Assembly: GCA_051867395.1 (NCBI GenBank)
Contig: JBJDYN010000160.1
Span: 30,253-94,252 of the forward strand
From: Faecousia sp.
GTDB taxonomy: Bacteria > Bacillota > Clostridia > Oscillospirales > Oscillospiraceae
DNA length: 64,000 bases
Direction of reading: 5' to 3'
Positions 1 through 64,000 of the stretch are shown piece after piece. The notes below the pieces were generated by a model, which was not told where the DNA came from, made no database searches, and saw only the letters and a list, made by a program, of their open reading frames with translations. Positions within the stretch are counted from its first letter, which is position 1. The number at the start of each line of letters is the position of its first letter. The position numbers and the translations under genes are program-made.

Positions 1-1311
1 GCGGATGTCGATGCCGTTTAAGAGGATTTGCCCCTCCTGGGGATCGTAGAGCCGGCACAGCAGCTTGATGAAGGTGGTCTTGCCGGAGCCGTTTTCCCCC
101 ACGATGGCCAGACGCTTGCCTACTTTAAATTTCATGGACACGTTTTTCAGCGCCCAGACTTCCGAGCCGGGGTAGCGGAAGGAGACGTTTTGGAATTCCA
201 CCTCATACTGCCGGTCGGAGCGCTTCTCCGTGGTCAGGCTGCCCTGGTACATGGCATTGGGGATGTCCAGGAATTGGAAGGTCTTTTCCAGATAGGGGGC
301 ATTGGTTTTCAGAATGCCGGTCAGAGCCGTCAGTTCAAAGATACTGCCGCACAAGGCTGTGGCCGCTCCCACATACTGGGTCACGCTGCCCACATCGAAG
401 GCGCCGCCCCAGGCTTTCAGACAGGTGAACACATACACAAATCCAGTGATCAGCACAGTAATGCCGGTTCCCAGTCCGCAGTAAATACCCATGGGGTTTG
501 CAATGGTGCCGCCTGCGCCAAAGGACATATTTTTATCCCAGTATGCACTGACCAACCTGTGCTGATCGTAGATCCGGATGTCCGCGTTTCTGCCTTTCTG
601 CGTCCCGATAAAGCCGAAGAAACTGAACAGGCGATTCCCAAATGTGGCTTCCTCCGCGGCGCTGCTCCAATAAGAGATGGCCTTGAGGTTGCATTTCCCC
701 GCCAGCCATGTGATGAACAGGATCAGCGCGGCCAGCACCGCGATAAAAACAGGGTGATTCAATACGGTCAGCACTCCGGCGGTTTCCGGAACGGGTGAGG
801 TGAACAGGCTTACCGTCAGGGCAATGCCGCTGAAAATGCCCACAATGCCCTTCAAGCTCTGCTCATAGACTTCCGGTGTCCGCATCAGGCCCCAGCCGGA
901 CCAGTTCTCATTTTGCCGGATCTGATCCCGGAGGTCGTGGGTCTCCTGCTTGTCGATATCCGCGTAGTCCAGGGAGAACATCTTCCGGACAAACAGCAGT
1001 TCCTTTCGTCCATACAGGTCGTCAAACAGGGTTTCGTTCCGCTGATACAGGAAAGCTTTCGCTACTGCGCCCAGCCCCGTGCAAAACACCCCGGCAGCCA
1101 CCCATTTCCACAGCACCTCGGCCCGGCGCAGGACCGCCAGCTCCTGCAGGATCTGGGCGGAGAAGAAAACCGTCACATAGGGCAGCAGCCCTGAAACGAT
1201 GGCATACAGGGTAATGACCGGAAACAGCTTGGGGCCGATCTTATGAAGCTCCTTCGCCGCCCGAGAATGCAGCTGAAAAGCGCGGCGCAGGCTTACCTTT
1301 TCTTCCTCCAT
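1..1311 (-). CDS. ABC exporter permease/ATP-binding protein, 3' end cut by the window edge
   Basis: Absent from the ORF track because it runs off the window. The reverse frame from ATG 1311-1309 (MEEEKVSLRRAF...) stays open to nt 1. It ends in a Walker A region, GKRLAIVGENGSGKTTFIKLLCRLYDPQEGQILLNGIDIR. Its start overlaps the stop of the upstream paralog by 1 nt. Confidence 0.85.
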   Translation of the reverse strand, partial: MEEEKVSLRRAFQLHSRAAKELHKIGPKLFPVITLYAIVSGLLPYVTVFFSAQILQELAVLRRAEVLWKWVAAGVFCTGLGAVAKAFLYQRNETLFDDLYGRKELLFVRKMFSLDYADIDKQETHDLRDQIRQNENWSGWGLMRTPEVYEQSLKGIVGIFSGIALTVSLFTSPVPETAGVLTVLNHPVFIAVLAALILFITWLAGKCNLKAISYWSSAAEEATFGNRLFSFFGFIGTQKGRNADIRIYDQHRLVSAYWDKNMSFGAGGTIANPMGIYCGLGTGITVLITGFVYVFTCLKAWGGAFDVGSVTQYVGAATALCGSIFELTALTGILKTNAPYLEKTFQFLDIPNAMYQGSLTTEKRSDRQYEVEFQNVSFRYPGSEVWALKNVSMKFKVGKRLAIVGENGSGKTTFIKLLCRLYDPQEGQILLNGIDIR

Positions 1312-3125
1312 CAGAATTCCCTCCCTTCCTGATAGTAGCGGCTCTGGACTTCGAACAGCTTCGCGTATGCGCCGTTCAAAGCCAGCAGACTTTCGTGGGT
1401 CCCTTCCTCGGTGATGTGGCCGTCTGCCACGAAGAGGATCCGGTCACAGAACCGGGTGGAGGCCAGACGGTGGGAAATGAACAGGGAGGTTTTTCCCTTG
1501 GTCATATCGTTGTACTTTTGATAGATGTCGTTTTCGGCAATGGGGTCCAGGGCGGCGGTGGGCTCGTCCAGCACCAGAATAGGGCCGTCCTTATACAGGG
1601 CCCTTGCCAGCATCAGCCGCTGGGTCTGGCCGCCGGAGAACAGCACGCCGTCCAGATACACCTCCCGGCCCACATGGGTGTTCAGACCCTTGGGCAGCGC
1701 TGCCACGGTCTGGGTCAGGCCAGCCTTTTCCACGCAGTCGTCAATTCTTGCCCAGTCGATATTCTTGTTGGTCTGGGCGATGTTTTCCGCCACGGTCACA
1801 TCCAGGATGGAGAACTCCTGGAATACCGCGCTGAACAGGGCGTAGTATTCCCGGCGGTTGAACTCCCGAACATCCTGCCCGTTCAGCAGGACCCGGCCCT
1901 CGGTGGGGTCGAACAAGCCGCACAGCAGCTTGACCAGGGTGGTCTTGCCCGCGCCGTTGAAACCCACGATGGCCAGCTTCTCCCCGGGATGTACCGTCAG
2001 GTCCAACTGGTGGATGGTATCCTCCTCCGCACCGGGGTAGCGGAAGGACACGTTTTCCAGTCTCAGTTCATAACCGTCCGCCCAGGGCACAGCTTTGCCC
2101 TCTTCAAACCGGAAGGGCTCGGGGTACTCCAAAAACTCCCGGACGCAGGAGATGTCCAGACTTTCCTTGTGGAGCTTGGAAACCTGCTGCAATATCCCCA
2201 TGACCCAGCTGGTGAAGGTGGAGACCGCCGTGAAGTACAGCAAAAATTCTGGGACCCCCAGCCCCTCCTCCAGGGCCATGCGGATCAGGTAAACATAGGC
2301 AATGCCGTTTCTCGCCATGGTCAGCAGGGCCTCTGTAACGTCTGCCAGCAGCCGCATCCGCTCCACCCGGAACCGGAAATCCAGGTACACGTTATGTACA
2401 TGGTCGATCAGCTCGTCCAGCCAGTCCTGCAGGCCAAAGAGCCGAATGTCCTTGGCAATGGTCACGGACTCCGCTTTGTCCCGGATGTAGCGCTTTTGGG
2501 CGTAATACTTGTCCTCCGCTTCCCGGTGGGCAAATACCCAGTTGTTGGTATACCGGGACACCAGGAAGCCCACCACACAGGTAGCGATGACCGCCAGCAG
2601 CAGAAGCCCATCCAGGTTAGACAAAATCGTCAGGTACACCAGAAACCCGCCCACATTCTGCAGCAGGCAGGTCAGGGTAGCCCAGATGTGTTCCGTGGCT
2701 GCCCGGTTGTTTTCCGTCGCCATGTGGGCCTTTTCCCGGAGCTTGATGAAGTCCGGGTCCAGGGTGTTGGGGAAGGAGGTCATATTGCACTTTTGACCAA
2801 TTTTTCCGATGATGACGGTGCGCACATCGACCCGGGGAAACATGACGTTCTGATCAATATATTCCTTCAAGCCCGTGGTCAGAAACAGTGCGGCGGTAAA
2901 GAAGCCGATGGTGGCAATCAGCTCTCCCAAAGGCACCCTTTGCTCCACTCTTGTCAGGATCTGGGGCGCGATGTACAGCTGCGTCAGATTGTACAGAATT
3001 TCCAGCGCAGCGGTCAGCAGGCAGAAAAAGATCACCCGTTTTCTGGTTTTCCAGGCGATATCCACCATCCACGCCACATTTTGGCCGATACCGTATTTCG
3101 GCTTTTTGGTTTCGTTCATATTCAT
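1311..3125 (-). CDS. ABC exporter permease/ATP-binding protein (partner of the downstream paralog)
   Basis: The 619-aa ORF is trimmed to the MNMNETKK start. It has an N-terminal 6-TM domain. Motifs are Walker A GFNGAGKTTL, signature FSGGQTQRL and Walker B ILVLDEPTAALD. Confidence 0.9.
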   Translation of the reverse strand: MNMNETKKPKYGIGQNVAWMVDIAWKTRKRVIFFCLLTAALEILYNLTQLYIAPQILTRVEQRVPLGELIATIGFFTAALFLTTGLKEYIDQNVMFPRVDVRTVIIGKIGQKCNMTSFPNTLDPDFIKLREKAHMATENNRAATEHIWATLTCLLQNVGGFLVYLTILSNLDGLLLLAVIATCVVGFLVSRYTNNWVFAHREAEDKYYAQKRYIRDKAESVTIAKDIRLFGLQDWLDELIDHVHNVYLDFRFRVERMRLLADVTEALLTMARNGIAYVYLIRMALEEGLGVPEFLLYFTAVSTFTSWVMGILQQVSKLHKESLDISCVREFLEYPEPFRFEEGKAVPWADGYELRLENVSFRYPGAEEDTIHQLDLTVHPGEKLAIVGFNGAGKTTLVKLLCGLFDPTEGRVLLNGQDVREFNRREYYALFSAVFQEFSILDVTVAENIAQTNKNIDWARIDDCVEKAGLTQTVAALPKGLNTHVGREVYLDGVLFSGGQTQRLMLARALYKDGPILVLDEPTAALDPIAENDIYQKYNDMTKGKTSLFISHRLASTRFCDRILFVADGHITEEGTHESLLALNGAYAKLFEVQSRYYQEGREF

Positions 3126-3371
3126 CACCTCGTGACGATACTCTATCACAAAAATCCGCCCCCGGCACATTCCGGGGACGAACCGTTCAAATCCGGGGAC
3201 GAACTGTAAATCAGTGTGGAGTGTAGAGAGTGGAGTGTGGAGTTATTCTCAGAAAAACCGGCTCCGTACCATCCAACGAAAAAGTGGAAAACGACCCCAT
3301 GGCGGGTGCTACAGGTTACATGGTACGAGGCAAGTTTCCTTTCACACCACTCTCCAAACTCCACTCTCATC

Positions 3372-4034
3372 TCAGCTTTGCGGTATTAGAATCTCTGTAG
3401 TAAAAGCTCCGTCTTCGCTGTTGCGGCTTAAGTAACCGTCCAAGCGCTCAATGATGTTGTCGATGCGCACCAGGCCGAAGCCGTGGCCCTCGCCTTTGGT
3501 GGTCCGGAACCGCTTGCCCACCTTGGGAAGCTTTTTGGCGGCGGTGAAGTTGGTAAAGGAGATGTACAGCTGGGAGCCTTTCATATCCATGTACACCCGG
3601 ATCAGGCGCTGGTCTTCGGGCAGGGCCAGGCTGGCATCGATGGCGTTGTCAAAGAGGTTGCCCAGAATGCAGCACAGGTCCAGCTCCGACATTTTAAGCC
3701 GTACCGGAATGTGGGCATCCACCTGGACGGGGATGCCCTTGGCCTTGGCCAGGGAGATTTTGCTGTTCAGGATCGCGTCCGCCATGGCGTTTCCGGTCTT
3801 CACCACAGTGTCCACGGTATTCAGGTCTGTATCCAGTTCATCCAGGTAGGCCTTGAGACCCTCCAGGTCCCCATTTGCCGCCAGCACCTTCATCATCTGG
3901 ATGTGGTTGCGGTAGTCATGCCGCCAGCCCCGGACCTGCCGGTACATATTTTCCACTTCCTGATAGTGGGTCGCAATCAGCTCCCGCTGGTAGGCGGCAA
4001 GGCGCTTGTCGATCTGTTTGGAAAGGAAGGACAT
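3372..4034 (-). CDS. Soluble GHKL-type sensor histidine kinase (LytTR-partner class), no transmembrane segment
   Basis: 220 aa. H-box WRHDYRNHIQ, N-box ILGNLFDNAIDA, G-box TTKGEGHGFGL. The protein begins directly in a coiled-coil DHp-like helix. AGGAGG lies 7 nt upstream. Confidence 0.8.
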   Translation of the reverse strand: MSFLSKQIDKRLAAYQRELIATHYQEVENMYRQVRGWRHDYRNHIQMMKVLAANGDLEGLKAYLDELDTDLNTVDTVVKTGNAMADAILNSKISLAKAKGIPVQVDAHIPVRLKMSELDLCCILGNLFDNAIDASLALPEDQRLIRVYMDMKGSQLYISFTNFTAAKKLPKVGKRFRTTKGEGHGFGLVRIDNIIERLDGYLSRNSEDGAFTTEILIPQS

Positions 4035-4049
4035 ATTGGGTCCTCCTGA

Positions 4050-4814
4050 TTATGCTATCCTGCAGGCCAGTTCAAAGGCCAGCAAAGCGATTTTCTCCTT
4101 GTCCTCCAGTCTGGCGGTTCCCGACAAGCTTCTGGGATCCCAGGAGGTGTGGTCCAGATTGTCCCCGGCGTAAAGAAAATGAAAAAACTCCACATTTCTG
4201 AAATTGCACATGGCCTGCATAGCGGCACATTCCATCTCTACGCAGACTGCCCCCATTTTCTTCCTGCTTTCAACCTTGGCTTTGGTTTCCCGGTAAAATG
4301 CATCCGTGCTCCAGGTAATGCCTTTGATATAGGGATAGCCAAATTCCTCCAGAACCGAAATAAAATCCTCCACATATTTTGTATTCACATCAATGTAGTC
4401 CCCGGCGGGGGCATAATGGTAGCTGGTGCCTTCGTCACGGATGGCCCTGGTGGGGATAATAATGCCGCAGTCTTTGATGCGCCTGTCCAGCACACCGCAG
4501 TTGCCCAGCAGGATGATCCGTTTTGCGCCCATTGGGATCACATCCTCAAAAGAGCCGACGCAGGCAGGCGCCCCCAATCTGGCTTTATAAAACGCGAAGC
4601 GTTTTCCTTTGTAGGAAACCTCGTACACAGGCCAGATCCCGTCTACATCATGGGTCTGTGCGATGACTTTCCCTCCGAGAAAATTCAGAACAGACGCAAA
4701 TAAATAATGGGAAAAAACGGAAACGACAGTTTCCGGAAAATCAGGTATCGCGTGATGTACCATATCAGGATCGATAATGGCATTTTTCGTTTCATCAAAT
4801 TGTAATAACAGCAT
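4050..4814 (-). CDS. Nucleoside phosphorylase, PNP/UDP-1 superfamily
   Basis: 254 aa. It has GNCGVLD and VEMECAAM motifs typical of uridine/purine nucleoside phosphorylase-like proteins. The gaps to the flanking regulator and kinase genes are 13-15 nt. Confidence 0.75.
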   Translation of the reverse strand: MLLLQFDETKNAIIDPDMVHHAIPDFPETVVSVFSHYLFASVLNFLGGKVIAQTHDVDGIWPVYEVSYKGKRFAFYKARLGAPACVGSFEDVIPMGAKRIILLGNCGVLDRRIKDCGIIIPTRAIRDEGTSYHYAPAGDYIDVNTKYVEDFISVLEEFGYPYIKGITWSTDAFYRETKAKVESRKKMGAVCVEMECAAMQAMCNFRNVEFFHFLYAGDNLDHTSWDPRSLSGTARLEDKEKIALLAFELACRIA

Positions 4815-4827
4815 TCTCTTAACTCCC

Positions 4828-5526
4828 TTATGTTTGCTGAATGATTGCCCGGTTCAGCGGCTCGTAGGCTCCTCTGGGCAGGGGCAGCACCGTGCCATCG
4901 GACAGGTGGACCTCGGTTTTCGTGACCTTCCGGATGAATTTCAGGTTCACGATCAGCCCCCGACCCACCCGGCAGAACCGCTGGTCCAGCTCCTTTTCGA
5001 ATTCGCCCAAAGAGCGCTTGACGGTGTAGTCCCGCTTGCCGTGGATGGTGACGTAATTCTGATGCACGTCCAGATAGCGGATCTCATAGAAGGGAATGCG
5101 CACCAGCTCCCCGTAGGCCTCCAGATTCAGACACCGCTCCTGCTGCATCCGCTTCTCTATAGCCCGGTCCAGGACGGACAGCAGCTTGTCCCGGTTCACA
5201 GGCTTCATCAGGTAATGCAGCGCCGCCACCTCGTACCCCTCCGCGATGTAGTCGGAGTAGCCGGTGATGAAGACGATCTGCACTGCCTCGTTGTCCTGCC
5301 GCACCCGTTTCGCCATGGTCATGCCGTCCATGGCTCCCATTTCGATATCCAGCAGGAGGATGTCAAAGGCCTTGTCCTCAGCGTATCGGAACAGGAAGCT
5401 TTCCGCCGAAGAGAACACTTCCACCTGAATGTCGATCTGACGCTGCTGCGCCCACTGCTCCAGAAGCTCCCGGACAAATTCCGCGTCCTCCCCGCTGTCG
5501 TCACAAATTGCCACCCGGTAGGCCAT
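4828..5526 (-). CDS. LytTR-family response regulator
   Basis: 232 aa. The receiver domain has VAICDD and LLLDIEM (phospho-Asp) motifs. The C-terminal LytTR DNA-binding domain includes IRYLDV...TIH.... Confidence 0.9.
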   Translation of the reverse strand: MAYRVAICDDSGEDAEFVRELLEQWAQQRQIDIQVEVFSSAESFLFRYAEDKAFDILLLDIEMGAMDGMTMAKRVRQDNEAVQIVFITGYSDYIAEGYEVAALHYLMKPVNRDKLLSVLDRAIEKRMQQERCLNLEAYGELVRIPFYEIRYLDVHQNYVTIHGKRDYTVKRSLGEFEKELDQRFCRVGRGLIVNLKFIRKVTKTEVHLSDGTVLPLPRGAYEPLNRAIIQQT

Positions 5527-5546
5527 GGCTTTCCCTCCTTGTTCTC

Positions 5547-6167
5547 TTATTCGCTTTTCATCTCCTCCGCGATCCTGTCCAGCAGCAGCGCTTTGGCGAA
5601 ATACATGGTCTCATAGCGGATATACATCCCGGCATTTTCGTCCCACATCAGCCGCAGGTTCGGCGGGAATTCTTCGTCACCCAGCCACAATTGGAGGGCA
5701 ACAGGCAGCCCGTCGAACATCTCAATGGCATAGGCGATATCCCCATTGGGAAGGGGCTTCCCACCCAGAGCGATGCAGGCCCGGCGAAACCCTTCCTGGT
5801 CTGCCTGGAACGCTTCCGCCCAGGGGTCCCGGGTGCCCTCCAGCAGATTTTGGTGGAACTGCAGTCCGAAGGCTGACATGTTTTTCCACCTGCCGCTGGG
5901 GCGGCGGTCCTCCCGGCTGTCGCAGACCAGATCCAGCAGGGTCATGACCTCCTCATAGCTGTTGGCATCCACCCAGGCCTCGCCATTGAACCGGTCGATA
6001 TCTCCCGTGGTGCGGCGGATTCGGTAGGTTTGGCAAAGCATGGGGACATAGAGAAAATCTTCATCCGCTTTCAGGTTTAATTTTCGGATCAGAGCCTGGG
6101 AATCGTAGGTCAGAAACCGCTGCTTCGCCTGACGTGCCTGGATCAGATAGTTGTTGGTTCGGGCCAT
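5547..6167 (-). CDS. DUF3786-like protein
   Basis: The ORF is trimmed to MARTNNYLIQARQ, with AGGAGG 7 nt upstream. The overall sequence recalls the DUF3786 family, from memory and unverified. It is the first gene of the regulator/PNP/kinase operon. Confidence 0.6.
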   Translation of the reverse strand: MARTNNYLIQARQAKQRFLTYDSQALIRKLNLKADEDFLYVPMLCQTYRIRRTTGDIDRFNGEAWVDANSYEEVMTLLDLVCDSREDRRPSGRWKNMSAFGLQFHQNLLEGTRDPWAEAFQADQEGFRRACIALGGKPLPNGDIAYAIEMFDGLPVALQLWLGDEEFPPNLRLMWDENAGMYIRYETMYFAKALLLDRIAEEMKSE

Positions 6168-6209
6168 GGAAGTGCCTCCTTTTTCGGAAAATTCTGCATT
6201 CACTATACC

Positions 6210-6240
6210 AGCTTCCGTCTGTAAACGCAAGACGGAAGCT
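6210..6240. promoter_or_regulatory. Perfect 11-bp inverted repeat in the divergent promoter region
   Basis: AGCTTCCGTCT-gtaaacgca-AGACGGAAGCT. It overlaps a minus-strand TTGCGT-17-TATAGT promoter candidate for the DUF3786 operon. Confidence 0.4.
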
Positions 6241-6274
6241 TCCGCAGATTGTACAGCTCTGTGTCCGAAAAGGA

Positions 6275-6303
6275 TTGACAACCCGAAAAAAACAGGCTAC
6301 AGT
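6275..6303 (+). promoter_or_regulatory. Sigma-A type promoter of the tetrapyrrole operon
   Basis: TTGACA (6275-6280), 17-nt spacer, TACAGT (6298-6303). Confidence 0.5.
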
Positions 6304-6318
6304 ATACCATAGATTTTA

Positions 6319-6381
6319 CAGCCTGCTCACGGCTTTTCCGCCTTCTCCGGGCAGAAAGCCGCAGGGCTGCTTCTTATTTTC
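6319..6381 (+). terminator. Leader stem-loop plus T-rich tract (possible attenuator) upstream of cbiK
   Basis: CAGCCTGC..CGGCTTT..loop..AAAGCCG CAGGGCTG followed by CTTCTTATTTTC. It starts about 10-15 nt after the predicted transcription start site. Confidence 0.4.
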
Positions 6382-6405
6382 TATGCGGGAAAGGGGACAC
6401 CATCC

Positions 6406-7188
6406 ATGAAAAACGTGATTCTGGCCGTGTCCTTCGGCACCGCCTATCCTGATGCATTGGAGTTGGCGATTTCTCCTACAGAGCAGGCTTTGGCCGCTGC
6501 CTGCCCAGGATGGACCCTGCGCCGGGCGTTTACCAGCGATACCATCCGCCGGAGACTTGCGGAGAAGCGTCTCGCGGTTGACAGCGTATCCCAGGCTATG
6601 GAGCGCTCGGCATCGGAGGGCGTCGCCCAAGTGGCAGTACAGCCCATCTATGTGACCCGGGGTGCCGAATACCAACGGCTCATGGATCAGCTGATATCAT
6701 ACCGGCAGCAGATGCGGATTGCTATGGGGGCGCCCCTCCTGTATACGGATGCGGACTTTGAAACCACTGCGGATGCGCTAATGGAATGGCTGCCGCCGTT
6801 GGAGAAGGAGGAAGCCCTCGTGCTTATGGGCCACGGCGGCGAGGGCTCCGGAAACGCTGCCTATGTCCGGTTGGAACAGGTCTTGCAAAGACGGTGTGAC
6901 AGGCTCTATGTGGCCGCTATGAAGGGAGAACCCACACTGGAAGCAATGAAGCAAACGCTTTCCCATCGGCCGAAGCTCCGGAACCTGATGCTGGCTCCTT
7001 TTCTGCTCACAGCAGGCGGTCATGCCAGGAAAGATTTGGTATCTTGGGAAGCGTCGCTGAGAAACGACGGATATTCGGTGCGCTGCGTCCATCGGGGACT
7101 TGGGGAATGTCCCCGGATAAGGGAATTGTTTGCTGCCCACTGTCTGGCGGCTGTGAAAACGCTGGATCATGAAGGAGGAAATCCATGA
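6406..7188 (+). CDS. cbiK: Sirohydrochlorin cobaltochelatase (CbiK type)
   Basis: 260 aa. It starts MKNVILAVSFGTAYP... and has an LVLMGHGGEG histidine motif. Its stop overlaps the hemA start (ATGA). Confidence 0.75.
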   Translation: MKNVILAVSFGTAYPDALELAISPTEQALAAACPGWTLRRAFTSDTIRRRLAEKRLAVDSVSQAMERSASEGVAQVAVQPIYVTRGAEYQRLMDQLISYRQQMRIAMGAPLLYTDADFETTADALMEWLPPLEKEEALVLMGHGGEGSGNAAYVRLEQVLQRRCDRLYVAAMKGEPTLEAMKQTLSHRPKLRNLMLAPFLLTAGGHARKDLVSWEASLRNDGYSVRCVHRGLGECPRIRELFAAHCLAAVKTLDHEGGNP

Positions 7189-8603
7189 ATCTAATCATGT
7201 CCGGCCTGGACTGCCACCGGGCGGCTATCGATTTGCGGGAACGTCTGGCCTTTTCCAGACAGCGTGTACTGGAACTTCTGGCCTGGCTCCGGCAGCAGCC
7301 GGGGGTGGAAGGGTGCGTGCTGCTGTCCACCTGTAACCGGACGGAGCTGTATGTAACCGGGTCCGCCCAGACCCCCTGGCGGCTGCTGTGCCATGGGGCA
7401 GGAGTGACGGAGACGGAGCTGGAACCCTATTTCACCACCCGCTGTGGAGAGGACGCAGCAAACCACCTGCTGGAGGTGGCCTGCGGGCTACATTCCCAGA
7501 TTCTGGGGGAGGACCAGATCATTACCCAGGTGCGCACCGCCATGGAGCTGGCCCAGGAGGCGAAAACCGCAGACCCCACCCTATCCGCCCTGTTCCGCAG
7601 GGCCGTCACCGCCGGGAAACGGGCCAGGACGGAGGTCACTGTGACCCGGGGCACCCCCTCCATGGGAAAGCGCTGCCAGGAGCTTCTGACCCAGGAGCTG
7701 GGTTCCTTGCCGGGAAAACGGATTCTGGTGGTGGGCAATGGGCAGATGGGCCGTCTTGCGGCGGAACTTCTGCAGCAGTCCGGGGCGCAGGTCCAGGTGA
7801 CTCTGCGCAGCTACCGCCATGGTGAAACGGTGGTTCCCGCCGGGTGCTCCGTAGTGGCCTTTGAAGACCGAATAAAAGCATTGGAGGGACTGGATGCTCT
7901 GGTTTCGGCAACGTCCAGTCCTCACTATACACTGACTTTGGCACAGCTGGAAACTGTAGCCAATCCTCCCAAGGTGGCCGTGGATCTGGCGGTGCCCAGG
8001 GACATTGACCCGGCCTGCGCCTGCCGTTTCCGGTGCTACGACACGGATGCCCTGGGCACTGGCGGCCCGGGCAGCCCGGAGGAATTGACGCAGATGCGCA
8101 CCATCGTCCGGGAGGAACTGGACAAGTTCCATAAATGGCAGCAGCGGCAGGCCGTATCGGATTGCGCGCCCCGGTTCCCGTTGTTTTTGAACCTCACCGG
8201 GAAAACCGTGGTACTGATTGGCGGCGGGAACATCGCGGCCCGGAGAATTGGCACCCTGCGGCTGTTCGGCTGTCAGATAAAAGTGATCGCCCCGGAGCTG
8301 AAATGCAAAGCTGACGGGCTCACCTGGCTCCGGCGGCCCTACCAGCCAGGAGATCTGGAAGGGGCCTTTCTCGCCATCGCCGCCACCGCAGACCGGCAGG
8401 TGAATCACGCGGTGTGGGAGGAAGCGTCTGGCAGGGGCATCCCCATATCCGTGGCAGACTGTGAAGCGGAGTGCAGCTTCTACTTCCCCGCCATCTGTGC
8501 AGGGGAGGACCTGATCGCGGGAGTGGTATCCACTGGAAAGGACCACCACAAAACCGCTCGGGCGGCAAAAGAAATCCGCCGGGTATTGGAGGAACTGGAA
8601 TGA
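7185..8603 (+). CDS. hemA: Glutamyl-tRNA reductase fused to a precorrin-2 dehydrogenase (SirC/Met8-like) domain
   Basis: The N-terminal ~325 aa is HemA (LLSTCNRTELYV, VVGNGQMGRLAA). The C-terminal ~145 aa is a SirC-like Rossmann domain (FLNLTGKTVVLIGGGNIAARR...). Confidence 0.85.
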   Translation: MNLIMSGLDCHRAAIDLRERLAFSRQRVLELLAWLRQQPGVEGCVLLSTCNRTELYVTGSAQTPWRLLCHGAGVTETELEPYFTTRCGEDAANHLLEVACGLHSQILGEDQIITQVRTAMELAQEAKTADPTLSALFRRAVTAGKRARTEVTVTRGTPSMGKRCQELLTQELGSLPGKRILVVGNGQMGRLAAELLQQSGAQVQVTLRSYRHGETVVPAGCSVVAFEDRIKALEGLDALVSATSSPHYTLTLAQLETVANPPKVAVDLAVPRDIDPACACRFRCYDTDALGTGGPGSPEELTQMRTIVREELDKFHKWQQRQAVSDCAPRFPLFLNLTGKTVVLIGGGNIAARRIGTLRLFGCQIKVIAPELKCKADGLTWLRRPYQPGDLEGAFLAIAATADRQVNHAVWEEASGRGIPISVADCEAECSFYFPAICAGEDLIAGVVSTGKDHHKTARAAKEIRRVLEELE

Positions 8604-9475
8604 AAATCAGAATCGGCAGCCGGGAAAGCAAGCTGGCGGTGATCCAGAGCCAAATGGTTATGGATGCCATTTCCAAAGCCATGCCGGAAGCGGAGCTGGA
8701 GCTGGTGACTATGAAGACCACCGGTGACAAAATCCTGAATAAAACTCTGGACCAGATCGGCGGCAAGGGCCTGTTCGTCCGGGAGCTGGACCAGGCATTG
8801 CGGGAAAACAGAGTGGATTTCACTGTCCATTCCCTGAAGGATATGCCCATGGAGGTGCCGGAGGACTTGCCGCTCGCGGCCTTCTCCCAGCGGGTGGACC
8901 CCAGGGATGTGCTGGTGCTGCCGGAGGGCATCAGGTCACTGGACCCCGGAAAGCCCATCGGCTGCTCCTCCCGGCGGCGGCAGCTGCAGCTGAAGGCCCT
9001 GTTCCCCGAAATGGAAGTTCGGCCAATCCGGGGCAATGTGCAGACAAGGCTGGCAAAGCTGGATGCCGGGGAGTTTTCCGCCCTGATGCTGGCGGCAGCG
9101 GGCCTGAAGCGGCTGGGGCTGGAGAGCCGGATCAGCCGTTACTTTGGCCCGGAGGAAATTCTTCCCGCAGCGGGTCAGGGAATTCTGGTGGTGCAGACCC
9201 GTCTGGGGATGGACACCCGGTGCCTGGAAGCGGTTCAGGACCCCGATGCCGCTTCCTGCGCCCAGGCGGAGCGGGCCTTTGTCCGGGAATTGAATGGAGG
9301 ATGCAGCTCCCCCGTGGCAGCCTATGCTGTGACAGAAGGCGAGCAATTGACAGTAACGGGATTGTATGTCAGTCCCGATGAAACGGTGATTCGGAAAGGG
9401 AAACTGACCGGCCCCAAGTCGGACGCCGAAGCCCTGGGCCGGGAACTGGCCCGGAAGCTGAAAGAAGGGACGTGA
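8600..9475 (+). CDS. hemC: Hydroxymethylbilane synthase
   Basis: The ORF is trimmed to MKIRIGSRESKLAVIQ. Motifs include TTGDK and HSLKDMP. Its start overlaps the hemA stop. Confidence 0.9.
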   Translation: MKIRIGSRESKLAVIQSQMVMDAISKAMPEAELELVTMKTTGDKILNKTLDQIGGKGLFVRELDQALRENRVDFTVHSLKDMPMEVPEDLPLAAFSQRVDPRDVLVLPEGIRSLDPGKPIGCSSRRRQLQLKALFPEMEVRPIRGNVQTRLAKLDAGEFSALMLAAAGLKRLGLESRISRYFGPEEILPAAGQGILVVQTRLGMDTRCLEAVQDPDAASCAQAERAFVRELNGGCSSPVAAYAVTEGEQLTVTGLYVSPDETVIRKGKLTGPKSDAEALGRELARKLKEGT

Positions 9476-9482
9476 AAAGCCC

Positions 9483-10958
9483 ATGAACGGAAATGTGATT
9501 TTGGTGGGGGCAGGCCCCGGGGCCCCCGGCCTGCTGACCCAAAAAGGACGTCAGGCCCTGGAGCAGGCGGAAGTAGTGGTCTATGACCGCTTGGTGAGCC
9601 CGGACATTTTGGCGTTGATTCCTTCCCATGCAGAGCGGATTGACGTGGGCAAGGAAGCCAGCCATCATAAGGTGCCCCAGGAGCAGATCAACCGGATTCT
9701 TCTGGACAAGGCGCTGGAGGGGAAGCGGGTGGTGCGGCTGAAGGGCGGCGATCCCTTCCTGTTTGGCAGGGGCGGCGAGGAGTTGGAGCTGTTGGAGGAA
9801 CATGGGATTCCCTATCAGGTGGTGCCCGGCGTCACCTCGGCGCTGTCGGTACCGGCCTACGCGGGAATCCCCGTGACCCACCGGGACTACTGTTCCTCCG
9901 TACACATCATCACCGGCCATGCCAGAGCCGGTTCCGAACTTCAGATTGACTACGAAGCCCTTTGCCGCACCGGCGGGACCCTGGTATTTCTCATGGGCGT
10001 CAACGCATTGCCAAAAATTTGCCGGGGTCTGCTGGATGCGGGCATGGAGCCGAAAATGCCTGCGGCTATTGTGGAGCAGGGCACGCTTCCCAGGCAGCGG
10101 AAGGTGATCACCGCACTGGAGCAGCTTCCTCGGGAAGCGGAGCGGGCGAAGATCCAAAGTCCGGCCATCGTTGTGGTGGGCAAGGTCTGCGAATTGTCAG
10201 ACCGGTTTGACTGGTTTGGCCGCCTGCCTCTGAAGGGAAAGGAGATCATCGTTACCCGTCCGGCGGACCGCAGCGGTACCCTCTGTGACCGGCTGCGGCA
10301 GCTGGGAGCCAATGTGACCAACTATCCCTGCATCCGCACGGTGGAACGGGCGAACTGCCCGGAACTGGACCGTGCCATCGAAAGGATTGGTACTTACCGC
10401 TATCTGGTGTTTACAAGCCCGGCTGGACCGGGAATCTTCTTCAAGCGATTGTTTGCAGCAGGACATGACGCAAGGGCTCTGGCCGGGGTGAAGCTGGCGG
10501 CCATCGGTCCCAAAACCGCGTCCGTTCTGGAAACATACGGCCTGCGGGCGGACCTGGTGCCGGAAATCTATGATTCGGACAATCTTGCCCAGCTTATGGC
10601 CCAGGCGGAAGGACCGGTGCTGCTGTGCCGGGCCAGCCGGGGCAGCGATGCCCTGCCGGAGCTGTTTACCAAAAACGGAATTCCCTTCGAGGATGTTCCG
10701 TGCTATGATACCGTTTATGAAGCACCGGACTCCGGAAACGTTTTGGCGCTGCTGAAACGCAAAGTACTGGTGACCTTCACCAGCGCCTCCACCGTCCGGG
10801 GCTTTGTGGAGAGCCTGCCGGGCGCGGACTTTTCCAATGTGCTGGGCTGCTGCATCGGGCCCCAGACGGCTAAGGAAGCAGAAAAATACGGCATTGCCGT
10901 TGCCACGGCCGGAGAAGCCACCATGGATTCTCTGATCGAATGCATCAAAGGAGTGTAA
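9483..10958 (+). CDS. cobA: Uroporphyrinogen-III C-methyltransferase / uroporphyrinogen-III synthase fusion
   Basis: 491 aa. The N-terminal SUMT part has VILVGAGPGAPGLLT and GGDPFLFGRGGEE. The C-terminal ~240 aa is HemD-like. Confidence 0.9.
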   Translation: MNGNVILVGAGPGAPGLLTQKGRQALEQAEVVVYDRLVSPDILALIPSHAERIDVGKEASHHKVPQEQINRILLDKALEGKRVVRLKGGDPFLFGRGGEELELLEEHGIPYQVVPGVTSALSVPAYAGIPVTHRDYCSSVHIITGHARAGSELQIDYEALCRTGGTLVFLMGVNALPKICRGLLDAGMEPKMPAAIVEQGTLPRQRKVITALEQLPREAERAKIQSPAIVVVGKVCELSDRFDWFGRLPLKGKEIIVTRPADRSGTLCDRLRQLGANVTNYPCIRTVERANCPELDRAIERIGTYRYLVFTSPAGPGIFFKRLFAAGHDARALAGVKLAAIGPKTASVLETYGLRADLVPEIYDSDNLAQLMAQAEGPVLLCRASRGSDALPELFTKNGIPFEDVPCYDTVYEAPDSGNVLALLKRKVLVTFTSASTVRGFVESLPGADFSNVLGCCIGPQTAKEAEKYGIAVATAGEATMDSLIECIKGV

Positions 10959-10962
10959 ACCT

Positions 10963-11946
10963 ATGGATCTTGTCATTCGTCCCCGCAGACTGCGGACCAG
11001 CGATACTCTGCGCCGTATGGTGCGGGAAACCAGAGTGTCCCCGGACAGCCTGGTCTATCCTCTGTTTTTGGTAGAGGGAACCGACATCCGGGAGCCCATT
11101 CCCTCTCTGGACGGTCAGTGGCGCTATTCCCCGGATCGTGTCTGCGAGGAAATCGCCCGGTGCCGTGAGGCCGGGGTCAACCGGGTGCTGCTGTTCGGCA
11201 TCCCCGCGCATAAAGACGCTTGCGGGTCCGCCGCCTGGGATCCCAACGGTGTGGTGCAGCAGGGCATCCGTGCCATCAAGGCGCAGTACCCGGACTGTTA
11301 TGTCATCACCGATGTGTGTATGTGCGAGTACACCGATCACGGACACTGCGGCATTCTCCACGGCCATACTGTGGACAATGACAAGACCCTGGAGGTTCTG
11401 TCCAAAACCGCCCTGTCCCATGTCCAGGCAGGTGCGGATATGGTAGCCCCTTCCGACATGATGGACGGACGGGTTGCCGCCATCCGGGCGGTGCTGGATG
11501 AAAACGGCTTTGCAGCCACGCCCATCATGTCCTATTCCGCCAAATATGCCTCCGCCTTCTACGGACCCTTCCGGGAAGCTGCCGGTTCCGCCCCAGCCTT
11601 TGGGGACCGCCGTGGCTATCAGATGGACCCCCACAACCGGAAGGAAGCGTTAAAGGAGTGCGCTCTGGACGTTCAGGAGGGTGCGGACATCCTCATGGTC
11701 AAGCCCGCTCTGAGCTATCTGGACATCATCCGGGAGTGCGCGGATGCCTTTGACCTGCCCCTGGCAGCTTACTCCGTCAGCGGCGAATACGCCATGATCA
11801 AGGCCGCCGGAAAGGCCGGGCTCATTGACGAGTACCGGGTCATGTGCGAAAGCGCCCTGTCCGTCTACCGGGCCGGAGCGGACATCCTCATCACCTACTT
11901 TGCCAAAGAGCTGGCCCAAGCCATGAAAAAAGGAGATTTGGGATAA
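10963..11946 (+). CDS. hemB: Porphobilinogen synthase
   Basis: 327 aa. It has a Zn-type Cys cluster, DVCMCEYTDHGHCG, and active-site Lys regions. Confidence 0.95.
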   Translation: MDLVIRPRRLRTSDTLRRMVRETRVSPDSLVYPLFLVEGTDIREPIPSLDGQWRYSPDRVCEEIARCREAGVNRVLLFGIPAHKDACGSAAWDPNGVVQQGIRAIKAQYPDCYVITDVCMCEYTDHGHCGILHGHTVDNDKTLEVLSKTALSHVQAGADMVAPSDMMDGRVAAIRAVLDENGFAATPIMSYSAKYASAFYGPFREAAGSAPAFGDRRGYQMDPHNRKEALKECALDVQEGADILMVKPALSYLDIIRECADAFDLPLAAYSVSGEYAMIKAAGKAGLIDEYRVMCESALSVYRAGADILITYFAKELAQAMKKGDLG

Positions 11947-13208
11947 TGACAAAATCGGAACAGCTGTTTGAAGCTGCCCAGAAGGTCCTGCCCGGCGGTG
12001 TCAATTCTCCGGTGCGGGCCTGCCGAGGCGTGGGCACCTATCCCCGGTTCCTGGACAGGGGCATGGGCAGCCATGTCTGGGACGTGGATGGAAAGGAATA
12101 CATCGACCTGATCTGCTCCTGGGGCCCTCTGATCCTGGGCCACTGCCGGGAGGAAGTGGAACGGGCCGTGATGGAGGCCGTTAAGAAGAGTCTCAGCTTC
12201 GGCGCGCCCACGGCGGTGGAGGTGGAGATGGCGAAGCTGGTCTGCCAAATGACCGGTGTGGAGATGGTCCGCATGGTCAACTCCGGCACCGAGGCGGTCA
12301 TGTCCGCCCTGCGGCTGGCCCGTGGAGCCACTGGCCGCAGCAAAATCATCAAATTTGCGGGCTGCTATCACGGTCATTCCGACTCCATGCTGGTGAAAGC
12401 CGGTTCCGGAGCCCTCACCGGCGGCACACCGGACTCCGCCGGCGTGCCCAGGGAAATTGCCGGAGACACCCTGACCGCTTCCTATAACGACCTTGCCAGT
12501 GTGGAGGGCCTGCTGAAGGCCAATCCCGGGCAGGTGGCGGCAGTGATCGTGGAGCCGGTAGCCGCAAACATGGGCGTAGTGCCGCCTCAGCCAGGGTTCC
12601 TGCAGGGACTGCGCAGACTCTGCGACGAATCCGGAGCCCTGCTGATCCTGGACGAGGTCATCACCGGCTTCCGTCTGGCTCCCGGCGGTGCCCAGGAATA
12701 TTACGGCGTCCGGGCGGATCTGGTAACCTACGGCAAGATCATCGGCGGCGGCATGCCTGTCGGCGCTTACGGCGGCAGCCGGAAGCTGATGGAGCTGGTA
12801 GCCCCTCTGGGTCCCGTGTATCAGGCAGGCACCCTGTCCGGCAACCCCGTAGCCATGGCGGCAGGACTGGCTCAGCTGAAAATTCTGAACGGCAGCCCGG
12901 AGATCTACACCGGGCTGGAGCGGAAGGGCGCCATGCTGGAAACGGGACTGAAGGAAGCCCTGTCCGGCGTCCCGGCCCAGGTAAACCGGGTGGGCTCCCT
13001 GCTGACGGTCTTCTTCACGGAGCAAAGCGTCACCGGCTATGACCAGGCACGTTCCTCCGACCAGGAGCGTTTCCGCCTGTGGTACAACGGCCTGCTGCAG
13101 CGGGGCATCTACGCCGCTCCCAGCCAGTTTGAAGCCATGTTCCTGAGCAGTGCCCACACGGACGAGGACATCCAGCGGATCATTGACGCGGCCCGGGAAA
13201 TCTTCTGA
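11946..13208 (+). CDS. hemL: Glutamate-1-semialdehyde 2,1-aminomutase
   Basis: The ORF is trimmed to MTKSEQLFEAAQKVLPGGVNSPVRA. The PLP-Lys region is YGKIIGGG. Its start overlaps the hemB stop by 1 nt. Confidence 0.95.
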   Translation: MTKSEQLFEAAQKVLPGGVNSPVRACRGVGTYPRFLDRGMGSHVWDVDGKEYIDLICSWGPLILGHCREEVERAVMEAVKKSLSFGAPTAVEVEMAKLVCQMTGVEMVRMVNSGTEAVMSALRLARGATGRSKIIKFAGCYHGHSDSMLVKAGSGALTGGTPDSAGVPREIAGDTLTASYNDLASVEGLLKANPGQVAAVIVEPVAANMGVVPPQPGFLQGLRRLCDESGALLILDEVITGFRLAPGGAQEYYGVRADLVTYGKIIGGGMPVGAYGGSRKLMELVAPLGPVYQAGTLSGNPVAMAAGLAQLKILNGSPEIYTGLERKGAMLETGLKEALSGVPAQVNRVGSLLTVFFTEQSVTGYDQARSSDQERFRLWYNGLLQRGIYAAPSQFEAMFLSSAHTDEDIQRIIDAAREIF

Positions 13209-13215
13209 CATTTTT

Positions 13216-14577
13216 ATGTTAACCTACGAGATAAAAAAATCCCCCGGTGTGCCGCTGTACGAGGCGCTGTACCGCTGTATCCGGGGCGACATTCTCTCCG
13301 GTGCCCTGAAGCCCGGGGAAAAATTGCCCTCCAAGCGGGCCCTGGCCCAAAATCTGGAGGTCAGCCGGATCACTGTGGAGACCGCCTACAACCAGCTGCT
13401 CTCCGAGGGCTATATCCGCTCCCAGGAAAAGGTGGGCTACTTCGTGGAAGCGGTGGAGCGCCGGGTCCAATCCCTGCCCAGCCAGCCCCCCCAGGCGGCT
13501 GTCCCCCGGGAATACCTGCTGGATCTGACCGCCAACGGCACGGAGCAGTTTCCTTTCTCCGTTTGGTCCCGGCTGCAGCGGGAGGTCATGCTGGACTATG
13601 GGGAAGCCCTGCTGCTGCCCCTGCCCAATCGGGGAATCCCAGAGCTGCGGCAGGCTATCGCGGACCATCTGGCAGCCTTCCGGGGGATGCATGTGGACCC
13701 GGATAATATTCTCATCGGCGCGGGTACAGACTTCCTGTACAACCTGCTGATCCAGCTGCTGGGCCGGGACAAGACCTACGCCGTGGAGGAACCAGGCTAT
13801 GACAAGATCCGAAAGATCTATGCTGCCGGTGGCGTCCGCTGCGTCAGCGCGCCCTTGGACAGCCGTGGCGTGGTGCCGGAAAGTCTGCGGGACGCCGATG
13901 TGCTGCACTTCTCTCCTTCCCACCATTTCCCCACAGGTTTGGTGACCCCGGTCAGCCGCCGGACGGAACTTCTGGATTGGGCCAAAGCGGGAAGGTGGAT
14001 CATCGAGGATGACTATGACAGCGAATTCCGGTTCGACGCCCATCCAAAACCCGCCATGCAGTCCCTGGACAGCAGCGGCCGCGTGATCTACATGAACACC
14101 TTCTCTAAGAGCCTGGCCCCGTCCATCCGTATCAGCTATATGGTTCTGCCTACAGGCCTGATGGAGCAGTTCCAGGCCCAGCTGGGGTTCTACAGCTGCA
14201 CGGTGCCCAGCTTTGAGCAGTACACGCTGGCCCGGTTTCTCAGCCGGGGCTATTTTGAAAAGCACATTAACCGCATGCGGAAATTCTACAGAAACCGCCG
14301 GAACACCCTGGTAGCCAGTCTGGAAGCATGTGCTTTTTCCAACCGTCTGACGATCCAGGAACAGGATGCGGGACTCCATTTTCTACTGAAAGTGGACACG
14401 TTTCTTTCGGACCAGGCCCTGACGGAATGGCTGGAAGCGGCAGGGATCCGGGTAAAAGCCCTGAGCGAATACTATCACGACGGAGCTCAGGATCAGCATT
14501 GCCTGGTGGTGAACTATTCTGGCCTGAAGGAGGAGCAGCTGCAAAAGGCGCTGGTGGCTCTCGAAGATATTATGTAA
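13216..14577 (+). CDS. MocR-type regulator (GntR wHTH plus aminotransferase-like domain)
   Basis: The ORF is trimmed to MLTYEIKK. The wHTH is LPSKRALAQNLEVSRITV, followed by a ~350-aa class-I aminotransferase fold. Confidence 0.85.
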   Translation: MLTYEIKKSPGVPLYEALYRCIRGDILSGALKPGEKLPSKRALAQNLEVSRITVETAYNQLLSEGYIRSQEKVGYFVEAVERRVQSLPSQPPQAAVPREYLLDLTANGTEQFPFSVWSRLQREVMLDYGEALLLPLPNRGIPELRQAIADHLAAFRGMHVDPDNILIGAGTDFLYNLLIQLLGRDKTYAVEEPGYDKIRKIYAAGGVRCVSAPLDSRGVVPESLRDADVLHFSPSHHFPTGLVTPVSRRTELLDWAKAGRWIIEDDYDSEFRFDAHPKPAMQSLDSSGRVIYMNTFSKSLAPSIRISYMVLPTGLMEQFQAQLGFYSCTVPSFEQYTLARFLSRGYFEKHINRMRKFYRNRRNTLVASLEACAFSNRLTIQEQDAGLHFLLKVDTFLSDQALTEWLEAAGIRVKALSEYYHDGAQDQHCLVVNYSGLKEEQLQKALVALEDIM

Positions 14578-14606
14578 ACAGAAAACTCCGAAGAGGCATA
14601 TTTTCC

Positions 14607-14635
14607 TTGCCTTTTCCCGGGAAGACAGCTATAAT
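14607..14635 (+). promoter_or_regulatory. Sigma-A type promoter
   Basis: TTGCCT, 17-nt spacer, TATAAT, about 35 nt upstream of the 14670 start. Confidence 0.5.
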
Positions 14636-14669
14636 AAAAACAAGGTTTTGGAGAGGAGGGGACTGTTCA

Positions 14670-15770
14670 ATGGCTGTTTCGCAATCGTCCTACCGGGGGT
14701 GCCTGCTGGGAATGGCGGTGGGCGACGCCATGGGCTATACCGTGGACAGCCGCAGCTGGCAGGAGATCCAGGAGGACTACGGTCCCCACGGCCTGCTGGG
14801 CTATGACCTGGTCAACGGGTATGCCGACGTCACCTCCTATACCCAGCTGGCGGCGTTTACCTGCAATGGTCTGCTTCTGGGGCTGACCCGGGGGCAGATG
14901 CTGGGGAAAATGGCGCCCTTCATAAAATACATCGGCGTGAGCAGCCGGGAATGGGCAGCGTCTCAGCGTTCCTGGGGCCGTCCCAGCAAAACCTACTGCT
15001 GGCTTCTTCGCCGCGCTGAGTTGTGCCGCCGCCACTGCATGGACACCCGGATGCTGGACACCCTGAACCGCCCCAACCTGGGGACCCTGGAGGCACCCGT
15101 CAACACTGACGGCTCTCCCTGCGCCCTAACCACCGCTATCGGTGTGGGACTGTTCTTCCATGAGGACCGGATGGACCAACAGGAGATTGACCGGCTGGGG
15201 GCGGAAGCCGTAGCCCTGACCCATGGCAGTCCCACAGCGTTTCTTTCGGGAGCGGTGCTGAGCCACCTCATGAGCAGACTTCTGCGAAATCCGGGGGCGC
15301 CCTTAAAGCCCCTGGTCAACGAAGCGGTGGAGGATATGAAGGAGCAGTTCGGCCACCAGTACAGCCAGGCCTTTGAGATTGCCACCTTGGTGCGCCACGC
15401 CATCACCTATGCCGAGTCCCCGGGACTGAGCCAGGTGGAGGTCATGGAGCGGCTGGGATGTGATTCCGCGGCCCAGGTGCTTGCGGGAGCGGTCTACGCC
15501 TGCCTGACCAGCGGTGGGGATTTCGACAGTGCCATGATTACTGCCGTAAATCACTCCGGCCGCAGTGCCGCGGTAGGAGCCATCGCAGGTGCGATTCTGG
15601 GGCTGCGTCTGGGCGAGGAGGCTCTGCCGGATTTCTACATCGAATGTCTGGAGCCTGCGGAGGTCCTGCGGGAGCTGGCGGACGATCTGTACACCGGCTG
15701 CCCCATGGAGAAGGGCAACAAGCTTTTTGACCTGGACTGGGACTATAAGTACCTCCACGGCGGACAATAA
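14670..15770 (+). CDS. ADP-ribosylglycohydrolase family protein
   Basis: The ORF is trimmed to MAVSQSSYRGCLLGMAVGDAMGYTVD, an ARH/DraG-type N-terminus. GGAGGGG lies upstream. Confidence 0.8.
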   Translation: MAVSQSSYRGCLLGMAVGDAMGYTVDSRSWQEIQEDYGPHGLLGYDLVNGYADVTSYTQLAAFTCNGLLLGLTRGQMLGKMAPFIKYIGVSSREWAASQRSWGRPSKTYCWLLRRAELCRRHCMDTRMLDTLNRPNLGTLEAPVNTDGSPCALTTAIGVGLFFHEDRMDQQEIDRLGAEAVALTHGSPTAFLSGAVLSHLMSRLLRNPGAPLKPLVNEAVEDMKEQFGHQYSQAFEIATLVRHAITYAESPGLSQVEVMERLGCDSAAQVLAGAVYACLTSGGDFDSAMITAVNHSGRSAAVGAIAGAILGLRLGEEALPDFYIECLEPAEVLRELADDLYTGCPMEKGNKLFDLDWDYKYLHGGQ

Positions 15771-15781
15771 AAAATGGGTAT

Positions 15782-15823
15782 AATCCCCTCCTTTGGGCAT
15801 AGATTGTCCGTAAGGAGGGGATT
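15782..15823 (+). promoter_or_regulatory. 12-bp hairpin whose 3' arm contains the pdaA Shine-Dalgarno sequence
   Basis: AATCCCCTCCTT..17 nt..AAGGAGGGGATT followed by TTTT and then ATG at 15827. It is either the terminator of the upstream gene or an element that occludes the ribosome-binding site. Confidence 0.5.
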
Positions 15824-15826
15824 TTT

Positions 15827-16603
15827 ATGAGGAAACGGGATCTGATGATCTTACTTCTGGCCCTGGCTGTGGCGATCACGGTAGCCATTGGGGTATTTTC
15901 CGGCAGCGCACTGGAAACCGGCTCCTGGGGTCTGAGCTTCCGTCAGGAGGGCGCGGCCCCCATTGGCAACGCAGGCGTGGACCAGCTTAAGCGCTATGAC
16001 GCCGCCTACATTGGAGACACTAGCCAAAAGGTGCTGTACCTGACCTTCGACGCCGGCTATGAAAACGGCTGCACGGAGAAGATTCTGGACACGCTGAAAA
16101 AGCACCAGGTAAGCGCCGCCTTTTTCCTGGTGGGCAACTACATCCAGCGGAACGCCGACCTGGTGCGGCGAATGGTGGAGGAAGGCCACACCGTAGGCAA
16201 CCACACCATGCACCACTATGACATGAGCAAGATCTCCGACAAGGAAACCTTTGCGAAGGAACTACGGGATCTGGAAGCACTGTACAAGGAGACCACCGGA
16301 CAGGAGCTGCCCAAATACTACCGCCCGCCCCAGGGGATCTACAGTGAGGATAACCTGAAAATGGCCCAGGAGCTGGGCTATAAGACGGTATTCTGGAGCC
16401 TCGCCTATGTGGACTGGAATAACGATGCTCAGCCCACAGCGGGAGAGGCTTTCGCTAAGCTGCTGCCAAGGACCCACAGCGGTGCGGTGGTGCTGCTGCA
16501 CTCCACATCCAAAACCAACGCAGAAATTCTGGACGAACTGCTGACCAAATGGGAGGAAGAGGGCTACCACTTCGGGACCCTGGACGAACTGTTCGCAGCA
16601 TGA
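15827..16603 (+). CDS. pdaA: Polysaccharide deacetylase, PdaA-like (delta-lactam-type NodB domain)
   Basis: 258 aa. It has an N-terminal membrane anchor and the NodB motifs TFDAGYENG and HTVGNHTMHH. Confidence 0.75.
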   Translation: MRKRDLMILLLALAVAITVAIGVFSGSALETGSWGLSFRQEGAAPIGNAGVDQLKRYDAAYIGDTSQKVLYLTFDAGYENGCTEKILDTLKKHQVSAAFFLVGNYIQRNADLVRRMVEEGHTVGNHTMHHYDMSKISDKETFAKELRDLEALYKETTGQELPKYYRPPQGIYSEDNLKMAQELGYKTVFWSLAYVDWNNDAQPTAGEAFAKLLPRTHSGAVVLLHSTSKTNAEILDELLTKWEEEGYHFGTLDELFAA

Positions 16604-16692
16604 CTGGCAAAGATTCGAATGCAATCTGTCAGAATAAAGGAAATACCATTACAGCATCTCAATGAGCGTTTATCTTACGATAATCCGTACGG

Positions 16693-16735
16693 AACAACGC
16701 AAAAAGCTTTGAAGGCCTTGGCTTTTTGCGTTGTT
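16693..16735 (+). terminator. Intrinsic terminator after pdaA
   Basis: Perfect 15-bp stem, AACAACGCAAAAAGC / GCTTTTTGCGTTGTT. Confidence 0.6.
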
Positions 16736-16762
16736 TATGGTATGGTCAGATTTATTTTGGAA

Positions 16763-16885
16763 ATGGATGGCATGACTTGCGGGATGCGCCAGTCCCATGT
16801 CAATGATGCCACTGGCAAGGCGTTTTCGGTGAAGTCTGTCCGGTCGGAGCCTTACGAGATAACCGGTTCTCTCTGTTCAGCATAA
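16763..16885 (+). pseudogene. Remnant of a heavy-metal-associated (HMA) domain gene
   Basis: MDGMTCGMRQSHVNDA...VKSVRSEPYE. The GMTCxxC metal motif is damaged (second Cys to Arg). The middle of the ~70-aa domain is missing. Confidence 0.4.
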
Positions 16886-16909
16886 AATCAGACTGGAAGA
16901 ATCCGACAG

Positions 16910-17005
16910 TTGACATTTTGTTGGGTACATGTTAGGATATGGAGGTTAGCGGCCACTAACTTGTGCGGCCGCACACGATTTATCCGTAAGTTAGCTGACG
17001 CTAAC
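16910..17005 (+). promoter_or_regulatory. Promoter plus three palindromes in the leader of the decayed ABC gene
   Basis: TTGACA-17-TAGGAT (16910-16938). The palindromes are GTTAGCGGCCACTAAC (16945-16960), the perfect 14-mer TGTGCGGCCGCACA (16962-16975) and GTTAGCTGACGCTAAC (16990-17005). Confidence 0.4.
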
Positions 17006-17134
17006 AAGGTATCTGCCAGGTTTGACACAGCGAACTGGAAAATGACCGTCATGCATCCAGCGAACGCGAAACGATCATTTTCTCTGTACAAAGGAATTCA
17101 GCATGAAAACAGAAAGTTGGAGGGAACAGACCAG

Positions 17135-18203
17135 ATGATGATCAACAAACGCCTGATCGGTGCGGTCAGGGAATACCGTTCTTCTGCTGTTCGATCTTGC
17201 CATGCTTTTCGCTTCCATCGCGTTGTACCAAAACGGCGAGGTGGGCTTTGACGGCGTGCTGATTCCCACGGTGGCCTTGATGAGTTCCTTCGGCCCTACG
17301 GTGGCTCTGGCCAACCTGGGCAGCACCCTGCAGAACACCTTTGCCGCCGGAAACCGGGTGCTGGACATCCTGGAGGAGACTCCGGCTGTGAAAGAGGTGA
17401 CAGGAAGAACTGACATTACCTTTGCAGGCGCTGCTGCGGAAAGCGTGCGCTTCGCCTACGGGCAGGAAACCATCCTGGACAATGTTTCTGTGGATGTTCC
17501 CGAAAATCAGATCGTTGGCATTGTTGGCCGCAGCGGCAGCGGCAAGTCCACGCTGCTGAAGCTGTTCATGCGCTTCTGGGAGGTGCGGGAGGGCAGGGTC
17601 AGCCTGTCCGGCAGAGCGGTAGGAGACATCAACACTGCCAATCTGCGAGATATGGAGAGTTTTGTCACCCAGCAGCCCCATCTGTTCCACGACAGCATCC
17701 GTAGCAACCTTCGCATCGCAAAGTTGGACGCCACCGACGAGGAGATCATGGCGGCCTGCAAAAAGGCTTCCGTCCACGATTTCATCATGACCCTTCCCCA
17801 GGGCTACGACACTCCAGTGGGGGAGCTGGGAGATGCCCTGTCCGGCGGGGAACGCCAGCGACTGGGCCTGGCCCGGGCATTCCTTCATGACGCCTCCTTT
17901 CTGCTGCTGGTGGCTTTCTGCTTTGGCAAAAGCTCCGAGAAGCTGCACAACTGGTTCATCGGCACCAAGCTCTACAAGGACAATCTGGAAAGCTACGTCC
18001 AGGGCAAGGGCATGACGAAGAAAACCAAGGTCCGCGTCATGGTAACGGTGACGCTTCTTATGAGCGTCGGCTTTGTTATGATGCGTCAGGTGGCTGTGGG
18101 CCGGATTGTCCTGGTCTGCGTGTGGCTATTCCACATTGTCTTCTTCCTCTTTGGCGTCCGGACGCTGAAACCCGAGCAGACGCCGGAAACTGCCTCCGCA
18201 TAA
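17135..18203 (+). pseudogene. Decayed ABC exporter gene fused in frame to the C-terminal part of a DUF454 (YbaN-like) gene
   Basis: The N-terminus MMINKRLIGAVRE (with a GGAGG ribosome-binding site) shifts frame near 17172 into the last TM helix plus NBD. Walker A is GRSGSGKST and the signature is LSGGERQRL. At ...AFLHDASFLLL (~17898-17909) the Walker B aspartate is replaced by VAFCFGKSSEKLHNWF...., a YbaN-like membrane tail. Confidence 0.6.
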
Positions 18204-18209
18204 CCATAG

Positions 18210-18247
18210 AAAACCGCGCGCTGGGAATAGCCTCCCGGCGCGCGGTT
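18210..18247. terminator. Bidirectional terminator between convergent genes
   Basis: AAACCGCGCGC...GCGCGCGGTTT stem, with T runs on both strands. Confidence 0.6.
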
Positions 18248-18259
18248 TCATATGCTTTT

Positions 18260-19447
18260 TTATTCTTCCCGGAAATCTTCCATCAGTGCCTCAAACACAG
18301 GAAGACTCCGCTGGATCATCTCATAGCTGACGCAGTAGCAGATCCGGAAATATCCGGGACAGCCAAAGCCGTCTCCCGGCACCAGCAGCAGGTCCTTTTC
18401 CTTGGCGCATTCGGAGAAGTAATTGGCGTCTCCGCCGGGGGCTTTGATGAACAGGTAGAAGGCGCCGTCGGGCTTGGCCATTTCGTAGCCCATGGCTGTC
18501 AGCCCCTCGTACAGGGCTTTCCGGTTGCGGTCATAGCTCTTAAGGTCCGGCCGCAGGTGGGCACACCGGGCAATGACCTTCTGCCACAGGCTGGGGGCGC
18601 AGACATGACCTGCCGCCCGGGCAGCGCCTGCGATGGCGGCATAGAGGCGTTTGCTTTCGGTGGCGTCGCTGGGGACATAGACATAGCCGATCCGTTCGCC
18701 GGGCAGAGACAGTGACTTGGAGTAGGAGTAGCAGATGATGGTGTCGGAATAGATGTGGGGGATGAAGGGAACCTCCACGCCGTAGGCCAGCTCCCGGTAG
18801 GGTTCGTCCGCAATCAGGTAGATGGTGTGTCCGTACTCCATGATCTTTTCGGTAATGACTCTGCGCAGGGCTATCAGGGTCTCCCGGGTGTAAACCACAC
18901 CGGAGGGATTGTTGGGGGAGTTAATCAGAATAGCCTGGGTGTTGGGGGTAATCATCCGCTTTACGGCATCCAAATCGATCTGGAAGGAAGGTACGTCCGG
19001 AGGAACGACCTGGAAGGTCAGCCCCGCCTCCTCCGCGAAGGGCTTGTATTCCGGAAAATAGGGTGCAATGGCCAGGAGTTCCCCGCCGGGAACTGCCAGG
19101 GCCCGGAACACCGCCACCAGCTCCGGCGCAGCGCCGCAGCCGATGAAGAAATCCTCCGGAGCAGTCTGGGCACCGTACCGGGCATTCAGATCGTCGGAAA
19201 TGGCCTTCCGGGTGGCATAGTCACCCACCGCGGAGGTGTAGCCATGGACCAGCAGGGAGTCGGTATCCTGGAGAATTGCATGGACGGTCTCATTTACTTC
19301 CGGGGGCGAGGGAATGGAGGGGTTGCCAAGGGAATAGTCGAAGACGTTTTCCTCTCCCACCACAGCGGCCCGCTGACGGCCGTATTCGAACAGGTCCCGG
19401 ATGCAGGAGCGGTTGGCACCCAAAGCGTAGGCGGATTCATTTAACAT
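18260..19447 (-). CDS. PLP-dependent aminotransferase, class I/II
   Basis: The ORF is trimmed to MLNESAYALGANRS. The PLP-lysine motif is SYSKSLSLPGERIGY. Confidence 0.85.
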   Translation of the reverse strand: MLNESAYALGANRSCIRDLFEYGRQRAAVVGEENVFDYSLGNPSIPSPPEVNETVHAILQDTDSLLVHGYTSAVGDYATRKAISDDLNARYGAQTAPEDFFIGCGAAPELVAVFRALAVPGGELLAIAPYFPEYKPFAEEAGLTFQVVPPDVPSFQIDLDAVKRMITPNTQAILINSPNNPSGVVYTRETLIALRRVITEKIMEYGHTIYLIADEPYRELAYGVEVPFIPHIYSDTIICYSYSKSLSLPGERIGYVYVPSDATESKRLYAAIAGAARAAGHVCAPSLWQKVIARCAHLRPDLKSYDRNRKALYEGLTAMGYEMAKPDGAFYLFIKAPGGDANYFSECAKEKDLLLVPGDGFGCPGYFRICYCVSYEMIQRSLPVFEALMEDFREE

Positions 19448-19472
19448 AAAAGTACCTCCCATATGTATCGAT

Positions 19473-20162
19473 TTATGCTTCGTACAGGGGACGTTTGGGG
19501 TTATAGGGCTGGGGCTTGTAGGTCACGGAGCTGATGGCTTTTCCCTCAATACCATATTTGGGATTGTAGCCAAATAGGTTGACATAACAGTCTAAATCGT
19601 CCCTTTCCTTCTCCATTTCCTCCATGACGGCCACCGTGGCAATAACATCGTCCACCGCCCGGTGGGAGTTGACTACCTTGCCGGAGAGGTCGTACTGCTC
19701 AATGGCATTGCACAGCCTGTGGGGATAGCTGTGGCGGTCCCGATAGACGGTCAGCAGGTCCAGCTTGTCCTTCCCTTTCAGGATGGCGGGGTCTCCGTCC
19801 CGGAGCAGCATGTAGAACAGAAAGCTCAGGTCAAAATGGGCGTTGTAGGCCAGCAGCAGCGTGTTGCCCTGGATCAGCTCGGCGATATCCCGGCAGACCC
19901 GGGTTTTGGGCAGGCCCCGCTCCCGCAGATCCTGGGTGGAGATGCCGGTGAGCTGCTCGATCTTCGGCGGGACGAAACCGCCGGGGGACAGTGCCACCAA
20001 CTCGTCATATTCCCGGACAATCTGAGGCGCACCGCCTGCCAGCTCCACAGCCACGGCGGCAAATTCAATGATCTCGTCCCGGCTGTAGGACAGGCCCGTG
20101 GTCTCTGTGTCAAAAAGGACCATGCGGTCATATTTGGAAAACAGCTTTTCAAGGTTCGGCAT
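19473..20162 (-). CDS. DEDDh 3'-5' exonuclease (DnaQ/epsilon-like)
   Basis: 229 aa. Exo I is VLFDTETTGL, Exo II is AYNAHFDLSFL and Exo III is HRAVDDV. Confidence 0.8.
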   Translation of the reverse strand: MPNLEKLFSKYDRMVLFDTETTGLSYSRDEIIEFAAVAVELAGGAPQIVREYDELVALSPGGFVPPKIEQLTGISTQDLRERGLPKTRVCRDIAELIQGNTLLLAYNAHFDLSFLFYMLLRDGDPAILKGKDKLDLLTVYRDRHSYPHRLCNAIEQYDLSGKVVNSHRAVDDVIATVAVMEEMEKERDDLDCYVNLFGYNPKYGIEGKAISSVTYKPQPYNPKRPLYEA

Positions 20163-20206
20163 TCTGTCTCTCTCCTGATTTTGAAATGTATTGATTCGGA
20201 GGTTCC

Positions 20207-20782
20207 TTAGGACTGGGCCAGCGCCATGGCACGCTGAACCTTACTCAGAGGTTCGACGGCCAGGCCGAATTCCCGGGCAAGTCCCTCCGCGAAGGCCACG
20301 CAGGCAATCTCACTACCGCCCTTCAGTTCCACTTCCACTTCGGCAAAAGGCAGCTCTTTCCCGCCGCCCAGCAGGCATCCCCGGTCAAGAGCCAGTTCAA
20401 CGGTACAGCCGGTAATTTTCAGCGGGGCAGCCAATCGGGTGAACCGGGCTGCGCAGACCTCTGTAACTCCGGATGCGGTCAAGGCAAGCAGCTCCTTAGG
20501 AGCACCAAGGTTACATAACTCCGGAACCGCGTCAGTGATGGAGGGGCATTCCAGCTCCCATTCGCCCCGGCTGCCGTCGGGCTTCGGGGTTTTCACGGTG
20601 CAGACAGAACGTCCGTTTTCCAGCCGCCGCCGAAGCGTCCAACGGCGCTGACAGAGCGTTCTTTCCGGGGTGTCATAATAGGCGGTCACCATGGTGAAAG
20701 AAGTGAAACCGCTGAATTTTTGTCGGATGGTGTCTAATTTTTCCGGATCTGCCCGATATTTCAGTTCAAATTCTCTGCCCAT
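20207..20782 (-). CDS. CYTH-domain (triphosphate tunnel metalloenzyme) protein
   Basis: 191 aa. It has an N-terminal EFELKY (ExExK) motif and a beta-barrel-like alternating pattern. Confidence 0.75.
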   Translation of the reverse strand: MGREFELKYRADPEKLDTIRQKFSGFTSFTMVTAYYDTPERTLCQRRWTLRRRLENGRSVCTVKTPKPDGSRGEWELECPSITDAVPELCNLGAPKELLALTASGVTEVCAARFTRLAAPLKITGCTVELALDRGCLLGGGKELPFAEVEVELKGGSEIACVAFAEGLAREFGLAVEPLSKVQRAMALAQS

Positions 20783-20929
20783 GGGTGCGCCTCCTACGCA
20801 ATAATAGCTATATTATACAACGGCGGCGGCGCTGATGCAAGAAACTTTCTGCCCATTCTGATTACGACGGAATATTTTTCTCCGGCGTGATAGGATTTCT
20901 CTATCTCAAGGAAAGGCAGTGGTATACGA

Positions 20930-22837
20930 ATGATGGTGTCCATGGAAGCGTATTTCCGCCGGGGGCGGCGGAGCCTGCAGCGTATGATGCTGGACCCCAG
21001 GGTCCGGTCCGTGGGGATGGTTCTGGCCTGCGCAGGCAGCGGATTCCTGCTCAGCGCGGCCAGCCTGATGAATGCGCCCCAACCTCTGACCATGGGGCTG
21101 ATTTGCTCGGCAACCGGCTGGAGGGCGCTGGTGATCTGCCTGGGGGCCATGGCGGGATACCCCACCTTCTGGGGATCGGCGGGAAACCAGGGGATTGTCT
21201 GGTCCGCTGCGGGAGGCTTGCTGGCACTGCTGCTGGGCAAACGGGAGGAGGCCAAGGATCAGCCGCTGATGATCCCTGCCATTGCCGCTTTTCTCACAGC
21301 GGTGACGGGGCTGACCTTCCGGATGATCCTGAAGGAGGAAACGCCGGTGGAAATCTTCGTGCTGCGGATGGCAATGGCCTTGCTGGCCTGCATGCTGTTC
21401 ACCCAGGCGGGTGGATGCCGGGACACGATTACTGACTGGCTGGTGGGAGGCGTGGCGGTGCTGGCCCTGGCCCGGGTGTCAGTGGGGCCTTATCTGGGGC
21501 TGGGGTACATTGCTGCGGGGGCCTTGGCGGTCAACGGGGCTTTCCCGGCAGCGGCACTGGCAGGGCTGGGATTGGACCTGGCCCAGATCACCAAGGTCCC
21601 CATGACGGCGGTGATGTGTATGGCCTACTTCGTGCGGATGATCCCCTTCGACAAGAGATGGCAGCGCTATGCCTCGCCGGGGGCGGTCTGCATTGTGGTC
21701 ATGCTGGTGTGCAGTCTATGGGATGTGACACCTCTGCCGGGCCTGTTTTTGGGCGGTGCTCTGGGGGCGCTGCTGCCTGCCAGACCAGAGATTGTCCACC
21801 GGCGGGGAGAGACAGGGCTGGCCCAGGTTCGGCTGGAACTTGGGGCGGAGGTGATGAACACCGTCCAGCGGATACTCCTGGAGATCGAGCCGCCGCCCAT
21901 TGACCAGGAAACGCTGCTGGAGAAGGTAAAGCAGCGCGCCTGCGCCAACTGCTCTGCCCGAAAGAACTGCGCAGAGCAGTCCCGGCTGACGGCGGACATG
22001 CTGCTGCATCCCTTGGACGCGGACTGCCGCAAGTCCGGACGGCTGATCCCGGAGCTGCGGCGGGCCCAGGAGCAGCTGCGGAATCTGAAAGCGGACCGGG
22101 AGCGCCAGCGGGAATACCGGGCAGCGCTGGTGCAGCAGTACCGGTTTCTGGGGGACTACCTGCGGGGGCTGTCGGACAAGCTGGCACGCCGGGGGGAACA
22201 GCCAGAGATTGCCTTTCGCATCGAGGTCTCCGCCCGGTCCCGGGGGAAGGAACGGGCCAACGGGGACAAATGCCTGGCCTTCGCCGGACCGGGCTGCCGA
22301 TACTGTGTGCTTCTGTGCGACGGCATGGGCACCGGCCTGGGGGCGGCCCAAGAGGGGTACACAGCGGGAACGCTGCTGCGGAAAATGCTGACGGCGGGAT
22401 TCCCGGCAGAGTATTCCCTCAGGTCTTTGAACAGTCTCTTAGCCCTTCGGGGCAGCGCCGGGGCGGTGACCATAGATTTGGCTGTGATCTCCCTGGAAGC
22501 GGGGACGGCAGCGATCTACAAATGGGGGGCTGCCCCATCCTGGGTTCTGACCCGGCGGGGGGCAGAAAAAATCGGGACAGCTACGCCACCGCCGGGGATC
22601 TCAATCACGCAGACCCGGGAAACGGTGGAGAAGCTGTCCCTACGTCGGGGGGAGGCGCTGATTTTACTCAGCGATGGCGTGGACGGAGAGGAAGCCCTGC
22701 GCCAATCTGATCTGACTCCGGATGCACCGCCTGGGGAGTTGGCGGCGAAAATTCTGGAGGGGGGCTGTGGGAGCGGAGAAGATGATGCTACGGCAGCGGT
22801 CATTCGCCTCCGCCCCACCAGCTTGGGGACATCATAA
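20930..22837 (+). CDS. spoIIE: Stage II sporulation protein E (membrane PP2C phosphatase)
   Basis: 635 aa. It has a ~300-aa polytopic N-terminus and a C-terminal PP2C domain (VLLCDGMGTGLGAA, LILLSDGV). The exact start is uncertain. Confidence 0.8.
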   Translation: MMVSMEAYFRRGRRSLQRMMLDPRVRSVGMVLACAGSGFLLSAASLMNAPQPLTMGLICSATGWRALVICLGAMAGYPTFWGSAGNQGIVWSAAGGLLALLLGKREEAKDQPLMIPAIAAFLTAVTGLTFRMILKEETPVEIFVLRMAMALLACMLFTQAGGCRDTITDWLVGGVAVLALARVSVGPYLGLGYIAAGALAVNGAFPAAALAGLGLDLAQITKVPMTAVMCMAYFVRMIPFDKRWQRYASPGAVCIVVMLVCSLWDVTPLPGLFLGGALGALLPARPEIVHRRGETGLAQVRLELGAEVMNTVQRILLEIEPPPIDQETLLEKVKQRACANCSARKNCAEQSRLTADMLLHPLDADCRKSGRLIPELRRAQEQLRNLKADRERQREYRAALVQQYRFLGDYLRGLSDKLARRGEQPEIAFRIEVSARSRGKERANGDKCLAFAGPGCRYCVLLCDGMGTGLGAAQEGYTAGTLLRKMLTAGFPAEYSLRSLNSLLALRGSAGAVTIDLAVISLEAGTAAIYKWGAAPSWVLTRRGAEKIGTATPPPGISITQTRETVEKLSLRRGEALILLSDGVDGEEALRQSDLTPDAPPGELAAKILEGGCGSGEDDATAAVIRLRPTSLGTS

Positions 22838-22958
22838 CATAGGGAAGGTGAAAAATCTGTCGAAACACAAGATGTGGGATGAAAAATGGAAGAAAAATCA
22901 CAAGATGTAGGTGACGGTGTAAAAGAAAAGGGGAATTTCGGATAAAATGCGGGAGGCA

Positions 22959-23210
22959 TTACCGTGTCATGGCGTTGTAAAAGCGCACATTTTTAATGAT
23001 CAGGTCGGATTTCCACCAATTTTTGCTGATATGCCATTGCTCCGGATAGTCTGACCATTCCCATGTGATCTTCCAGGAACCGTCAGTCTCCTGGGTTCTG
23101 GAAATGAAGTTGCATTCCGGGCCACAAACCGCTTCGTTTCCCGGGTTCCGGGTGTATTGCTTTTTCCTGACAGTTCTGATATAGTGTGCTTTATTAGGAA
23201 TAAGCTGAAT
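22959..23210 (-). pseudogene. Start-less C-terminal fragment of an unknown gene
   Basis: An 83-codon open frame with no ATG/GTG/TTG start, so it is absent from the ORF track. It reads ...CGPECNFISRTQETDGSWKITWEWSDYPEQWHISKNWWKSDLIIKNVRFYNAMTR*. The upstream part would lie where the divergent 23228 gene now sits. Confidence 0.3.
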
Positions 23211-23227
23211 TTACCAGGGGGATTCAT

Positions 23228-23770
23228 GTGAATTGGGTGAACGAAGTACGACGGCGGCAAAAAAGGAAAAACCAGATACTCTTTGGGAAGGATTCGGAGT
23301 GCTTGCAGGACTTAATTGCATTGCTCCATGGTCAGGACCATAGGACCATAGCGTTGTGGGCTTTTGAATTTGCCGATGAATCCATTGCACTGCTGGAGAA
23401 AAAATATCCGGACGAAAATCGGCCAAGAGAAGCATTGGAAGCGGCTTGGGATTGGGCAGGCGGAAAAATAAAAATGCACCTTGCGCAGCGAAAAATATTG
23501 GATTGCCATGCCTTTGCAAAGGAAATCGACAACAAGGAGGATATCGCAATCTGCCATGCGATCGGGCAAGCGTGTGCGGTTGTTCATACAACGGGACATG
23601 CAATCGGGTATCCGATCTATGACCTTAGCGCAATTGTTTACAGACTTGGAACAGACCATTGCTTGGAAGCGGTTGAGCAGCGCAGACAACAGTACATTGA
23701 CAGGCTGTTTTATTGGAATGAGCATGTTAATGACGTAACATACGCGTGGGCAAAGTTTATGCTGGATTGA
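23228..23770 (+). CDS. Hypothetical all-alpha protein, possibly of an Imm5-like putative immunity family
   Basis: 180 aa with a GTG start. Its GC content is clearly lower than the surroundings. The motifs ALWAFEFADE..., PREALEAAWDWAGG and HAIGQACAVVHTTGHAIGY recall Imm5-like proteins, from memory and unverified. Confidence 0.45.
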   Translation: MNWVNEVRRRQKRKNQILFGKDSECLQDLIALLHGQDHRTIALWAFEFADESIALLEKKYPDENRPREALEAAWDWAGGKIKMHLAQRKILDCHAFAKEIDNKEDIAICHAIGQACAVVHTTGHAIGYPIYDLSAIVYRLGTDHCLEAVEQRRQQYIDRLFYWNEHVNDVTYAWAKFMLD

Positions 23771-23819
23771 GTACAAACGATGGCGTTTGCACGTCGAATA
23801 GGCCTGTTGCGATGGTAAT

Positions 23820-23860
23820 GGTTTTCTGCCCACAGTCCTGCGGACTGTGGGCAGAAAACC
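23820..23860. terminator. Perfect 19-bp hairpin
   Basis: GGTTTTCTGCCCACAGTCC-tgc-GGACTGTGGGCAGAAAACC, downstream of the 23228 gene. There is no strong T tract. Confidence 0.4.
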
Positions 23861-23932
23861 AAGGACTCTCCCACGGACTAAAAAAAGTGCCCACCGGACA
23901 CTTTTTTACCTCGGCTTCGCCTCGGCTGCCCT

Positions 23933-24015
23933 TTCGAGTCCCATTATCCACCCCATAAAAAATACCTGAGGCAAAGCCTCAGGTATTTTTTATGGGGTGG
24001 ATAATGGGACTCGAA
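23933..24015. repeat. 40-bp perfect inverted repeat (3-nt loop) covering the terminator and the last 23 nt of tRNA-His
   Basis: Base-by-base pairing of 23933-23972 with 24015-23976 shows no mismatch. The pairing breaks at 23932/24016. Confidence 0.9.
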
Positions 24016-24070
24016 CCCACGATCTTCAGAGCCACAATCTGACGCCTTAGCCAACTAGGCCATATCCACC
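23993..24070 (-). tRNA. tRNA-His (GTG), CCA encoded
   Basis: Cloverleaf read by hand. It has G-1, anticodon stem TCAGA/TCTGA, loop TTGTGGC, T-loop GGTTCGAGTCC and 3' end ACCCCA. Confidence 0.9.
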
Positions 24071-24093
24071 ATATATCTTCACTTGTAGCTGAA

Positions 24094-24170
24094 TGGCACG
24101 CCAGGAGGGACTCGAACCCCCGACCTACTGCTTAGAAGGCAGTTGCTCTATCCAGCTGAGCTACTGGCGC
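24094..24170 (-). tRNA. tRNA-Arg (TCT), CCA encoded
   Basis: GCGCCAGTAGCTCAGCTGGATAGAGC... Anticodon stem ACTGC/GCAGT with loop CTTCTAA. Confidence 0.9.
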
Positions 24171-24177
24171 ATTTCTA

Positions 24178-24251
24178 TGGAGCGGGTGACGGGAATCGGA
24201 CCCGCGTATCCAGCTTGGAAGGCTGGTGTTCTACCATTGAACTACACCCGC
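24178..24251 (-). tRNA. tRNA-Gly (TCC), CCA encoded
   Basis: GCGGGTGTAGTTCAATGGTAGAAC... Anticodon stem CCAGC/GCTGG with loop CTTCCAA. Confidence 0.9.
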
Positions 24252-24283
24252 GAATTCGTTTCACTAGCTGATTCAGCCATAGA

Positions 24284-24312
24284 ATTTTAACATGAATATG
24301 CAAATCTGTCAA
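24284..24312 (-). promoter_or_regulatory. Promoter of the tRNA operon
   Basis: On the reverse strand: TTGACA, 17-nt spacer, TAAAAT. The -35 element overlaps the stop codon of the upstream HAD gene. Confidence 0.55.
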
Positions 24313-25172
24313 GCGCCTTTTTTCAAGATTTCCGGAATTTTTTTGTAGATTACATCTGCCACAGCACCATCGGCACACTTACACACGTTTTCGAACCGGT
24401 CAGCCACGATGCCGTCGGCGGGGCAGTAGGCGTAATCTGTGTCCAGAAGCATAGGAAGGTCATTTTCCGCATCGCCCACGCAGACCAGGATCTTTCTGCC
24501 CAGCCGATGCTGTAGCTCCCGGGCAGAGCGGCCTTTGGAGACGCCTTTGGCGTGAACATCAATGATCCTGGTAGCAGCCCGGAAGACTTCACAGTAATTT
24601 CCAAAATGCTGTTTTAGCTGCTGCTCTGCTTCGTCCATCCGGCGGCGTTCCTCTGGGGAGCCGTCGAACAGAGAGGCCACGGTGACGTCCCGGATTTCTC
24701 CGTAAAGGGAAAATTTCAAAAAGGGCCCCAGATCATCTCCCGGTTTGGCAAAGCCACGAGCGCAGTGGTTATTGTCACTGAAGGCATCCCAGGCCGGATT
24801 TTCCGTAAAGCGGTAGTGGGCATCCACACCCTGAACCTCCACCGTCAGGTCGGGGAACAGCGCCATGCAGTTGTGCACCGTCTCCCACATGTCCAGCTGG
24901 ATTTCGTGGCAGAATTCCAGCTGCCCCCGACCCAGATCATAAGCTGCGGAGCCGTTGTACAGCAGCAGGGGCGCGTTCACCGGCACCTTGTCCCGGAAGA
25001 CCTTGGTCATGGGCACACTGCGCCCGGTATTGACGGTAAACGCGCCGCCGTTGTCCATAAAATACCGGATGGCTTCCAGATTCCGTTCAGGAATGGAGGA
25101 ATCTGGAGCTGTCAGAGTCCGGTCATAATCCACGGTGAGAAGAACATCCGAAAAAAGTGCCATAAATTTCAT
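24309..25172 (-). CDS. Cof-type HAD-IIB hydrolase
   Basis: 287 aa. Motif I is TVDYDRTLT and motif IV is GDAENDLPML. An alternative start is at 25163. Confidence 0.85.
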   Translation of the reverse strand: MKFMALFSDVLLTVDYDRTLTAPDSSIPERNLEAIRYFMDNGGAFTVNTGRSVPMTKVFRDKVPVNAPLLLYNGSAAYDLGRGQLEFCHEIQLDMWETVHNCMALFPDLTVEVQGVDAHYRFTENPAWDAFSDNNHCARGFAKPGDDLGPFLKFSLYGEIRDVTVASLFDGSPEERRRMDEAEQQLKQHFGNYCEVFRAATRIIDVHAKGVSKGRSARELQHRLGRKILVCVGDAENDLPMLLDTDYAYCPADGIVADRFENVCKCADGAVADVIYKKIPEILKKGA

Positions 25173-25180
25173 CCTTTGTT

Positions 25181-25282
25181 AATGCTGAATGCAGAACGCA
25201 AAATGATGAATGAAGGTATCCCCCTTGGGGATGAATTAAAACAAATCCCGAAGGGATACCGTAATTCAGCATTTATCATTCG
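25181..25282. repeat. Heptamer-armed hairpin element E (dialect AATGCTG)
   Basis: Left array AATGCTG AATGCAG AACGCAA AATGATG AATGAAG. Right array ..AATTCAGCATTTATCATTCG. The core has ATCCCCCTTGGGGAT and ATCCCGAAGGGAT hairpins. The right arm overlaps the rluD stop. Confidence 0.7.
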
Positions 25283-26187
25283 TCTGCTGATTTTTCCAAT
25301 TTGTCCAGCACATCCCGGAAATACTGGGGAAGCTCCGCAAAGACCATCACCGGCCTGCCGTCTCTGGGGTGCCGGAAGCACAGAACGCCTGCGTGGAGGC
25401 ACTGGCTGTCCTGGCCCAGTTCTGCCTTTTTGTGGCCATATACCGTGTCCCCCAGAATCGGATGACCGATATAGGCCATATGGACCCGGATCTGATGGGT
25501 TCGCCCGGTCTCCAGGTGACAGCGAATATGGGTGTAGCCCCGGTAGCGTTTCACGACCTCCCAGTGGGTTATGGCGGGCTTGGAATTGCGCTGGGTGACG
25601 GACATCTTCTTCCGGTCCGTAGGATGCCGTCCGATGGGGGCGTCCACGGTGCCGCTGTCCTCCTTGAGACTGCCGCAAACAATGACATCGTAGGTTCTTG
25701 CCATGGTGTGGTCCTTCAGCTGGGAGGCCAGCATGGTGTGGGCATAGTCGTTCTTTGCCACAGCCAGCAGGCCGGAGGTGTCCTTGTCGATACGGTGGAC
25801 GATGCCGGGCCGGAGTTCCCCGTTGATGCCGCTTAAGGAGTCTCCCAGGGCGTACAGCAGTCCGTTGACCAGGGTGTCATCCGCATGTCCCGCCGCAGGA
25901 TGGACCACCAATCCCTTGGGTTTGTTGATTACCAGCAGATCGTCGTCCTCGTAGACGATGTCCAGAGGGATCTCGGTGGGGACGATGTCTACGGGCTTGG
26001 CTTCGGGAACGGTATAGGTGATGCTGTCGCCGATATTCAGCTTATCATTTTTCCGGCCGGGCTTGCCATTGCGGGTCACCAGGCCGTCTTCAATCAACTT
26101 CTGGGCAGCGCTCCGGCTCATATTCCCCGCCCGCCGGGCCAGGAAAGCGTCCAGCCGTTCCCCGGCAATATCCGCAATCAGGGTCAT
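25276..26187 (-). CDS. rluD: RluD-type 23S rRNA pseudouridine synthase
   Basis: 303 aa. It has an S4 domain and the catalytic motif HRIDKDTSGLL. Confidence 0.9.
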   Translation of the reverse strand: MTLIADIAGERLDAFLARRAGNMSRSAAQKLIEDGLVTRNGKPGRKNDKLNIGDSITYTVPEAKPVDIVPTEIPLDIVYEDDDLLVINKPKGLVVHPAAGHADDTLVNGLLYALGDSLSGINGELRPGIVHRIDKDTSGLLAVAKNDYAHTMLASQLKDHTMARTYDVIVCGSLKEDSGTVDAPIGRHPTDRKKMSVTQRNSKPAITHWEVVKRYRGYTHIRCHLETGRTHQIRVHMAYIGHPILGDTVYGHKKAELGQDSQCLHAGVLCFRHPRDGRPVMVFAELPQYFRDVLDKLEKSADE

Positions 26188-26663
26188 TTCTTCTTCTCGT
26201 CCTTCCAGAAGGTCTTGTTGAACAGAATCAAATGGAGCATCAGCAGCACACAGCCGCAGGTGATGAAGCAGTCGGCCACATTGAACACGGGAAACTCCAT
26301 GAAGGTGGTCTCGATCATGTCCACTACATAGCCCTGGCGTACCCGGTCGATCATATTGCCCAGGCCGCCGCCGTAAATGGCCGCGATGCAGAACCGCTCC
26401 AGAATCGTAAAGGGCATGGGCTTTTTGAAATATTCATACAGAAGCACCCCGGTAAAGACCACAAAAATAATTGCGAACAACCACTGTTGGCCCTCGAAAG
26501 AGGAGAACGCCGCGCCGGTATTTTGTACATAGGTCAGCTGCAGCAGACCGGGAAGAAAGGGCACCGATCCGTGCAGCGGAATGTAGGCTACGGTCAGATA
26601 TTTCGCAATCTGGTCCAGTACCACCACAAGGGCGGCAAAGAGGGAAAAGAATAGAAATTGCAT
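26184..26663 (-). CDS. lspA: Lipoprotein signal peptidase II
   Basis: 159 aa with 4 TM segments. Motifs are GGLGNMIDR and FNVADC. ATGA overlap with rluD. Confidence 0.9.
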   Translation of the reverse strand: MQFLFFSLFAALVVVLDQIAKYLTVAYIPLHGSVPFLPGLLQLTYVQNTGAAFSSFEGQQWLFAIIFVVFTGVLLYEYFKKPMPFTILERFCIAAIYGGGLGNMIDRVRQGYVVDMIETTFMEFPVFNVADCFITCGCVLLMLHLILFNKTFWKDEKKK

Positions 26664-26724
26664 AGGAACATCCTCCTGAAGACGTGCAACTCATTATACC
26701 ATGGCGCGGACGGAAAAGTCAATT

Positions 26725-26824
26725 GGGAGTGAGGAGTTAGGAGAGTGGAGTTAAGGAATCCCTTCGGGATAAATATTAAATAGGAAATGGAGCAATAAAA
26801 TGTCTGCTCTCCTCACTCCTAACT
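26725..26824. repeat. Heptamer-armed hairpin element D (dialect GAGTGAG/GAGTGGA)
   Basis: Left array GAGTGAG GAGTTAG GAGAGTG GAGTTAA. Right array CTCTCCTCACTCCTAACT. The core starts with the ATCCCTTCGGGAT hairpin. Confidence 0.7.
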
Positions 26825-26876
26825 GAATAAAAAACCCGCCCCGAGTATTCCCAGGACGGTGCTACTAGAGCCATAT

Positions 26877-27116
26877 TTATTTGGTGACCAGGAACCGCTG
26901 GGCGGCAGTGCGGAATTGCTCGAATTCGGCGTCGCTGCATTCGGCGGAAGCGGTCAGGGGATGGGTAAAGTCCAGGCAGAACATTTCCATAAAGCTCTTG
27001 CCGTTGACCCGATGGTGATTGTCATCCACCAGAACGGTGAAGGTCATGGTAGTGGCGAGCCCCACAAATTCCTGGACATCCTGAACCGATCGAAGGCTGA
27101 TTTGAAATTCCCGCAT
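26877..27116 (-). CDS. HPr-like domain protein (no obvious His15)
   Basis: The ORF is trimmed to MREFQISLRSVQDVQEF..., 79 aa. It resembles the short HPr-family proteins of Clostridia. Confidence 0.5.
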   Translation of the reverse strand: MREFQISLRSVQDVQEFVGLATTMTFTVLVDDNHHRVNGKSFMEMFCLDFTHPLTASAECSDAEFEQFRTAAQRFLVTK

Positions 27117-27304
27117 AAAAGTCCCCCCGGAAACTGTACAAAAATATTTTTTTCGTGTATAATGGGGAGAACAATCTAGGATCGACTCCAATCTACCTGC
27201 CAGATGGTAGATGCAAAATATTATAGCATTATTTTGGGAAAATGCAACTGTCGGTTTGGACGATTAACACAATTAATGACTTAAAATATTGGTGGTTTTA
27301 ACAA

Positions 27305-28609
27305 ATGAAGATCGCATTTTATACCTTAGGCTGCAAGACAAATCAATATGAGACCCAGGCCATGGAGCGATTGCTGCTGGAACAGGGCCAGGAAATCGGG
27401 CATTTTGACGAGCCCTGCGACGGCTATGTGGTCAACACCTGCTCCGTCACTGCGGTGGCGGACAAGAAAAACCGGGCGGTCATCCGCCGGTGCCGCCGGG
27501 AGCACCCAGAGGCAGTAATTGCCGTCTGTGGATGCTACTCCCAGCATGAACCGGAGGTGATCCGGGAGCTGGGCATTGATGTCATCGGCGGCAGCGGCAG
27601 CCGGCAGGAATTTTTGGACATGCTTCTGTCCGCCCTGGAAAACAGGTCCCATCAAGAGAATCTGGATAATGCCCTTCGCCGCCGGGAATTTGAGGTTCTT
27701 CCTGCCGGAGGGTTGGAGGAGAGAACCCGGGCTATGCTGAAGGTCCAGGACGGCTGTGTGAATTTCTGCTCCTACTGCATCATCCCCTACACCCGGGGCC
27801 CCATCCGCTCCGCACCGCTGGAGGTGGCAGTGGCGCAGGCCAGGGAGCTGGCGGACCGGGGCTACCGGGAGATCGTGGTGACAGGCATTGAGATCGCCAG
27901 CTGGGGGGCAGACCTGCCCGGAAAGCCGGAGGTCACGCTGCTGATCGAGGCGATCTGCCGTGCGGTTCCGGAGCTGCGGATCCGGCTGGGCTCTCTGGAG
28001 CCGCGGATTGTCACGGAGGACTTCTGCAGCAGACTGACGAAGCTTCCGAACCTGTGCCCCCAGTTCCATCTGAGCATGCAGAGCGGCTGCGACACGGTGC
28101 TGCAGCGGATGAAGCGTAAGTACGATACTGCCCGTTATTATGAAAGTGTCTGCCTGCTGAAATCCTATTTCCCTGATTGTGCCGTTACTACGGACATGAT
28201 CGTGGCGTTCCCGGGGGAGTCGGAGGAGGAGTTTGCCGATAGCCTGGCCTTTATCCGTAAGTGCGGCTTTGCGGACATGCATATCTTCCCCTATTCCCGC
28301 CGTCCCGGCACAGTGGCGGACAAGATGCCGGGGCAGCACAACAATGCCACCAAGGAGCAGCGCAGCCGGGAGGCCATTGCTGTGGCGGAGGAAATGAGCT
28401 TGGACTACCGGGAAAGATTAGTGGGGTCTGTCCAGCGTGTTCTGTTTGAGGAAAAGGACGGGAGGTATTTTACCGGCCACGCTCCCAACTATGTGAAGAT
28501 TTACATGGAATGCGGAGAAGAGGAAGACCTGCATAACCAGCTCCGGGACGTCACTGTGACCGGAATCTACGCGGACGGAGTGCTTGGAAAAATGCAGAAT
28601 GTAAAATGA
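27305..28609 (+). CDS. mtaB: tRNA t6A37 methylthiotransferase MtaB-like radical SAM enzyme
   Basis: 434 aa. The N-terminal MTTase has Cys residues (CKTNQYE...). The radical-SAM motif is CVNFCSYC, followed by a TRAM-like C-terminus. Confidence 0.85.
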   Translation: MKIAFYTLGCKTNQYETQAMERLLLEQGQEIGHFDEPCDGYVVNTCSVTAVADKKNRAVIRRCRREHPEAVIAVCGCYSQHEPEVIRELGIDVIGGSGSRQEFLDMLLSALENRSHQENLDNALRRREFEVLPAGGLEERTRAMLKVQDGCVNFCSYCIIPYTRGPIRSAPLEVAVAQARELADRGYREIVVTGIEIASWGADLPGKPEVTLLIEAICRAVPELRIRLGSLEPRIVTEDFCSRLTKLPNLCPQFHLSMQSGCDTVLQRMKRKYDTARYYESVCLLKSYFPDCAVTTDMIVAFPGESEEEFADSLAFIRKCGFADMHIFPYSRRPGTVADKMPGQHNNATKEQRSREAIAVAEEMSLDYRERLVGSVQRVLFEEKDGRYFTGHAPNYVKIYMECGEEEDLHNQLRDVTVTGIYADGVLGKMQNVK

Positions 28610-28707
28610 AAGGGGGAAGTGATCGTTTCCTGTGCATAGGGGGCGGCATCTGCCTTTGATACCACTATCGTAAACGCTGTGATAAACGGTTATTTTCCGC
28701 CCATTCC

Positions 28708-28736
28708 TTGTCATAGCTTCAGGATTGTGGTATGAT
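28708..28736 (+). promoter_or_regulatory. Sigma-A type promoter of queH
   Basis: TTGTCA, 17-nt spacer, TATGAT. Confidence 0.45.
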
Positions 28737-28763
28737 AGGCCCAAACTGTTTCGGGAGGCTTCT

Positions 28764-29309
28764 ATGAAAACTCTGCTTCACATCTGCTGTGCGCCCTGCG
28801 CAAATCAGCCAATTGAAATACTCCGTGCCGACGGGATCGAGGTCACGGGGTTCTGGTATAATCCCAATATCCATCCCTTCACCGAGTACCGGGCCAGACG
28901 CAACTGTTTGCAGGAGTACGCGGCCACCATCGAGCTGCCTCTGATCCTGCGGGACGACTATGCCCTGCGGCCTTTTGTCCGGGAGGTTGCGGAGGACATT
29001 GCCCACCGCTGCGTGAAATGCTATCAGATCCGCTTGTATGAAGTGGCCCGTCAGGCAGCGGAGGGAGGCTTCGACAGCTTCACCTCCTCTCTGTTTATCA
29101 GCCCCTATCAGAACCACGAGCTGATGCGGGAGACGGCGGAGCGGGCGGCAGCGGAATACGGCGTCCAGTTCCTATACCGGGATTTCCGTCCCTATTTCCG
29201 AGATGGCCAGAACTTTGCCCGGGAGCATGGATTTTACATGCAGAAATACTGCGGCTGCGTCTTCTCTGAGGAGGAACGATACATCAAGGCCAAGAAGATC
29301 ATTCCTTGA
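28764..29309 (+). CDS. queH: Epoxyqueuosine reductase QueH (DUF208)
   Basis: The ORF is trimmed to MKTLLHICCAPC. Further Cys motifs are CVKCYQIRL and YCGCVFSE. Confidence 0.85.
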   Translation: MKTLLHICCAPCANQPIEILRADGIEVTGFWYNPNIHPFTEYRARRNCLQEYAATIELPLILRDDYALRPFVREVAEDIAHRCVKCYQIRLYEVARQAAEGGFDSFTSSLFISPYQNHELMRETAERAAAEYGVQFLYRDFRPYFRDGQNFAREHGFYMQKYCGCVFSEEERYIKAKKIIP

Positions 29310-29330
29310 CCTTCTGTTTTTGGAGGAATT

Positions 29331-30461
29331 ATGTCAACTTATGAATTTTCTGTCCCCTGTCTGTTTGGCCTGGAGGGCATCGCGGGGGAAGAGCTGCGTC
29401 GTCTCGATTTGGAAAACGTCCGGGTGGAGAACGGACGGGTGTTGTTTTCCGGCGACCAGCGGGCTATGGCCAAGGCCAACGTCTGCCTGCGCACCGGTGA
29501 GCGGATTCTCATCGTACTGGCGGATTTTCCGGCAAAGACCTTTGAAGAGCTGTTTCAGGGGGTCTACAGGGCCAACCTGGAGGACTTCATCCCCAAGGAT
29601 GGCAGCTTTCCCGTCAAGGGCCACTGCCTGAACAGCCAGCTCATGTCCGTCCCCGATTGCCAGGCCATTGTCAAAAAGGCGGCGTCCCGGCGGCTGGGGG
29701 AAAGATACGGCGTCTCCTGGCTCCCCGAGACTGGAGCGAAATATCAGCTGCAATTTTCCATCATGAATGACCGGGTACAGCTGTATCTGGACACCTCTGG
29801 ACCGGGTCTGCACAAGCGGGGCTACCGGGCCATCGGCAACGATGCGCCCCTACGGGAGACACTGGCCGCTGCCATGGTGCAGCTGACCCGTTACCGGGGG
29901 CGGGAATATTTGTGGGACCCCTTCTGCGGTTCCGGCACCATTCCCATTGAAGCTGCCATGATTGCCAGAAACAAGGCCCCCGGCATGTACCGCCGCTTTG
30001 CGGGGGAAGCCTTCGCCTGGGTGGACCCCAAGGTCTGGGGAGAGGTCCGGGCGGAAGCCAAGGATCGGGAGTTCAAGGGAAATTACCGAATCCTGGGCTC
30101 CGATAACGATCCTAAGTGCATTTCCTTGTCCATGGCCAACGCGAAAAAGGCCGGAGTTGGCGAAATCATCGAGTTCCGGGACGGCGATGCCACGAAAATG
30201 AGCCTGCCCACGGACAGCGGTATCCTCATCTGCAATCCGCCCTACGGCCAGCGGATGCTGGAGCAGCAGAGTGCCCAGCGTCTCTACGCAGCCTTGGGAC
30301 GGCACCTGAAATACGCTGATGGCTGGAAAAAGTATATCATCACCTCGGAACCGGAGTTTGAGCACTACTTCGGCCAGCGCGCAACCAAGAAGCGCAAGCT
30401 CTACAACGGCATGATTAAGTGCGACTACTATATGTACACGGACGGTGGACGAAAGAAATAA
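29331..30461 (+). CDS. THUMP-domain class I SAM-dependent RNA methyltransferase
   Basis: 376 aa. It has DPFCGSGT and NPPYG motifs. Confidence 0.85.
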   Translation: MSTYEFSVPCLFGLEGIAGEELRRLDLENVRVENGRVLFSGDQRAMAKANVCLRTGERILIVLADFPAKTFEELFQGVYRANLEDFIPKDGSFPVKGHCLNSQLMSVPDCQAIVKKAASRRLGERYGVSWLPETGAKYQLQFSIMNDRVQLYLDTSGPGLHKRGYRAIGNDAPLRETLAAAMVQLTRYRGREYLWDPFCGSGTIPIEAAMIARNKAPGMYRRFAGEAFAWVDPKVWGEVRAEAKDREFKGNYRILGSDNDPKCISLSMANAKKAGVGEIIEFRDGDATKMSLPTDSGILICNPPYGQRMLEQQSAQRLYAALGRHLKYADGWKKYIITSEPEFEHYFGQRATKKRKLYNGMIKCDYYMYTDGGRKK

Positions 30462-30467
30462 GGGAAT

Positions 30468-30625
30468 GTGAAGAGTGGAGAGTTGAGAGTGGAGTTGGGC
30501 TGCGGACTTTCTGCACAGCAAAAAGTTCTGGTCGTTTCTATGGTAAGATGTGCACACAGATGGCCCAATGTTTTTCTTTCTGAAATCAACTCCACACTCC
30601 ACACTCCACCCTTCACACTCCACAC
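30468..30625. repeat. Heptamer-armed hairpin element B (dialect GTGGAGA/GTGGAGT)
   Basis: Left array GTGAAGA GTGGAGA GTTGAGA GTGGAGT T. Right array AACTCCA CACTCCA CACTCCA CCCTTCA CACTCCA CAC. The core is 91 nt. The inner 8 bp of the arms pair perfectly. Confidence 0.8.
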
Positions 30626-30640
30626 TGAAAAGAGGGTTTT

Positions 30641-31576
30641 ATGAAGCATCTGTTCATCATCAATCCCGCAGCGGGGAGTCGGAACCGAACGGCGGACTAT
30701 ACTGCCGCCATCCGGGAGACTTGCGGCAGCCGGGGGCTGGACTACCGGATCGAGGTGTCTCAGGCACCGGGGGAGTGCCGGCGGCTTGCCCGGGAAGCGG
30801 CCCAGGCCGGAGAAGATGTGCGTATCTATGCCTGCGGCGGCGACGGTACCCTGAACGAAGTGGCTTCAGGAGCGGCGGGGTTTGACAATGCGGCGGTGAC
30901 GGTGCTGTCCGGCGGCAGCGGCAATGATTTTGTCCGGATTTTCAGCGATCCCAAGGCTTTCTTTGATCTGGAGCGGCTGATGGATGCCGAGGAGATCACC
31001 CTGGATTTGATCCGCTGCAATGAGGACTTCGCCCTGAATATATGCTCTGTGGGACTGGACGCCCGGATCGGCACCGATGTGGCCCGGTATAAGCGGCTGC
31101 CGCTGCTGGACGGCTTCCGGGCCTATGCCGCGTCCACGGTGGTGAATGTGATCCGGGGTATTGGGGAGCACTACATAGTGGAAATCGACGGCCAACAGAT
31201 CGACGGGGAGCAAACCTTCGTCTGCGTCTGCAACGGGCGGTACTACGGCGGCGGCTTTAATCCCGTGCCGGAGGCGGATCCCACGGACGGTTCGCTGGAT
31301 GTGCTGCTGGTCAAGAAGGTTCGCCGGCTACAGGTTCCCGCTATCATCGGGAAATATAAGAACGGACGATACCGGGAATTGCCGGAGCTGATCCGCTATT
31401 TTAAGACGGACCGCCTGAAGATTACCTGTGACAGACCCAATGCCATCAACCTGGACGGGGAACTGCGGACGGCGCAGACCATGGACATTTTCGTCGCCAA
31501 AGAAAAGCTCCGCTTCTTCTACCCAAAGGGATTGACATGGAAGGCGAGAGTAGAAATGCAGAATGCTAAATGCTGA
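30641..31576 (+). CDS. YegS/DagK-family lipid kinase
   Basis: 311 aa with a GGDGT motif (ACGGDGTLNEV). The last 7 codons and the stop lie inside heptamer array F. Confidence 0.85.
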   Translation: MKHLFIINPAAGSRNRTADYTAAIRETCGSRGLDYRIEVSQAPGECRRLAREAAQAGEDVRIYACGGDGTLNEVASGAAGFDNAAVTVLSGGSGNDFVRIFSDPKAFFDLERLMDAEEITLDLIRCNEDFALNICSVGLDARIGTDVARYKRLPLLDGFRAYAASTVVNVIRGIGEHYIVEIDGQQIDGEQTFVCVCNGRYYGGGFNPVPEADPTDGSLDVLLVKKVRRLQVPAIIGKYKNGRYRELPELIRYFKTDRLKITCDRPNAINLDGELRTAQTMDIFVAKEKLRFFYPKGLTWKARVEMQNAKC

Positions 31577-31599
31577 ATGCAGAATGCAAGGGCTTTGCA
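31554..31599. repeat. Heptamer array F (dialect AATGCAG/AATGCTA), a solo arm with a small hairpin
   Basis: AAATGCA GAATGCT AAATGCT GAATGCA GAATGCA AGGGCTTTGCAT. Confidence 0.65.
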
Positions 31600-31607
31600 T
31601 GAAAAAT

Positions 31608-31636
31608 ACCGCAGGCGCAAAAAACGCGTCTGCGGT
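31608..31636. terminator. Bidirectional terminator between convergent genes
   Basis: ACCGCAGGCGC-aaaaaac-GCGTCTGCGGT. Confidence 0.6.
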
Positions 31637-31645
31637 TCATTTTCT

Positions 31646-32746
31646 TCAGCCTGGCATATAAACGTTCAGATCCACGGGGCCATAGATGCCGGGGACACTG
31701 CCCTTGTCAGAATACTGCCACATTTCCACCTTCCAGGGGTAGGTCATCCGGTCCTGATACAGCGCCAGCCAGAAGGGGTAGTCCTCCAGCTCGCTGAGGT
31801 AGTACAGGTGCTCCGACTGGTACCAGTTAAAGTAGATCATGGGCTGGTAGCCCTTCTCTTCCATGACCTGGCAGAAGTGCAGCTGAATGTCGGTCAGGGT
31901 TCGGATATCCATTTTTGCGGTGCGGGCGTCCGAGGTGGGGATCTCCCAGTCCAGGATGATGGGCATATCCAGGTACTGCTCCCCCAGAATCTTCAGCATG
32001 AACGTGATTTCTTCGTCCACTTCCTGAATGTTCAGCGCCTGGGAGAAGAAGTAGGCGCCCACCTTCAGTCCCGCATCTGCGGCGCCGGTCAGATTCTTTT
32101 TGGCGTAGTCATCCTCCACCAGTTTGCCGCTGCCGTAACCCCGGTAGCCCAGGCGAATGATGGCAAAGTCAATGCCGGAGGATTTCACGGCCTTCCAGTT
32201 GATGTCTCCTTGGTAGGCGGAGACATCCACGCCGGGATAGCTTTTCAGATTTTGCAGCAGCAGATAGTTGTTGCGGTTATATTGAAAATCGTATCGGTCG
32301 TAAGGATTGGGGTCCGGAGGAATGGTGGGATTTTCCGGCTCTGTTTCCGAAATGGTGGGTTCCAGAATCGTTTCGGGCAGGGCCTCCGTGTTTTTCACCG
32401 GATCGTGCCGCTGGGGCAGAGCTTCCGGATCCTCGCTGGGGTTAAAATAGGGAATGCACAGCACTGCCATGGTCAGCAGCAGCGCCGCGGCCAATATGGC
32501 GATGATGCCCATGATCCGTTCGGGACGCACCCGCTTCGGCGGGGCAGCGTCTTCTGCTTCTGTGGGATACATGTCTTCCGGGACCAGAGCGGCAGGCGCC
32601 AACGGGTCATCTTCTGCAGACGGCGCTTCCTGAGAGATGGTTTCCGACGGTTCGGGATCCTTTACAGCAATGGCGTCCGGCGCTTCGCCCATAGGGACGG
32701 CGGCGTTTTCCACCTCGGGAATATCCTGTGCGTTGGGGATCTGCAC
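31646..32746 (-). CDS. GH25 muramidase with N-terminal acidic/Pro-rich region and a TM anchor
   Basis: The ORF is trimmed to a GTG start preceded by AGGAGG. The GH25 core has DVSAYQGDINW and IIRLGYRG. Confidence 0.8.
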   Translation of the reverse strand: MQIPNAQDIPEVENAAVPMGEAPDAIAVKDPEPSETISQEAPSAEDDPLAPAALVPEDMYPTEAEDAAPPKRVRPERIMGIIAILAAALLLTMAVLCIPYFNPSEDPEALPQRHDPVKNTEALPETILEPTISETEPENPTIPPDPNPYDRYDFQYNRNNYLLLQNLKSYPGVDVSAYQGDINWKAVKSSGIDFAIIRLGYRGYGSGKLVEDDYAKKNLTGAADAGLKVGAYFFSQALNIQEVDEEITFMLKILGEQYLDMPIILDWEIPTSDARTAKMDIRTLTDIQLHFCQVMEEKGYQPMIYFNWYQSEHLYYLSELEDYPFWLALYQDRMTYPWKVEMWQYSDKGSVPGIYGPVDLNVYMPG

Positions 32747-32944
32747 TGCCTCGCCTCCTTTCAAAAAAGAATATTCTCGACACAGTATAACATATTTTAC
32801 ACGGTTCGCCAAGGGGAAACCACTGGAATTTCCCGCTTAATGAAATCTTAAACAATCCGTTAACTTTATCCCAACACAGTTGCATTCGGCATATTTTGCA
32901 ATATAATAAAGGACAAGGAATCTGTACGCAAAGGTGATTTTTCT

Positions 32945-33358
32945 ATGAGTGGAATCAGCGGTTTGTTTCGACGGTTTACCGCAAAGGTATCGGCAGGACT
33001 CCGCAGTTTTATGGTCGGACGCTATGGCACGGACCGGCTGAATATGGTGATTCTGGGCGCCGGACTGATTACCAGCCTGATCTCGGTGTGGTGCAGGTCA
33101 GCCAGGCTGAACATGATTTTCTTTGTGCTCAGTTACGGCCTGATGATCTGGGCGATCTGGCGCAGCCTGTCCCGCAACACTTATCAGCGCTATCAGGAGA
33201 ACCGGAAATTTTGGGCGTTCTTTGACCGGCTGAAAGACCGGCAGCACCGCTATTTTGACTGCCCCAAGTGCCATCAGATGGTCCGGGTCCCCAGAGGGAA
33301 GGGCAAGATTTCCATTACCTGTCCCCGGTGCAAGGAAAAATTCGTCCGAAAAACCTGA
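32945..33358 (+). CDS. Membrane protein with a C-terminal zinc ribbon
   Basis: 137 aa. It has two TM helices, then CPKCHQ...CPRCKE. Confidence 0.5.
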   Translation: MSGISGLFRRFTAKVSAGLRSFMVGRYGTDRLNMVILGAGLITSLISVWCRSARLNMIFFVLSYGLMIWAIWRSLSRNTYQRYQENRKFWAFFDRLKDRQHRYFDCPKCHQMVRVPRGKGKISITCPRCKEKFVRKT

Positions 33359-33450
33359 GAGAAACCGAACTCTTTCACAAAAGAATCCTGTTCCCGCCGA
33401 ACGGCATTTTTTCGTTTGTACGGTATTGCGGCTGAAATGAATCGAGCACA

Positions 33451-33837
33451 TCAGGATATGCCCCGAATCAGCACCTCGTCCACTTCCGCGCGGGAGGCGT
33501 TTTCCTTCACGCTTTTAATGCCGTCCCGGCATACTGCCTTGGTGCTGTAGGGCTCGGAGACGGCGATGATTTGCCCATTGCTGGCTTTCAGCCGGAAACG
33601 GAAAGCGCCGCTTTTGTCCGTGTACAGCTCAAATTTGGGGTGGGGTAGAATCTGGAAAGCGACACCGGTTTGATCTTCAATGTCTGCTTTGGGTGCGTTT
33701 TTGCGGACGCTTTCAATCCCCTTGCGGCAGGCGGCGGCGGTGCGGTAGACTTCCGAGGTCAGGATTGTCTGCCCGTTGGCGGCATACAGGTCGAATTTCA
33801 CGCCGGAAGTGACAGTGCGCATGACAAAGGTTCCCAT
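33451..33837 (-). CDS. YegP-family protein (two DUF1508 repeats)
   Basis: 128 aa. It has the tandem repeats KFDLYAANGQ...SEVY...C..GIESVR and KFELYTDKSGAFRFRLKASNGQIIA. GGAGG lies 8 nt upstream. Confidence 0.75.
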   Translation of the reverse strand: MGTFVMRTVTSGVKFDLYAANGQTILTSEVYRTAAACRKGIESVRKNAPKADIEDQTGVAFQILPHPKFELYTDKSGAFRFRLKASNGQIIAVSEPYSTKAVCRDGIKSVKENASRAEVDEVLIRGIS

Positions 33838-33932
33838 GAGGTTCCCTCCTTTTTCCGGACTATGATAGCATAAAAAAGATTGCCCATCAACCGAAAGCTG
33901 CCGCTTCGCGTCTGCGAAGCGGCAGTGGTTTT

Positions 33933-34586
33933 TCAGCTAACTTTTGTCACGATCTTCGGAACCCTGGCAATCAGCAGCGCGGCGATGGCGGTGAGGATCA
34001 TCTCCGGTACCATGTAGATCCCGTTGTAGACGATGGAGTAGACCCAGCCCAGCGCGGAGGGGGACAAAGACTGCACCAGGCTTGCTCCCCAGGCAGGGAA
34101 ACCATCCTGAGTGAAGAACCACTCGGCCCAGCCGGAGAACAGGATGTATCCGGAGAGAATATGGGCAAGGTATCTGGCACCCAAAGCCACCAGGGAGCCG
34201 CACATCAGGGAAACACCGGGATTTTTGATCTTGTTGCGGAAAATACCGCCCAGGCCCAGCAGAGTGAAGGCCAGCACATAGTCGAGCGCACACATGATAA
34301 TGGCGTTGAGGATCAGAGCCTCGTCACCGAAATAGCCCGGCTGGAAGGCGGCGGCTACGGTTTTGGCGCCCAGGGCCATTTCAATCAGGGCGTAGCAGAA
34401 GCCGGATACCAGGCCCCACTTGACGCCGTGGCGGTAGGAGATCAGCACCACCGGGAGCATACTCACCAGGGTCACCTGGCCGCCGAAGGGCATTTCGGGG
34501 ATGAAGGCCTTGGACACGACCTCCAGAACGATGGCCATGGCCAGCAGCATGGCGCTTTCCGTCAAGCGCTTGGTTTTGATTTGCAT
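33933..34586 (-). CDS. thiT: ECF-transporter S component, thiamine (ThiT-like)
   Basis: The ORF is trimmed to MQIKTKRLTE. It has 6 TM segments and lies directly downstream of a TPP riboswitch. Confidence 0.75.
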   Translation of the reverse strand: MQIKTKRLTESAMLLAMAIVLEVVSKAFIPEMPFGGQVTLVSMLPVVLISYRHGVKWGLVSGFCYALIEMALGAKTVAAAFQPGYFGDEALILNAIIMCALDYVLAFTLLGLGGIFRNKIKNPGVSLMCGSLVALGARYLAHILSGYILFSGWAEWFFTQDGFPAWGASLVQSLSPSALGWVYSIVYNGIYMVPEMILTAIAALLIARVPKIVTKVS

Positions 34587-34600
34587 AGAGACAACCTCCA

Positions 34601-34775
34601 TAAGAAAAAGTACCGCATTGCAATCCGTCATGATGCAATGCGGTACGTTCCGTTTTCCTCATATCCGCATCTTTCCCTCCGACGGTATTAACCGTATCAG
34701 GTTCACGGGTCAGGACTACGGAGTCCAATCTCAGCCGGATGCGTCCGGCCCCCCGAAGATTGCTGTGCGATCTGA
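34601..34775 (-). promoter_or_regulatory. TPP (THI-box) riboswitch with terminator
   Basis: The reverse strand reads GGGGGGCCGGACGCATCCGGCTGAGA...ACCCGTGAACCTGATACGGTTAATACCGTCGGAGGGAAAG. The terminator follows: GTACCGCATTGCA...TGCAATGCGGTAC TTTTTCTT (34601-34646). Confidence 0.85.
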
Positions 34776-34779
34776 GAGT

Positions 34780-34807
34780 ATTATAGCGCAAAGTTGTGCT
34801 TTGTCAA
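34780..34807 (-). promoter_or_regulatory. Near-consensus promoter of the thiT leader
   Basis: On the reverse strand: TTGACA (34807-34802), 16-nt spacer, TATAAT (34785-34780). The -35 element overlaps the stop codon of the HIT gene. Confidence 0.6.
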
Positions 34808-35145
34808 GCCATTTCCAGGGTCAGCTGCTTGCCGCCCAGAATGTGGAAGTGCAGGTGCGGCACGGTCTGCCCTGCGTCGGGGCCGCAATTGCTGATTACC
34901 CGGTAGCCGCCGGTGAGGCCTTCCGTCTGGGCGATCCGGGGAATGACCTCGAAGATATGGGCAACCAGGCTACTGTTTTCTGCCGTGACGCCGTTACAGC
35001 CGGAAATGTGTTCCTTGGGGATCACCAGAATGTGGGTGGGCGCCTGGGGGGCGATGTCCCGGAAGGCGTAGACGGTCTCGTCCTCGTAGACCTTGTCGGA
35101 GGGGATCTCCCCGGCAATGATCTTACAGAATAAACAGTCAGACAT
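34804..35145 (-). CDS. HIT-family nucleotide hydrolase/transferase
   Basis: 113 aa with the histidine triad HLHFHILGG. Confidence 0.9.
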   Translation of the reverse strand: MSDCLFCKIIAGEIPSDKVYEDETVYAFRDIAPQAPTHILVIPKEHISGCNGVTAENSSLVAHIFEVIPRIAQTEGLTGGYRVISNCGPDAGQTVPHLHFHILGGKQLTLEMA

Positions 35146-35178
35146 AAATAATTCCTCCTGATAGTATGGTATATCGGT

Positions 35179-35652
35179 TTACAGACCAAACACATGCACG
35201 CCGGTCAGACTGACCACGCCCATGATGATACCTGCCATAATGACACCCAGACAGACGGCACCCACGGTGGACTTGAAGCCCATGTCCAGGAAGGACGCTG
35301 CCAGAGTTCCCGTCCAGGCACCGGTTCCCGGAATGGGGATGCCTACAAAAAGCATCAGCGCCACGAACAGCCCGCCCCGACCTGCTCTTTTCATAAGCCT
35401 ATGACCGCCGTGCTCGCCTTTTTCGTAGCAGAAGGTGAAGATTTTTCCAATATATTTCTTGCCGCAGCCCCAGATCAGCACTTTACGCGCAAACAGGTAG
35501 ATAATGGGCACCGGCAGCATATTGCCAATGACGCAGATCCCCAGGGCTGTGAAGTAGTTCAGCCCCATGCCCACTGCGAAGGGCACGCCGCCCCGCAGCT
35601 CGATAAAGGGCACCATGGAGACCAGAAAACAGAACAGGTATTTTTTGAACAT
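35179..35652 (-). CDS. Small multidrug-export-like membrane protein (COG2426 type)
   Basis: 157 aa with 4 TM segments and a PFIELRGGVP motif. Confidence 0.65.
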   Translation of the reverse strand: MFKKYLFCFLVSMVPFIELRGGVPFAVGMGLNYFTALGICVIGNMLPVPIIYLFARKVLIWGCGKKYIGKIFTFCYEKGEHGGHRLMKRAGRGGLFVALMLFVGIPIPGTGAWTGTLAASFLDMGFKSTVGAVCLGVIMAGIIMGVVSLTGVHVFGL

Positions 35653-35742
35653 GTGGCTCTCCTAAGATATTTTTTATCATTGTAGCACAGGAAAATCTGC
35701 TTTGCAACGAAAAACTCCTTAATTTTTGGTTAAGGGAAAAAC

Positions 35743-36020
35743 AGAGTGGAGTGTGGAGCGTTGAGAGTGGCGTTACCGAAGCTTTTGCTGCAGCGCATTT
35801 TACCGCACATAGTCGGACGACGGAGGAAGTCGCCCTCTTTCGTCTGGCATTTTACATGGAAATGCATCGCAGCAAACATTTGGCGTAACTATTCAGTCAC
35901 GGCAAAATATGCGCGGTAAATGATCGTTTATATGAGAAACTTGGGGTACGACGGAATAGTTACCATTTGGCAACTTCACTCTCCACACTCCACACTTCAC
36001 TTCACTCCACTCCACTCTCC
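35743..36020. repeat. Heptamer-armed hairpin element C (dialect AGAGTGG/AGTGTGG), composite 197-nt core
   Basis: Left array AGAGTGG AGTGTGG AGCGTTG AGAGTGG CGTT. The right array has 7 units of CTCTCCA/CACTCCA type. The core contains TAAATGATCGTTTAT (35917-35931), which is also found at 44328-44342. Confidence 0.75.
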
Positions 36021-36183
36021 GCTCTGACGCGAACTCCCCACTTTTTTGAACGCGTCTTTAATTTTTCTTGAATTCTCCCGGAAGGGCTGGAAGTTTTCCG
36101 ATTGCTGTGCTATAATGTGCGCAAGTATAAAGTGCGATAGTATACCTAGGCGGCACAAGCCTGTTTGAAATGGAGAGAGAGCT

Positions 36184-38265
36184 ATGCTGGAACTGTTGGC
36201 GCCCGCGGGATCCATGGAGGCCCTGCGCGCGGCGGTGCAGAACGGAGCCAATGCGGTCTACCTGGGCTGCGGCAGCTTTAATGCCCGCCAGAGCGCGAAA
36301 AATTTTACCCCCCAGACTTTGGTGGATGCGGTGAAATACTGCCATATCCGGGGTGTCCAGGTCCATCTGACCTTGAATACCCTGGTTGCGGATCGGGAAA
36401 TGAAGGAGGCAGCGGAAATGATCCGCCATGCCGCCCAGAACAATGTGGACGCTTTCATCGTTCAGGATCTGGGCGTGGTGCAGATGTGCCGTCAGATCGC
36501 ACCCCATATCCCCATCCATGGCTCCACCCAGATGAGCGTCCATTCTCTGCCCGGTGTCCAGCTGTGCGCTGCCATGGGCATGAAGCGGGTGGTCCTGAGC
36601 CGAGAGCTGAGCCGGGAGGAGATTCGCTATATCTGTGCCAATTCTCCCATTGAGATCGAGGTTTTCGGCCATGGCGCGCTGTGCATGTGTTATTCCGGTC
36701 AATGCTATATGTCTGCGGTCATCGGCGGCCGTTCCGGCAACCGGGGGCGCTGCGCCCAGCCCTGCCGTCAGAGCTACGGCTATACCCATTGGGAAAACAA
36801 GTACCCCCTGAGCCTGAAGGACAACTGCCTGGTGGCTTACCTCCAGGAGCTGCAGGAGATGGGTGTGGTTTCCCTGAAGCTGGAGGGCCGTATGAAGCGG
36901 CCGGAATATGTGGCTACTGTCACTGCGGTCTACCGTAAGGCCCTGGACGAGGGGACAGTGACAAAGCCCATGGTGGAGGCGCTGTACACTGCCTTTAACC
37001 GCCAGGGCTTTACCGACGGCTACTACACCGGACGGGTAGACCGGAAGATGTTCGGCGTCCGCCAGGAGACCCAGGAGGATCCCCAGTGGCTCCAGTCCGC
37101 CCGGCAGTCCTATGAGGCCGGGGAAACCCAGTTGGTGGACCTGTCCTTCCGGGCGGTGGTGTCCGTGGACGGAAGTTCTCTGACGGCCACGGATCCGGAG
37201 GGACGAACCTGCCGGGTGGAGGGACCTATGCCGGAGCTGGCACGGAATGTGCCGCTGACTGGCGCGGCGCTGGCACAGCGGGTGGCTAAGACCGGCGGTA
37301 CGCCTTACCGCTGTGCCGAGGTGCGCACCCATGTGGATCCGGGTCTGACGATCTCCGCCGCAGCTGTCAATGCCATGCGCCGGGACGTGCTGAACCAACT
37401 CACCGCCCTGCGGGCAAGACGGGAGGAGCATCCCCTGCGTAAGCCCAAGGCCATCCCGGCGATCAAAGGCCCCAGCGGTTTGCCGGGGCTGACGGTGCAG
37501 GTTACCTCCCGGGAGCAGCTGACGCCGGGACTGCTGAATCTGGAGACGGCCATGCTGTATGTCCCCATGCACATCCTGCTGGCGGACAGTGCCATGACAG
37601 CGCGCCTTGTGCAGCGGGGCCGCCTGGCGGTGGTACTGCCCCGGATCGTTCACGACGGCGAGCTGCCCAAAATCAATGTGGGTCTTGCTACGCTGCGGGA
37701 ACTGGGCGTCAAGGATGCCCTGGTAGGCAATCTGGGCTTGCTGCTCCCGGTGCGGGAGGCGGGGATGCGTATTCACGGCGACTTCGGTCTGAACATTTTT
37801 AATTCCGGTTCCATGAACGTACTGCGGTCATTGGAACTGTCCTCGGCTACGGTGAGCTTTGAGATGACCTTGCCACAGATCCGGGATCTGAGCAAGGCGG
37901 TGAACGCTGAGCTCCTCGCCTATGGCCGCCTGCCCCTGATGCTCACGGAGCATTGCCTTATCCGGAACCGCACCGGCGAGTGCGACTGCCATCTGCGGAC
38001 CACCAAGCTCATGGACAAAACCGGAGCGGAGTTCCCCATCATCAAGGACGGAGACAGCTGCCGAAGCGTCCTGCTCAACGGCCGAAAGCTCAGCTGGCTG
38101 GACCGGCAGGACGATCTTGCCAAGCTTGGCCTATGGGCACTGCGTCTGTACTTCACTACGGAAAACGGAAAAGAAGTGGACAGAATTCTGGGCGAGTACC
38201 TGAACCCCGACGGATTTGATCCCGGAGCCTGCACACGGGGACTATACCTTCGGGGAGTCGAATAA
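36184..38265 (+). CDS. U32-family peptidase-like protein
   Basis: 693 aa. The N-terminus MLELLAPAGSMEALRAAVQNGANAVYLG is typical of U32. Confidence 0.85.
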   Translation: MLELLAPAGSMEALRAAVQNGANAVYLGCGSFNARQSAKNFTPQTLVDAVKYCHIRGVQVHLTLNTLVADREMKEAAEMIRHAAQNNVDAFIVQDLGVVQMCRQIAPHIPIHGSTQMSVHSLPGVQLCAAMGMKRVVLSRELSREEIRYICANSPIEIEVFGHGALCMCYSGQCYMSAVIGGRSGNRGRCAQPCRQSYGYTHWENKYPLSLKDNCLVAYLQELQEMGVVSLKLEGRMKRPEYVATVTAVYRKALDEGTVTKPMVEALYTAFNRQGFTDGYYTGRVDRKMFGVRQETQEDPQWLQSARQSYEAGETQLVDLSFRAVVSVDGSSLTATDPEGRTCRVEGPMPELARNVPLTGAALAQRVAKTGGTPYRCAEVRTHVDPGLTISAAAVNAMRRDVLNQLTALRARREEHPLRKPKAIPAIKGPSGLPGLTVQVTSREQLTPGLLNLETAMLYVPMHILLADSAMTARLVQRGRLAVVLPRIVHDGELPKINVGLATLRELGVKDALVGNLGLLLPVREAGMRIHGDFGLNIFNSGSMNVLRSLELSSATVSFEMTLPQIRDLSKAVNAELLAYGRLPLMLTEHCLIRNRTGECDCHLRTTKLMDKTGAEFPIIKDGDSCRSVLLNGRKLSWLDRQDDLAKLGLWALRLYFTTENGKEVDRILGEYLNPDGFDPGACTRGLYLRGVE

Positions 38266-38267
38266 AA

Positions 38268-38681
38268 AATGCTGAATGCTGAATGCTAAATGAGAGAGTT
38301 ATGGATGGAAATGCTGTTGTAGAAAAAAGCATCGAATTTGCGGTGCGAATTGTGAATTTGTATAAATATCTGACGAGAGAGCACAAAGAATATGTCCTTT
38401 CAAAGCAACTTTTAAGCAGCGGGACGAGTATTGGTGCAAACATTGCCGAAGCGCAACGAGGTCAAAGCAAAGCAGATTTCCTTGCGAAAATGAGCATTGC
38501 GCTCAAAGAAGCGAACGAAACGCATTATTGGCTGACACTGTTGTATAGAACAGACTATTTGCGAAAAGCGCAGTATGAAAGTCTGGATCAGGATGTTTCC
38601 GAACTGTTGAGCATCCTGACAGCCATATGTAAAACTGCAAAACCAGTATAATTCAGCATTTAGCATTTAGCATTCAGCATT
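38268..38681. repeat. Heptamer-armed element H carrying a four-helix-bundle gene (IVS-like cassette)
   Basis: Left array AATGCTG AATGCTG AATGCTA AATG (38268-38292). Right array AATT CAGCATT TAGCATT TAGCATT CAGCATT (38650-38681). The arms pair over ~25 bp with 1 mismatch. Confidence 0.85.
38301..38651 (+). CDS. Four-helix-bundle protein (23S rRNA intervening-sequence protein / Avd-like family)
   Basis: MDGNAVVEKSIEFAVRIVNLYKYL...SKQLLSSGTSIGANIAEAQRGQSKADFLAKMSIALKEANETHYWL. The track start at 38283 lies inside the repeat array. The stop codon lies in the right arm. Confidence 0.85.
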   Translation: MDGNAVVEKSIEFAVRIVNLYKYLTREHKEYVLSKQLLSSGTSIGANIAEAQRGQSKADFLAKMSIALKEANETHYWLTLLYRTDYLRKAQYESLDQDVSELLSILTAICKTAKPV

Positions 38682-38704
38682 ACGGAAAGGACGTTTACAA
38701 TACT

Positions 38705-39280
38705 ATGCAACTGATTCTAGCCTCCGGTTCCCCCCGGCGGAAAGAGCTTTTGGGTCTATTCGGTATTCCCTTTGCTGTTCGGGCGGCGGATATTGATGAG
38801 ACCATGGACCCGGAAAAAGCGCCCTTTGACGAGGTGGCCAGGGTCAGCCGGGCGAAGGCTATGACAGTTCCGCGGCAGCAGGAGGATGTTGTCATTGCCG
38901 CGGACACCATTGTGGTCTGCCAGGGAAAGGTCCTGGGGAAACCTGCGGACCCGGCGGAAGCGGTCAGAATGCTGACCCTGCTCTCCGGGCGGGATCATCA
39001 GGTAATGACCGGCTGCACCGTGCTCCGGGACGAAAAGTGTGAGACCTTTACGGAGGTCACCGACCTGCACTTCCGCTCGCTGAGCAAAAAGGAGATCGAA
39101 AAATATGTCGCCACCGGAGAGCCCATGGATAAGGCCGGGGCTTACGGCATCCAGGGCGGCGCGGCGCTGTTCTGCGAGAGAATGGTAGGCGATTATTATA
39201 ATGTAATGGGACTCCCTGTGTGCCGTCTGGGGCAGACGCTGCGGAACCTGGCACCGGAACTGATGGAGGATATTCTATGA
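38705..39280 (+). CDS. maf: Maf-like nucleoside triphosphate pyrophosphatase
   Basis: 191 aa. It starts MQLILASGSPRRKELL and contains GAYGIQG. Confidence 0.9.
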   Translation: MQLILASGSPRRKELLGLFGIPFAVRAADIDETMDPEKAPFDEVARVSRAKAMTVPRQQEDVVIAADTIVVCQGKVLGKPADPAEAVRMLTLLSGRDHQVMTGCTVLRDEKCETFTEVTDLHFRSLSKKEIEKYVATGEPMDKAGAYGIQGGAALFCERMVGDYYNVMGLPVCRLGQTLRNLAPELMEDIL

Positions 39281-40200
39281 GAAATTTGTTTACGACCCGG
39301 GTGAAGATCATCCTGGTCATTGCGGGACTGCTGACCGTGGCCCTGGCCATTGCCAGCGGCATCACCAATACCAGCGTCCCTGACCTGGTTGTCAAGGGTG
39401 TGCTGGCCCCCTTCCGGGCAGCCGGCACCGCTCTGACTTCCACGGCGGAGAAGTACTACAGCTATATGTTCCGTTATGAAGCGCTGGAAGCGGAAAATGA
39501 GGTGCTGGAGAAACGAATCGCGGAAATGGAGGACGTGGCCCGTCAGGCGGATGCCGTCTCCCGTGAAAACGAGCGCCTGCGGCAGCTGACCGGCCTGCAG
39601 GAGACCCATGAGGACTACAAGATGGTGGATGCCTATATCATCGGCTGGAGTTCCACCGACTGGGAAAACACCTTCACCATCAACCGGGGTACCGCTGCCG
39701 GAATCCAGGAGAACATGTGTGCCATTACCGCCAACGGCGAAGTGGTGGGCCTGGTCACCGAGGTCGGTATCAACTACGCGGAGGTGACCACCGTACTGGA
39801 CTCCACCCTGGAGATTTCTGGCACCATTGCCACCTCCGGCTACAACGGCATGGTGAAAGGCGGCTACTCCAGCGGCAACGCGTCGCTGCTGCGGATGAAC
39901 TATCTGCCCTCCTCTGCAATTATCCGCAACAAGGACCAGGTGGTCACCTCCGGTTCTACCGTGTACCCCCGGGGCCTGATCATGGGCTATGTGGTGGACG
40001 CGGGCTTTGAGGAGACCGGCGTGGCAAAATACGCCCTGCTGGACCCCGCGGCGGAGATCAGCTCCTTGGAGCAGGTCTTCATCATTACGGAATATACTAC
40101 GGAGGTCAGCACCGTGACCTCTTCGACCCAGAGTACGGAGCCTGCCCAGGCCGCCACGGAGGCAACGACGCCGACGGCTTCCACCGGCTCGGTTGGATGA
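39277..40200 (+). CDS. mreC: Rod shape-determining protein MreC
   Basis: The ORF is trimmed to MRNLFTTRVKIILV. It has a coiled coil followed by a beta-barrel domain. ATGA overlap with maf. Confidence 0.9.
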   Translation: MRNLFTTRVKIILVIAGLLTVALAIASGITNTSVPDLVVKGVLAPFRAAGTALTSTAEKYYSYMFRYEALEAENEVLEKRIAEMEDVARQADAVSRENERLRQLTGLQETHEDYKMVDAYIIGWSSTDWENTFTINRGTAAGIQENMCAITANGEVVGLVTEVGINYAEVTTVLDSTLEISGTIATSGYNGMVKGGYSSGNASLLRMNYLPSSAIIRNKDQVVTSGSTVYPRGLIMGYVVDAGFEETGVAKYALLDPAAEISSLEQVFIITEYTTEVSTVTSSTQSTEPAQAATEATTPTASTGSVG

Positions 40201-40209
40201 GGCGGCGCT

Positions 40210-40803
40210 ATGGCTAAGAAATATCGAAGAAAAAGCGTGGAATTCAAGCCGGATGCCCGGTCTGCCACCTGGCTCAAGACCATGCGCCTGACCCAACAGC
40301 AGCGACTGCGGCTGCTGAAATGGGGGCTGTATGTCCTGACCATCGTGCTGGCGCTGGTGATCCAGGACGTGATCATGAGTCAGGTCAGCATCTTTGGAGC
40401 CACCACGGAGCTGGCGGTCTGCGTGATTCTGCTGATCACCGTCATTGAGGGCACCGAAGTAGGCAGCCTGTTTGTGCTGATCGCATCTGTACTGTATTTT
40501 TATTCCGGAACCGCGCCAAACGCCTATTCCATCGGATTGCTGACGTTCCTGGGCATCGGCGCGGCCATGTTCCGGCAGATGTACTGGAATCGGAGCAGAG
40601 GCGCCATCGTACTGTGCGCGGGTATGGCCCAGGTACTCTATGAGCTGGGATTGTTCGTAGTCGGTATCATGACGGGCCTGACCCATTGGGGCCGTCTGGG
40701 CGCGTTCCTGTTCACCGGCATTTTCAGCGCCGTCGTTATGATTCCGCTTTACCCCCTGATCTATAAGATCGGCCAGATTGGAGGAAACACATGGAAAGAA
40801 TAA
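40210..40803 (+). CDS. mreD: Rod shape-determining protein MreD
   Basis: 197 aa polytopic membrane protein, placed between mreC and the PBP2 gene. Confidence 0.75.
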   Translation: MAKKYRRKSVEFKPDARSATWLKTMRLTQQQRLRLLKWGLYVLTIVLALVIQDVIMSQVSIFGATTELAVCVILLITVIEGTEVGSLFVLIASVLYFYSGTAPNAYSIGLLTFLGIGAAMFRQMYWNRSRGAIVLCAGMAQVLYELGLFVVGIMTGLTHWGRLGAFLFTGIFSAVVMIPLYPLIYKIGQIGGNTWKE

Positions 40804-42983
40804 GCCGCTTCCGGGCCGTTTTGTTTGTGGTCCTGTTCGCTTTCATCCTGCTCCTGTTCGCCGGCAAGCTCTTTGTCCTGCAGATCATCGAGACCGACGG
40901 CAATACCGACAACACCCAGACTTACACCACCCTGACCACCGTTCGTGCCGCCCGGGGCGATCTCCTGGACCGCAACGGCAATGTGCTGGTAGGCAACCGG
41001 GCCTCCTACGATCTGGTGTTCAACCATTACGTTATCAAGTCTTACGACGAAACCAATGAGGCGCTGTACCGTCTGGTGCACAAGTGCAGGGAGCTGGGGA
41101 TCGAATACTCCGACCATTTTCCCATTACCAGGAGCCGCCCCTTTGAGTACACCCTGACCGAGTTCAACACCTCCTGGCAGAACAATTTCCAGCTGTTCAT
41201 GGTGCATAACGGCCTGGACTCGGACATCACTGCCCCGCTGCTGGTGGAGAAAATGCGCACCCAGTATAAGATTCCCGAGGAGTGGTCCGACGAGGACGCC
41301 CGGGCGGTCATCGGCTTCCGCTACGAATTCGATCTGCGCGGCTTCACCAATCTGCCTACGTATACCTTCCTGGAGGATGTGTCCGACGAGCAGTTGTCCG
41401 CCATCCTGGAGCTGAACACTCCCGGCCTGATGGTGGAATCCTCCACCGTCCGGGAATACCATACCAAGTACGCCGCTCATATCTTGGGTTATCTGGGTGC
41501 TATGAACAACAGCGAGTGGGCGGAATACCAGAAGCAGGATTATTCCATGGATGCGTTGGTGGGCAAGACCGGCTTTGAGCTGGCCTTTGAGGAATACCTC
41601 CACGGCATCGACGGCACCCGTGTGGACGTGGTCAGCAAGGACGGCGCCATCATCAAACAGTACTATTGGAACGAAAAGCTGGAGGACGGCACCTACAAGC
41701 TCCATGAACCGATTGCCGGCAACAACGTGGAGACCACCATCGACATTTCCATCCAGCAGGTGGCTGAGGATGCTCTGGAGAAGGTCATGAAACGCATCAC
41801 CGATCCGGAGCAGAATACGGAAGCCGGTGAACACACAGGCCTGGACGCGGAGGGTGCGGCCGTCATTGTGATGGAGTGCAAAACCGGCAACATCCTGGCC
41901 TGCGCCAGTTATCCCAGCTACAATCTGGCCACCATGTATGAGGACTGGGCAGAGATTGAGGCGGATCCCTTGAAGCCCTTCTTCAACCGGGCATTTGGTG
42001 CCGCCTACGCTCCCGGCTCCACCTACAAAATGTGCTCTCTGATCACGGCCATGGAAAATGTGTATACCAATGAGGAAAAGGCTGGCCAGCCCATCCTGGC
42101 AAGTGGCGAGATCATCGAGGATAAGGGCGTTTACGACAAGTACGAGGGCTTTGCACCTGCCTGCCTGTTCTGGACCTCCAGCCATGCCACCCACGGTAAA
42201 ATTGACGCGGTGAAGGCGCTGTGCTTCTCCTGCAACTATTTCTTCTATGAGCTGGGTGACCGGTGTACTTGGCAGATGATGGATGCTACCGCCCAAGCCT
42301 TGGGGCTGGGCGAGCCCACCGGCATTGAGCTGGTGGAGAAGATCGGGGCCCGGAACACCCCCGACCGGAAGCGTGAGGTCTACGGCTCCGGTGTTAACGG
42401 TAACTTCGCCGTCGGCGACCGTATTCTGGGCGCCATCGGCCAGGGCGAAAACCGGATCACCCCGCTGCAGCTGTGCGTCTATGCCTCCACCCTGGCGAAC
42501 AAGGGTACCCGCTTGAAGGCCACCTTCCTGAGCCGGGTGGTGTCCTCCGACTACCGCACCCTGATCTACGAAAACGAGCCGCAGGTCGTCAGCCAGCTGC
42601 AGATGCAGCAGGCCACCATCGATGCCTACATGGAGGGCATGCGAGAGGTCATCACTTACCCCGGCGGCACGGCAACCAAATATTTTGGCGGTTGGAGCGA
42701 CCAGTATGGCGACGCTGACGGCGTGTGGCCCCTGAAGGACGAGGTCATCGTTTACGCCAAGACCGGCACGGCCGAGCATGCCTCCGGCGGTTCTGACCAC
42801 GGTGCATTCGTCTGCTTTGCCCGCAGAGCGGATGCTGCGGAGCCGGACGTTGCGGTAGCGATCTATGGCGAGAAAGTTGCCCATGGTTCCTCTCTGGCAC
42901 CCGTTGCAGAGCAGGTTCTTCTGGCTTACTATGAAATGAATGCGGCAAGTGAGTATACCGCCTTTGAAAACCAGCCCGGCTAA
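40791..42983 (+). CDS. mrdA: Penicillin-binding protein 2 (elongasome transpeptidase)
   Basis: 730 aa. SxxK is GSTYKM, SxN is FSCN and KTG is KTGTA. Confidence 0.9.
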   Translation: MERISRFRAVLFVVLFAFILLLFAGKLFVLQIIETDGNTDNTQTYTTLTTVRAARGDLLDRNGNVLVGNRASYDLVFNHYVIKSYDETNEALYRLVHKCRELGIEYSDHFPITRSRPFEYTLTEFNTSWQNNFQLFMVHNGLDSDITAPLLVEKMRTQYKIPEEWSDEDARAVIGFRYEFDLRGFTNLPTYTFLEDVSDEQLSAILELNTPGLMVESSTVREYHTKYAAHILGYLGAMNNSEWAEYQKQDYSMDALVGKTGFELAFEEYLHGIDGTRVDVVSKDGAIIKQYYWNEKLEDGTYKLHEPIAGNNVETTIDISIQQVAEDALEKVMKRITDPEQNTEAGEHTGLDAEGAAVIVMECKTGNILACASYPSYNLATMYEDWAEIEADPLKPFFNRAFGAAYAPGSTYKMCSLITAMENVYTNEEKAGQPILASGEIIEDKGVYDKYEGFAPACLFWTSSHATHGKIDAVKALCFSCNYFFYELGDRCTWQMMDATAQALGLGEPTGIELVEKIGARNTPDRKREVYGSGVNGNFAVGDRILGAIGQGENRITPLQLCVYASTLANKGTRLKATFLSRVVSSDYRTLIYENEPQVVSQLQMQQATIDAYMEGMREVITYPGGTATKYFGGWSDQYGDADGVWPLKDEVIVYAKTGTAEHASGGSDHGAFVCFARRADAAEPDVAVAIYGEKVAHGSSLAPVAEQVLLAYYEMNAASEYTAFENQPG

Positions 42984-43039
42984 CCACCCCAGAACGCGGC
43001 CATTAGCGGGGTGTTCGTAAGACAGTTTTTGAAACACGG

Positions 43040-43085
43040 AAGCAGGTGCCTGAGACAAGTACGCAGGCACCTGCTTGTTTTTTGC
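43040..43085 (+). terminator. Intrinsic terminator after the PBP2 gene
   Basis: AAGCAGGTGCCTG...CAGGCACCTGCTT followed by GTTTTTTG. Confidence 0.7.
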
Positions 43086-43113
43086 TGTTTACAATTAATT
43101 TGCGCCCATTGAG

Positions 43114-43142
43114 TTGACTTTGCAATGCAAACAGCATATAAT
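43114..43142 (+). promoter_or_regulatory. Promoter of the toxin-antitoxin (TA) operon with an embedded palindromic operator
   Basis: TTGACT, 17-nt spacer, TATAAT. The palindrome TTTGCAATGCAAA (43119-43131) sits in the spacer. Confidence 0.6.
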
Positions 43143-43174
43143 ATGGATAAAAGAATTGCAAAGGAGTTGTTTTT

Positions 43175-43447
43175 GTGGCCAGTACAAATTTTAGCGTCCG
43201 TATGGACAGCGAAATTAAAAAGCAGTGTGAAACCCTTTATGGGGAATTGGGCATGAATCTGACCACTGCAATCAATGTTTTCCTGCGGCAGTCCCTCCGG
43301 GTAGGTGGTTTCCCCTTTGAGGTTAGACTGGATCAGCCGAATAAGGAAACCATCGCCGCCATGCTGGAAGCGGAAAGAATTGCCAAGGATCCCAGCATCA
43401 AGCATTACTCCGATGTGGAAGAGGCGCTTCAGGAGCTCAAACGATGA
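43175..43447 (+). CDS. dinJ: DinJ/RelB-family type II antitoxin
   Basis: 90 aa with a GTG start. It reads STNFSVRMDSEIKKQCETLYGELGMNLTTAINVFLRQ. Confidence 0.85.
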   Translation: MASTNFSVRMDSEIKKQCETLYGELGMNLTTAINVFLRQSLRVGGFPFEVRLDQPNKETIAAMLEAERIAKDPSIKHYSDVEEALQELKR

Positions 43448-43724
43448 ATCGCGATATTGCTTGGACGACCCAGTTCAAAAAAGATTATAAACTGGCGCTG
43501 AAGCGTCACCTGGACATCGAACTGCTGGATAACATTATTCGAGATTGTCCCGTGGAGAAACGCTGCCGGAGAGAAATAAAGATCATGCGCTGACAGGGGA
43601 TTGGATTGGGCACAGAGAGTGCCATATCCTGCCGGATTGGCTTCTGGTGTACCGCGTTGAGGATGATGTCCTGGTACTCACATTGGCCCGTACCGGAACA
43701 CACAGTGATTTGTTTGGAAAATAG
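43444..43724 (+). pseudogene. yafQ: YafQ-family mRNA interferase toxin with a 1-nt frameshift
   Basis: Frame 1 reads MNRDIAWTTQFKKDYKLALKRHLDIELLDNIIRD, then stops at 43594-43596. The -1 frame from ~43546 reads LSRGETLPERNKDHALTGDWIGHRECHILPDWLLVYRVEDDVLVLTLARTGTHSDLFGK*. The total length of 281 nt is not a multiple of 3. Confidence 0.75.
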
Positions 43725-43769
43725 GTTGCGACAAACTGGAATTGACCGGGCTGAAAGGAACTATGTGAT

Positions 43770-44084
43770 ATGTTCTATATTGTTTTTGATTTTGCGATGG
43801 CAGTAATCATGTTTCTATTTGGAATATATTTTTACAAATCAAATGGGAATGCTGCCAGATTTTTGTCCGGTTACAATATGAAGTCTAAAGATGAACGAAA
43901 GAAATATGATGAAAACGCTATGTGTAGGGCTTATGGGAAAAGAATGATAGTTATGGCGTTGCCGTTCATTTTGGGAATCATTATAGATACTCAATATCAA
44001 GGAATTGGTTGTTTGATTGCATGGGTGGCATGGATTGTAATGCTGATTTTATTACTTGTTGATAGACATAAAAGAGAGCGCTAA
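43770..44084 (+). CDS. DUF3784-like small membrane protein
   Basis: 104 aa with low GC. It has 3 TM segments and a SGYNMKSKDERKKYDE motif. Confidence 0.55.
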   Translation: MFYIVFDFAMAVIMFLFGIYFYKSNGNAARFLSGYNMKSKDERKKYDENAMCRAYGKRMIVMALPFILGIIIDTQYQGIGCLIAWVAWIVMLILLLVDRHKRER

Positions 44085-44323
44085 CTTGCAGTTTGTTTCT
44101 TTCAGCATCCTCCGAAAAGAGCACACTTCTATACGCTCCGTATGTGCGTTTCGTTTTCCTGTGTTCCAAACAAGGCTGTCTCCTTGCGTCGCTTTGCGAC
44201 TATCCTGCATATGAAAAACGGCGTGACCGCTTTCGTCACGCCGCTTTAACTGTCTTATGAACATCGCCCTTTGGCCGCGTTCTTTTTTCTGGGAAAAGCA
44301 ATCCGCCCCAGGCGGAAAATCGT

Positions 44324-44514
44324 CTGATAAATGATCGTTTATTGCAGCACCTACCGTTTGAAAACGCACCTAACGTAGGGCTTATGGCTGTCCCACGCCA
44401 GCGAGAAAATGCCCGTATTCGCTTCGGTACCGGCGAATTCGCGACTGCCTACTGCACGGCGGGGGCAAGCCCCCGCCCTACGGTTGGTGCAAACGTAAGC
44501 GATCATTTATTGAG
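44324..44514. mobile_element. MITE-like element with imperfect ~28-nt terminal inverted repeats
   Basis: The left end is CTGATAAATGATCGTTTATTGCAGCACC. The reverse complement of the right end is CTCAATAAATGATCGCTTACGTTTGCACC. Internal hairpins include GGCGGGGGC-aa-GCCCCCGCC. The right end supplies the stop of the 44503 gene. Confidence 0.35.
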
Positions 44515-45201
44515 ATTATTTTCCTCTTTCCTGGGAAAGCAGCAGTATTCCTGGCCTGGTTTGAGGGTGGTGCGGCGGACCTTGGCAAGCTGTGACACGG
44601 TGACGATTTCGTAATTCTGGGCCAGCAGCACATCCACGATGTCCAGCGCCGCCTGGACGGAGCTGGTGGTCATGTCATGCAGCAGCACAATGTCTCCGTC
44701 CTTCACGTTTTTCAGCACGGCCTGTTCGATGGCGGCGGTGTCGTGGGTGGCCCAGTCCCTGGGGTCCACAGACCAGTTCAGGATGGCAAGCTGTCTTGCC
44801 CGGGCAACCTGCCGAACGCCATCGCTGCAGCAGCCTCCTGGGGGACGCAGGAACACCGGATCGCAGCCCTCCGGCAGCAGAGCCTGGGTATCCATGATCT
44901 CGGCGGCAATGTCCCGGCGGCTCATCTGCGACATGTTTTGGTGGGAATAGCCGTGATAGCCGATTTCGTGCCCTTCGTCGAAGATCCGCTGGGTGATGTC
45001 CGGATAGTCCTTGATCCGGTAGCCGCACAACAGGAATGTGGCTTTTACGCCCCGGTCATACAGCCCGTCCAGCAGCTGGCGGGTATATTTTCCGGAGGGA
45101 CCATCGTCAAAGGTCAGGGCCACATATTTGGTGCCCTCCGCCGCCCGGACCGGCAGAACCAGCAGGGCAGCGGCCAGAAGCAGTGCCAGAATGCGCCGCA
45201 T
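44503..45201 (-). CDS. Secreted polysaccharide deacetylase (NodB domain)
   Basis: The ORF is trimmed to MRRILALLLAAALLVLPVRA, with GGAG 10 nt upstream. Motifs are TFDDGPS and HEIGYHGYSH. Confidence 0.85.
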   Translation of the reverse strand: MRRILALLLAAALLVLPVRAAEGTKYVALTFDDGPSGKYTRQLLDGLYDRGVKATFLLCGYRIKDYPDITQRIFDEGHEIGYHGYSHQNMSQMSRRDIAAEIMDTQALLPEGCDPVFLRPPGGCCSDGVRQVARARQLAILNWSVDPRDWATHDTAAIEQAVLKNVKDGDIVLLHDMTTSSVQAALDIVDVLLAQNYEIVTVSQLAKVRRTTLKPGQEYCCFPRKEENNLNK

Positions 45202-45247
45202 GAAATCCACTCCTTTCATTTTTTCATATCCAATTATTCATTCTTAT

Positions 45248-45276
45248 TTGACGTGGGAAGAAAAATAGGGTATAGT
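45248..45276 (+). promoter_or_regulatory. Sigma-A type promoter of rlmA
   Basis: TTGACG, 17-nt spacer, TATAGT. Confidence 0.5.
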
Positions 45277-45296
45277 ATAGGACGGAGGGTGAGACT

Positions 45297-46097
45297 ATGG
45301 GTTTGATTTGCCCGGTTTGCGGTGAGAAACTGAATAGGGAAGACAGCCGCTATGTCTGCGCCCGAAGCCACAGCTTCGACATTGCACGCCAGGGGTATGT
45401 GAATCTGCTCCCTGTGCAGCAGAAGCATTCCCTGCACCCTGGGGATACCCGACAGCAGGTGCTGTCCCGGCGGGAATTCCTGGAGGCGGGGTATTATGCC
45501 CCCATCGCCGAAGCTTTGACCGAGACGGCCAAGGATTTGGGCATTTCCGGTCAGATCCTGGATGTGGGCTGTGGAGAAGGGTACTACGCGGCCCGGCTGT
45601 CCGACGCACTGGGAGCACCTTTGATCGGAATGGATATTTCCAAGGAAGCTGTCCGCTGCGCCGCAGCGAAGTACAAGGGAAAGCTTTGGCTTTGCGCTAC
45701 CGCGTCCCACATTCCGGTGGAGGACGGCAGCGCGGCCCTGGTAACCAGTCTGTTTGCCCTGACAGTACCCGGGGAATTTCGGCGGGTATTGCGTCCTGAT
45801 GGTCTCTTTCTCCAGATTTTGGCTGCCCAGGATCACCTTTTGGGTTTGAAATCCATTATTTATGACCGGTTGGATTTCAAAGAAAAGGACACCGTTCCGG
45901 AGTTTCCGGGCTTTTCGCGGGTCATGTCCGTTCCCATCCGCTTTTCTTTTACCGTAGAAGGACAGCAGGTGCAGAATTTGCTGTCCATGACGCCCCATGT
46001 CTATCGCATCAGCAAGGACGGCGCAGAGCGGCTGAAAGGGACGCAGGTTCTGACGGACACGGCCAGCTGTGTTTTGAATGTCTTTCGACGAACTTAA
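45297..46097 (+). CDS. rlmA: RlmA-type 23S rRNA (guanine-N1) methyltransferase
   Basis: 266 aa. It has an N-terminal zinc ribbon (CPVCGEKL...C..SH) and the SAM motif LDVGCGEGYY. Confidence 0.8.
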   Translation: MGLICPVCGEKLNREDSRYVCARSHSFDIARQGYVNLLPVQQKHSLHPGDTRQQVLSRREFLEAGYYAPIAEALTETAKDLGISGQILDVGCGEGYYAARLSDALGAPLIGMDISKEAVRCAAAKYKGKLWLCATASHIPVEDGSAALVTSLFALTVPGEFRRVLRPDGLFLQILAAQDHLLGLKSIIYDRLDFKEKDTVPEFPGFSRVMSVPIRFSFTVEGQQVQNLLSMTPHVYRISKDGAERLKGTQVLTDTASCVLNVFRRT

Positions 46098-46173
46098 CAT
46101 ACCCTTTGAAAAAAGGATATATGTCTGGAAAAAAGTCGAAAATAATCGTAAATTTACAATTCGGGAGCAAGTT

Positions 46174-47232
46174 ATGCTGAACCAATTACAAGCCCTCTGC
46201 AATAAATACGAAGAGCTTTGCGCCAAATCCGAGCAGCCGGATTTTTACGCCGATCCGAAGAAGGCAGCCAGGCTGCTGCGGGAGAAAAATGACCTGGAGC
46301 CCATTGTCACGGCCTACGCTCAGTACTGCCAGGCCCAGAAGGATATGGCAGACGCCCAAGAGCTGATGGCGGATCCCGAAATGAAGGAGCTTTGCCAAGA
46401 GACCTATGCCCAGGCCAAGAATCAGAAGGAAGCACTGCTTGAGCAGCTGCAGATCATGCTGCTGCCCAAGGATCCCAACGATGAGAAAAGCGTCATTGTG
46501 GAGATTCGGGGCGGCGTAGGCGGTGAGGAAAGTGCCCTGTTTGCCCACAGCTTGTTCCGCATGTATTCCATGTACGCTGCCAAAATGGGCTGGACCATCG
46601 AGCTGATGAACTACAACGAGACGGAGCTGGGGGGCGTCAAGGAAGCGGACTTCATTATCAACGGCCGGGGGGCCTACTCCCGGATGAAGTACGAGTCCGG
46701 CGTTCACCGGGTCCAGCGGGTGCCGGAGACCGAATCCGGCGGCCGGGTCCACACCTCCACCGCCACCGTGGCAGTGCTGCCGGAGATGGAAGAGGTGGAT
46801 GTCCAGATCAACCCTGCGGATATCGAGATGCAGGTGTACCGGGCCAGCGGCGCAGGAGGCCAGCATATCAACAAGACTTCCTCTGCCGTCCGGCTGATCC
46901 ACAAGCCCACGGGGATTGTGGTGGCCTGCCAGGAGGAGCGCAGCCAGGTCCAGAACCGGGAAAAATGTATGCGGATGTTGGCCAGTAAGCTCTACGAGAT
47001 CGAGCAGGAGCGAAAGGAAAGCGAAGTCACCGGCCTGCGCCGCAGCCAGGTAGGCACCGGAATGCGCAACGAGCGGATTCGCACCTACAATTTCCCCCAG
47101 GGCCGGGTCACCGACCACCGGGTGAATCTGACGCTGTACCGCATCGACGCCGTTATGGACGGCGATCTGGATGAGATCATCAACGCCCTGGCTACCGCCG
47201 ACCAGGCGGAGAAGTTAAAGAATGCAAAGTGA
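46174..47232 (+). CDS. prfA: Peptide chain release factor 1
   Basis: The ORF is trimmed to MLNQLQALCNKYEEL. The GGQ motif is SGAGGQHINKT. The RF1-type tripeptide region is RVPETESGGRVHTS. Confidence 0.95.
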   Translation: MLNQLQALCNKYEELCAKSEQPDFYADPKKAARLLREKNDLEPIVTAYAQYCQAQKDMADAQELMADPEMKELCQETYAQAKNQKEALLEQLQIMLLPKDPNDEKSVIVEIRGGVGGEESALFAHSLFRMYSMYAAKMGWTIELMNYNETELGGVKEADFIINGRGAYSRMKYESGVHRVQRVPETESGGRVHTSTATVAVLPEMEEVDVQINPADIEMQVYRASGAGGQHINKTSSAVRLIHKPTGIVVACQEERSQVQNREKCMRMLASKLYEIEQERKESEVTGLRRSQVGTGMRNERIRTYNFPQGRVTDHRVNLTLYRIDAVMDGDLDEIINALATADQAEKLKNAK

Positions 47233-47275
47233 CGCATTGTCGGGCGGGGCTTTGTGTCCGCATGAGGATAATACT

Positions 47276-47713
47276 ATGACATTTCTGAGCAATTCCCCGG
47301 AGGAGACCGAGGCTCTGGGGGCAGCACTGGGGAAGCTTCTGCCGCCGGGGACCATTCTGGCCTACCGGGGCGGACTGGGGGCCGGTAAGACCGCTTTTAC
47401 CCGGGGCCTGGCAAAGGGACTGGGCTGCAAAGACATTGTCACCAGTCCGACGTATACCATTGTAAATGAGTACTTGGGGGGACGGCTGCCGCTGTTCCAC
47501 TTCGACATGTACCGGCTGAACTCGGCTGACGACCTGTGGGACATTGGCTGGGAGGATTACCTGGAGCGCCACGGCGTTTGTGCCGTGGAATGGAGTGAGA
47601 ACGTAGCGGATGCCATGGAGGACGCCGTTACCGTGACCCTGGAGAAGCTGGGGGAGGATGCCCGGCGTATCACCATCGAAGGAGGGGACTTCCTTGCTGA
47701 TCTTAGCCTTTGA
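47276..47713 (+). CDS. tsaE: tRNA t6A biosynthesis ATPase TsaE
   Basis: The ORF is trimmed to MTFLSNSPEETEALG. The P-loop is GGLGAGKT, and SPTYTIVNEY is present. Confidence 0.9.
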   Translation: MTFLSNSPEETEALGAALGKLLPPGTILAYRGGLGAGKTAFTRGLAKGLGCKDIVTSPTYTIVNEYLGGRLPLFHFDMYRLNSADDLWDIGWEDYLERHGVCAVEWSENVADAMEDAVTVTLEKLGEDARRITIEGGDFLADLSL

Positions 47714-48401
47714 AACCAGCGCCAAGGCTGCGTCCGTGGCGCTGACGGAGGACGGAAAACTGCTGGGAGAGAGCTACCAGAATACCGGACTGACCCATAG
47801 TCAGACGTTGTTGGTCATGGCAGAGGGACTTCTGAAGCAGTGCGGGAAAACGGTTCGGGAGGTTACCGCTGTGGCGGTGGCGGAGGGCCCCGGCTCTTTT
47901 ACCGGCGTCCGCATCGGGGTGGCGGCGGCCAAGGGGTTCGCCTGGGGCGGGGAGCTGCCCTGCTGCGGTGTTTCCACCCTGGAAGCCATGGTGGAAACAC
48001 TGGGGACCTACCAGGGCTATGTCTGCCCCTGCATGGATGCCCGGAGAAGCCAGGTGTACAACGCTTTGTTTTATGTAAACCAGGGAAAGCGGGAACGGCT
48101 CCGGGAGGACCGGGCCATTGCGCTGGCAGACCTGGCAGAAGAATTGAAGACACTAAAAGGACCCATCTTCCTGGTGGGCGACGGCTGCGTGCTTGCCTAC
48201 CGCACGCTGTCCGCAGACATTCCCAACCTGATCCTGCCGCCGGAGCATAGAATGCATCAACGGGCTGTGGGCGTGGCGCTGTTGGCGGAGCAAAAGCTTG
48301 CCGCCGGAGAGCCGGGAGACGGCAATGCGCTGATCCCCAACTATCTTCGCCTGAGCCAGGCGGAACGGGAACGGATGGAAAAAATGAGGGCGGTAAATTG
48401 A
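47694..48401 (+). CDS. tsaB: tRNA t6A biosynthesis protein TsaB
   Basis: TTG start giving (M)LILAFETSAKAASVAL, with GGAGGGG 6-8 nt upstream. It overlaps the tsaE 3' end. Confidence 0.8.
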   Translation: MLILAFETSAKAASVALTEDGKLLGESYQNTGLTHSQTLLVMAEGLLKQCGKTVREVTAVAVAEGPGSFTGVRIGVAAAKGFAWGGELPCCGVSTLEAMVETLGTYQGYVCPCMDARRSQVYNALFYVNQGKRERLREDRAIALADLAEELKTLKGPIFLVGDGCVLAYRTLSADIPNLILPPEHRMHQRAVGVALLAEQKLAAGEPGDGNALIPNYLRLSQAERERMEKMRAVN

Positions 48402-48434
48402 AAATGGAAAGCACCCATCGCTTTTCACTTCCAA
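48395..48434. repeat. Possible miniature heptamer hairpin (dialect AAATTGA/AAATGGA)
   Basis: AAATTGA AAATGGA AAGC..GCTTTTCACTTCCAA. The pairing is imperfect. It overlaps the tsaB stop codon. Confidence 0.3.
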
Positions 48435-48476
48435 CGTAAATACAAAAACAAATACGAATAAAGGAGAATGACTTCC

Positions 48477-49106
48477 ATGGCAACTGTACACGTAATCGAT
48501 CATCCCCTGATCCAGCACAAGCTGGCAATCCTGCGCAACAAGGAGACGCCTGTTAAGGAATTCCGGGAACTGGTGGGCGAGATCGCTGGCCTGATGTGTT
48601 ACGAGGCTACCCGGAACCTGCCCACAGAGGAAGTAACGGTGGAGACGCCTGTGGCCACTGCCCACTGCCGTATGCTCTCCGGCAAGAAACTGGCCATCGT
48701 TCCCATTCTTCGTGCGGGCCTGGGTATGGTGGACAGCATGGTGTCCCTGATCCCCTCTGCCAAGATCGGCCACATCGGCCTGTACCGGGATCCCGAGACC
48801 CACAAGCCTGTGGAGTATTACTGCAAACTGCCTGAGGACGTTGGCAACCGGGTGGTCTTTGTGGTAGATCCCATGCTGGCTACCGGCGGCAGCGCCATTG
48901 CGGCTATCGATTTCCTGAAGCAGCACGGCTGCCGGAACATCGTAATGATGAATATCATCGGCTGCCCCGAAGGTGTGAAGGCGGTCCAGGAGGCCCATCC
49001 CGATGTGGAAGTGTATCTGGCGGCTGTGGACGAGCACCTGAACGAGCATGCCTACATTGTCCCCGGCCTGGGAGACGCAGGCGACCGGATCTTCGGAACC
49101 AAATAA
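48477..49106 (+). CDS. upp: Uracil phosphoribosyltransferase
   Basis: The ORF is trimmed to [16 protein letters not shown]. The PRPP motif is [11 protein letters not shown], and [17 protein letters not shown] is at the C-terminus. Confidence 0.95.
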
Positions 49107-49122
49107 AAAGGAGAACGGAACG

Positions 49123-49533
49123 ATGCTGCGTGAAAAAAGCTGCGGTGCAATCATCTACACGGCCACAAACGGCGGGCCGCTGTTTTTGATCGAAAAGATG
49201 CAGAAGGGCCACTTCTCCCTCTGCAAGGGCCATGTGGAGGGCCGGGAGACCGAGCATGAGACAGCCCGGCGGGAGATCCGGGAGGAGACTGCCCTGAACG
49301 TAGCATTTGCGGACGGCTTTCGGAAGACCATCGAATACAGCCCCTACGAGGGCTGCCTGAAGGAGGTCGTTTTCTTCCTGGCCCAGGCCCTGTCCACCGA
49401 CACCGCCGCCCAGGAGAGCGAGGTGGCGGAGATCTTCTGGCTGCCCTTTGACCGGGCTGTCGAGACGCTGACCTTTGAATCGGACCGTCAGGTGCTCACC
49501 GCTGCCCGGGATTTTCTGGCCCGGAACAGTTGA
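49123..49533 (+). CDS. NUDIX hydrolase
   Basis: The ORF is trimmed to MLREKSCGAIIY. The Nudix box is GHVEGRETEHETARREIREETAL. Confidence 0.85.
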   Translation: MLREKSCGAIIYTATNGGPLFLIEKMQKGHFSLCKGHVEGRETEHETARREIREETALNVAFADGFRKTIEYSPYEGCLKEVVFFLAQALSTDTAAQESEVAEIFWLPFDRAVETLTFESDRQVLTAARDFLARNS

Positions 49534-49629
<96 letters not shown>

Positions 49630-49635
49630 AAATTT

Positions 49636-49654
49636 GGCGCCCCGGTGGGGCGCC
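49636..49654. terminator. Bidirectional terminator
   Basis: GGCGCCCC-ggt-GGGGCGCC, followed by ATTTCTTTGTTT on plus and preceded by AAAAATTT. Confidence 0.65.
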
Positions 49655-49664
49655 ATTTCTTTGT

Positions 49665-49814
49665 TTAGCAGCAGCCGCAGTTGTTGTTGTCGCAGCCGCA
49701 GCCGTTCCAGTTGTTGTTATTGTTGCAGCAGTTGCAGAACAGCAGGATCAGGATGATGATCCACCACCAGTTGTTGTTGCCGAAGCAGCCGCACAGACCG
49801 TTGTTGTTGCACAT
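49665..49814 (-). CDS. 49-aa Cys/Asn-rich single-TM mini-protein (not in the ORF track)
   Basis: Hand translation gives MCNNNGLCGCFGNNNWWWIIILILLFCNCCNNNNNWNGCGCDNNNCGCC*. GGAGG lies 8 nt upstream of the ATG and a terminator lies directly downstream. Confidence 0.6.
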   Translation of the reverse strand: MCNNNGLCGCFGNNNWWWIIILILLFCNCCNNNNNWNGCGCDNNNCGCC

Positions 49815-49900
49815 AAAAATACCTCCGAAAGATTTTTATTGAGCTTCACCGCTCATTCCATGGTATTCCGGAAGACAAAAAATGTGCAGATATGGGAGCA

Positions 49901-50593
49901 TTATAGGGTTCGCAGGGCGTCCACCAGGGCGGTCTTCCCGGTGGTCTTCTCGTCCTTGATCTTGATGACCTTGGCGGGACAGCCGGCCACCACGGTGTTG
50001 GGGGCCACATCGCCAACCACAATAGCCCCGGCGGCCACCACGGCGTCATGCCCGATGCGGCAGCCCTCGATGATCACGGCGTTAGCCCCGATGAGCACGT
50101 TGTCCTCCACGATAACAGGGGTAGCGGAGGCGGGCTCTACGACACCGGCCAGCACTGCCCCGGCGCCCACATGGCAGTTCTTGCCCACAGTGGCCCGGCC
50201 ACCCAGGACAGCGCCCATGTCGATCATGGTGCCCTCGCCCACCACGGCGCCGATGTTCAGGATGGCCCCCATCATAATGACGGCGTTTTTTCCGATCTCC
50301 ACCTGCTCCCGGATGATGGCGCCCGGCTCAATGCGGGCGGGGATATTCTTCAGGTCCAGCATAGGAATGGCGGAATTGCGGCAGTTGTTTTCGATTTCGA
50401 TATGGGTAAATTCGTTGGCCTCCAGCACGGAAGCCACGTCCTTCCAGTCGCCGAAGACGATTTTGCAGCCCTCTCCAGCGGGGAATTCCCGGCAGTTGGG
50501 GAAGGAGACCGGGGCCTTTTCCCAGACGTAGACCTTCACGGGGGTCTTCTTTTCCGAGGTGCGGATGTACTCTATTATTTCCTGTGCGTTCAT
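49901..50593 (-). CDS. dapH: Tetrahydrodipicolinate N-acetyltransferase (DapH type)
   Basis: The ORF is trimmed to [13 protein letters not shown]. It has a left-handed beta-helix with hexapeptide repeats. Confidence 0.9.
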
Positions 50594-50725
50594 TTCTGTT
50601 CGCTCCTTGTTGATTTTATGATTGTCTATCCTACCATCTTTTGGCCGGAAACACAAGCGGGAAATTGACACTGGGCAGAATTCCGAGTATAATGGGGCTG
50701 AATTTTTAGACGGGAGGGCAAGTTT

Positions 50726-51814
50726 ATGCAGATCTGCGAGGACCGTCGGGCGCTGCACCGAATTCCGGAGCTGGACCGGGAGTTGCCGGAGACCATGGCG
50801 TATCTAAAAAACGCTTTGACAGGACTGAACTGCGTCCTTTTCACGCCCATGGAAGGATCCCTGTGCGCTTGGTTCGATTACAACCGACCAGATGCCATTG
50901 CGTTCCGGGCGGATGCCGACGCCCTGCCCATTGCGGAGCGTACCGGAGCGGAATACGCTTCCCGGCACGAAGGCAGAATGCACGCCTGCGGCCACGACGG
51001 GCACATGGCCATTCTCTTGGAGCTGGCCCGGCGGCTGAACGAAAAAAAGGACCTGCCTCACAACGTGCTGCTGGTGTTCCAGCCGGCGGAGGAGACCACA
51101 GGCGGCGCCAGAGACCTTTGCGAAACCGGCGTGTTTGAACAGCACCATGTTAAAGCCGTCTTCGGCCTGCACTTGTGGCCGGGACTTCCCGCCGGGGAGA
51201 TTGCCAGCCGAAAAAACGAGTTGATGGCCCGTTCCTGCGAGGTCACGGTGGATATCTACGGAAAATCTGCCCACATTGCCAAAGCCGCTGAAGGGATCGA
51301 CGCACTGATGGCCGGGGTGGAATTCTATCAGAAAGCATATGCCATGGAGCGGGCACTGCCGGATGGAATCTTCCGGCTTCTGAAATTCGGAAAGTTTCAA
51401 AGCGGCACCGTCCGCAATGCGTTGTCTGCCCATACCCATTTGGAGGGCTCTCTGCGGGCCTTTCAGGTCGATGTGTTTGTATCCCTCCAAAACGGGCTGC
51501 GGGCCATCGGCAGGGAATTGGAAGAAATCTGCGGCTGCAGAGTGAACGTCCATATGAACGACGGCTACCCTGCGGTTATGAACCCGCCCGACTTGTACGA
51601 AGCTGTCCGTGCCTGCGTAGCGTTTACCCCCTTGGATGCGCCCTGCATGACGGCGGAGGATTTCTCCTGGTACCAGCGGCGGCTTCCCGGCATGTTCTTC
51701 TTCCTGGGCGTGGGCGATACCCCGGCCCTCCACGCGGATACCTTCGATTTTGACGAATCCATTTTATTGAAAGGTGCGGACTTTTTTGAGGGTCTGGCGG
51801 AGCGATTTTTATGA
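50726..51814 (+). CDS. M20-family amidohydrolase, probable N-acetyldiaminopimelate deacetylase
   Basis: 362 aa with HACGHDGH and QPAEE motifs. It is divergent from dapH. Confidence 0.75.
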
Positions 51815-52944
51815 TCCCATTGAATCAAAATTTATCTTCCCTAAAGCGCAGCGCCATCCGGGTGTATACCAATCTGGCCCGGCAGATCCCGGACTGCGCC
51901 ATGCTGACCATCGGCGAGCCGGATCTGGACACGCCGGAGGCCATCAAAGCCGCTGCTGTGGCGGCATTACATGCCAATCAGACCCACTATGCCCCCAACC
52001 AGGGCACCCATAAATTGCGGGAAGCGGTGGCGGCTTTCGAGACAGCCCGGGGGCATATGACCGCGCCGGACCAGGTGCTGATTACCGTGGGGGCCTGCCA
52101 GGCATTGTTCACGGCCCTTTTCGGCATCCTGAATCCCGGAGAGGAGATCATTGTTCCGACTCCCGGTTTTGGCCTGTATGAGACCATCGCCACCATTGCC
52201 GGGGCCAAAACGGTGCATCTGGACGTGACAAAGACGGATTTCCAAATCACTTTGGAAGCGTTGAACGCCGCCATCACGCCCAAGACCAAGGCCATTGTCC
52301 TGAACTCTCCCTGCAATCCCACCGGCGTGGTGTTTTCCCGGGAGAGCCTGGCGGCGGTGAAGGAGGCGGTGCTGGGAAAGCCTATTTTTGTCATTAGCGA
52401 CAATGTCTACGGCCAGCTCTCCTACTGTGGACCCTGCCCGGATTTGAGTCTGGACCTGGAGTTGCAGGACAAGCTGATCCTGTGCCAGAGTTTTTCCAAA
52501 CCCTACGCCATGACCGGCTGGCGGGTGGGCTACCTGACCTGCCCGGAGTATGTTATGGACCGGCTGCTGCTGTTAAGCGCCGCCGAGATCACGGCGGTGC
52601 CCACCTTCGTGCAGGAGGCTGCTGTCACCGCTCTGGAAACGGATGTTTCTTCCATGCGGGAGATCTATGCGGGACGCCGGGACTATGTCTGCACCCGGCT
52701 GCGGGGAATGGGGCTGGACTTCCCGGAACCGCAGGGCGCTTTCTATGTGTTCCCCCGGATCGCCCAGTTCGGTATGGACTCCGCAACTTTCTGTACCCGG
52801 ATGATTCAGGAGGGCAAGGTCGCCGCCGTCCCCGGAAGCTGCTTCGGCTCCGATGCATACATCCGCCTGTCCTACTGCTACAGTGATGAAGAGCTGAAAA
52901 AAGGTCTGGATCGGCTGGAAGCGTTTCTTCGTACCCTATCCTAA
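51811..52944 (+). CDS. Class I/II aminotransferase (candidate N-acetyl-DAP aminotransferase)
   Basis: 377 aa. The PLP-lysine motif is SFSKPYAMTGWRVGY. ATGA overlap with the deacetylase gene. Confidence 0.8.
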   Translation: MIPLNQNLSSLKRSAIRVYTNLARQIPDCAMLTIGEPDLDTPEAIKAAAVAALHANQTHYAPNQGTHKLREAVAAFETARGHMTAPDQVLITVGACQALFTALFGILNPGEEIIVPTPGFGLYETIATIAGAKTVHLDVTKTDFQITLEALNAAITPKTKAIVLNSPCNPTGVVFSRESLAAVKEAVLGKPIFVISDNVYGQLSYCGPCPDLSLDLELQDKLILCQSFSKPYAMTGWRVGYLTCPEYVMDRLLLLSAAEITAVPTFVQEAAVTALETDVSSMREIYAGRRDYVCTRLRGMGLDFPEPQGAFYVFPRIAQFGMDSATFCTRMIQEGKVAAVPGSCFGSDAYIRLSYCYSDEELKKGLDRLEAFLRTLS

Positions 52945-52990
52945 AAAGGCTGTCTCTCATGATTTTCGGGAATCATGAGGGACAGCCTTT
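52945..52990. terminator. Bidirectional terminator between convergent genes
   Basis: AAAGGCTGTCTCTCATGATT-ttcggg-AATCATGAGGGACAGCCTTT. Confidence 0.65.
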
Positions 52991-53002
52991 GGTTATGCAC
53001 TT

Positions 53003-53536
53003 TTACCGGTTTACAACCTTGACCTGGAATCCTTCCAGCACATCCAGTACCTTTTCGTGCAGTGTTTTGTCAAAGGAATCCGTACACGCTGCGTCCACCA
53101 GGATCGTGGCCTCCGGGTAGCGGCTTTGCAATACCACAGCGTTGCTGACCACGCAAATGTTGCTGACCAGGCCCACCAGCTCGATCTCATCGGCCTGTTC
53201 CGGCAGCACCGCGGAGGTGGCGGGATCGGTGACATCCATGCCGAAGGACAGCTTGTCGATGGCCGGGGCCTCCACCTCTGCCAAAGCCTGGGCGGTCTGT
53301 CCGTAGACCTGCCAGCCCTGGGAGTCCTTGACGCAGTGGATAACCGGAAGATTGCGGCCCTCCCGGGTGTCCAGGTAGTTTTCGAAATGGGTGTCCCGGG
53401 TGAAAAGCACATGGCCCTTGCCGTAGGCGCGGACCTTGGCGGCAATCTTGGCATCCAGCTTCTCCGCACCGGGGAAGCCCAAGGCACCGTCAACAAAGTC
53501 GTTCTGATAGTCGATGACGAACAAATATCGGTTCAT
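53003..53536 (-). CDS. Isochorismatase-family hydrolase (nicotinamidase-like)
   Basis: The ORF is trimmed to MNRYLFVIDYQNDF. The catalytic Cys region is LVSNICV. Confidence 0.8.
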   Translation of the reverse strand: MNRYLFVIDYQNDFVDGALGFPGAEKLDAKIAAKVRAYGKGHVLFTRDTHFENYLDTREGRNLPVIHCVKDSQGWQVYGQTAQALAEVEAPAIDKLSFGMDVTDPATSAVLPEQADEIELVGLVSNICVVSNAVVLQSRYPEATILVDAACTDSFDKTLHEKVLDVLEGFQVKVVNR

Positions 53537-53658
53537 AGGCTGACCTCCACAAATTTGATACTGCAAACATATCAAAATTGCAAGAAAAAGTCAACGAAGC
53601 ATTGCAAGAAGCGTCGGAATTTGCTAAAATAGAACAAACCAATTTTTCGGGTGAGAGC

Positions 53659-54423
53659 ATGACAAAACAGGATTACATTGCCGTCTTCGACTCCGGCGTA
53701 GGCGGAATCAGCGTACTGCGGCACCTGCGGCGGTGGATGCCGGGAGAGCGGTATTTATACTTTGGAGACTCGGCCAATGCCCCTTACGGCTCCCGGCCCA
53801 CGGAAGAAGTCCGGGACCTGACCATGGCGGCGGCGGAAAAGCTGATAACGGAATACCCCGTCAAAGCCCTGGTTCTTGCCTGCAACACGGCCACCGCGGC
53901 GGCGGTGAAAGAGCTGCGGGAAATCTATCCGGAGCGCATTATCATCGGTATCGAGCCTGCCTTAAAGCTGGCGGCGGATCATTTCCCAGGCGGCAGGGTG
54001 GGGGTCATGGCCACGGAAGTGACACTGCGGGAGGAGAAGTTCGACAGTCTGCTCCACCGCTTTGATGAGAACTGCTCTGTCGCCAAGATTCCCGCGCCGG
54101 GACTGGTGGAGCTGATCGAACAGGGCCGGGCGGGAGCGCCGGAGACGGAGGAGTTGCTGCGGCGCATTCTGACGCCTTACATTGGAAAGCTGGACGCCCT
54201 GGTGCTGGGCTGCACCCACTATCCCTTTGCCGCCGGGGCCATTTCCCGGGTGCTGGGCAGCGGTGTCACGTTACTGGACGGCGGCGAAGGTACGGCCCGG
54301 GAGACCCGGCGGCGGCTGGAAGCGGCGGATCTGCTGGAAAACGGGGACGGGGAAGTGGTTATCACCAACAGCCGGGACGATCCGGAGATAATCCGGCTTT
54401 CCTATCAACTACTGAATGGATGA
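53659..54423 (+). CDS. murI: Glutamate racemase
   Basis: The ORF is trimmed to MTKQDYIAVFDSGVGG. ACNTA and GCTHYP motifs are present. Confidence 0.9.
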   Translation: MTKQDYIAVFDSGVGGISVLRHLRRWMPGERYLYFGDSANAPYGSRPTEEVRDLTMAAAEKLITEYPVKALVLACNTATAAAVKELREIYPERIIIGIEPALKLAADHFPGGRVGVMATEVTLREEKFDSLLHRFDENCSVAKIPAPGLVELIEQGRAGAPETEELLRRILTPYIGKLDALVLGCTHYPFAAGAISRVLGSGVTLLDGGEGTARETRRRLEAADLLENGDGEVVITNSRDDPEIIRLSYQLLNG

Positions 54424-54435
54424 GGGAGACAGCTT

Positions 54436-55059
54436 ATGGAAAATGATGTTCTTGTGATCGGCATCGCCGGAGGCACCGGCAGCGGAAAAACCACGCTGAT
54501 GCGGCGACTTATCGAGAAATTTGAAGATGAGGTTACGGTTTTAAGTCACGACAATTACTACAAGCGCCATGATGATCTGTCCTACGAGCAGCGGTGTTTG
54601 CTGAACTACGACGAACCTGCCGCTTTCGATACCAGTCTGATGGTGTACCATCTGGAGGAGCTGCGCCGGGGGCATTCCATTGCGTGTCCGGTGTACGATT
54701 TCACGGTCCACAACCGCAGTGACGAGACCATCCATGTGGTTCCCAAAAAGGTCATCATCGTGGAGGGCATCTTGATTTTTGAGAATGAAGCTTTGCGCAA
54801 TCTGATGGACATCCGGATCTATGTGGACACCGATGCCGATGTCCGGCTGTGCCGCAGAATTAAGCGGGATGTGAACAAACGGGGCCGAACTCTGGAAAGC
54901 GTACTGACCCAGTATCAGGAGACTGTGAAACCCATGCACGAGCAGTATGTGGAGCCCAGCAAGAAGTATGCCGACATCGTGGTCCCGGAGGGCGGTAAGA
55001 ATGTGGTGGCCCTGGACATGATTATGGGCTGCATCCAGCGGCATCTGGAGGCAAAATGA
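54436..55059 (+). CDS. udk: Uridine kinase
   Basis: 207 aa with P-loop GGTGSGKTT. Confidence 0.95.
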   Translation: MENDVLVIGIAGGTGSGKTTLMRRLIEKFEDEVTVLSHDNYYKRHDDLSYEQRCLLNYDEPAAFDTSLMVYHLEELRRGHSIACPVYDFTVHNRSDETIHVVPKKVIIVEGILIFENEALRNLMDIRIYVDTDADVRLCRRIKRDVNKRGRTLESVLTQYQETVKPMHEQYVEPSKKYADIVVPEGGKNVVALDMIMGCIQRHLEAK

Positions 55060-55679
55060 AATACGAAAGCCTGATTTTTGACATTGACGGCACCCTGTGG
55101 GACTCCCGGGCCCTGGCGGCGGAGGGGTACAATATCCAACTGAAGCAGGAAGGGCTGGATCACCTGTGCGTGGACGCGGAGACCCTGAAATCTCTCTTTG
55201 GTAAGGTTATGGCGGAGATTGCGGATCAGCTCTTCGCTTCCATTCCAAAGGAGGAACGCTACAGCCTGATGGAGCGGTGCATGGCCACGGAGAACCGGCA
55301 TCTGCGGGAAGGCCCCTGCAAGATCGGCTATCCTAAGGTCAGGCAGACCATTGCTGAGCTGGCGAAAAGTCATCGGCTCTTTCTTGTCAGCAACAGCCAG
55401 CGGGGCTACCCGGAGCTGTGTATCAGCAAGCTGGGGTTGACACCGTATATCGAAAGCCACCTGTGCTTCGGCGATACCGGCACCAGCAAGGGACAGACCA
55501 TCCGAACCCTGATGGAGCGGTACAGGGTCGATAGCTGTGCCTACATTGGTGATACCCAGGGCGATTACGAGGCTGCCCAGGAGGCAGGGGTTCCCTTTAT
55601 CTGGGCGGCTTACGGATTTGGAACGCCGGAAGGATACGCTGAAAGGATCGAACAATTTGAAGATCTGCTGAAATTGTAA
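55056..55679 (+). CDS. HAD-IA hydrolase (phosphatase)
   Basis: 207 aa with motif I FDIDGTLWDS. ATGA overlap with udk. Its last codons lie in heptamer array G. Confidence 0.8.
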   Translation: MKYESLIFDIDGTLWDSRALAAEGYNIQLKQEGLDHLCVDAETLKSLFGKVMAEIADQLFASIPKEERYSLMERCMATENRHLREGPCKIGYPKVRQTIAELAKSHRLFLVSNSQRGYPELCISKLGLTPYIESHLCFGDTGTSKGQTIRTLMERYRVDSCAYIGDTQGDYEAAQEAGVPFIWAAYGFGTPEGYAERIEQFEDLLKL

Positions 55680-55733
55680 TTGAAAATTGAAAATGGAAAA
55701 TTGTAAATGATTTCCGTATCAATTTTTGAATTT
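55670..55733. repeat. Heptamer-armed mini hairpin G (dialect AATTGAA/AATGGAA)
   Basis: AAATTGT AATTGAA AATTGAA AATGGAA AATTGTA AATGATT ..TCAATTTTTGAATTT. Confidence 0.55.
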
Positions 55734-55756
55734 ATTTATGAAAGGAAGTACCTACT

Positions 55757-56197
55757 ATGATCGTATGTCCCTTTAAAGATTTGGGCCGTTATGCCCCCAT
55801 CATCCCCGGCCTGGAGGAGGCCCTGCAGGCGGTTGCCGACATGAAGGAGTGGGTCCCCGGCACCATCCAGCTGTCCGGCGGCAACAAGATCCTGGTGCAG
55901 GAAGGTACCACCAAGAGCGCGGAGGGTAAGCTGTGTGAAGCCCACAGGCAGTATCTGGACATTCAGTATATTGTCGAGGGCGAGGAGACCGTGGGCTGGG
56001 CGCCCCTGGAGACACTGACCCTGGACGGCGAGTTCAACACCGCCAAGGACAAGGGCATGTACGCAGGCCCCGTGGATTATATGCGCATTGCACAGGGCTA
56101 CTGCTATGTGGTGTACCCCGAGGATGCCCATATGCCCGGCGTTCACCTGGATGAGCCCCACGCTCTGAAGAAGCTGGTTCTGAAGCTGAAGGTATGA
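55757..56197 (+). CDS. YhcH/YjgK/YiaL-family (DUF386) protein
   Basis: 146 aa cupin-like protein. It contains HRQYLDIQYIVEGEE and PEDAHMP. Confidence 0.7.
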   Translation: MIVCPFKDLGRYAPIIPGLEEALQAVADMKEWVPGTIQLSGGNKILVQEGTTKSAEGKLCEAHRQYLDIQYIVEGEETVGWAPLETLTLDGEFNTAKDKGMYAGPVDYMRIAQGYCYVVYPEDAHMPGVHLDEPHALKKLVLKLKV

Positions 56198-57072
56198 GCA
56201 TCGCCATCGATTCCTACTGCTTGCTGTGTCACCTGCGGCGGAATGTAGAGCTGGTCCGACCCCTGGGAACGGAGCAGCAGACCATGGCCTTTGCCAAGGA
56301 CATGATGCGGATGTACCTGGCGGCGCCGGAGGGTGTCAGCGCCCCTTGGTTCAGTCCCCAGACGGCGGAGCTTCTTCACAAGCATTATGGTCTGGATATC
56401 GACCGGTTCCGCCAGGAGAAGATCGACTCCAACCGGTTCGTGCTGGAGCGGCTCCCTATGCTCCGGGAGAAGGTCACTTCCGCTGAGGATCCGGTGCTTG
56501 CGGGGCTGCAATTCGCAATCCTGGGGAACTATCTGGACTTTTCGGCCCTCCAGGGGCAGGTGAGCTTTGCGAAATTGTCCCAAATGCTGGACAACGCCCT
56601 GGATATGGAGCTGGACCAGGAGGTGTACGGAGAATTCTGCCGGGAGTTGGAAGCGGGGAAGCGGCTACTGTATCTGACGGACAACGCTGGAGAGATCGGA
56701 TTTGACCGGATCTTCGCGGAGACCATCGCCCAGCGATATCCCCATTTGGAGATCACCTTCTGCGTTCGGGGCGGCATTGCCCAGAACGATGCCACCCGGG
56801 AGGACGCGGCGGCGGTGGGGCTCCCATTCCCCGTCATTGACAACGGCAACCGGGTCCCCGGTACCCAACTGGACATGCTGGGACTGGAGGCGAAGCAGGC
56901 ACTGAAAACGGCGGATGTGATCTTTGCCAAGGGCATGGCCAACACGGAAACCATGTACGGCTGCGGCTATAACGTGTATTATGCGTTTCTGATCAAATGC
57001 CAGCGGTTTATGGACCGCTTTGGAAAACCCATGTTTACGCCCATGCTGGTGAAGGAACGGACAAAAAAATGA
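56194..57072 (+). CDS. DUF89 (ARMT1-like damage-control phosphatase) family protein
   Basis: 292 aa with LTDNAGEIGFD and AKGMANTE motifs. ATGA overlap with the upstream gene. Confidence 0.7.
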   Translation: MSIAIDSYCLLCHLRRNVELVRPLGTEQQTMAFAKDMMRMYLAAPEGVSAPWFSPQTAELLHKHYGLDIDRFRQEKIDSNRFVLERLPMLREKVTSAEDPVLAGLQFAILGNYLDFSALQGQVSFAKLSQMLDNALDMELDQEVYGEFCRELEAGKRLLYLTDNAGEIGFDRIFAETIAQRYPHLEITFCVRGGIAQNDATREDAAAVGLPFPVIDNGNRVPGTQLDMLGLEAKQALKTADVIFAKGMANTETMYGCGYNVYYAFLIKCQRFMDRFGKPMFTPMLVKERTKK

Positions 57073-57076
57073 AAAC

Positions 57077-57118
57077 ATCCCGGAAGCGGTGATTAAACCG
57101 CTTCCGGGATCGTTTTTT
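57077..57118. terminator. Bidirectional terminator
   Basis: ATCCCGGAAGCGGT-gattaa-ACCGCTTCCGGGAT followed by CGTTTTTT. Confidence 0.7.
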
Positions 57119-57174
57119 AAAAAATGTTGGATGAAGGAGGGAAGACCCTTTTCGGGAATGGTTTCCTGTTTTTA

Positions 57175-58167
57175 CTACCCTGCGGCGTCGGCGCAGGAGG
57201 CTCGCGGGATCAGCTCCGTGTGCAGCAGGAAGGTGCTCAGGGGGACACCGCCGATCTGGCTGGACAGGGCGCAGTAAGCGCTTTTTCCGATCTCCGTCCG
57301 GTTTTGGCGGATGGTGGTCAGCGGCGGCTGGGTGAAGCGGCACAGGGGCAGGTCGTCAAAGCCCAGGATGCTGATGTCTTCCGGTACCCGGATCCCAATT
57401 TCCGCGCAGTGGGCCAGGGCGCTGATGGCCAGATTGTCGTGGCTGCACATAATGGCAGTGCAGCCCTGGGCCAGAAGGGCGGGCAGATGATCGGACATGC
57501 ATACGGAGGTGAAATAGGAGTTTCTGGCGAGACCCGGGTCGCAGGGCAGTCCGTTTTCCTGCAGTGCCTGGAAAAAGGCCTGATAGCGCTGCTGATAGAC
57601 AAAAGCCCCCAGGGCGCTGCTCAGATAGCCGATTTTTTTGTGGTTCCGGCTTTTCAGATATTGAACAGCCAGGCGCATTCCCTCGGCATTATCCGCACCT
57701 ACATAGGTCACCCGGGGATTGCCGAAGATTCGGTTATCATAAAGAACGGTGGGAGTCCGGCAGGTTTCGAAATCCTTCAGCCAGGGGTCATCCAGGGATA
57801 GTCCCAGGAATAAGCCGCCCCGGTAGTTGCCCTGCATCATGTATTGGTCATACCCGATGCTGTGCTCCAGCTGATGGTTCAGGGGAATGATGCTTACGTA
57901 GTAACCGGCGGGTTCCGCCATCTTCCGGAAGCCCACCAGAATGTCATAACCGAAGTCTTCAGGGCGGGAATACTCCATATTGGTGACAAACACAGCAAGC
58001 CGCGGAGCCTCCATTCCGCGCAGGGGCCTGGAATAGCCCAGTTCCACCGCAGTTTCCACTACGGATCTGCGCATGGCTTCGCTGACATCTCCCGCACCGC
58101 TCAGTGCCTTGGAGACGGTGCTTTTGGATACACCCAGGGAACGCGCGATATCTTCGAGAGTCGCCAT
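57175..58167 (-). CDS. LacI-family transcriptional regulator
   Basis: The ORF is trimmed to MATLEDIARSLGVSKSTVSKALSG, followed by a periplasmic-binding-fold effector domain. Confidence 0.9.
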   Translation of the reverse strand: MATLEDIARSLGVSKSTVSKALSGAGDVSEAMRRSVVETAVELGYSRPLRGMEAPRLAVFVTNMEYSRPEDFGYDILVGFRKMAEPAGYYVSIIPLNHQLEHSIGYDQYMMQGNYRGGLFLGLSLDDPWLKDFETCRTPTVLYDNRIFGNPRVTYVGADNAEGMRLAVQYLKSRNHKKIGYLSSALGAFVYQQRYQAFFQALQENGLPCDPGLARNSYFTSVCMSDHLPALLAQGCTAIMCSHDNLAISALAHCAEIGIRVPEDISILGFDDLPLCRFTQPPLTTIRQNRTEIGKSAYCALSSQIGGVPLSTFLLHTELIPRASCADAAG

Positions 58168-58360
58168 GAAAATGCCACCTTTCCTGATGCTTCCTGCAAC
58201 CAATATACCATAGTTCCAGGCAAATTGCAACGAATCGGGAAAAATAGTTTCGACATGTTTCGGAAAGGAAAACCGAGACTTTTTCTATGGGATTTTTTCA
58301 CAAGTTTGATCCTGCAAATTTGGTGATAATGTTGAATTTTTTGAGATGCTTTTCAAATGA

Positions 58361-58389
58361 TTGACGAATTCCCGGAAAAGTACTATACT
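58361..58389 (+). promoter_or_regulatory. Promoter of the glucan-utilisation operon
   Basis: TTGACG, 17-nt spacer, TATACT. Confidence 0.5.
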
Positions 58390-58416
58390 TTATAAAAACG
58401 AAACTTTTCGAAACTA

Positions 58417-58430
58417 TGGAAACGTTTCCC
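58417..58430. promoter_or_regulatory. cre-like / LacI-type operator
   Basis: TGGAAACGTTTCCC contains the perfect palindrome GGAAACGTTTCC, about 30 nt downstream of the -10 element. Confidence 0.5.
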
Positions 58431-58452
58431 TTATTGCGGGAAGGAGCACGCT

Positions 58453-60411
58453 ATGCGTTTTACTTACGGAAAACAGGATCTGCGTACCTGGGACAGAGCC
58501 CAGGAGGTTTCTTTCCTGATGACCAACGGCCTTGGTGGCTATGTGTCCACCACGGCGGCTTTTTCTGTGCCCCGGTGCGATCAGGGGATTCTGGTAGCGG
58601 CGGTGAAGGCGCCCAATGTGCGTATTACCATGGTCCACCGGCTCAGCGAGACCCTGCGGCTGGATGACCGGGACGAGTATCTGTCTACCCAGACCTTTGC
58701 CGACGGCAGAGGGCCTGAGGACGGTTTTCGGAATTTAAGCAGCTTTACTTTTGAAACGACGCCCCTTTGGCGTTATGATGTGGACGGCGTCCGTGTGGAA
58801 CGCAGGCTGTGTATGGCTTGGGAAAAGAATGCGGCGGCTGTCCTGTACACTATTGAAAACGGCTCCGGTGAACCCTGCACGCTGGAGGTTGTTCCCCAGC
58901 TGAAATTCGCCCCAAAGGAAGAGGCGGTGGAGCGGCTGGACAGGCGCTTTGTCTACCGCGGCGGCAGAATCACCTCCGGCGGTCAGAGCCTGTATATGAA
59001 GACCGATGCCAAAGCGGAGAAGCGCCCCATGCGCTGGCAGCTTCTGGCCTATCCCCAGGACGCGAAGGACGGCCGGCCCGAACGGGGACTGGCTGCCTCC
59101 TGCTGTGCGGTGACCAAAACTGTGCAGTCCGGCAAAACGGAACGCTTTGAGATTCTGTTCTCCCTGGAGGAGGAGTCCCGCTCCGGCTGGGAAATCCTGC
59201 GGCAGCAGGAAGCCCGGCTGCGTCAGATTCAGGAGAGCGGCGGCTTCCGAGCTCCCATGGCAAGACAATTGGTATTGGCGGCGGACGCGTTTATTGCCCA
59301 CCGGGATTCCACCCATGGCAAGACCATTCTGGCGGGCTACCCCTTGTTCAGCGACTGGGGCCGGGACACCATGATCGCCCTGCCCGGCTGCTGCCTGGCA
59401 ACAGGGCGGTATGCCGATGCCAAGAGTATTCTGCGAACCTTCCTGGCCTATGAGAAGGACGGGCTGGTGCCAAACCTGTTCCCGGAGGGCGAGACCCAGC
59501 CCATGTACAATACGGTGGACGCTGCTCTGCTGCTGATTGACTGCGTCTGGCAGTATGTTCAGCGCACGTCAGATCGGGAATTCCTGGAGGAGGCCTATCC
59601 CTGCCTGGAACGGATTATCGAAGCATATAAGCGGGGCACCCATCATGCCATCGCTATGGACACCGACGGACTGATCTCCGCCGGAGCAGGTCTGGACCAG
59701 GTGACCTGGATGGACGTCTGCGTTGATGGCTATCTGCCCACGCCCCGGCATGGCAAGCCTGTGGAGATTAACGCCTACTGGTATAACGCTTTACGGATCA
59801 TGGAAGCCTTCGCGGCGGAGCTGGGGCGCGGAGGCAGCGGCTACCGTGCGCTGGCAAGAAAAGTCAAACGCTCCTTTGTGGAGAAGTTCTATATGCAGGA
59901 CAAGGGCTATCTGAAGGATGTCCTGTCCGGCACCGCTGCGGATGAACAGCTGCGGTGCAATCAGATCTGGGCGGTGAGCCTGCCTTTTACCATGCTCTCT
60001 CCTGCCCAGGAGCGCAGTGTAGTGAACACGGTGCGCCGGTATCTGTATACCCCCTGCGGTCTGCGGACCCTCCAGCAGGAGGATCCGGAGTATCATGGCT
60101 TTTACGGCGGCCCTCAGGCGAAGCGGGACAGGGCCTACCACCAGGGCACGGTCTGGGTGTTCCCCCTGGGGGCCTATTACCGGGCGTACCTGAAGACCCA
60201 CGGCAATACGCCGGAGGCTGCGGCATATGTGCGCACCCAGCTGGAGGCTCTGGAGCCCATGCTGCGGGAGGGCTGTGTTGGGCAGCTGCCGGAGATCTAT
60301 GACGGCGATTTCCCCACGGAAAGCAAGGGCTGCTTTGCCCAGGCCTGGAGCGTGGGTGAGCTGCTGCGGGTTTACGAAGCGGTGGAGAAAATTGCGGAAG
60401 GCCAGAAATAA
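58453..60411 (+). CDS. Amylo-alpha-1,6-glucosidase (glycogen debranching enzyme family)
   Basis: 652 aa. The GDE C-terminal (alpha/alpha)6-barrel-type sequence includes GYPLFSDWGRDTMI and QAWSVGE. Confidence 0.8.
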   Translation: MRFTYGKQDLRTWDRAQEVSFLMTNGLGGYVSTTAAFSVPRCDQGILVAAVKAPNVRITMVHRLSETLRLDDRDEYLSTQTFADGRGPEDGFRNLSSFTFETTPLWRYDVDGVRVERRLCMAWEKNAAAVLYTIENGSGEPCTLEVVPQLKFAPKEEAVERLDRRFVYRGGRITSGGQSLYMKTDAKAEKRPMRWQLLAYPQDAKDGRPERGLAASCCAVTKTVQSGKTERFEILFSLEEESRSGWEILRQQEARLRQIQESGGFRAPMARQLVLAADAFIAHRDSTHGKTILAGYPLFSDWGRDTMIALPGCCLATGRYADAKSILRTFLAYEKDGLVPNLFPEGETQPMYNTVDAALLLIDCVWQYVQRTSDREFLEEAYPCLERIIEAYKRGTHHAIAMDTDGLISAGAGLDQVTWMDVCVDGYLPTPRHGKPVEINAYWYNALRIMEAFAAELGRGGSGYRALARKVKRSFVEKFYMQDKGYLKDVLSGTAADEQLRCNQIWAVSLPFTMLSPAQERSVVNTVRRYLYTPCGLRTLQQEDPEYHGFYGGPQAKRDRAYHQGTVWVFPLGAYYRAYLKTHGNTPEAAAYVRTQLEALEPMLREGCVGQLPEIYDGDFPTESKGCFAQAWSVGELLRVYEAVEKIAEGQK

Positions 60412-60421
60412 GGAGATTCGT

Positions 60422-62062
60422 ATGGCAAACGTCATTCTCGATAAAAGTATAGGCGGCTGGTGGAAATCCGCCGTCTTCTATGAGCTATACCCAAAGAGCT
60501 TCCAGGATACCACCGGCAGCGGCGTGGGAGACCTGCGGGGCATCTTGTCCCGGCTGGACTACCTGCAGACGCTGGGGATTGACGCCATCTGGCTGTGCCC
60601 CATCTGCGCCTCGCCCCAGGTGGATAACGGCTACGATATTTCGGATTTTCGGGCCATCGATCCCATGTTCGGGACCATGGCCGATATGGAGGAGTTAATC
60701 GCAGAAAGTGGGAAGCGGGGCATTGGCATTCTCATCGATCTGACTCTGAATCACACCTCCAATCAGCATGCTTGGTTCCGGGAAGCCCTGAAATCCAGGG
60801 ACAATCCCTATCACGATTACTACGTCTGGCGGGACGGAACTCCGGATACACCGCCCAACGATATGCGGGCTGCCTTCGGCGGCTCTGCCTGGACCTATGT
60901 GCCGGAGCTTGGGCAGTGGTACTTCCACCAGTTCGCTGTGGAGCAGCCGGACCTGAACTGGGAAAATCCCATGCTCCGCCGGGAGCTGTATGCCATCATC
61001 CGCTTCTGGGTGAGCAAGGGCGTGGCGGGCTTCCGGCTGGATGTCATTGATCAGATCGCCAAGGAGCCGGACAAGAAGATCACCACCAACGGTCCCCGGC
61101 TTCACGAGTATTTCCGGGAGCTGTCGCGGGAGGCGCTCCTGGAGGCGGGCCTTGTGACAGTTGGCGAGGCCTGGGGTGCGGACACCCAGCGGGCAAGGCT
61201 CTACAGCGCTCCGGACGGCAGCGAGCTGAGCATGGTCTTCCAGTTCGAGCATATCGGCCTGGACCAGCAGCCGGGGAAGGACAAGTGGGACCTGGCGCCT
61301 TTGAGCCTGCCAAAGCTGAAGGACTGCTTCCGCCGCTGGCAGCAGGAACTGTACGGTGCCGGTTGGAACAGCTTGTTCTTCAACAACCACGATCTGCCCC
61401 GCATTGTCTCCCGCTGGGGAGATGATGGAAAGTATCGGGTGGAGTCGGCGAAAATGCTGGCCACCATGCTCCATGGCATGCAGGGTACGCCCTATATTTA
61501 CCAGGGCGAGGAGCTGGGCATGACCAATATCCGCCTTCCCCTGGAGCAGTACCAGGATCTGGAGCTCCACAACCTGTTCCGGGAGCGCACTGCTGAGGGG
61601 TATGATCCCCGGGATGTGATGGAATCCATCTGGGCCAGAGGCCGGGACAATGCCAGAACCCCCATGCAGTGGACCTCCGGACCCAACGCGGGCTTCACCA
61701 CGGGAACGCCCTGGCTGCCGGTGAATGAGAATTACCGGCAGATCAACGCGGAGGCGGCTCTGGCGGACCCCAATTCCATCTTTTATTACTATCAGAAATT
61801 GATCGCCCTTCGCAAGCGTGTTCCGGAGTTCCGGGACGGCAGTTTCACCCTGCTGTGCCCGGAGGACGAGCAGGTCTTTGCCTACACCCGGGACACCGGC
61901 AGGGGTCATATGCTGGTGGTTTGCAATTTCTCCGGGCGGGAAGCCGGATTTGACATTCCCGAAGCCTTCCGAAATGCCGAAGTGCTGATCGCCAACTATG
62001 AAGGTGAAGCGGAAACCCTGAGACCCTATGAGGCAAAGATCCTACGCTTTGAAGAGATATAG
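60422..62062 (+). CDS. GH13 alpha-glucosidase / oligo-1,6-glucosidase
   Basis: The ORF is trimmed to MANVILDKSIGGWWKSAVFYELYPKSF. The four GH13 regions are DLTLNHTS, GFRLDVID, VGEAWG and FNNHDLPR. Confidence 0.9.
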   Translation: MANVILDKSIGGWWKSAVFYELYPKSFQDTTGSGVGDLRGILSRLDYLQTLGIDAIWLCPICASPQVDNGYDISDFRAIDPMFGTMADMEELIAESGKRGIGILIDLTLNHTSNQHAWFREALKSRDNPYHDYYVWRDGTPDTPPNDMRAAFGGSAWTYVPELGQWYFHQFAVEQPDLNWENPMLRRELYAIIRFWVSKGVAGFRLDVIDQIAKEPDKKITTNGPRLHEYFRELSREALLEAGLVTVGEAWGADTQRARLYSAPDGSELSMVFQFEHIGLDQQPGKDKWDLAPLSLPKLKDCFRRWQQELYGAGWNSLFFNNHDLPRIVSRWGDDGKYRVESAKMLATMLHGMQGTPYIYQGEELGMTNIRLPLEQYQDLELHNLFRERTAEGYDPRDVMESIWARGRDNARTPMQWTSGPNAGFTTGTPWLPVNENYRQINAEAALADPNSIFYYYQKLIALRKRVPEFRDGSFTLLCPEDEQVFAYTRDTGRGHMLVVCNFSGREAGFDIPEAFRNAEVLIANYEGEAETLRPYEAKILRFEEI

Positions 62063-62131
62063 GATAAGCATTCGTTATCTCATATCTCAGGACTTCTTCG
62101 ACGATTGAGATAGAAAAAAGGAGTATGTGTT

Positions 62132-63652
62132 ATGAACCGTTATGCAGGTGTCCTGCTGTCCGTTACCAGCTTGCCGTCTCAGTATGGCATTGGCTGTTTT
62201 GACCGGGCGGCGTATGATTTTGTAGACTGGCTGGTCAAGGCAGGTCAGCGTTACTGGCAGATCCTTCCCTTGGGAGCGACAGCCCACGGCGGCTCCGATG
62301 ACTCCCCCTATCAGGCCTACTCAGCCTTCGCCGGAAACCCGTATATGATCAGCCTGGAAGCACTGATCGAAGAAGGTGTGCTGACAAAGCAGGAGTGCGA
62401 TGCCGTGGATTTCGGCACCAACCCTGCCAAGGTGGACTTTGACAAGCTCAATGACAACCGGCTCGCTCTGCTGCACAAGGCCTATGAGCGTAGCAATATC
62501 AGCCAAAACCCGGAGTATCAGCGCTTCTGCGGCCAAAACGGCTGGTGGCTGAATGACTATGCCCTGTTCATGGCTCTGAAGCGATTCTTCCACGGTGCGC
62601 CCTTCCGTCAGTGGCCGGAGGATATCCGGATGCACTGGGGCTTTGCTTTGGACTACTACAACCGGGAGCTGTACTTCGACGTAGAATTCCAGAAGTATCT
62701 GCAGTTCAAGTTCGACCAGCAGTGGACCAGGCTGAAGGCTTACGCCAACGCCCGCCATATCCAGATCGTGGGGGATATCCCCATTTATGTCTCCCCCGAT
62801 GGGGCGGACGTCTGGGCCCATCCGGAGCTGTTCCAGCTGGACGAGCACAACGCCCCCACTGCCATCGCGGGCTGCCCGCCGGATGCTTTTGCCGCCGACG
62901 GCCAGATTTGGGGCAATCCCCTGTACCGTTGGGACTATCACCGCAGCACCGGCTACGACTGGTGGTGCAGCCGGATGTGGTACAGCTTCAAACTCTACGA
63001 TGTGGTGCGCATCGATCATTTCCGTGGGTTTGACGAGTATTTCTCCATTCCTACATATGCCTCCAGCGCCAAGGAAGGCCACTGGGAAAAGGGCCCGGGC
63101 ATGGAGCTGTTCAATACCATCCGCTGGCGGCTGGGAGATGTGAGCGTCATTGCGGAGGATCTGGGACTGATGACCGACGGCGTTCGGAAGCTGGTGAAAG
63201 ACAGCGGCTGCCCCAATATGAAGGTACTGCAGTTTGCCATCGATCCTGCCGACATCGGCGCGGCCAATGACTACTGGCCCCACAACTACAATTCCAACTG
63301 CGTGGTCTACACCGGCACCCACGACAATGAGACCGTGGCGGGCTGGTACGCGGGACTGGAGGAAGATGCCAGAAAGCAGGTTCGGGATTACCTGTGTGAC
63401 TACTATACCCCGGAAAGCCAGATGTACAAGGTCCTCATTAACCTGGTGATGACTACGGTTGCCAAGGACTGCATCATCCCCATCCAGGATCACCTGGGCC
63501 TGGGCAATGAGGCCCGGATGAACAAGCCTGGTACGGTGGGCTTCAACTGGCGCTGGCGTCTGGTGCCTGGCCAGGTCACAGACGCTCTGGCGGGGGAGCT
63601 GCTTGCCTTGGCGAAGCGAACCGGTCGTGCCAACTGGGATGCGATCAAGTAG
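62132..63652 (+). CDS. malQ: 4-alpha-glucanotransferase (GH77)
   Basis: 506 aa. It contains GVLLSVTSLPS, VRIDHFRGF and YTGTHDNET. Confidence 0.9.
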   Translation: MNRYAGVLLSVTSLPSQYGIGCFDRAAYDFVDWLVKAGQRYWQILPLGATAHGGSDDSPYQAYSAFAGNPYMISLEALIEEGVLTKQECDAVDFGTNPAKVDFDKLNDNRLALLHKAYERSNISQNPEYQRFCGQNGWWLNDYALFMALKRFFHGAPFRQWPEDIRMHWGFALDYYNRELYFDVEFQKYLQFKFDQQWTRLKAYANARHIQIVGDIPIYVSPDGADVWAHPELFQLDEHNAPTAIAGCPPDAFAADGQIWGNPLYRWDYHRSTGYDWWCSRMWYSFKLYDVVRIDHFRGFDEYFSIPTYASSAKEGHWEKGPGMELFNTIRWRLGDVSVIAEDLGLMTDGVRKLVKDSGCPNMKVLQFAIDPADIGAANDYWPHNYNSNCVVYTGTHDNETVAGWYAGLEEDARKQVRDYLCDYYTPESQMYKVLINLVMTTVAKDCIIPIQDHLGLGNEARMNKPGTVGFNWRWRLVPGQVTDALAGELLALAKRTGRANWDAIK

Positions 63653-63814
63653 GCAGTTGTGGAGAATCCCCAAGAAAATCTGGGATATTTTGGCGGTTTT
63701 GTGCCTAGACACTGGATAATGGCACATGCTATATTGTAAAATAGTGGCGGTATTGCCAAAAATGCCCCCCCTTTTCTCGTTCTCCTTCAGAGGATGAGAA
63801 GTATAAAGGCTGTT

Positions 63815-63829
63815 ACAGCGAAACGCTGT
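63815..63829. promoter_or_regulatory. Palindromic operator candidate upstream of the binding-protein gene
   Basis: ACAGCG-aaa-CGCTGT, about 40 nt upstream of the 63868 start. Confidence 0.4.
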
Positions 63830-63867
63830 GATTGCATATTATTATTAACAATAGGAGGAAACAACAA

Positions 63868-64000
63868 ATGAAAAAGATCATTGCACTGCTGCTGGCTTGC
63901 ACTATGGTCATCGGCCTGTTCGCGGCCTGCGGAGGCAGCAGCGAAAAGCCCGCCGAGACCAAGGCTGCTTCCAGCGGCGAAACCAATGCTCCCGAGGCTC
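63868..64000 (+). CDS. Lipoprotein, probably an ABC sugar-binding protein (5' part only)
   Basis: MKKIIALLLACTMVIGLFAACGGSSEK has a lipobox LFAAC. AGGAGG lies 9 nt upstream. The gene runs off the window. Confidence 0.6.
   Translation, partial: MKKIIALLLACTMVIGLFAACGGSSEKPAETKAASSGETNAPEA

Follow-up and report, generated by a model that had tools for sequence, protein, structure and literature searches.

Inverted heptamer arrays and a four-helix-bundle gene: a candidate family of mobile palindromic cassettes in an Oscillospiraceae genome

The 64-kb stretch of Oscillospiraceae (Clostridia) DNA analysed here (the window) carries, scattered between its genes, arrays of tandem seven-nucleotide units. 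A sequence-only reading had grouped them into one interspersed family of hairpin elements with heptamer-array arms. We asked whether these elements do form one family, what they contain, to what they are related and how they might spread.

Heptamer arrays and hairpins in the window

Tandem Repeats Finder reported period-7 arrays at these positions:

3213–3243, 26726–26751, 30468–30494, 30589–30626, 31555–31588
35743–35770, 35973–36025, 38268–38292, 38651–38681, 55678–55708

A period scan at a single threshold gave five arrays at period 7 and none or one at each other period from 4 to 12. When 16 matches in 21 were required, nine period-7 arrays were called in the window; across 100 dinucleotide-preserving shuffles the mean was 0.02, and no shuffle had more than 1. 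Most window arrays are halves of inverted pairs:

3226–3242 / 3352–3368: 17 nt, 94% complementary
26719–26736 / 26809–26826: 18 nt, 89% complementary
30463–30497 / 30587–30621: 35 nt, 86% complementary
35745–35780 / 35966–36001: 36 nt, 81% complementary
38268–38292 / 38657–38681: 25 nt, 96% complementary

The element at 25181–25282 folds as a nested hairpin. Array scan, shuffles and inverted pairs all agree with the proposal of a single hairpin family, and every window copy does lie at a gene boundary, as had been claimed; two arrays reach into the end of the upstream gene and cover its final codons and stop codon, the gene being DAGK-type in one case (31574–31576) and RluD-type in the other (25276–25278). 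The proposed unit pattern ARTGNNR fits loosely within the host lineage and fails in other phyla. The following copies (no strand assigned to the elements themselves) lack a gene:

3213–3368: gene-less hairpin, GAGTGGA/GTGTGGA arms (3213–3244, 3343–3368), core ~98 nt; GHKL kinase gene on one side, ABC ATPase gene on the other, both − strand
25181–25282: gene-less hairpin, AATGCTG-type arms (25181–25216, 25259–25282), inner small hairpin (25245–25257); between RluD-type and HAD genes (− strand), the right arm containing the RluD-type stop codon
26719–26826: gene-less hairpin, GGAGTGA/GGAGTTA arms; between an intrinsic terminator (26836–26859, − strand) and the lspA promoter (26693–26722, − strand)
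30463–30626: gene-less hairpin with an 89-nt core between 35-nt arms; RlmL-type gene on one side, DAGK-type gene on the other, both + strand
31553–31591: solo 5' arm, AATGCAG AATGCTA AATGCTG AATGCAG AATGCAA, overlapping the DAGK-type stop codon
35743–36020: gene-less hairpin, arms 35743–35780 and 35966–36020, core ~190 nt; between divergent Sm_multidrug_ex and peptidase U32 genes
48395–48434: degenerate remnant, two units and a partial complement; TsaD/UPRTase boundary
55671–55733: short hairpin, five AATTGAA/AATGGAA units facing about two TTCAATT-type units; between HAD_2 and DUF386 genes

The smaller copies need qualification. The window has only a solo arm at 31554–31589, as first described; the orthologous site in a related species (L012) has both arms (2163–2204 and 2210–2242) around a 5-nt loop. 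Of the pair read at 55670–55712 and 55719–55733, the left array is real and the right arm amounts to only about two units; full elements of this AATTGAA dialect occur in L035 and L047, and it flanks a four-helix-bundle (4HB) gene in L093 and L114. What had been called a weak copy at 48395–48434 is a degenerate remnant here, and the same TsaD/UPRTase site has clear arrays in L012 and L013.

The gene-less cores in the window contain no 4HB remnant and are not related to one another, so that these copies are assigned to the family by the type of their arms, their position and their behaviour. This one stretch contains three dialects of gene-less copy and a single 4HB gene. Two copies are outside obvious transcripts, namely those at 26719–26826 (terminator/promoter) and 35743–36020 (divergent genes). 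Terminator calling picked out no heptamer stem, and separate terminators lie beside two of the stems; because no U tract follows the stems, we rejected the view that they are intrinsic terminators. In an Rfam scan of the window only three tRNAs and a TPP riboswitch reached gathering score, with no heptamer element and no rRNA among the hits.

The complete cassette and its four-helix-bundle gene

The supposed ~360-nt core of 38268–38681 is in fact a protein gene (PF05635, E = 1.2e-30; TIGR02436, E = 3.4e-33), and the identity of this gene ties the family to the intervening sequences (IVS) of 23S rRNA. The cassette consists of:

38268–38292, no strand assigned: 5' arm, AATGCTG AATGCTG AATGCTA AATG, continuing into GAGAGAG, the 4HB gene's ribosome-binding site
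38301–38651, + strand: 4HB cargo gene, 23S rRNA intervening-sequence protein family, 116 aa
38651–38681, no strand assigned: 3' arm, from the stop codon, TTCAGCA TTTAGCA TTTAGCA TTCAGCATT

The arms enclose the gene precisely, from ribosome-binding site to stop codon, and the cassette is flanked by the peptidase U32 and maf genes. In the window, a PF05635/TIGR02436 gene occupies the loop at 38301–38651 only. Its protein matches PDB 2RLD (E = 5.9e-42), an entry with five chains, and is under purifying selection (dN 0.13–0.19, dS saturated); more than 8000 candidate homologues score significantly for it as query.

The association of gene and arrays extends well beyond this locus. In other Oscillospiraceae genomes, arrays lie on both sides of 60 of the 80 homologous 4HB loci and on at least one side of 75, and 152 of the 238 arrays in the 682 kb examined fall within 140 nt of a 4HB gene. 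Period 7 is strongly preferred, with these 238 arrays set against 2–24 at periods 6, 8 and 9. The 4HB loci occupy at least 57 distinct genomic contexts, and relatives of the window cassette were found in tRNA leaders, operon spacers and defence operons. At least 13 cassettes are same-oriented with the 3' arm ending near a tRNA gene (~8 nt away where measured, in L017). Upstream neighbour and 4HB gene are co-oriented in 65 of 77 loci, on a Firmicutes baseline of co-orientation that is already high.

The arms of a locus co-vary, as the sequence-only reading had claimed: a 5' unit agrees with the reverse-complemented 3' unit of its own locus at 6.28 of 7 positions and with those of other loci at 5.31, a difference reached by none of 5000 permutations. 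At the orthologous U32/Maf site, changes in one arm are seen to be compensated in the other, and the arms of one site are retained and co-vary between species whose synonymous positions are saturated. Arm dialect correlates with protein similarity (Mantel r = 0.23, 0 of 999 permutations), and the units beside proteins 65–80% identical to each other are clearly distinct (AATGCAG, AGTGCTG, AATGCGG, CAGTGCA). The terminal stem has a median of 31 bp across 69 related loci. Mismatches in the stems comprise 47 G.U and 41 A.C; as there is no G.U excess over A.C, nothing points specifically to sense RNA, and the difference in duplex energy between sense and antisense is small (48 versus 32 loci).

Strain turnover and recurrence in other bacteria

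Presence/absence polymorphism, which had been proposed as a check on the family, was found at 25181–25282, where a close strain lacks the element and has a clean empty site. At the point corresponding to 26719–26826, both the arms and the core of a close strain differ, the core being unrelated, between lspA flanks ~96% identical; at that of 35743–36020, a close strain has the same arms and an unrelated 105-nt core between Sm_mdr/U32 flanks ~92% identical. Gene-less hairpins of close strains differ, then, by presence or absence, core replacement and unit number, and the 3' arm of the complete cassette has four units in the window and five in a close strain. The corresponding intergenic sites of related species hold other palindromic elements. 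We found no transposase, no integrase and no regular target duplication, and direct repeats at the flanks do not exceed chance length, apart from partial tRNA duplications. Two copies in one genome (L088) share subterminal sequence. Metagenome contigs often end at heptamer arms.

Outside the Oscillospiraceae, the arrays bracket the gene at about 15 of 16 plasmid 4HB loci, from Cyanobacteriota, Bacteroidota, Spirochaetota, Chloroflexota and Bacillota. In 50 kb of the Nostoc punctiforme plasmid pNPUN01, six of eight arrays bracket the two 4HB genes among 35 genes, and in viral contigs 9 of 18 4HB loci have arrays on both sides. A literature search found no published description of a general package of gene and inverted arrays. 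As judged from sequence, the repeat–gene–repeat package recurs in five bacterial phyla and connects several long-unexplained repeat families.

Known relatives, rival explanations and significance

The family does have recognised relatives: its 4HB gene and heptamers connect it to the rRNA IVS and to the STRR and TAACTGA heptamer repeats. In the 23S IVS of Coxiella, an S23p ORF lies within a 28-bp inverted-repeat stem that is cut by RNase III, and two to three tandem GACAGAT heptamers plus a degenerate one precede the start codon, their number varying between strains; such ORF-bearing IVSs are regarded as selfish elements (PMC4990558). Like the IVSs of Coxiella burnetii and Leptospira, the window cassette carries a PF05635 gene looped out between terminal inverted repeats that form a long stem; as in Coxiella, tandem heptamers stand directly before the start codon, and a stem of 25 nt at 96% complementarity encloses the ORF, against a defining length of 20 bp or more for S23p-type IVSs. 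It differs in lying between protein genes (peptidase U32 and maf) rather than in helix 45 of 23S rRNA; moreover, most window copies have no ORF, and RNase III cutting is known for the rRNA elements only.

TAACTGA direct repeats occur in Beggiatoaceae, Cyanobacteria and Bacteroidetes, and a regulatory role has been proposed for them (MacGregor 2015, PMC4679880); STRR repeats are reported also inside the RNase P RNA gene (Vioque 1997). Both resemble the window arrays in consisting of tandem 7-nt units, intergenic and often just upstream of start codons, with variable copy number and many unit variants, and at the cyanobacterial and Bacteroidota plasmid loci examined arrays of this kind bracket 4HB genes. 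Unlike the window family, they have been described as direct repeats, with neither partner array nor associated gene. The window units (AATGCTG, GAGTGGA and AATTGAA types, in a clostridial host) also differ from theirs.

The earlier exclusion of REP/BIME, CRISPR, classical MITEs and Rfam families agrees with our tests. REP/BIME, Correia, RUP, BOX and ERIC elements are likewise small, interspersed, intergenic, palindromic, strain-polymorphic and tolerant of transcription; however, REP/BIME and MITE families have one conserved unit or core, REP with a RAYT transposase, whereas the window copies share only the organisation of their arrays. REP/BIME was rejected because the three dialects with their unique cores share no palindrome unit, MITEs because there is neither a regular target-site duplication nor a conserved multi-copy body, and CRISPR, with its 24–48 nt repeats and unique spacers, because the units are contiguous 7-mers in two inverted arrays. 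The DGR accessory protein Avd has a homologous four-helix-bundle fold (PMC10053308). The window gene is not an Avd: it scores 25 bits against NF033474, where the cutoff is 80, and its neighbours are U32 and maf, with no adjacent reverse transcriptase. Integron cassettes and invertons also hold a promoterless gene or short segment within imperfect hairpin-forming inverted repeats, with contents exchangeable at fixed sites, but the window elements have tandem-array repeats at both ends, no integrase or invertase and no cassette arrays. An inverton was rejected, since none of 80 locus pairs with common flanks showed a flipped configuration.

We favour, with moderate confidence, the view that the loci are one mobile family of IVS-type palindromic cassettes, of which the form with the 4HB gene is complete and the others are gene-less miniatures or remnants. 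A cassette comprises 3–7 heptamers in tandem, a core that varies and then the reverse-complement array. It draws together the architecture, the widespread gene–array association, the co-variation of arms, the joint inheritance of arm and gene, the many contexts and the strain turnover, all of which are observed. In a transcribed copy the arms would pair into a double-stranded RNA stem of 20–35 bp, which RNase III may cut, by analogy with the homologous rRNA intervening sequences. The insert would thereby be removed from rRNA, tRNA leaders or operon spacers with the flanking genes unharmed, and such harmless removal could allow the family to spread and persist. Complementarity of the arms might be kept by slippage together with arm-to-arm template switching or conversion, and movement and core exchange could occur at the DNA level, through array-to-array recombination or a trans-acting factor. 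The 4HB protein probably acts on the nucleic acid of its own element. Several observations weigh against this view: two window copies lie outside obvious transcripts, the stems have no G.U excess and little energy difference between sense and antisense, the gene-less cores are unrelated and free of 4HB remnants, and no transposase, integrase or regular target duplication turned up; the co-orientation of gene and neighbour is set against a high Firmicutes baseline.

A different reading, which we consider somewhat unlikely, makes the RNA stem incidental and the inverted arrays recombination substrates, or cruciform or hairpin sites, that allow cores, the 4HB gene included, to enter, be exchanged or be lost at set positions between genes. 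The swapping of cores between flanks ~92% (Sm_mdr/U32) to 96% (lspA) identical, the clean empty site, the copies outside transcription units, the stems without G.U bias, the frequent breaking of metagenome contigs at the arms and the other palindromic elements at the same sites in related species would all suit it. Yet it comes with no associated recombinase or transposase gene and no regular target duplication, and no inverted cassette appears among the 80 shared-flank pairs; a single site-specific enzyme is hard to reconcile with arms that differ so much from copy to copy, and the RNase III cutting of the homologous rRNA elements is left unexplained.

We think it improbable that the arrays are protein-binding sites, one unit per subunit, through which a ring-forming 4HB protein or a single-strand binder of the cold-shock/S1 type controls translation or stability of the neighbouring gene. 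Such a role, proposed for the TAACTGA repeats by MacGregor (2015), would fit the closeness of the arrays to ribosome-binding sites and start codons, the conservation of the protein and the five chains of its crystallised homologue 2RLD. The correlation of dialect with protein is also in its favour, although co-inheritance explains this equally well. Against it, clearly different units flank proteins 65–80% identical, three gene-less dialects share 64 kb with one 4HB gene, and simple sites need neither strict inverted pairing nor arm co-variation. Nor does it seem probable that the hairpins are products without function, left by replication slippage and palindrome correction in intergenic DNA, or at most generic REP-like mRNA stabilisers or terminators with an accidental 4HB link. 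Unit numbers that differ between strains, copies degraded into solo arms and remnants, and gene-less cores with nothing in common are what such an origin would leave; it does not sit well with the strong preference for period 7 (238 arrays against 2–24), the gene–array link in five phyla, the persistence and co-variation of arms at one site despite saturated synonymous sites, or the lack of U tracts after the stems.

PF05635/TIGR02436 is a very large family, whose proteins have solved structures and no known function outside the DGR protein Avd, and the cyanobacterial heptamer repeats have been without a known explanation since 1990. The TAACTGA repeats are still unexplained (MacGregor 2015, PMC4679880), and where ORF-bearing rRNA intervening sequences came from is an open question (PMC4990558). 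It is possible, if on balance doubtful, that inverted heptamer arrays and the 4HB gene make up a class of mobile gene cassette of their own, spread across the bacteria, in which a ring-shaped protein would recognise the units of its own arms and drive maintenance, excision or exchange, and of which STRR, TAACTGA repeats, ORF-bearing IVSs and gene-less hairpins would be forms or footprints. If all are one cassette system, then the function of PF05635, the STRR and TAACTGA repeats and the origin of the IVSs each become open to simple tests. A type of mobile element without a recognisable transposase would be defined, and the presence of small genes inside operons, tRNA leaders and defence loci without disruption would be explained. 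In practical terms, the heptamer arms break metagenome assemblies and are hypervariable strain markers.

Period-7 arrays and mirrored arms in the window

The arrays are real. Tandem Repeats Finder returned them, with a period of 7, at every clear locus named in the sequence-only reading. A scan of the window at one threshold found five strong arrays with a period of 7 and none or one for each other period from 4 to 12. With the threshold relaxed a little there were nine period-7 arrays, as against a mean of 0.02 and a maximum of one in 100 dinucleotide-preserving shuffles of the window. The proposed pairing of mirrored arms was borne out by an inverted-repeat search of the window, which gave five pairs; these are listed below with the weaker copies.

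Inverted pairs (from the inverted-repeat search) and weaker copies in the window
3226–3242 and 3352–3368: inverted pair
26719–26736 and 26809–26826: inverted pair
30463–30497 and 30587–30621: inverted pair, 35 nt, 86%
35745–35780 and 35966–36001: inverted pair, 36 nt, 81%
38268–38292 and 38657–38681: inverted pair, 25 nt, 96%
31554–31589: solo arm, weaker copy
48395–48434: remnant, weaker copy
55719–55733: right arm of two units, weaker copy

Every copy had been placed at a gene boundary, in agreement with the Pfam annotation of the flanking open reading frames. As supposed, the hairpins match no Rfam family, the only Rfam matches in the window being three tRNAs and a TPP riboswitch. The latter (34657–34765, minus strand) is an ordinary feature; it lies upstream of a gene that synteny with L012, one of the loci (L-numbers) fetched from elsewhere for comparison, marks as coding for a Thia_YuaJ-type thiamine transporter. 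A terminator role for the heptamer stems was rejected because they are without U tracts. When membership of known classes was examined, the gene-bearing window element proved to be neither REP/BIME, MITE, CRISPR or terminator, nor inverton or DGR.

A four-helix-bundle protein gene between two arms

The largest of the cores is a gene (38301–38651) for a 116-amino-acid protein. Two family models recognise the latter, PF05635 (23S rRNA intervening-sequence protein) at E = 1.2e-30 and TIGR02436 (four helix bundle protein) at E = 3.4e-33, and it also matches the crystal structure 2RLD, an entry with five chains (E = 5.9e-42). Searches for defence-system or phage-family membership in PADLOC and PHROGs gave no match. 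The 5′ array enters the ribosome-binding site of this four-helix-bundle (4HB) gene and the 3′ array begins at its stop codon; a peptidase U32 gene lies on one side of the cassette and maf-mreC-mreD-PBP2 on the other, all on one strand. Metagenome genomes of related Oscillospiraceae have 4HB homologues, ~80% identical, at this U32|Maf position too; their arms differ from those of the window yet remain complementary (AATGCTG/CAGCATT in the window, AATGCAA/TTGCATT in L011). The protein is conserved: dN among these orthologues is only 0.13–0.19 while synonymous sites are saturated. We therefore conclude that it is under purifying selection and that the cassette is old at this site.

In Coxiella burnetii the intervening sequence (IVS) in 23S rRNA codes for S23p, a protein of the 4HB family, and its ends pair as a 28-bp stem, a substrate of RNase III in vitro; tandem GACAGAT heptamers, two or three of them with a degenerate one besides, stand directly before the start codon, their number varies between strains, and the 5′ cut is made where the first repeat begins (PMC4990558). 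Protein, stem and heptamers are thus common to the rRNA IVS and the gene-bearing window element. The latter does not have the location that defines an rRNA IVS, and strict membership is denied to it for that reason; by analogy, it nevertheless appears to work like one. Heptamer direct repeats, TAACTGA among them, were described by MacGregor in Beggiatoaceae, Cyanobacteria and Bacteroidetes, with neither an associated gene nor a mechanism of spread given (PMC4679880), and STRR repeats have been recorded within the RNase P RNA genes of cyanobacteria. Our search of the full-text literature, with subscription journals outside its reach, found the 4HB family and heptamer arrays together in the Coxiella paper only, and a general link between them in no paper.

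Arrays and 4HB genes in relatives, plasmids and viral contigs

One genome per GTDB species was scanned; at least 550 relatives were found and the best 80 kept, mostly Oscillospiraceae, Faecousia and Acutalibacteraceae genomes. Among these best 80 of at least 550, period-7 arrays flank the 4HB gene on both sides in 60 and on at least one side in 75. The link between gene and arrays is a general one across this lineage; both it and the anatomy of the element are shown. The arms co-vary, as the sequence-only reading would have it: the match of the 5′ consensus unit to the reverse complement of its own 3′ array is 6.28/7, compared with 5.31 across loci, and the own-arm value was reached by none of 5000 permutations. 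Over evolutionary time the cassette is mobile, the U32|Maf site accounting for only six of the 80 loci and the remaining 74 occupying at least 56 different flank contexts. Protein similarity correlates with arm dialect, the unit type of the arms (Mantel r = 0.23; 0 of 999 permutations); the arms therefore travel with the gene. In 682 kb of 4HB loci there were 238 period-7 arrays, compared with 24 of period 6, 2 of period 8 and 3 of period 9; 152 of the 238 lie no more than 140 nt from a 4HB gene, and the other 86, nearly all outside long ORFs, amount to 1.26 per 10 kb, equal to the density in the window.

Around the 4HB gene (L003, 3351–3417, and the contig ends of L002–L006), several metagenome contigs stop ~70–270 nt past it (L002–L004) or start ~145 nt ahead of it (L005, L006), and one runs on into unrelated sequence past the 3′ array. 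The arrays therefore seem to cause breaks or false joins in assemblies from short reads.

A translated plasmid search gave 34 records, from which 16 were fetched (Cyanobacteriota, Bacteroidota, Spirochaetota, Chloroflexota and Bacillota). The link extends across phyla: inverted heptamer arrays bracket the 4HB gene in about 15 of these 16 loci, with diverse units.

Arms of 4HB cassettes on plasmids
Bernardetia: (TTAGTGA)x17 / TCACTAA
Nostoc punctiforme: GTCGGAG / CTCCGAC
Planktothrix: AATCCCC plus AATCGTA / ACGATTT plus GGGATTT
Nostoc flagelliforme: (CAATTCG)x4 / (TTGCGAA)x4

At the Leptolyngbya locus the flanks are just complementary, purine-/pyrimidine-rich and under the array threshold, and those at the Calothrix and Chondrinema loci have arrays that are weaker or lie at some distance from the gene. 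Treponema arrays (CTCTCCA/CTCTCCG) resemble window dialect 1 (GAGTGGA/GTGTGGA). As a control, 50 kb of N. punctiforme pNPUN01 held eight arrays, six of them bracketing two 4HB genes among 35 genes. Half of the viral-contig homologues (9/18) have arrays on both sides, one with GAGTTAG/TAACTCC arms resembling window 26719–26826; in another (L126, 1400–1950) the arms consist of 8-nt units (AATTTGTA / AATTTACA), and the period is therefore not absolutely fixed. Plasmid cassettes of other phyla also occur inside defence loci (L097, L099, L100, L102, L103, L105, L107): between cas2 and cas1, adjoining cas1, and at hsdS|hsdR, DrmD|PglX, helicase|N6-methylase and DUF1156|Swt1-HEPN.

Gene-less hairpins, turnover and the predicted RNA stem

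Judged by arm dialects, layout, co-occurrence and turnover, the hairpins that lack a gene appear to belong with the 4HB cassettes. Their dialects also flank 4HB genes elsewhere, both kinds have the array–core–inverse-array layout, and in other genomes gene-less pairs with cores of 3–282 nt stand beside gene-bearing cassettes. A six-frame profile search of the window, aimed at degraded 4HB genes within the remaining cores, recovered the intact gene only. Checked for kinship, the cores proved unique, each one, in the window and all fetched loci, and a MITE-like shared core was rejected on that ground.

The two kinds turn over alike on contigs of a close relative, about 92–96% identical. Presence/absence polymorphism is seen at the RluD|HAD site, which is empty in the relative; the window element there brings in a stop codon and a ribosome-binding site, both new. 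Upstream of lspA, in a block about 96% identical overall and with nearly the same flanks beside the hairpin, the relative has a hairpin with other units and an unrelated core. At Sm_multidrug_ex|U32 the arms are kept around an unrelated core (105 nt, versus 190 nt in the window), and close-relative contigs differ from one another by one unit. In the relative, five units make up the 3′ arm of the gene-bearing cassette, as against four in the window. The elements are hypervariable. In species farther off, the corresponding intergenic sites have no element or carry palindromes of another kind. A different inverted-repeat element lies at window 44327–44510 (31-nt arms ATAAATGATCGTTTAT..., inner GGCGGGGGCAAGCCCCCGCC). 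Palindromic elements similar to it (GGGCGGGGTCATGACCCCGCC) occupy, in L012 (~7560–7760 and ~880–1240), the two intergenic sites that hold heptamer hairpins in the window; the sites thus have the look of hot spots for hairpins of several families.

A small hairpin motif, GA(G/A)TTANGG(A/T)ATCC..TTCG..GGAT, sits just inside one arm of three gene-less elements of different dialects (window 26745–26775, plus strand, and 25240–25270, minus strand; L001, ~600–630) and carries a single compensatory change in its stem (ATCCC/GGGAT versus ATCCAC/GTGGAT). A UUCG/GNRA tetraloop strand bias in small inner hairpins was dropped, as cases were few and the window hairpins read better as triloops.

The predicted stem of paired arrays has a median of 31 bp, about 91% Watson–Crick. 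By analogy with the rRNA relatives, the arrays would form a double-stranded RNA stem cleavable by RNase III, and thanks to such cutting an insertion in rRNA, a tRNA leader or an operon spacer would do no harm. In favour of an element that acts through such a stem, at least 13 cassettes are co-oriented with a tRNA gene and their 3′ arm ends near it; the gap where measured (L017) is about 8 nt, into which a promoter would not fit. The upstream neighbour is co-oriented with the 4HB gene in 65 of 77 cases, but most adjacent genes in Firmicutes share an orientation in any case. Action through RNA only fits less well with one window copy between a terminator and a promoter, with another between divergent genes, and with the replacement of cores, which must be a DNA event. 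G·U pairs are not in excess of A·C mismatches (47 versus 41, not significant), and a sense-strand RNA signature was rejected accordingly. As to DNA events, neither transposase nor integrase was found with the elements, target-site duplications were not above chance barring partial tRNA duplications, and the orientation check found no flipped cassettes, so that inverton behaviour was rejected.

The tRNA genes directly 3′ of 4HB cassettes, tRNA-Leu by eye, occur in many species (13+ loci). At L017, L021, L029 and L036 (around 3900–4470) the first part of the tRNA is copied, over 18 to 29 nt, upstream of the cassette; the copy ends, by our reading, in the D-loop or anticodon loop. Window 23933–24015 is a perfect 40+40-nt palindrome, made up of the terminator hairpin after tRNA-His (23993–24069, minus strand) and then the tRNA's last ~24 nt in inverted copy, and could be an integration-site remnant; a second perfect palindrome, of 20 nt (23819–23861), lies 100 nt away.

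The finding points towards a common explanation of three things: a very large family of proteins whose function is unknown, the heptamer repeats found in cyanobacteria and further phyla, and ORF-bearing rRNA intervening sequences.

What the first reader, a model, noticed from the sequence alone, without database searches (positions are those of the whole stretch)
38268..38681. Four-helix-bundle (23S rRNA IVS protein / Avd-like) gene packaged between ~25-bp complementary heptamer arms, outside any rRNA
The 4HB ORF (38301-38651) is framed exactly by the arrays AATGCTG AATGCTG AATGCTA AATG and CAGCATT TAGCATT TAGCATT CAGCATT. These arms pair over about 25 bp with one mismatch. The gene's stop codon lies in the right arm, and the track-predicted upstream ATG lies in the left arm.

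This ORF-in-a-loop closed by a long stem is the design of 23S rRNA intervening sequences, which RNase III excises. Here it sits in an mRNA context, between a U32 gene and maf. The same arm chemistry recurs on small ORF-less elements elsewhere in the window. That suggests an autonomous versus miniature relationship, or repeated loss of the cargo.

Members of this protein family also act as the Avd accessory protein of diversity-generating retroelements (DGRs). No reverse transcriptase or template/variable repeat pair is present here.
Basis: partly seen in the sequence, partly recalled or inferred. Interest (0 to 1): 0.7.

Follow-up and report, generated by a model that had tools for sequence, protein, structure and literature searches.

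The report
Four-helix-bundle gene between heptamer-repeat arms
A small gene of unknown function sits in a loop closed by two inverted runs of 7-base repeats between two housekeeping genes, and I found the same packaging around most relatives of this gene in many bacterial phyla, so it is one copy of a widespread cassette that I could not find described in the literature.

Summary
ORF 38301-38651 is a PF05635/TIGR02436 four-helix-bundle (4HB) protein. It is framed by (AATGCTR)n at 38268-38295 and (YAGCATT)n at 38647-38681. These pair over 25 bp with one G:T mismatch, between a U32 peptidase gene and maf.

The arrangement is not peculiar to this window. In 83 4HB loci from many phyla, 70 have flanking inverted repeats above the 99th percentile of in-locus controls. 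The period is specifically 7, and the unit core is A-R-T-K plus three locus-specific bases. None of the 80 genome relatives appears to lie in rRNA: 62 have ORF neighbours on both sides and the other 18 gave no rRNA match.

The U32-maf junction is polymorphic among relatives: empty 3-39 nt spacers, arms-only hairpins, arms plus 4HB, and identical arms with other cargo in one species. The gene is under purifying selection. It is co-oriented with co-directional neighbours 48:2.

Best reading: this is the ORF-bearing 23S-rRNA-intervening-sequence module living in an operon spacer, expressed by read-through. RNase III cutting at its stem is inferred, not shown. Tests for RNA-level pairing selection (G-U bias, mirrored unit order) were neutral, so DNA-level or protein-binding roles for the heptads remain open.

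The parts
38268..38295 (+). Left arm: AATGCTG AATGCTG AATGCTA AATGAGA. The last unit runs into the ribosome-binding site GAGAGAG (38288-38294). The arm starts 2 nt after the U32 stop codon.
38301..38651 (+). Four-helix-bundle protein gene, 116 aa, PF05635/TIGR02436. The closest solved structure is 2RLD, whose entry holds five chains.
   Evidence: purifying selection
38647..38681 (+). Right arm: TATAATT CAGCATT TAGCATT TAGCATT CAGCATT, the complement of the left-arm units. It overlaps the stop codon and ends 23 nt before the maf start codon, just ahead of its ribosome-binding site.
   Evidence: L001 of the same species has one extra CAGCATT unit
36184..38265 (+). Upstream neighbour: U32 peptidase gene (context).
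38705..39280 (+). Downstream neighbour: maf, followed by mreC, an mreD-like gene and a PBP2 gene (context).
35743..36025 (.). ORF-less heptamer-armed element with AGTG-type units (AGAGTGG... / ...ACTCCAC) and about 200 nt of cargo, upstream of U32. The same-species contigs L001-L004 have the same kind of arms at this site (same AGTG-type units, different in unit number) but a different 104-nt cargo.
30468..30626 (.). ORF-less heptamer-armed element (GTGGAGA / ACTCCAC) with about 92 nt of cargo. It fills a spacer between two + strand genes, from the stop codon to the next ribosome-binding site.
26721..26825 (.). ORF-less heptamer-armed element (GGAGTGA type) with about 50 nt of cargo.
25181..25280 (.). 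ORF-less element with AATGCWR-type arms and a 47-nt inner hairpin.
3213..3374 (.). ORF-less heptamer-armed element (AGTGTGG / CCACTCT) with about 95 nt of cargo.
31555..31600 (+). Five AATGCWR units closed by a single-unit right arm (TTTGCAT). This is an asymmetric or decayed element.
28591..28611 (+). Three AATGNNN units overlapping the 3' end of a gene. It is a single array with no partner.
55677..55737 (.). An AATTGAA array of about 4.4-5 units with a weak partial right arm, lying between a stop codon and the next gene's ribosome-binding site.

Best explanation
This is one resident copy of a widespread module. The module is a promoter-less gene for a TIGR02436/PF05635 four-helix-bundle protein, enclosed by two inverted arrays of 3-5 heptanucleotide units (core A-R-T-K plus 3 locus-specific bases). 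It has the same design as the ORF-bearing intervening sequences of 23S rRNA, but here it occupies an intercistronic spacer: U32 stop codon, then arms, then the maf ribosome-binding site.

**Shown**
- The element is compositionally foreign.
- Most sampled relatives have only a 3-39 nt spacer at this junction. Others carry arms only, arms plus 4HB, or identical arms with a different cargo.
- The protein is under purifying selection.
- Such genes are almost always co-oriented with their neighbours.

**Inferred**
- The cassette is transcribed by read-through from the U32 operon.
- The arms pair into a roughly 25-bp stem around a 364-nt loop.
- RNase III cuts that stem as it does in rRNA IVSs. This would release a separate 4HB mRNA and uncouple the U32 transcript from the maf-mreCD transcript.
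- The arms behave as simple-sequence repeats, with unit number varying between strains. They probably also act as portable homology that lets cargo be swapped or lost.
For: - **Identity and stem:**
- **Foreign composition:**
- **Family-wide arms:** Period-7 runs flank 43/80 genes on the left and 43/80 on the right, against 0-2 for periods 5, 6, 8 and 9. The flanking inverted-repeat score has a median of 18 against 7 in displaced controls, and 70/83 loci exceed the control 99th percentile.
- **Unit core:** The A-R-T-K core is present in 72/76 loci against 22 expected.
- **Arms change together between loci:** AATGCTG/CAGCATT here; AATGCAA, AATGCAG / TTGCATT, CTGCATT in orthologues.
- **Heptamer type tracks protein similarity:** 64% against 54% identity, permutation p < 0.0005.
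- **Site polymorphism:** 44 of 67 U32-maf spacers are under 50 nt. Arms-only hairpins occur in L134, L169 and L174. Arms plus 4HB occur in L103, L143, L151 and L180.
- **Cargo swap within a species:** L103 and L105 have flanks 97% identical and identical arms, but different cargo, with boundaries at the inner array ends. The window and L001 show the same kind of swap at a second site.
- **Purifying selection:** pN is 0.12-0.17 against pS of 0.77-0.92.
- **Co-orientation:** 48:2 with co-directional neighbours, p = 2e-12.
- **No promoter:** No promoter-like site in 37900-38900.
- **Experimental precedent:** The Coxiella IVS has a 28-bp stem, a 4HB ORF in the loop and tandem heptamers, and RNase III cuts it in mid-stem (PMC4990558).
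Against: - There are no RNA data for this organism.
- Mismatches in the arms show no sense-strand G-U excess (34 against 34).
- The order of variant units is not mirrored between arms (z = -0.6).
- The commonest mismatches are G/T alternations at unit position 4. They give G:A and U:C oppositions, which a pure pairing constraint would not favour.
- A conserved 4-base core in every unit looks more like a recognition site than a stem requirement.
- The cassette at this site is old: it is present in species whose Maf is only 75-81% identical. Current mobility is therefore not shown, and no recombinase is associated.
- The 'empty' state could be ancestral or derived. Some short spacers keep ...GCATT-like remnants.
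- The 67 spacers are not independent lineages. Twenty of them share one identical 28-nt spacer, which may be a single abundant species.
- In Coxiella the ORF is reported as probably not translated.
Confidence: 0.55

Rival explanations
1. The heptamer arrays work at the DNA level, or on single strands, as arrays of protein-binding sites. Each A-R-T-K unit is bound by a protein, possibly the 4HB pentamer itself, which would regulate or propagate the cassette. The stem is a by-product of two inward-facing arrays. A precedent from my own knowledge, not checked here, is the omega repressor of inc18 plasmids, which polymerises on runs of 7-bp heptads in direct or inverted orientation.
For: - Conserved four-base core with variable three-base tail.
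- G/T alternation at position 4 that breaks pairing.
- No G-U strand bias and no mirrored unit order.
- Heptamer type co-varies with protein similarity.
- Single arrays without a partner exist, at window 28591 and 31555 and in L117.
- The closest solved relatives are deposited with five chains per entry. The Xanthomonas one is described as a homopentamer.
Against: - No DNA- or RNA-binding specificity is known for non-DGR 4HB proteins.
- The heptamer-protein correlation is confounded by shared ancestry.
- Arms-only and other-cargo elements outnumber the single 4HB gene about 8:1 in this window.
- Inverted orientation is very consistent (70/83), and the arms are about 91% complementary.
Confidence: 0.2
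2. The heptamer hairpins are the primary, host-side entity: intercistronic simple-sequence-repeat hairpins comparable in role to REP/BIME elements. The 4HB gene is only one of several passengers that land in hairpin apices, as IVSs replace the tetraloops of 23S helices 25 and 45.
For: - Arms-only hairpins with 4-14 nt loops occupy the same U32-maf site (L134, L169, L174).
- Identical arms carry unrelated cargo.
- Heptameric simple-sequence repeats are known to be over-represented in bacterial intergenic DNA (PMC4692102; PMC4679880).
- IVSs replace tetraloops.
Against: - The same A-R-T-K core surrounds 4HB genes in unrelated phyla and in viral contigs.
- Heptamer type follows the protein. Both points indicate that gene and arms travel together.
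- The ribosome-binding site and the stop codon are built into the innermost units.
Confidence: 0.15
3. It is a transposon-like mobile element. The arrays would be terminal inverted repeats recognised by a recombinase supplied in trans, and the ORF-less copies would be its miniature derivatives.
For: - Terminal inverted arrays, presence/absence polymorphism, low GC, and many ORF-less copies.
- Homologues occur on viral contigs.
- 4HB genes are listed among strain-unique genes in Arthrospira.
Against: - There is no target-site duplication at 38268/38681.
- There is no transposase or recombinase nearby.
- ORF-less cargos share no sequence.
- Orientation is strongly biased to sense. That would be unusual for an insertion indifferent to orientation.
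- The cassette is syntenic across species with 75-81% Maf identity.
Confidence: 0.08
4. It is a remnant or accessory of a diversity-generating retroelement (an Avd gene).
For: PF05635 proteins are related to Avd. There is a weak match to NF033474.
Against: - NF033474 scores 25 bits against a cut-off of 80.
- No RT Pfam domain is called within about 4 kb in L001 or in the other syntenic loci.
- There is no TR/VR-like repeat in the window.
Confidence: 0.02

Closest known systems
ORF-bearing 23S rRNA intervening sequences (Coxiella burnetii; Leptospira)
   Same: Size is about 410-440 nt. A 25-28 bp terminal stem carries one mismatch. A PF05635 four-helix-bundle ORF sits in the loop. Tandem heptamers lie just before the ORF. 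GC is lower than in the host, and distribution is sporadic (PMC4990558).
   Different: This copy is not in rRNA. It lies between protein-coding genes of an operon. The Coxiella heptamer GACAGAT does not fit the A-R-T-K core. Here the ORF is under purifying selection, whereas the Coxiella ORF is described as decaying and probably untranslated. RNase III cleavage has not been shown here.
TIGR02436 / PF05635 four-helix-bundle proteins (PDB 2RLD, 2GSC)
   Same: Clear sequence membership. The family is very large: 10,899 50%-identity clusters at E <= 1e-3.
   Different: The family is defined by the protein only. The heptamer arms are not part of any description I could find in the searchable literature.
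Avd, the accessory protein of diversity-generating retroelements
   Same: Same fold superfamily.
   Different: Below the Avd equivalog cut-off, with no RT and no TR/VR pair.
Intergenic heptameric simple-sequence repeats (STRR of cyanobacteria, GGGAATC of Xanthomonas, TAACTGA of Beggiatoaceae)
   Same: Tandem 7-nt units in intergenic DNA, sometimes in inverted pairs, with copy number differing between strains (L001 against the window).
   Different: Those papers do not link the repeats to 4HB genes. Their units do not carry the A-R-T-K core.
REP/BIME-type intercistronic palindromes and MITEs
   Same: Small palindromic elements filling operon spacers. The same U32-maf site also hosts other palindromic mini-elements in relatives.
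   Different: The arms are tandem heptads rather than a unique palindrome. There is no associated RAYT or transposase and no target duplication.

Membership tests
PF05635 / TIGR02436 four-helix-bundle protein | HMM score above the curated cut-off | tested here: met
   PF05635 scores 106.3 bits (cut-off 33.8). TIGR02436 scores 114.1 bits (cut-off 24).
PF05635 / TIGR02436 four-helix-bundle protein | About 115-130 aa, four-helix bundle assembling into a pentamer | tested here: inconclusive
   The protein is 116 aa and matches 2RLD at 5.9e-42 over residues 2-114; that entry holds five chains. The fold and oligomer of this protein were not modelled.
ORF-bearing 23S rRNA intervening sequence | Located inside a 23S rRNA helix (25, 45 or 9) | tested here: not met
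   It lies between U32 and maf. There is no rRNA in the window. Of the 80 closest genome relatives, 62 have ORFs of at least 90 aa called on both sides and the other 18 gave no rRNA match.
ORF-bearing 23S rRNA intervening sequence | Complementary termini forming a stem of about 25-30 bp around the ORF | tested here: met
   25 bp, 96% complementary, fold z = -5.8.
ORF-bearing 23S rRNA intervening sequence | Excision by RNase III | not testable with these tools
   Shown only for Coxiella, Leptospira and Salmonella IVSs.
DGR accessory protein Avd | Score above the NF033474 equivalog cut-off | tested here: not met
   25.1 bits against a cut-off of 80.
DGR accessory protein Avd | Adjacent reverse transcriptase and a TR/VR repeat pair | tested here: not met
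   No RT Pfam domain in the called genes within about 4 kb in L001 or in the syntenic loci. No TR/VR-like direct repeat. The rest of the window was not scanned for an RT.
Transposon / MITE | Terminal inverted repeats plus a target-site duplication | tested here: not met
   Inverted arms are present, but the flanks ...TAAAA| and |ACGGAAAGG share no direct repeat.
Transposon / MITE | A cognate transposase and sequence-related miniature copies | tested here: not met
   No transposase in the neighbourhood. ORF-less cargos are unrelated to each other and hold no 4HB remnant.
Heptameric simple-sequence repeats | Tandem 7-nt units, intergenic, with copy number varying between strains | tested here: met
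   Period 7 is specific: 9 arrays against 0-2 at periods 5, 6, 8 and 9. L001 has one more right-arm unit than the window.
Known RNA families (Rfam 15) | Covariance-model match | tested here: not met
   No match at the arms or at any ORF-less element, even at E <= 1.
Known anti-phage defence or phage protein families | PADLOC or PHROGs profile match | tested here: not met
   No matches.

The most novel reading that the evidence does not exclude
The 4HB pentamer and the A-R-T-K heptad arrays are a cognate pair. The protein would recognise its own heptads, on DNA or RNA, and drive the formation, maintenance or spread of heptad-armed hairpin cassettes. In that case 23S rRNA IVSs, the thousands of non-rRNA '4HB' genes, and part of the long-noted excess of heptameric repeats in bacterial intergenic DNA would be faces of one self-propagating system with no conventional recombinase.
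Probability: 0.15. Interest if true: 0.85.

Novelty: new variant of a known kind. Interest (0 to 1): 0.62.

Why it matters
The ORFs of 23S rRNA intervening sequences have had no function since they were described in the 1990s, and recent papers still call the domain uncharacterised.

This work shows three things:
- The IVS design (gene in a loop closed by heptamer arms) is the normal packaging of this very large family outside rRNA.
- The unit core is conserved across phyla.
- Gene orientation is strongly sense-biased, and arms-only and cargo-swapped forms occur at one orthologous site.

That turns a curiosity into a testable system. Three experiments now have defined substrates: RNase III mapping, binding of the protein to cognate heptads, and a genome-wide test of whether heptad arrays and 4HB genes co-occur. 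It also suggests that these cassettes may reshape operon mRNAs, here upstream of maf-mreCD, in abundant gut Oscillospiraceae.

Tried and rejected
- **DGR/Avd reading:** rejected.
- **Defence-system or phage-protein reading:** no PADLOC or PHROGs match.
- **Known RNA family at the arms or ORF-less elements:** none, even at E <= 1.
- **ORF-less loops as decayed 4HB genes:** no profile match in six frames with filters off.
- **ORF-less cargos as one sequence family:** no similarity among them or to other loci. No convincing small ORFs either.
- **Sense-strand G-U wobble excess as a signature of an RNA stem:** absent, 34 against 34.
- **Mirrored order of variant units between arms:** absent.
- **Own promoter:** none by consensus scan. 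This is weak evidence.
- **First genome scan with a 40-sequence alignment:** failed because no stretch was conserved enough. It was repeated with 11 sequences.
- **Literature searches for a prior description of heptamer arms around 4HB genes:** they found only the Coxiella IVS heptamers. Subscription-journal papers and database family descriptions could not be searched.

Full report
**1. The observation**

The sequence reads, after the U32 stop codon (TAA, 38263-38265), AA-AATGCTG-AATGCTG-AATGCTA-AATGAGAGAG-TT-ATG. The ORF 38301-38651 then ends in GTA-TAA-TT-CAGCATT-TAGCATT-TAGCATT-CAGCATT, followed by ACGGAAAGGACG...ATG of maf.

- The arms 38268-38292 and 38657-38681 are 25 nt long and 96% complementary. 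The one mismatch is G opposite T.
- The segment folds with the arms closed (z = -5.8).
- The motif is far above chance: 10 matches against 0.23 expected.
- The ORF is a clear PF05635/TIGR02436 member. Its nearest solved relative is 2RLD (5.9e-42).
- GC drops to 41-45% inside the cassette, against 52-57% in the adjoining windows and up to 64-68% further into the flanking genes.
- No rRNA and no Rfam family lies at the arms.
- The window comes from an uncultured Oscillospiraceae bacterium. The nearly identical (99%) protein P0002 is carried on pig-gut and other ENA metagenome contigs, and a homologue is named from an Oscillospiraceae MAG.

**2. The arrangement is a family rule, not a local oddity**

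The family is very large: 10,899 50%-identity clusters at E <= 1e-3. I fetched 80 loci from one-genome-per-species contigs. They span Clostridia, Bacteroidota, Cyanobacteria, Campylobacterota, Gammaproteobacteria, Spirochaetes, Acidobacteria, Planctomycetes and others.

- **Period:** Within 90 nt of the gene, strong period-7 runs occur on the left in 43/80 loci, on the right in 43/80 and on both sides in 35/80. Periods 5, 6, 8 and 9 give 0-2.
- **Inverted repeats:** The best flanking inverted-repeat score has a median of 18 against 7 for pairs displaced within the same loci. In total, 70/83 loci exceed the control 99th percentile.
- **Dimensions:** Arms are typically 26 nt long (interquartile range 24-32). 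The right arm begins a median 9 nt after the stop codon.
- **Unit sequence:** Units differ between loci (AATGCAA, AATTCGT, AATTGAC, AATGTTG, AGAGTGG and so on) but share a core A-R-T-K. It is present in 72/76 loci against 22 expected from shuffled units.
- **Second class in the window:** The AGTG-type units fit this core.
- **Co-variation:** Proteins with the same variable part are more alike (64% against 54% identity, permutation p < 0.0005).
- **Viral contigs:** About 10 of 19 homologues on viral contigs also carry arms.
- **Not in rRNA:** No rRNA context was found for any of the 80 relatives: 62 have ORFs of at least 90 aa called on both sides, and the other 18 gave no rRNA match.

**3. The U32-maf junction across relatives**

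Homologues at about 80% identity sit in the same U32-4HB-maf-mreC context in other species. One homologue at 77% sits elsewhere, also with arms.

A metagenome scan with Maf gave 67 junctions where both gene ends are visible.

- 44 have spacers under 50 nt. Several of these keep ...GCATT-like remnants. Twenty share one identical 28-nt spacer, so the number of independent lineages is smaller.
- Three (L134, L169, L174) are pure heptamer hairpins with 4-14 nt loops.
- One (L117) has a direct array only.
- Four (L103, L143, L151, L180) carry arms plus 4HB.
- Others hold unrelated palindromic mini-elements.

L103 and L105 have flanking genes 97% identical and identical arms. One holds the 4HB gene and the other a 140-nt palindromic element, with the break exactly at the inner ends of the arrays.

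At a second site, upstream of U32, the window and the same-species contigs L001-L004 share the same AGTG-type arms (differing in unit number) but carry unrelated cargo. L001 also has one extra right-arm unit at the 4HB cassette. The arms therefore behave as simple-sequence repeats, and cargo is gained, lost or exchanged between them.

**4. The gene**

Against four orthologues, pN is 0.12-0.17 and pS is 0.77-0.92, which is saturated. For the neighbouring maf, pN is 0.13-0.16 and pS is 0.48-0.63.

The protein is therefore constrained. Its synonymous divergence exceeds that of its neighbour. That could reflect a different mutational regime in this AT-rich loop, or replacement by paralogous cassettes.

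**5. RNA or DNA?**

*For a transcript-level role*
- Where both neighbours point the same way, the 4HB gene is co-oriented with them in 48 of 50 loci (p = 2e-12). The gene calls are rough: stop-to-stop ORFs of at least 90 aa.
- There is no promoter-like site.
- The cassette fills the spacer from the stop codon to the next ribosome-binding site. At least the ORF-less elements at 30468 and 55677 do the same.
- In Coxiella the same design is cut by RNase III in mid-stem.

*Against a pure pairing constraint*
- G-U-type and A-C-type mismatches are equal at 34 each.
- Unit order is not mirrored between arms.
- The main within-array variation is a G/T transversion at unit position 4.

I therefore rank the IVS-like reading first: read-through transcription followed by processing at the stem. 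The RNase III step is marked as inferred. The heptad-recognition reading stays open as the main rival.

**6. ORF-less elements in the window**

The window holds 13 A-R-T-K arrays of at least 3 units, against 0.67 expected. They form eight further elements, listed under parts. Their loops contain no 4HB remnant, no shared sequence and no convincing ORF. There is only one 4HB gene in the window.

**7. Comparison with what is known, and verdict**

The closest known thing is the ORF-bearing 23S rRNA IVS. This element works like one in design but fails the defining feature of lying in rRNA. It is a member of the 4HB protein family and not an Avd.

Heptameric repeats are known to be over-represented in bacterial intergenic DNA. 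I found no paper linking them to this protein family, apart from the heptamers noted inside the Coxiella IVS. That search cannot see subscription journals or database notes.

I rate the finding a new variant of a known kind, with moderate-to-high interest. The single locus is ordinary for its family. The family-wide rule it exposes appears unreported and makes an old question testable.

Noticed in passing
window 48468-49632: The last 88 nt of the upp gene (49022-49109) are repeated at 85% identity at 49545-49632, just after a small NUDIX-like ORF (about 49048-49533). This looks like an insertion that regenerated the 3' end of upp.
   Followed up: partly
L142, L145, L153, L176, L148, L118, L131, L146 (U32-maf spacers); L009 474-874: The same U32-maf junction hosts several other palindromic mini-elements in relatives, with termini such as AAAGGCTTCCCCTGGGGGAAGC and GTAGGGCGGGG. 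The GTAGGGCGG type also forms the cargo between the heptamer arms of L105, and it lies upstream of U32 in L009. The junction is an insertion hot spot.
   Followed up: partly
L087 1501-2234; L066 1136-1839; L023; L093: Some 4HB cassettes sit next to structured RNA genes on the same strand: directly upstream of tmRNA (L087), directly downstream of a T-box leader (L066), and near tRNAs (L023, L093).
   Followed up: no
window 49665-49814 (-): A 49-aa ORF very rich in Cys, Asn and Gly with a hydrophobic core (MCNNNGLCGCFGNNNWWWIIILILLF...). It resembles small YjcZ-type sporulation proteins from memory. This was not tested.
   Followed up: no
window 35730-35879 (-): The cargo of the ORF-less element upstream of U32 contains a 49-aa antisense ORF with several Cys residues (MFAAMHFHVKCQTKEGDFLRRPTMCGKMRCSK...) that runs into the left arm. 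It has no obvious ribosome-binding site and is probably not a gene.
   Followed up: no
window 38301-38651 compared with L009, L014, L016, L017: Synonymous differences in the 4HB gene (pS 0.77-0.92) exceed both saturation and the value for the adjacent maf (0.48-0.63), while non-synonymous differences are equal. This suggests cassette replacement or a different mutational regime inside the loop.
   Followed up: partly
window 23996-24251 (-); 34657-34765 (-): Three tRNA genes and a TPP riboswitch upstream of a thiamine-transporter-like gene. These are ordinary features.
   Followed up: no
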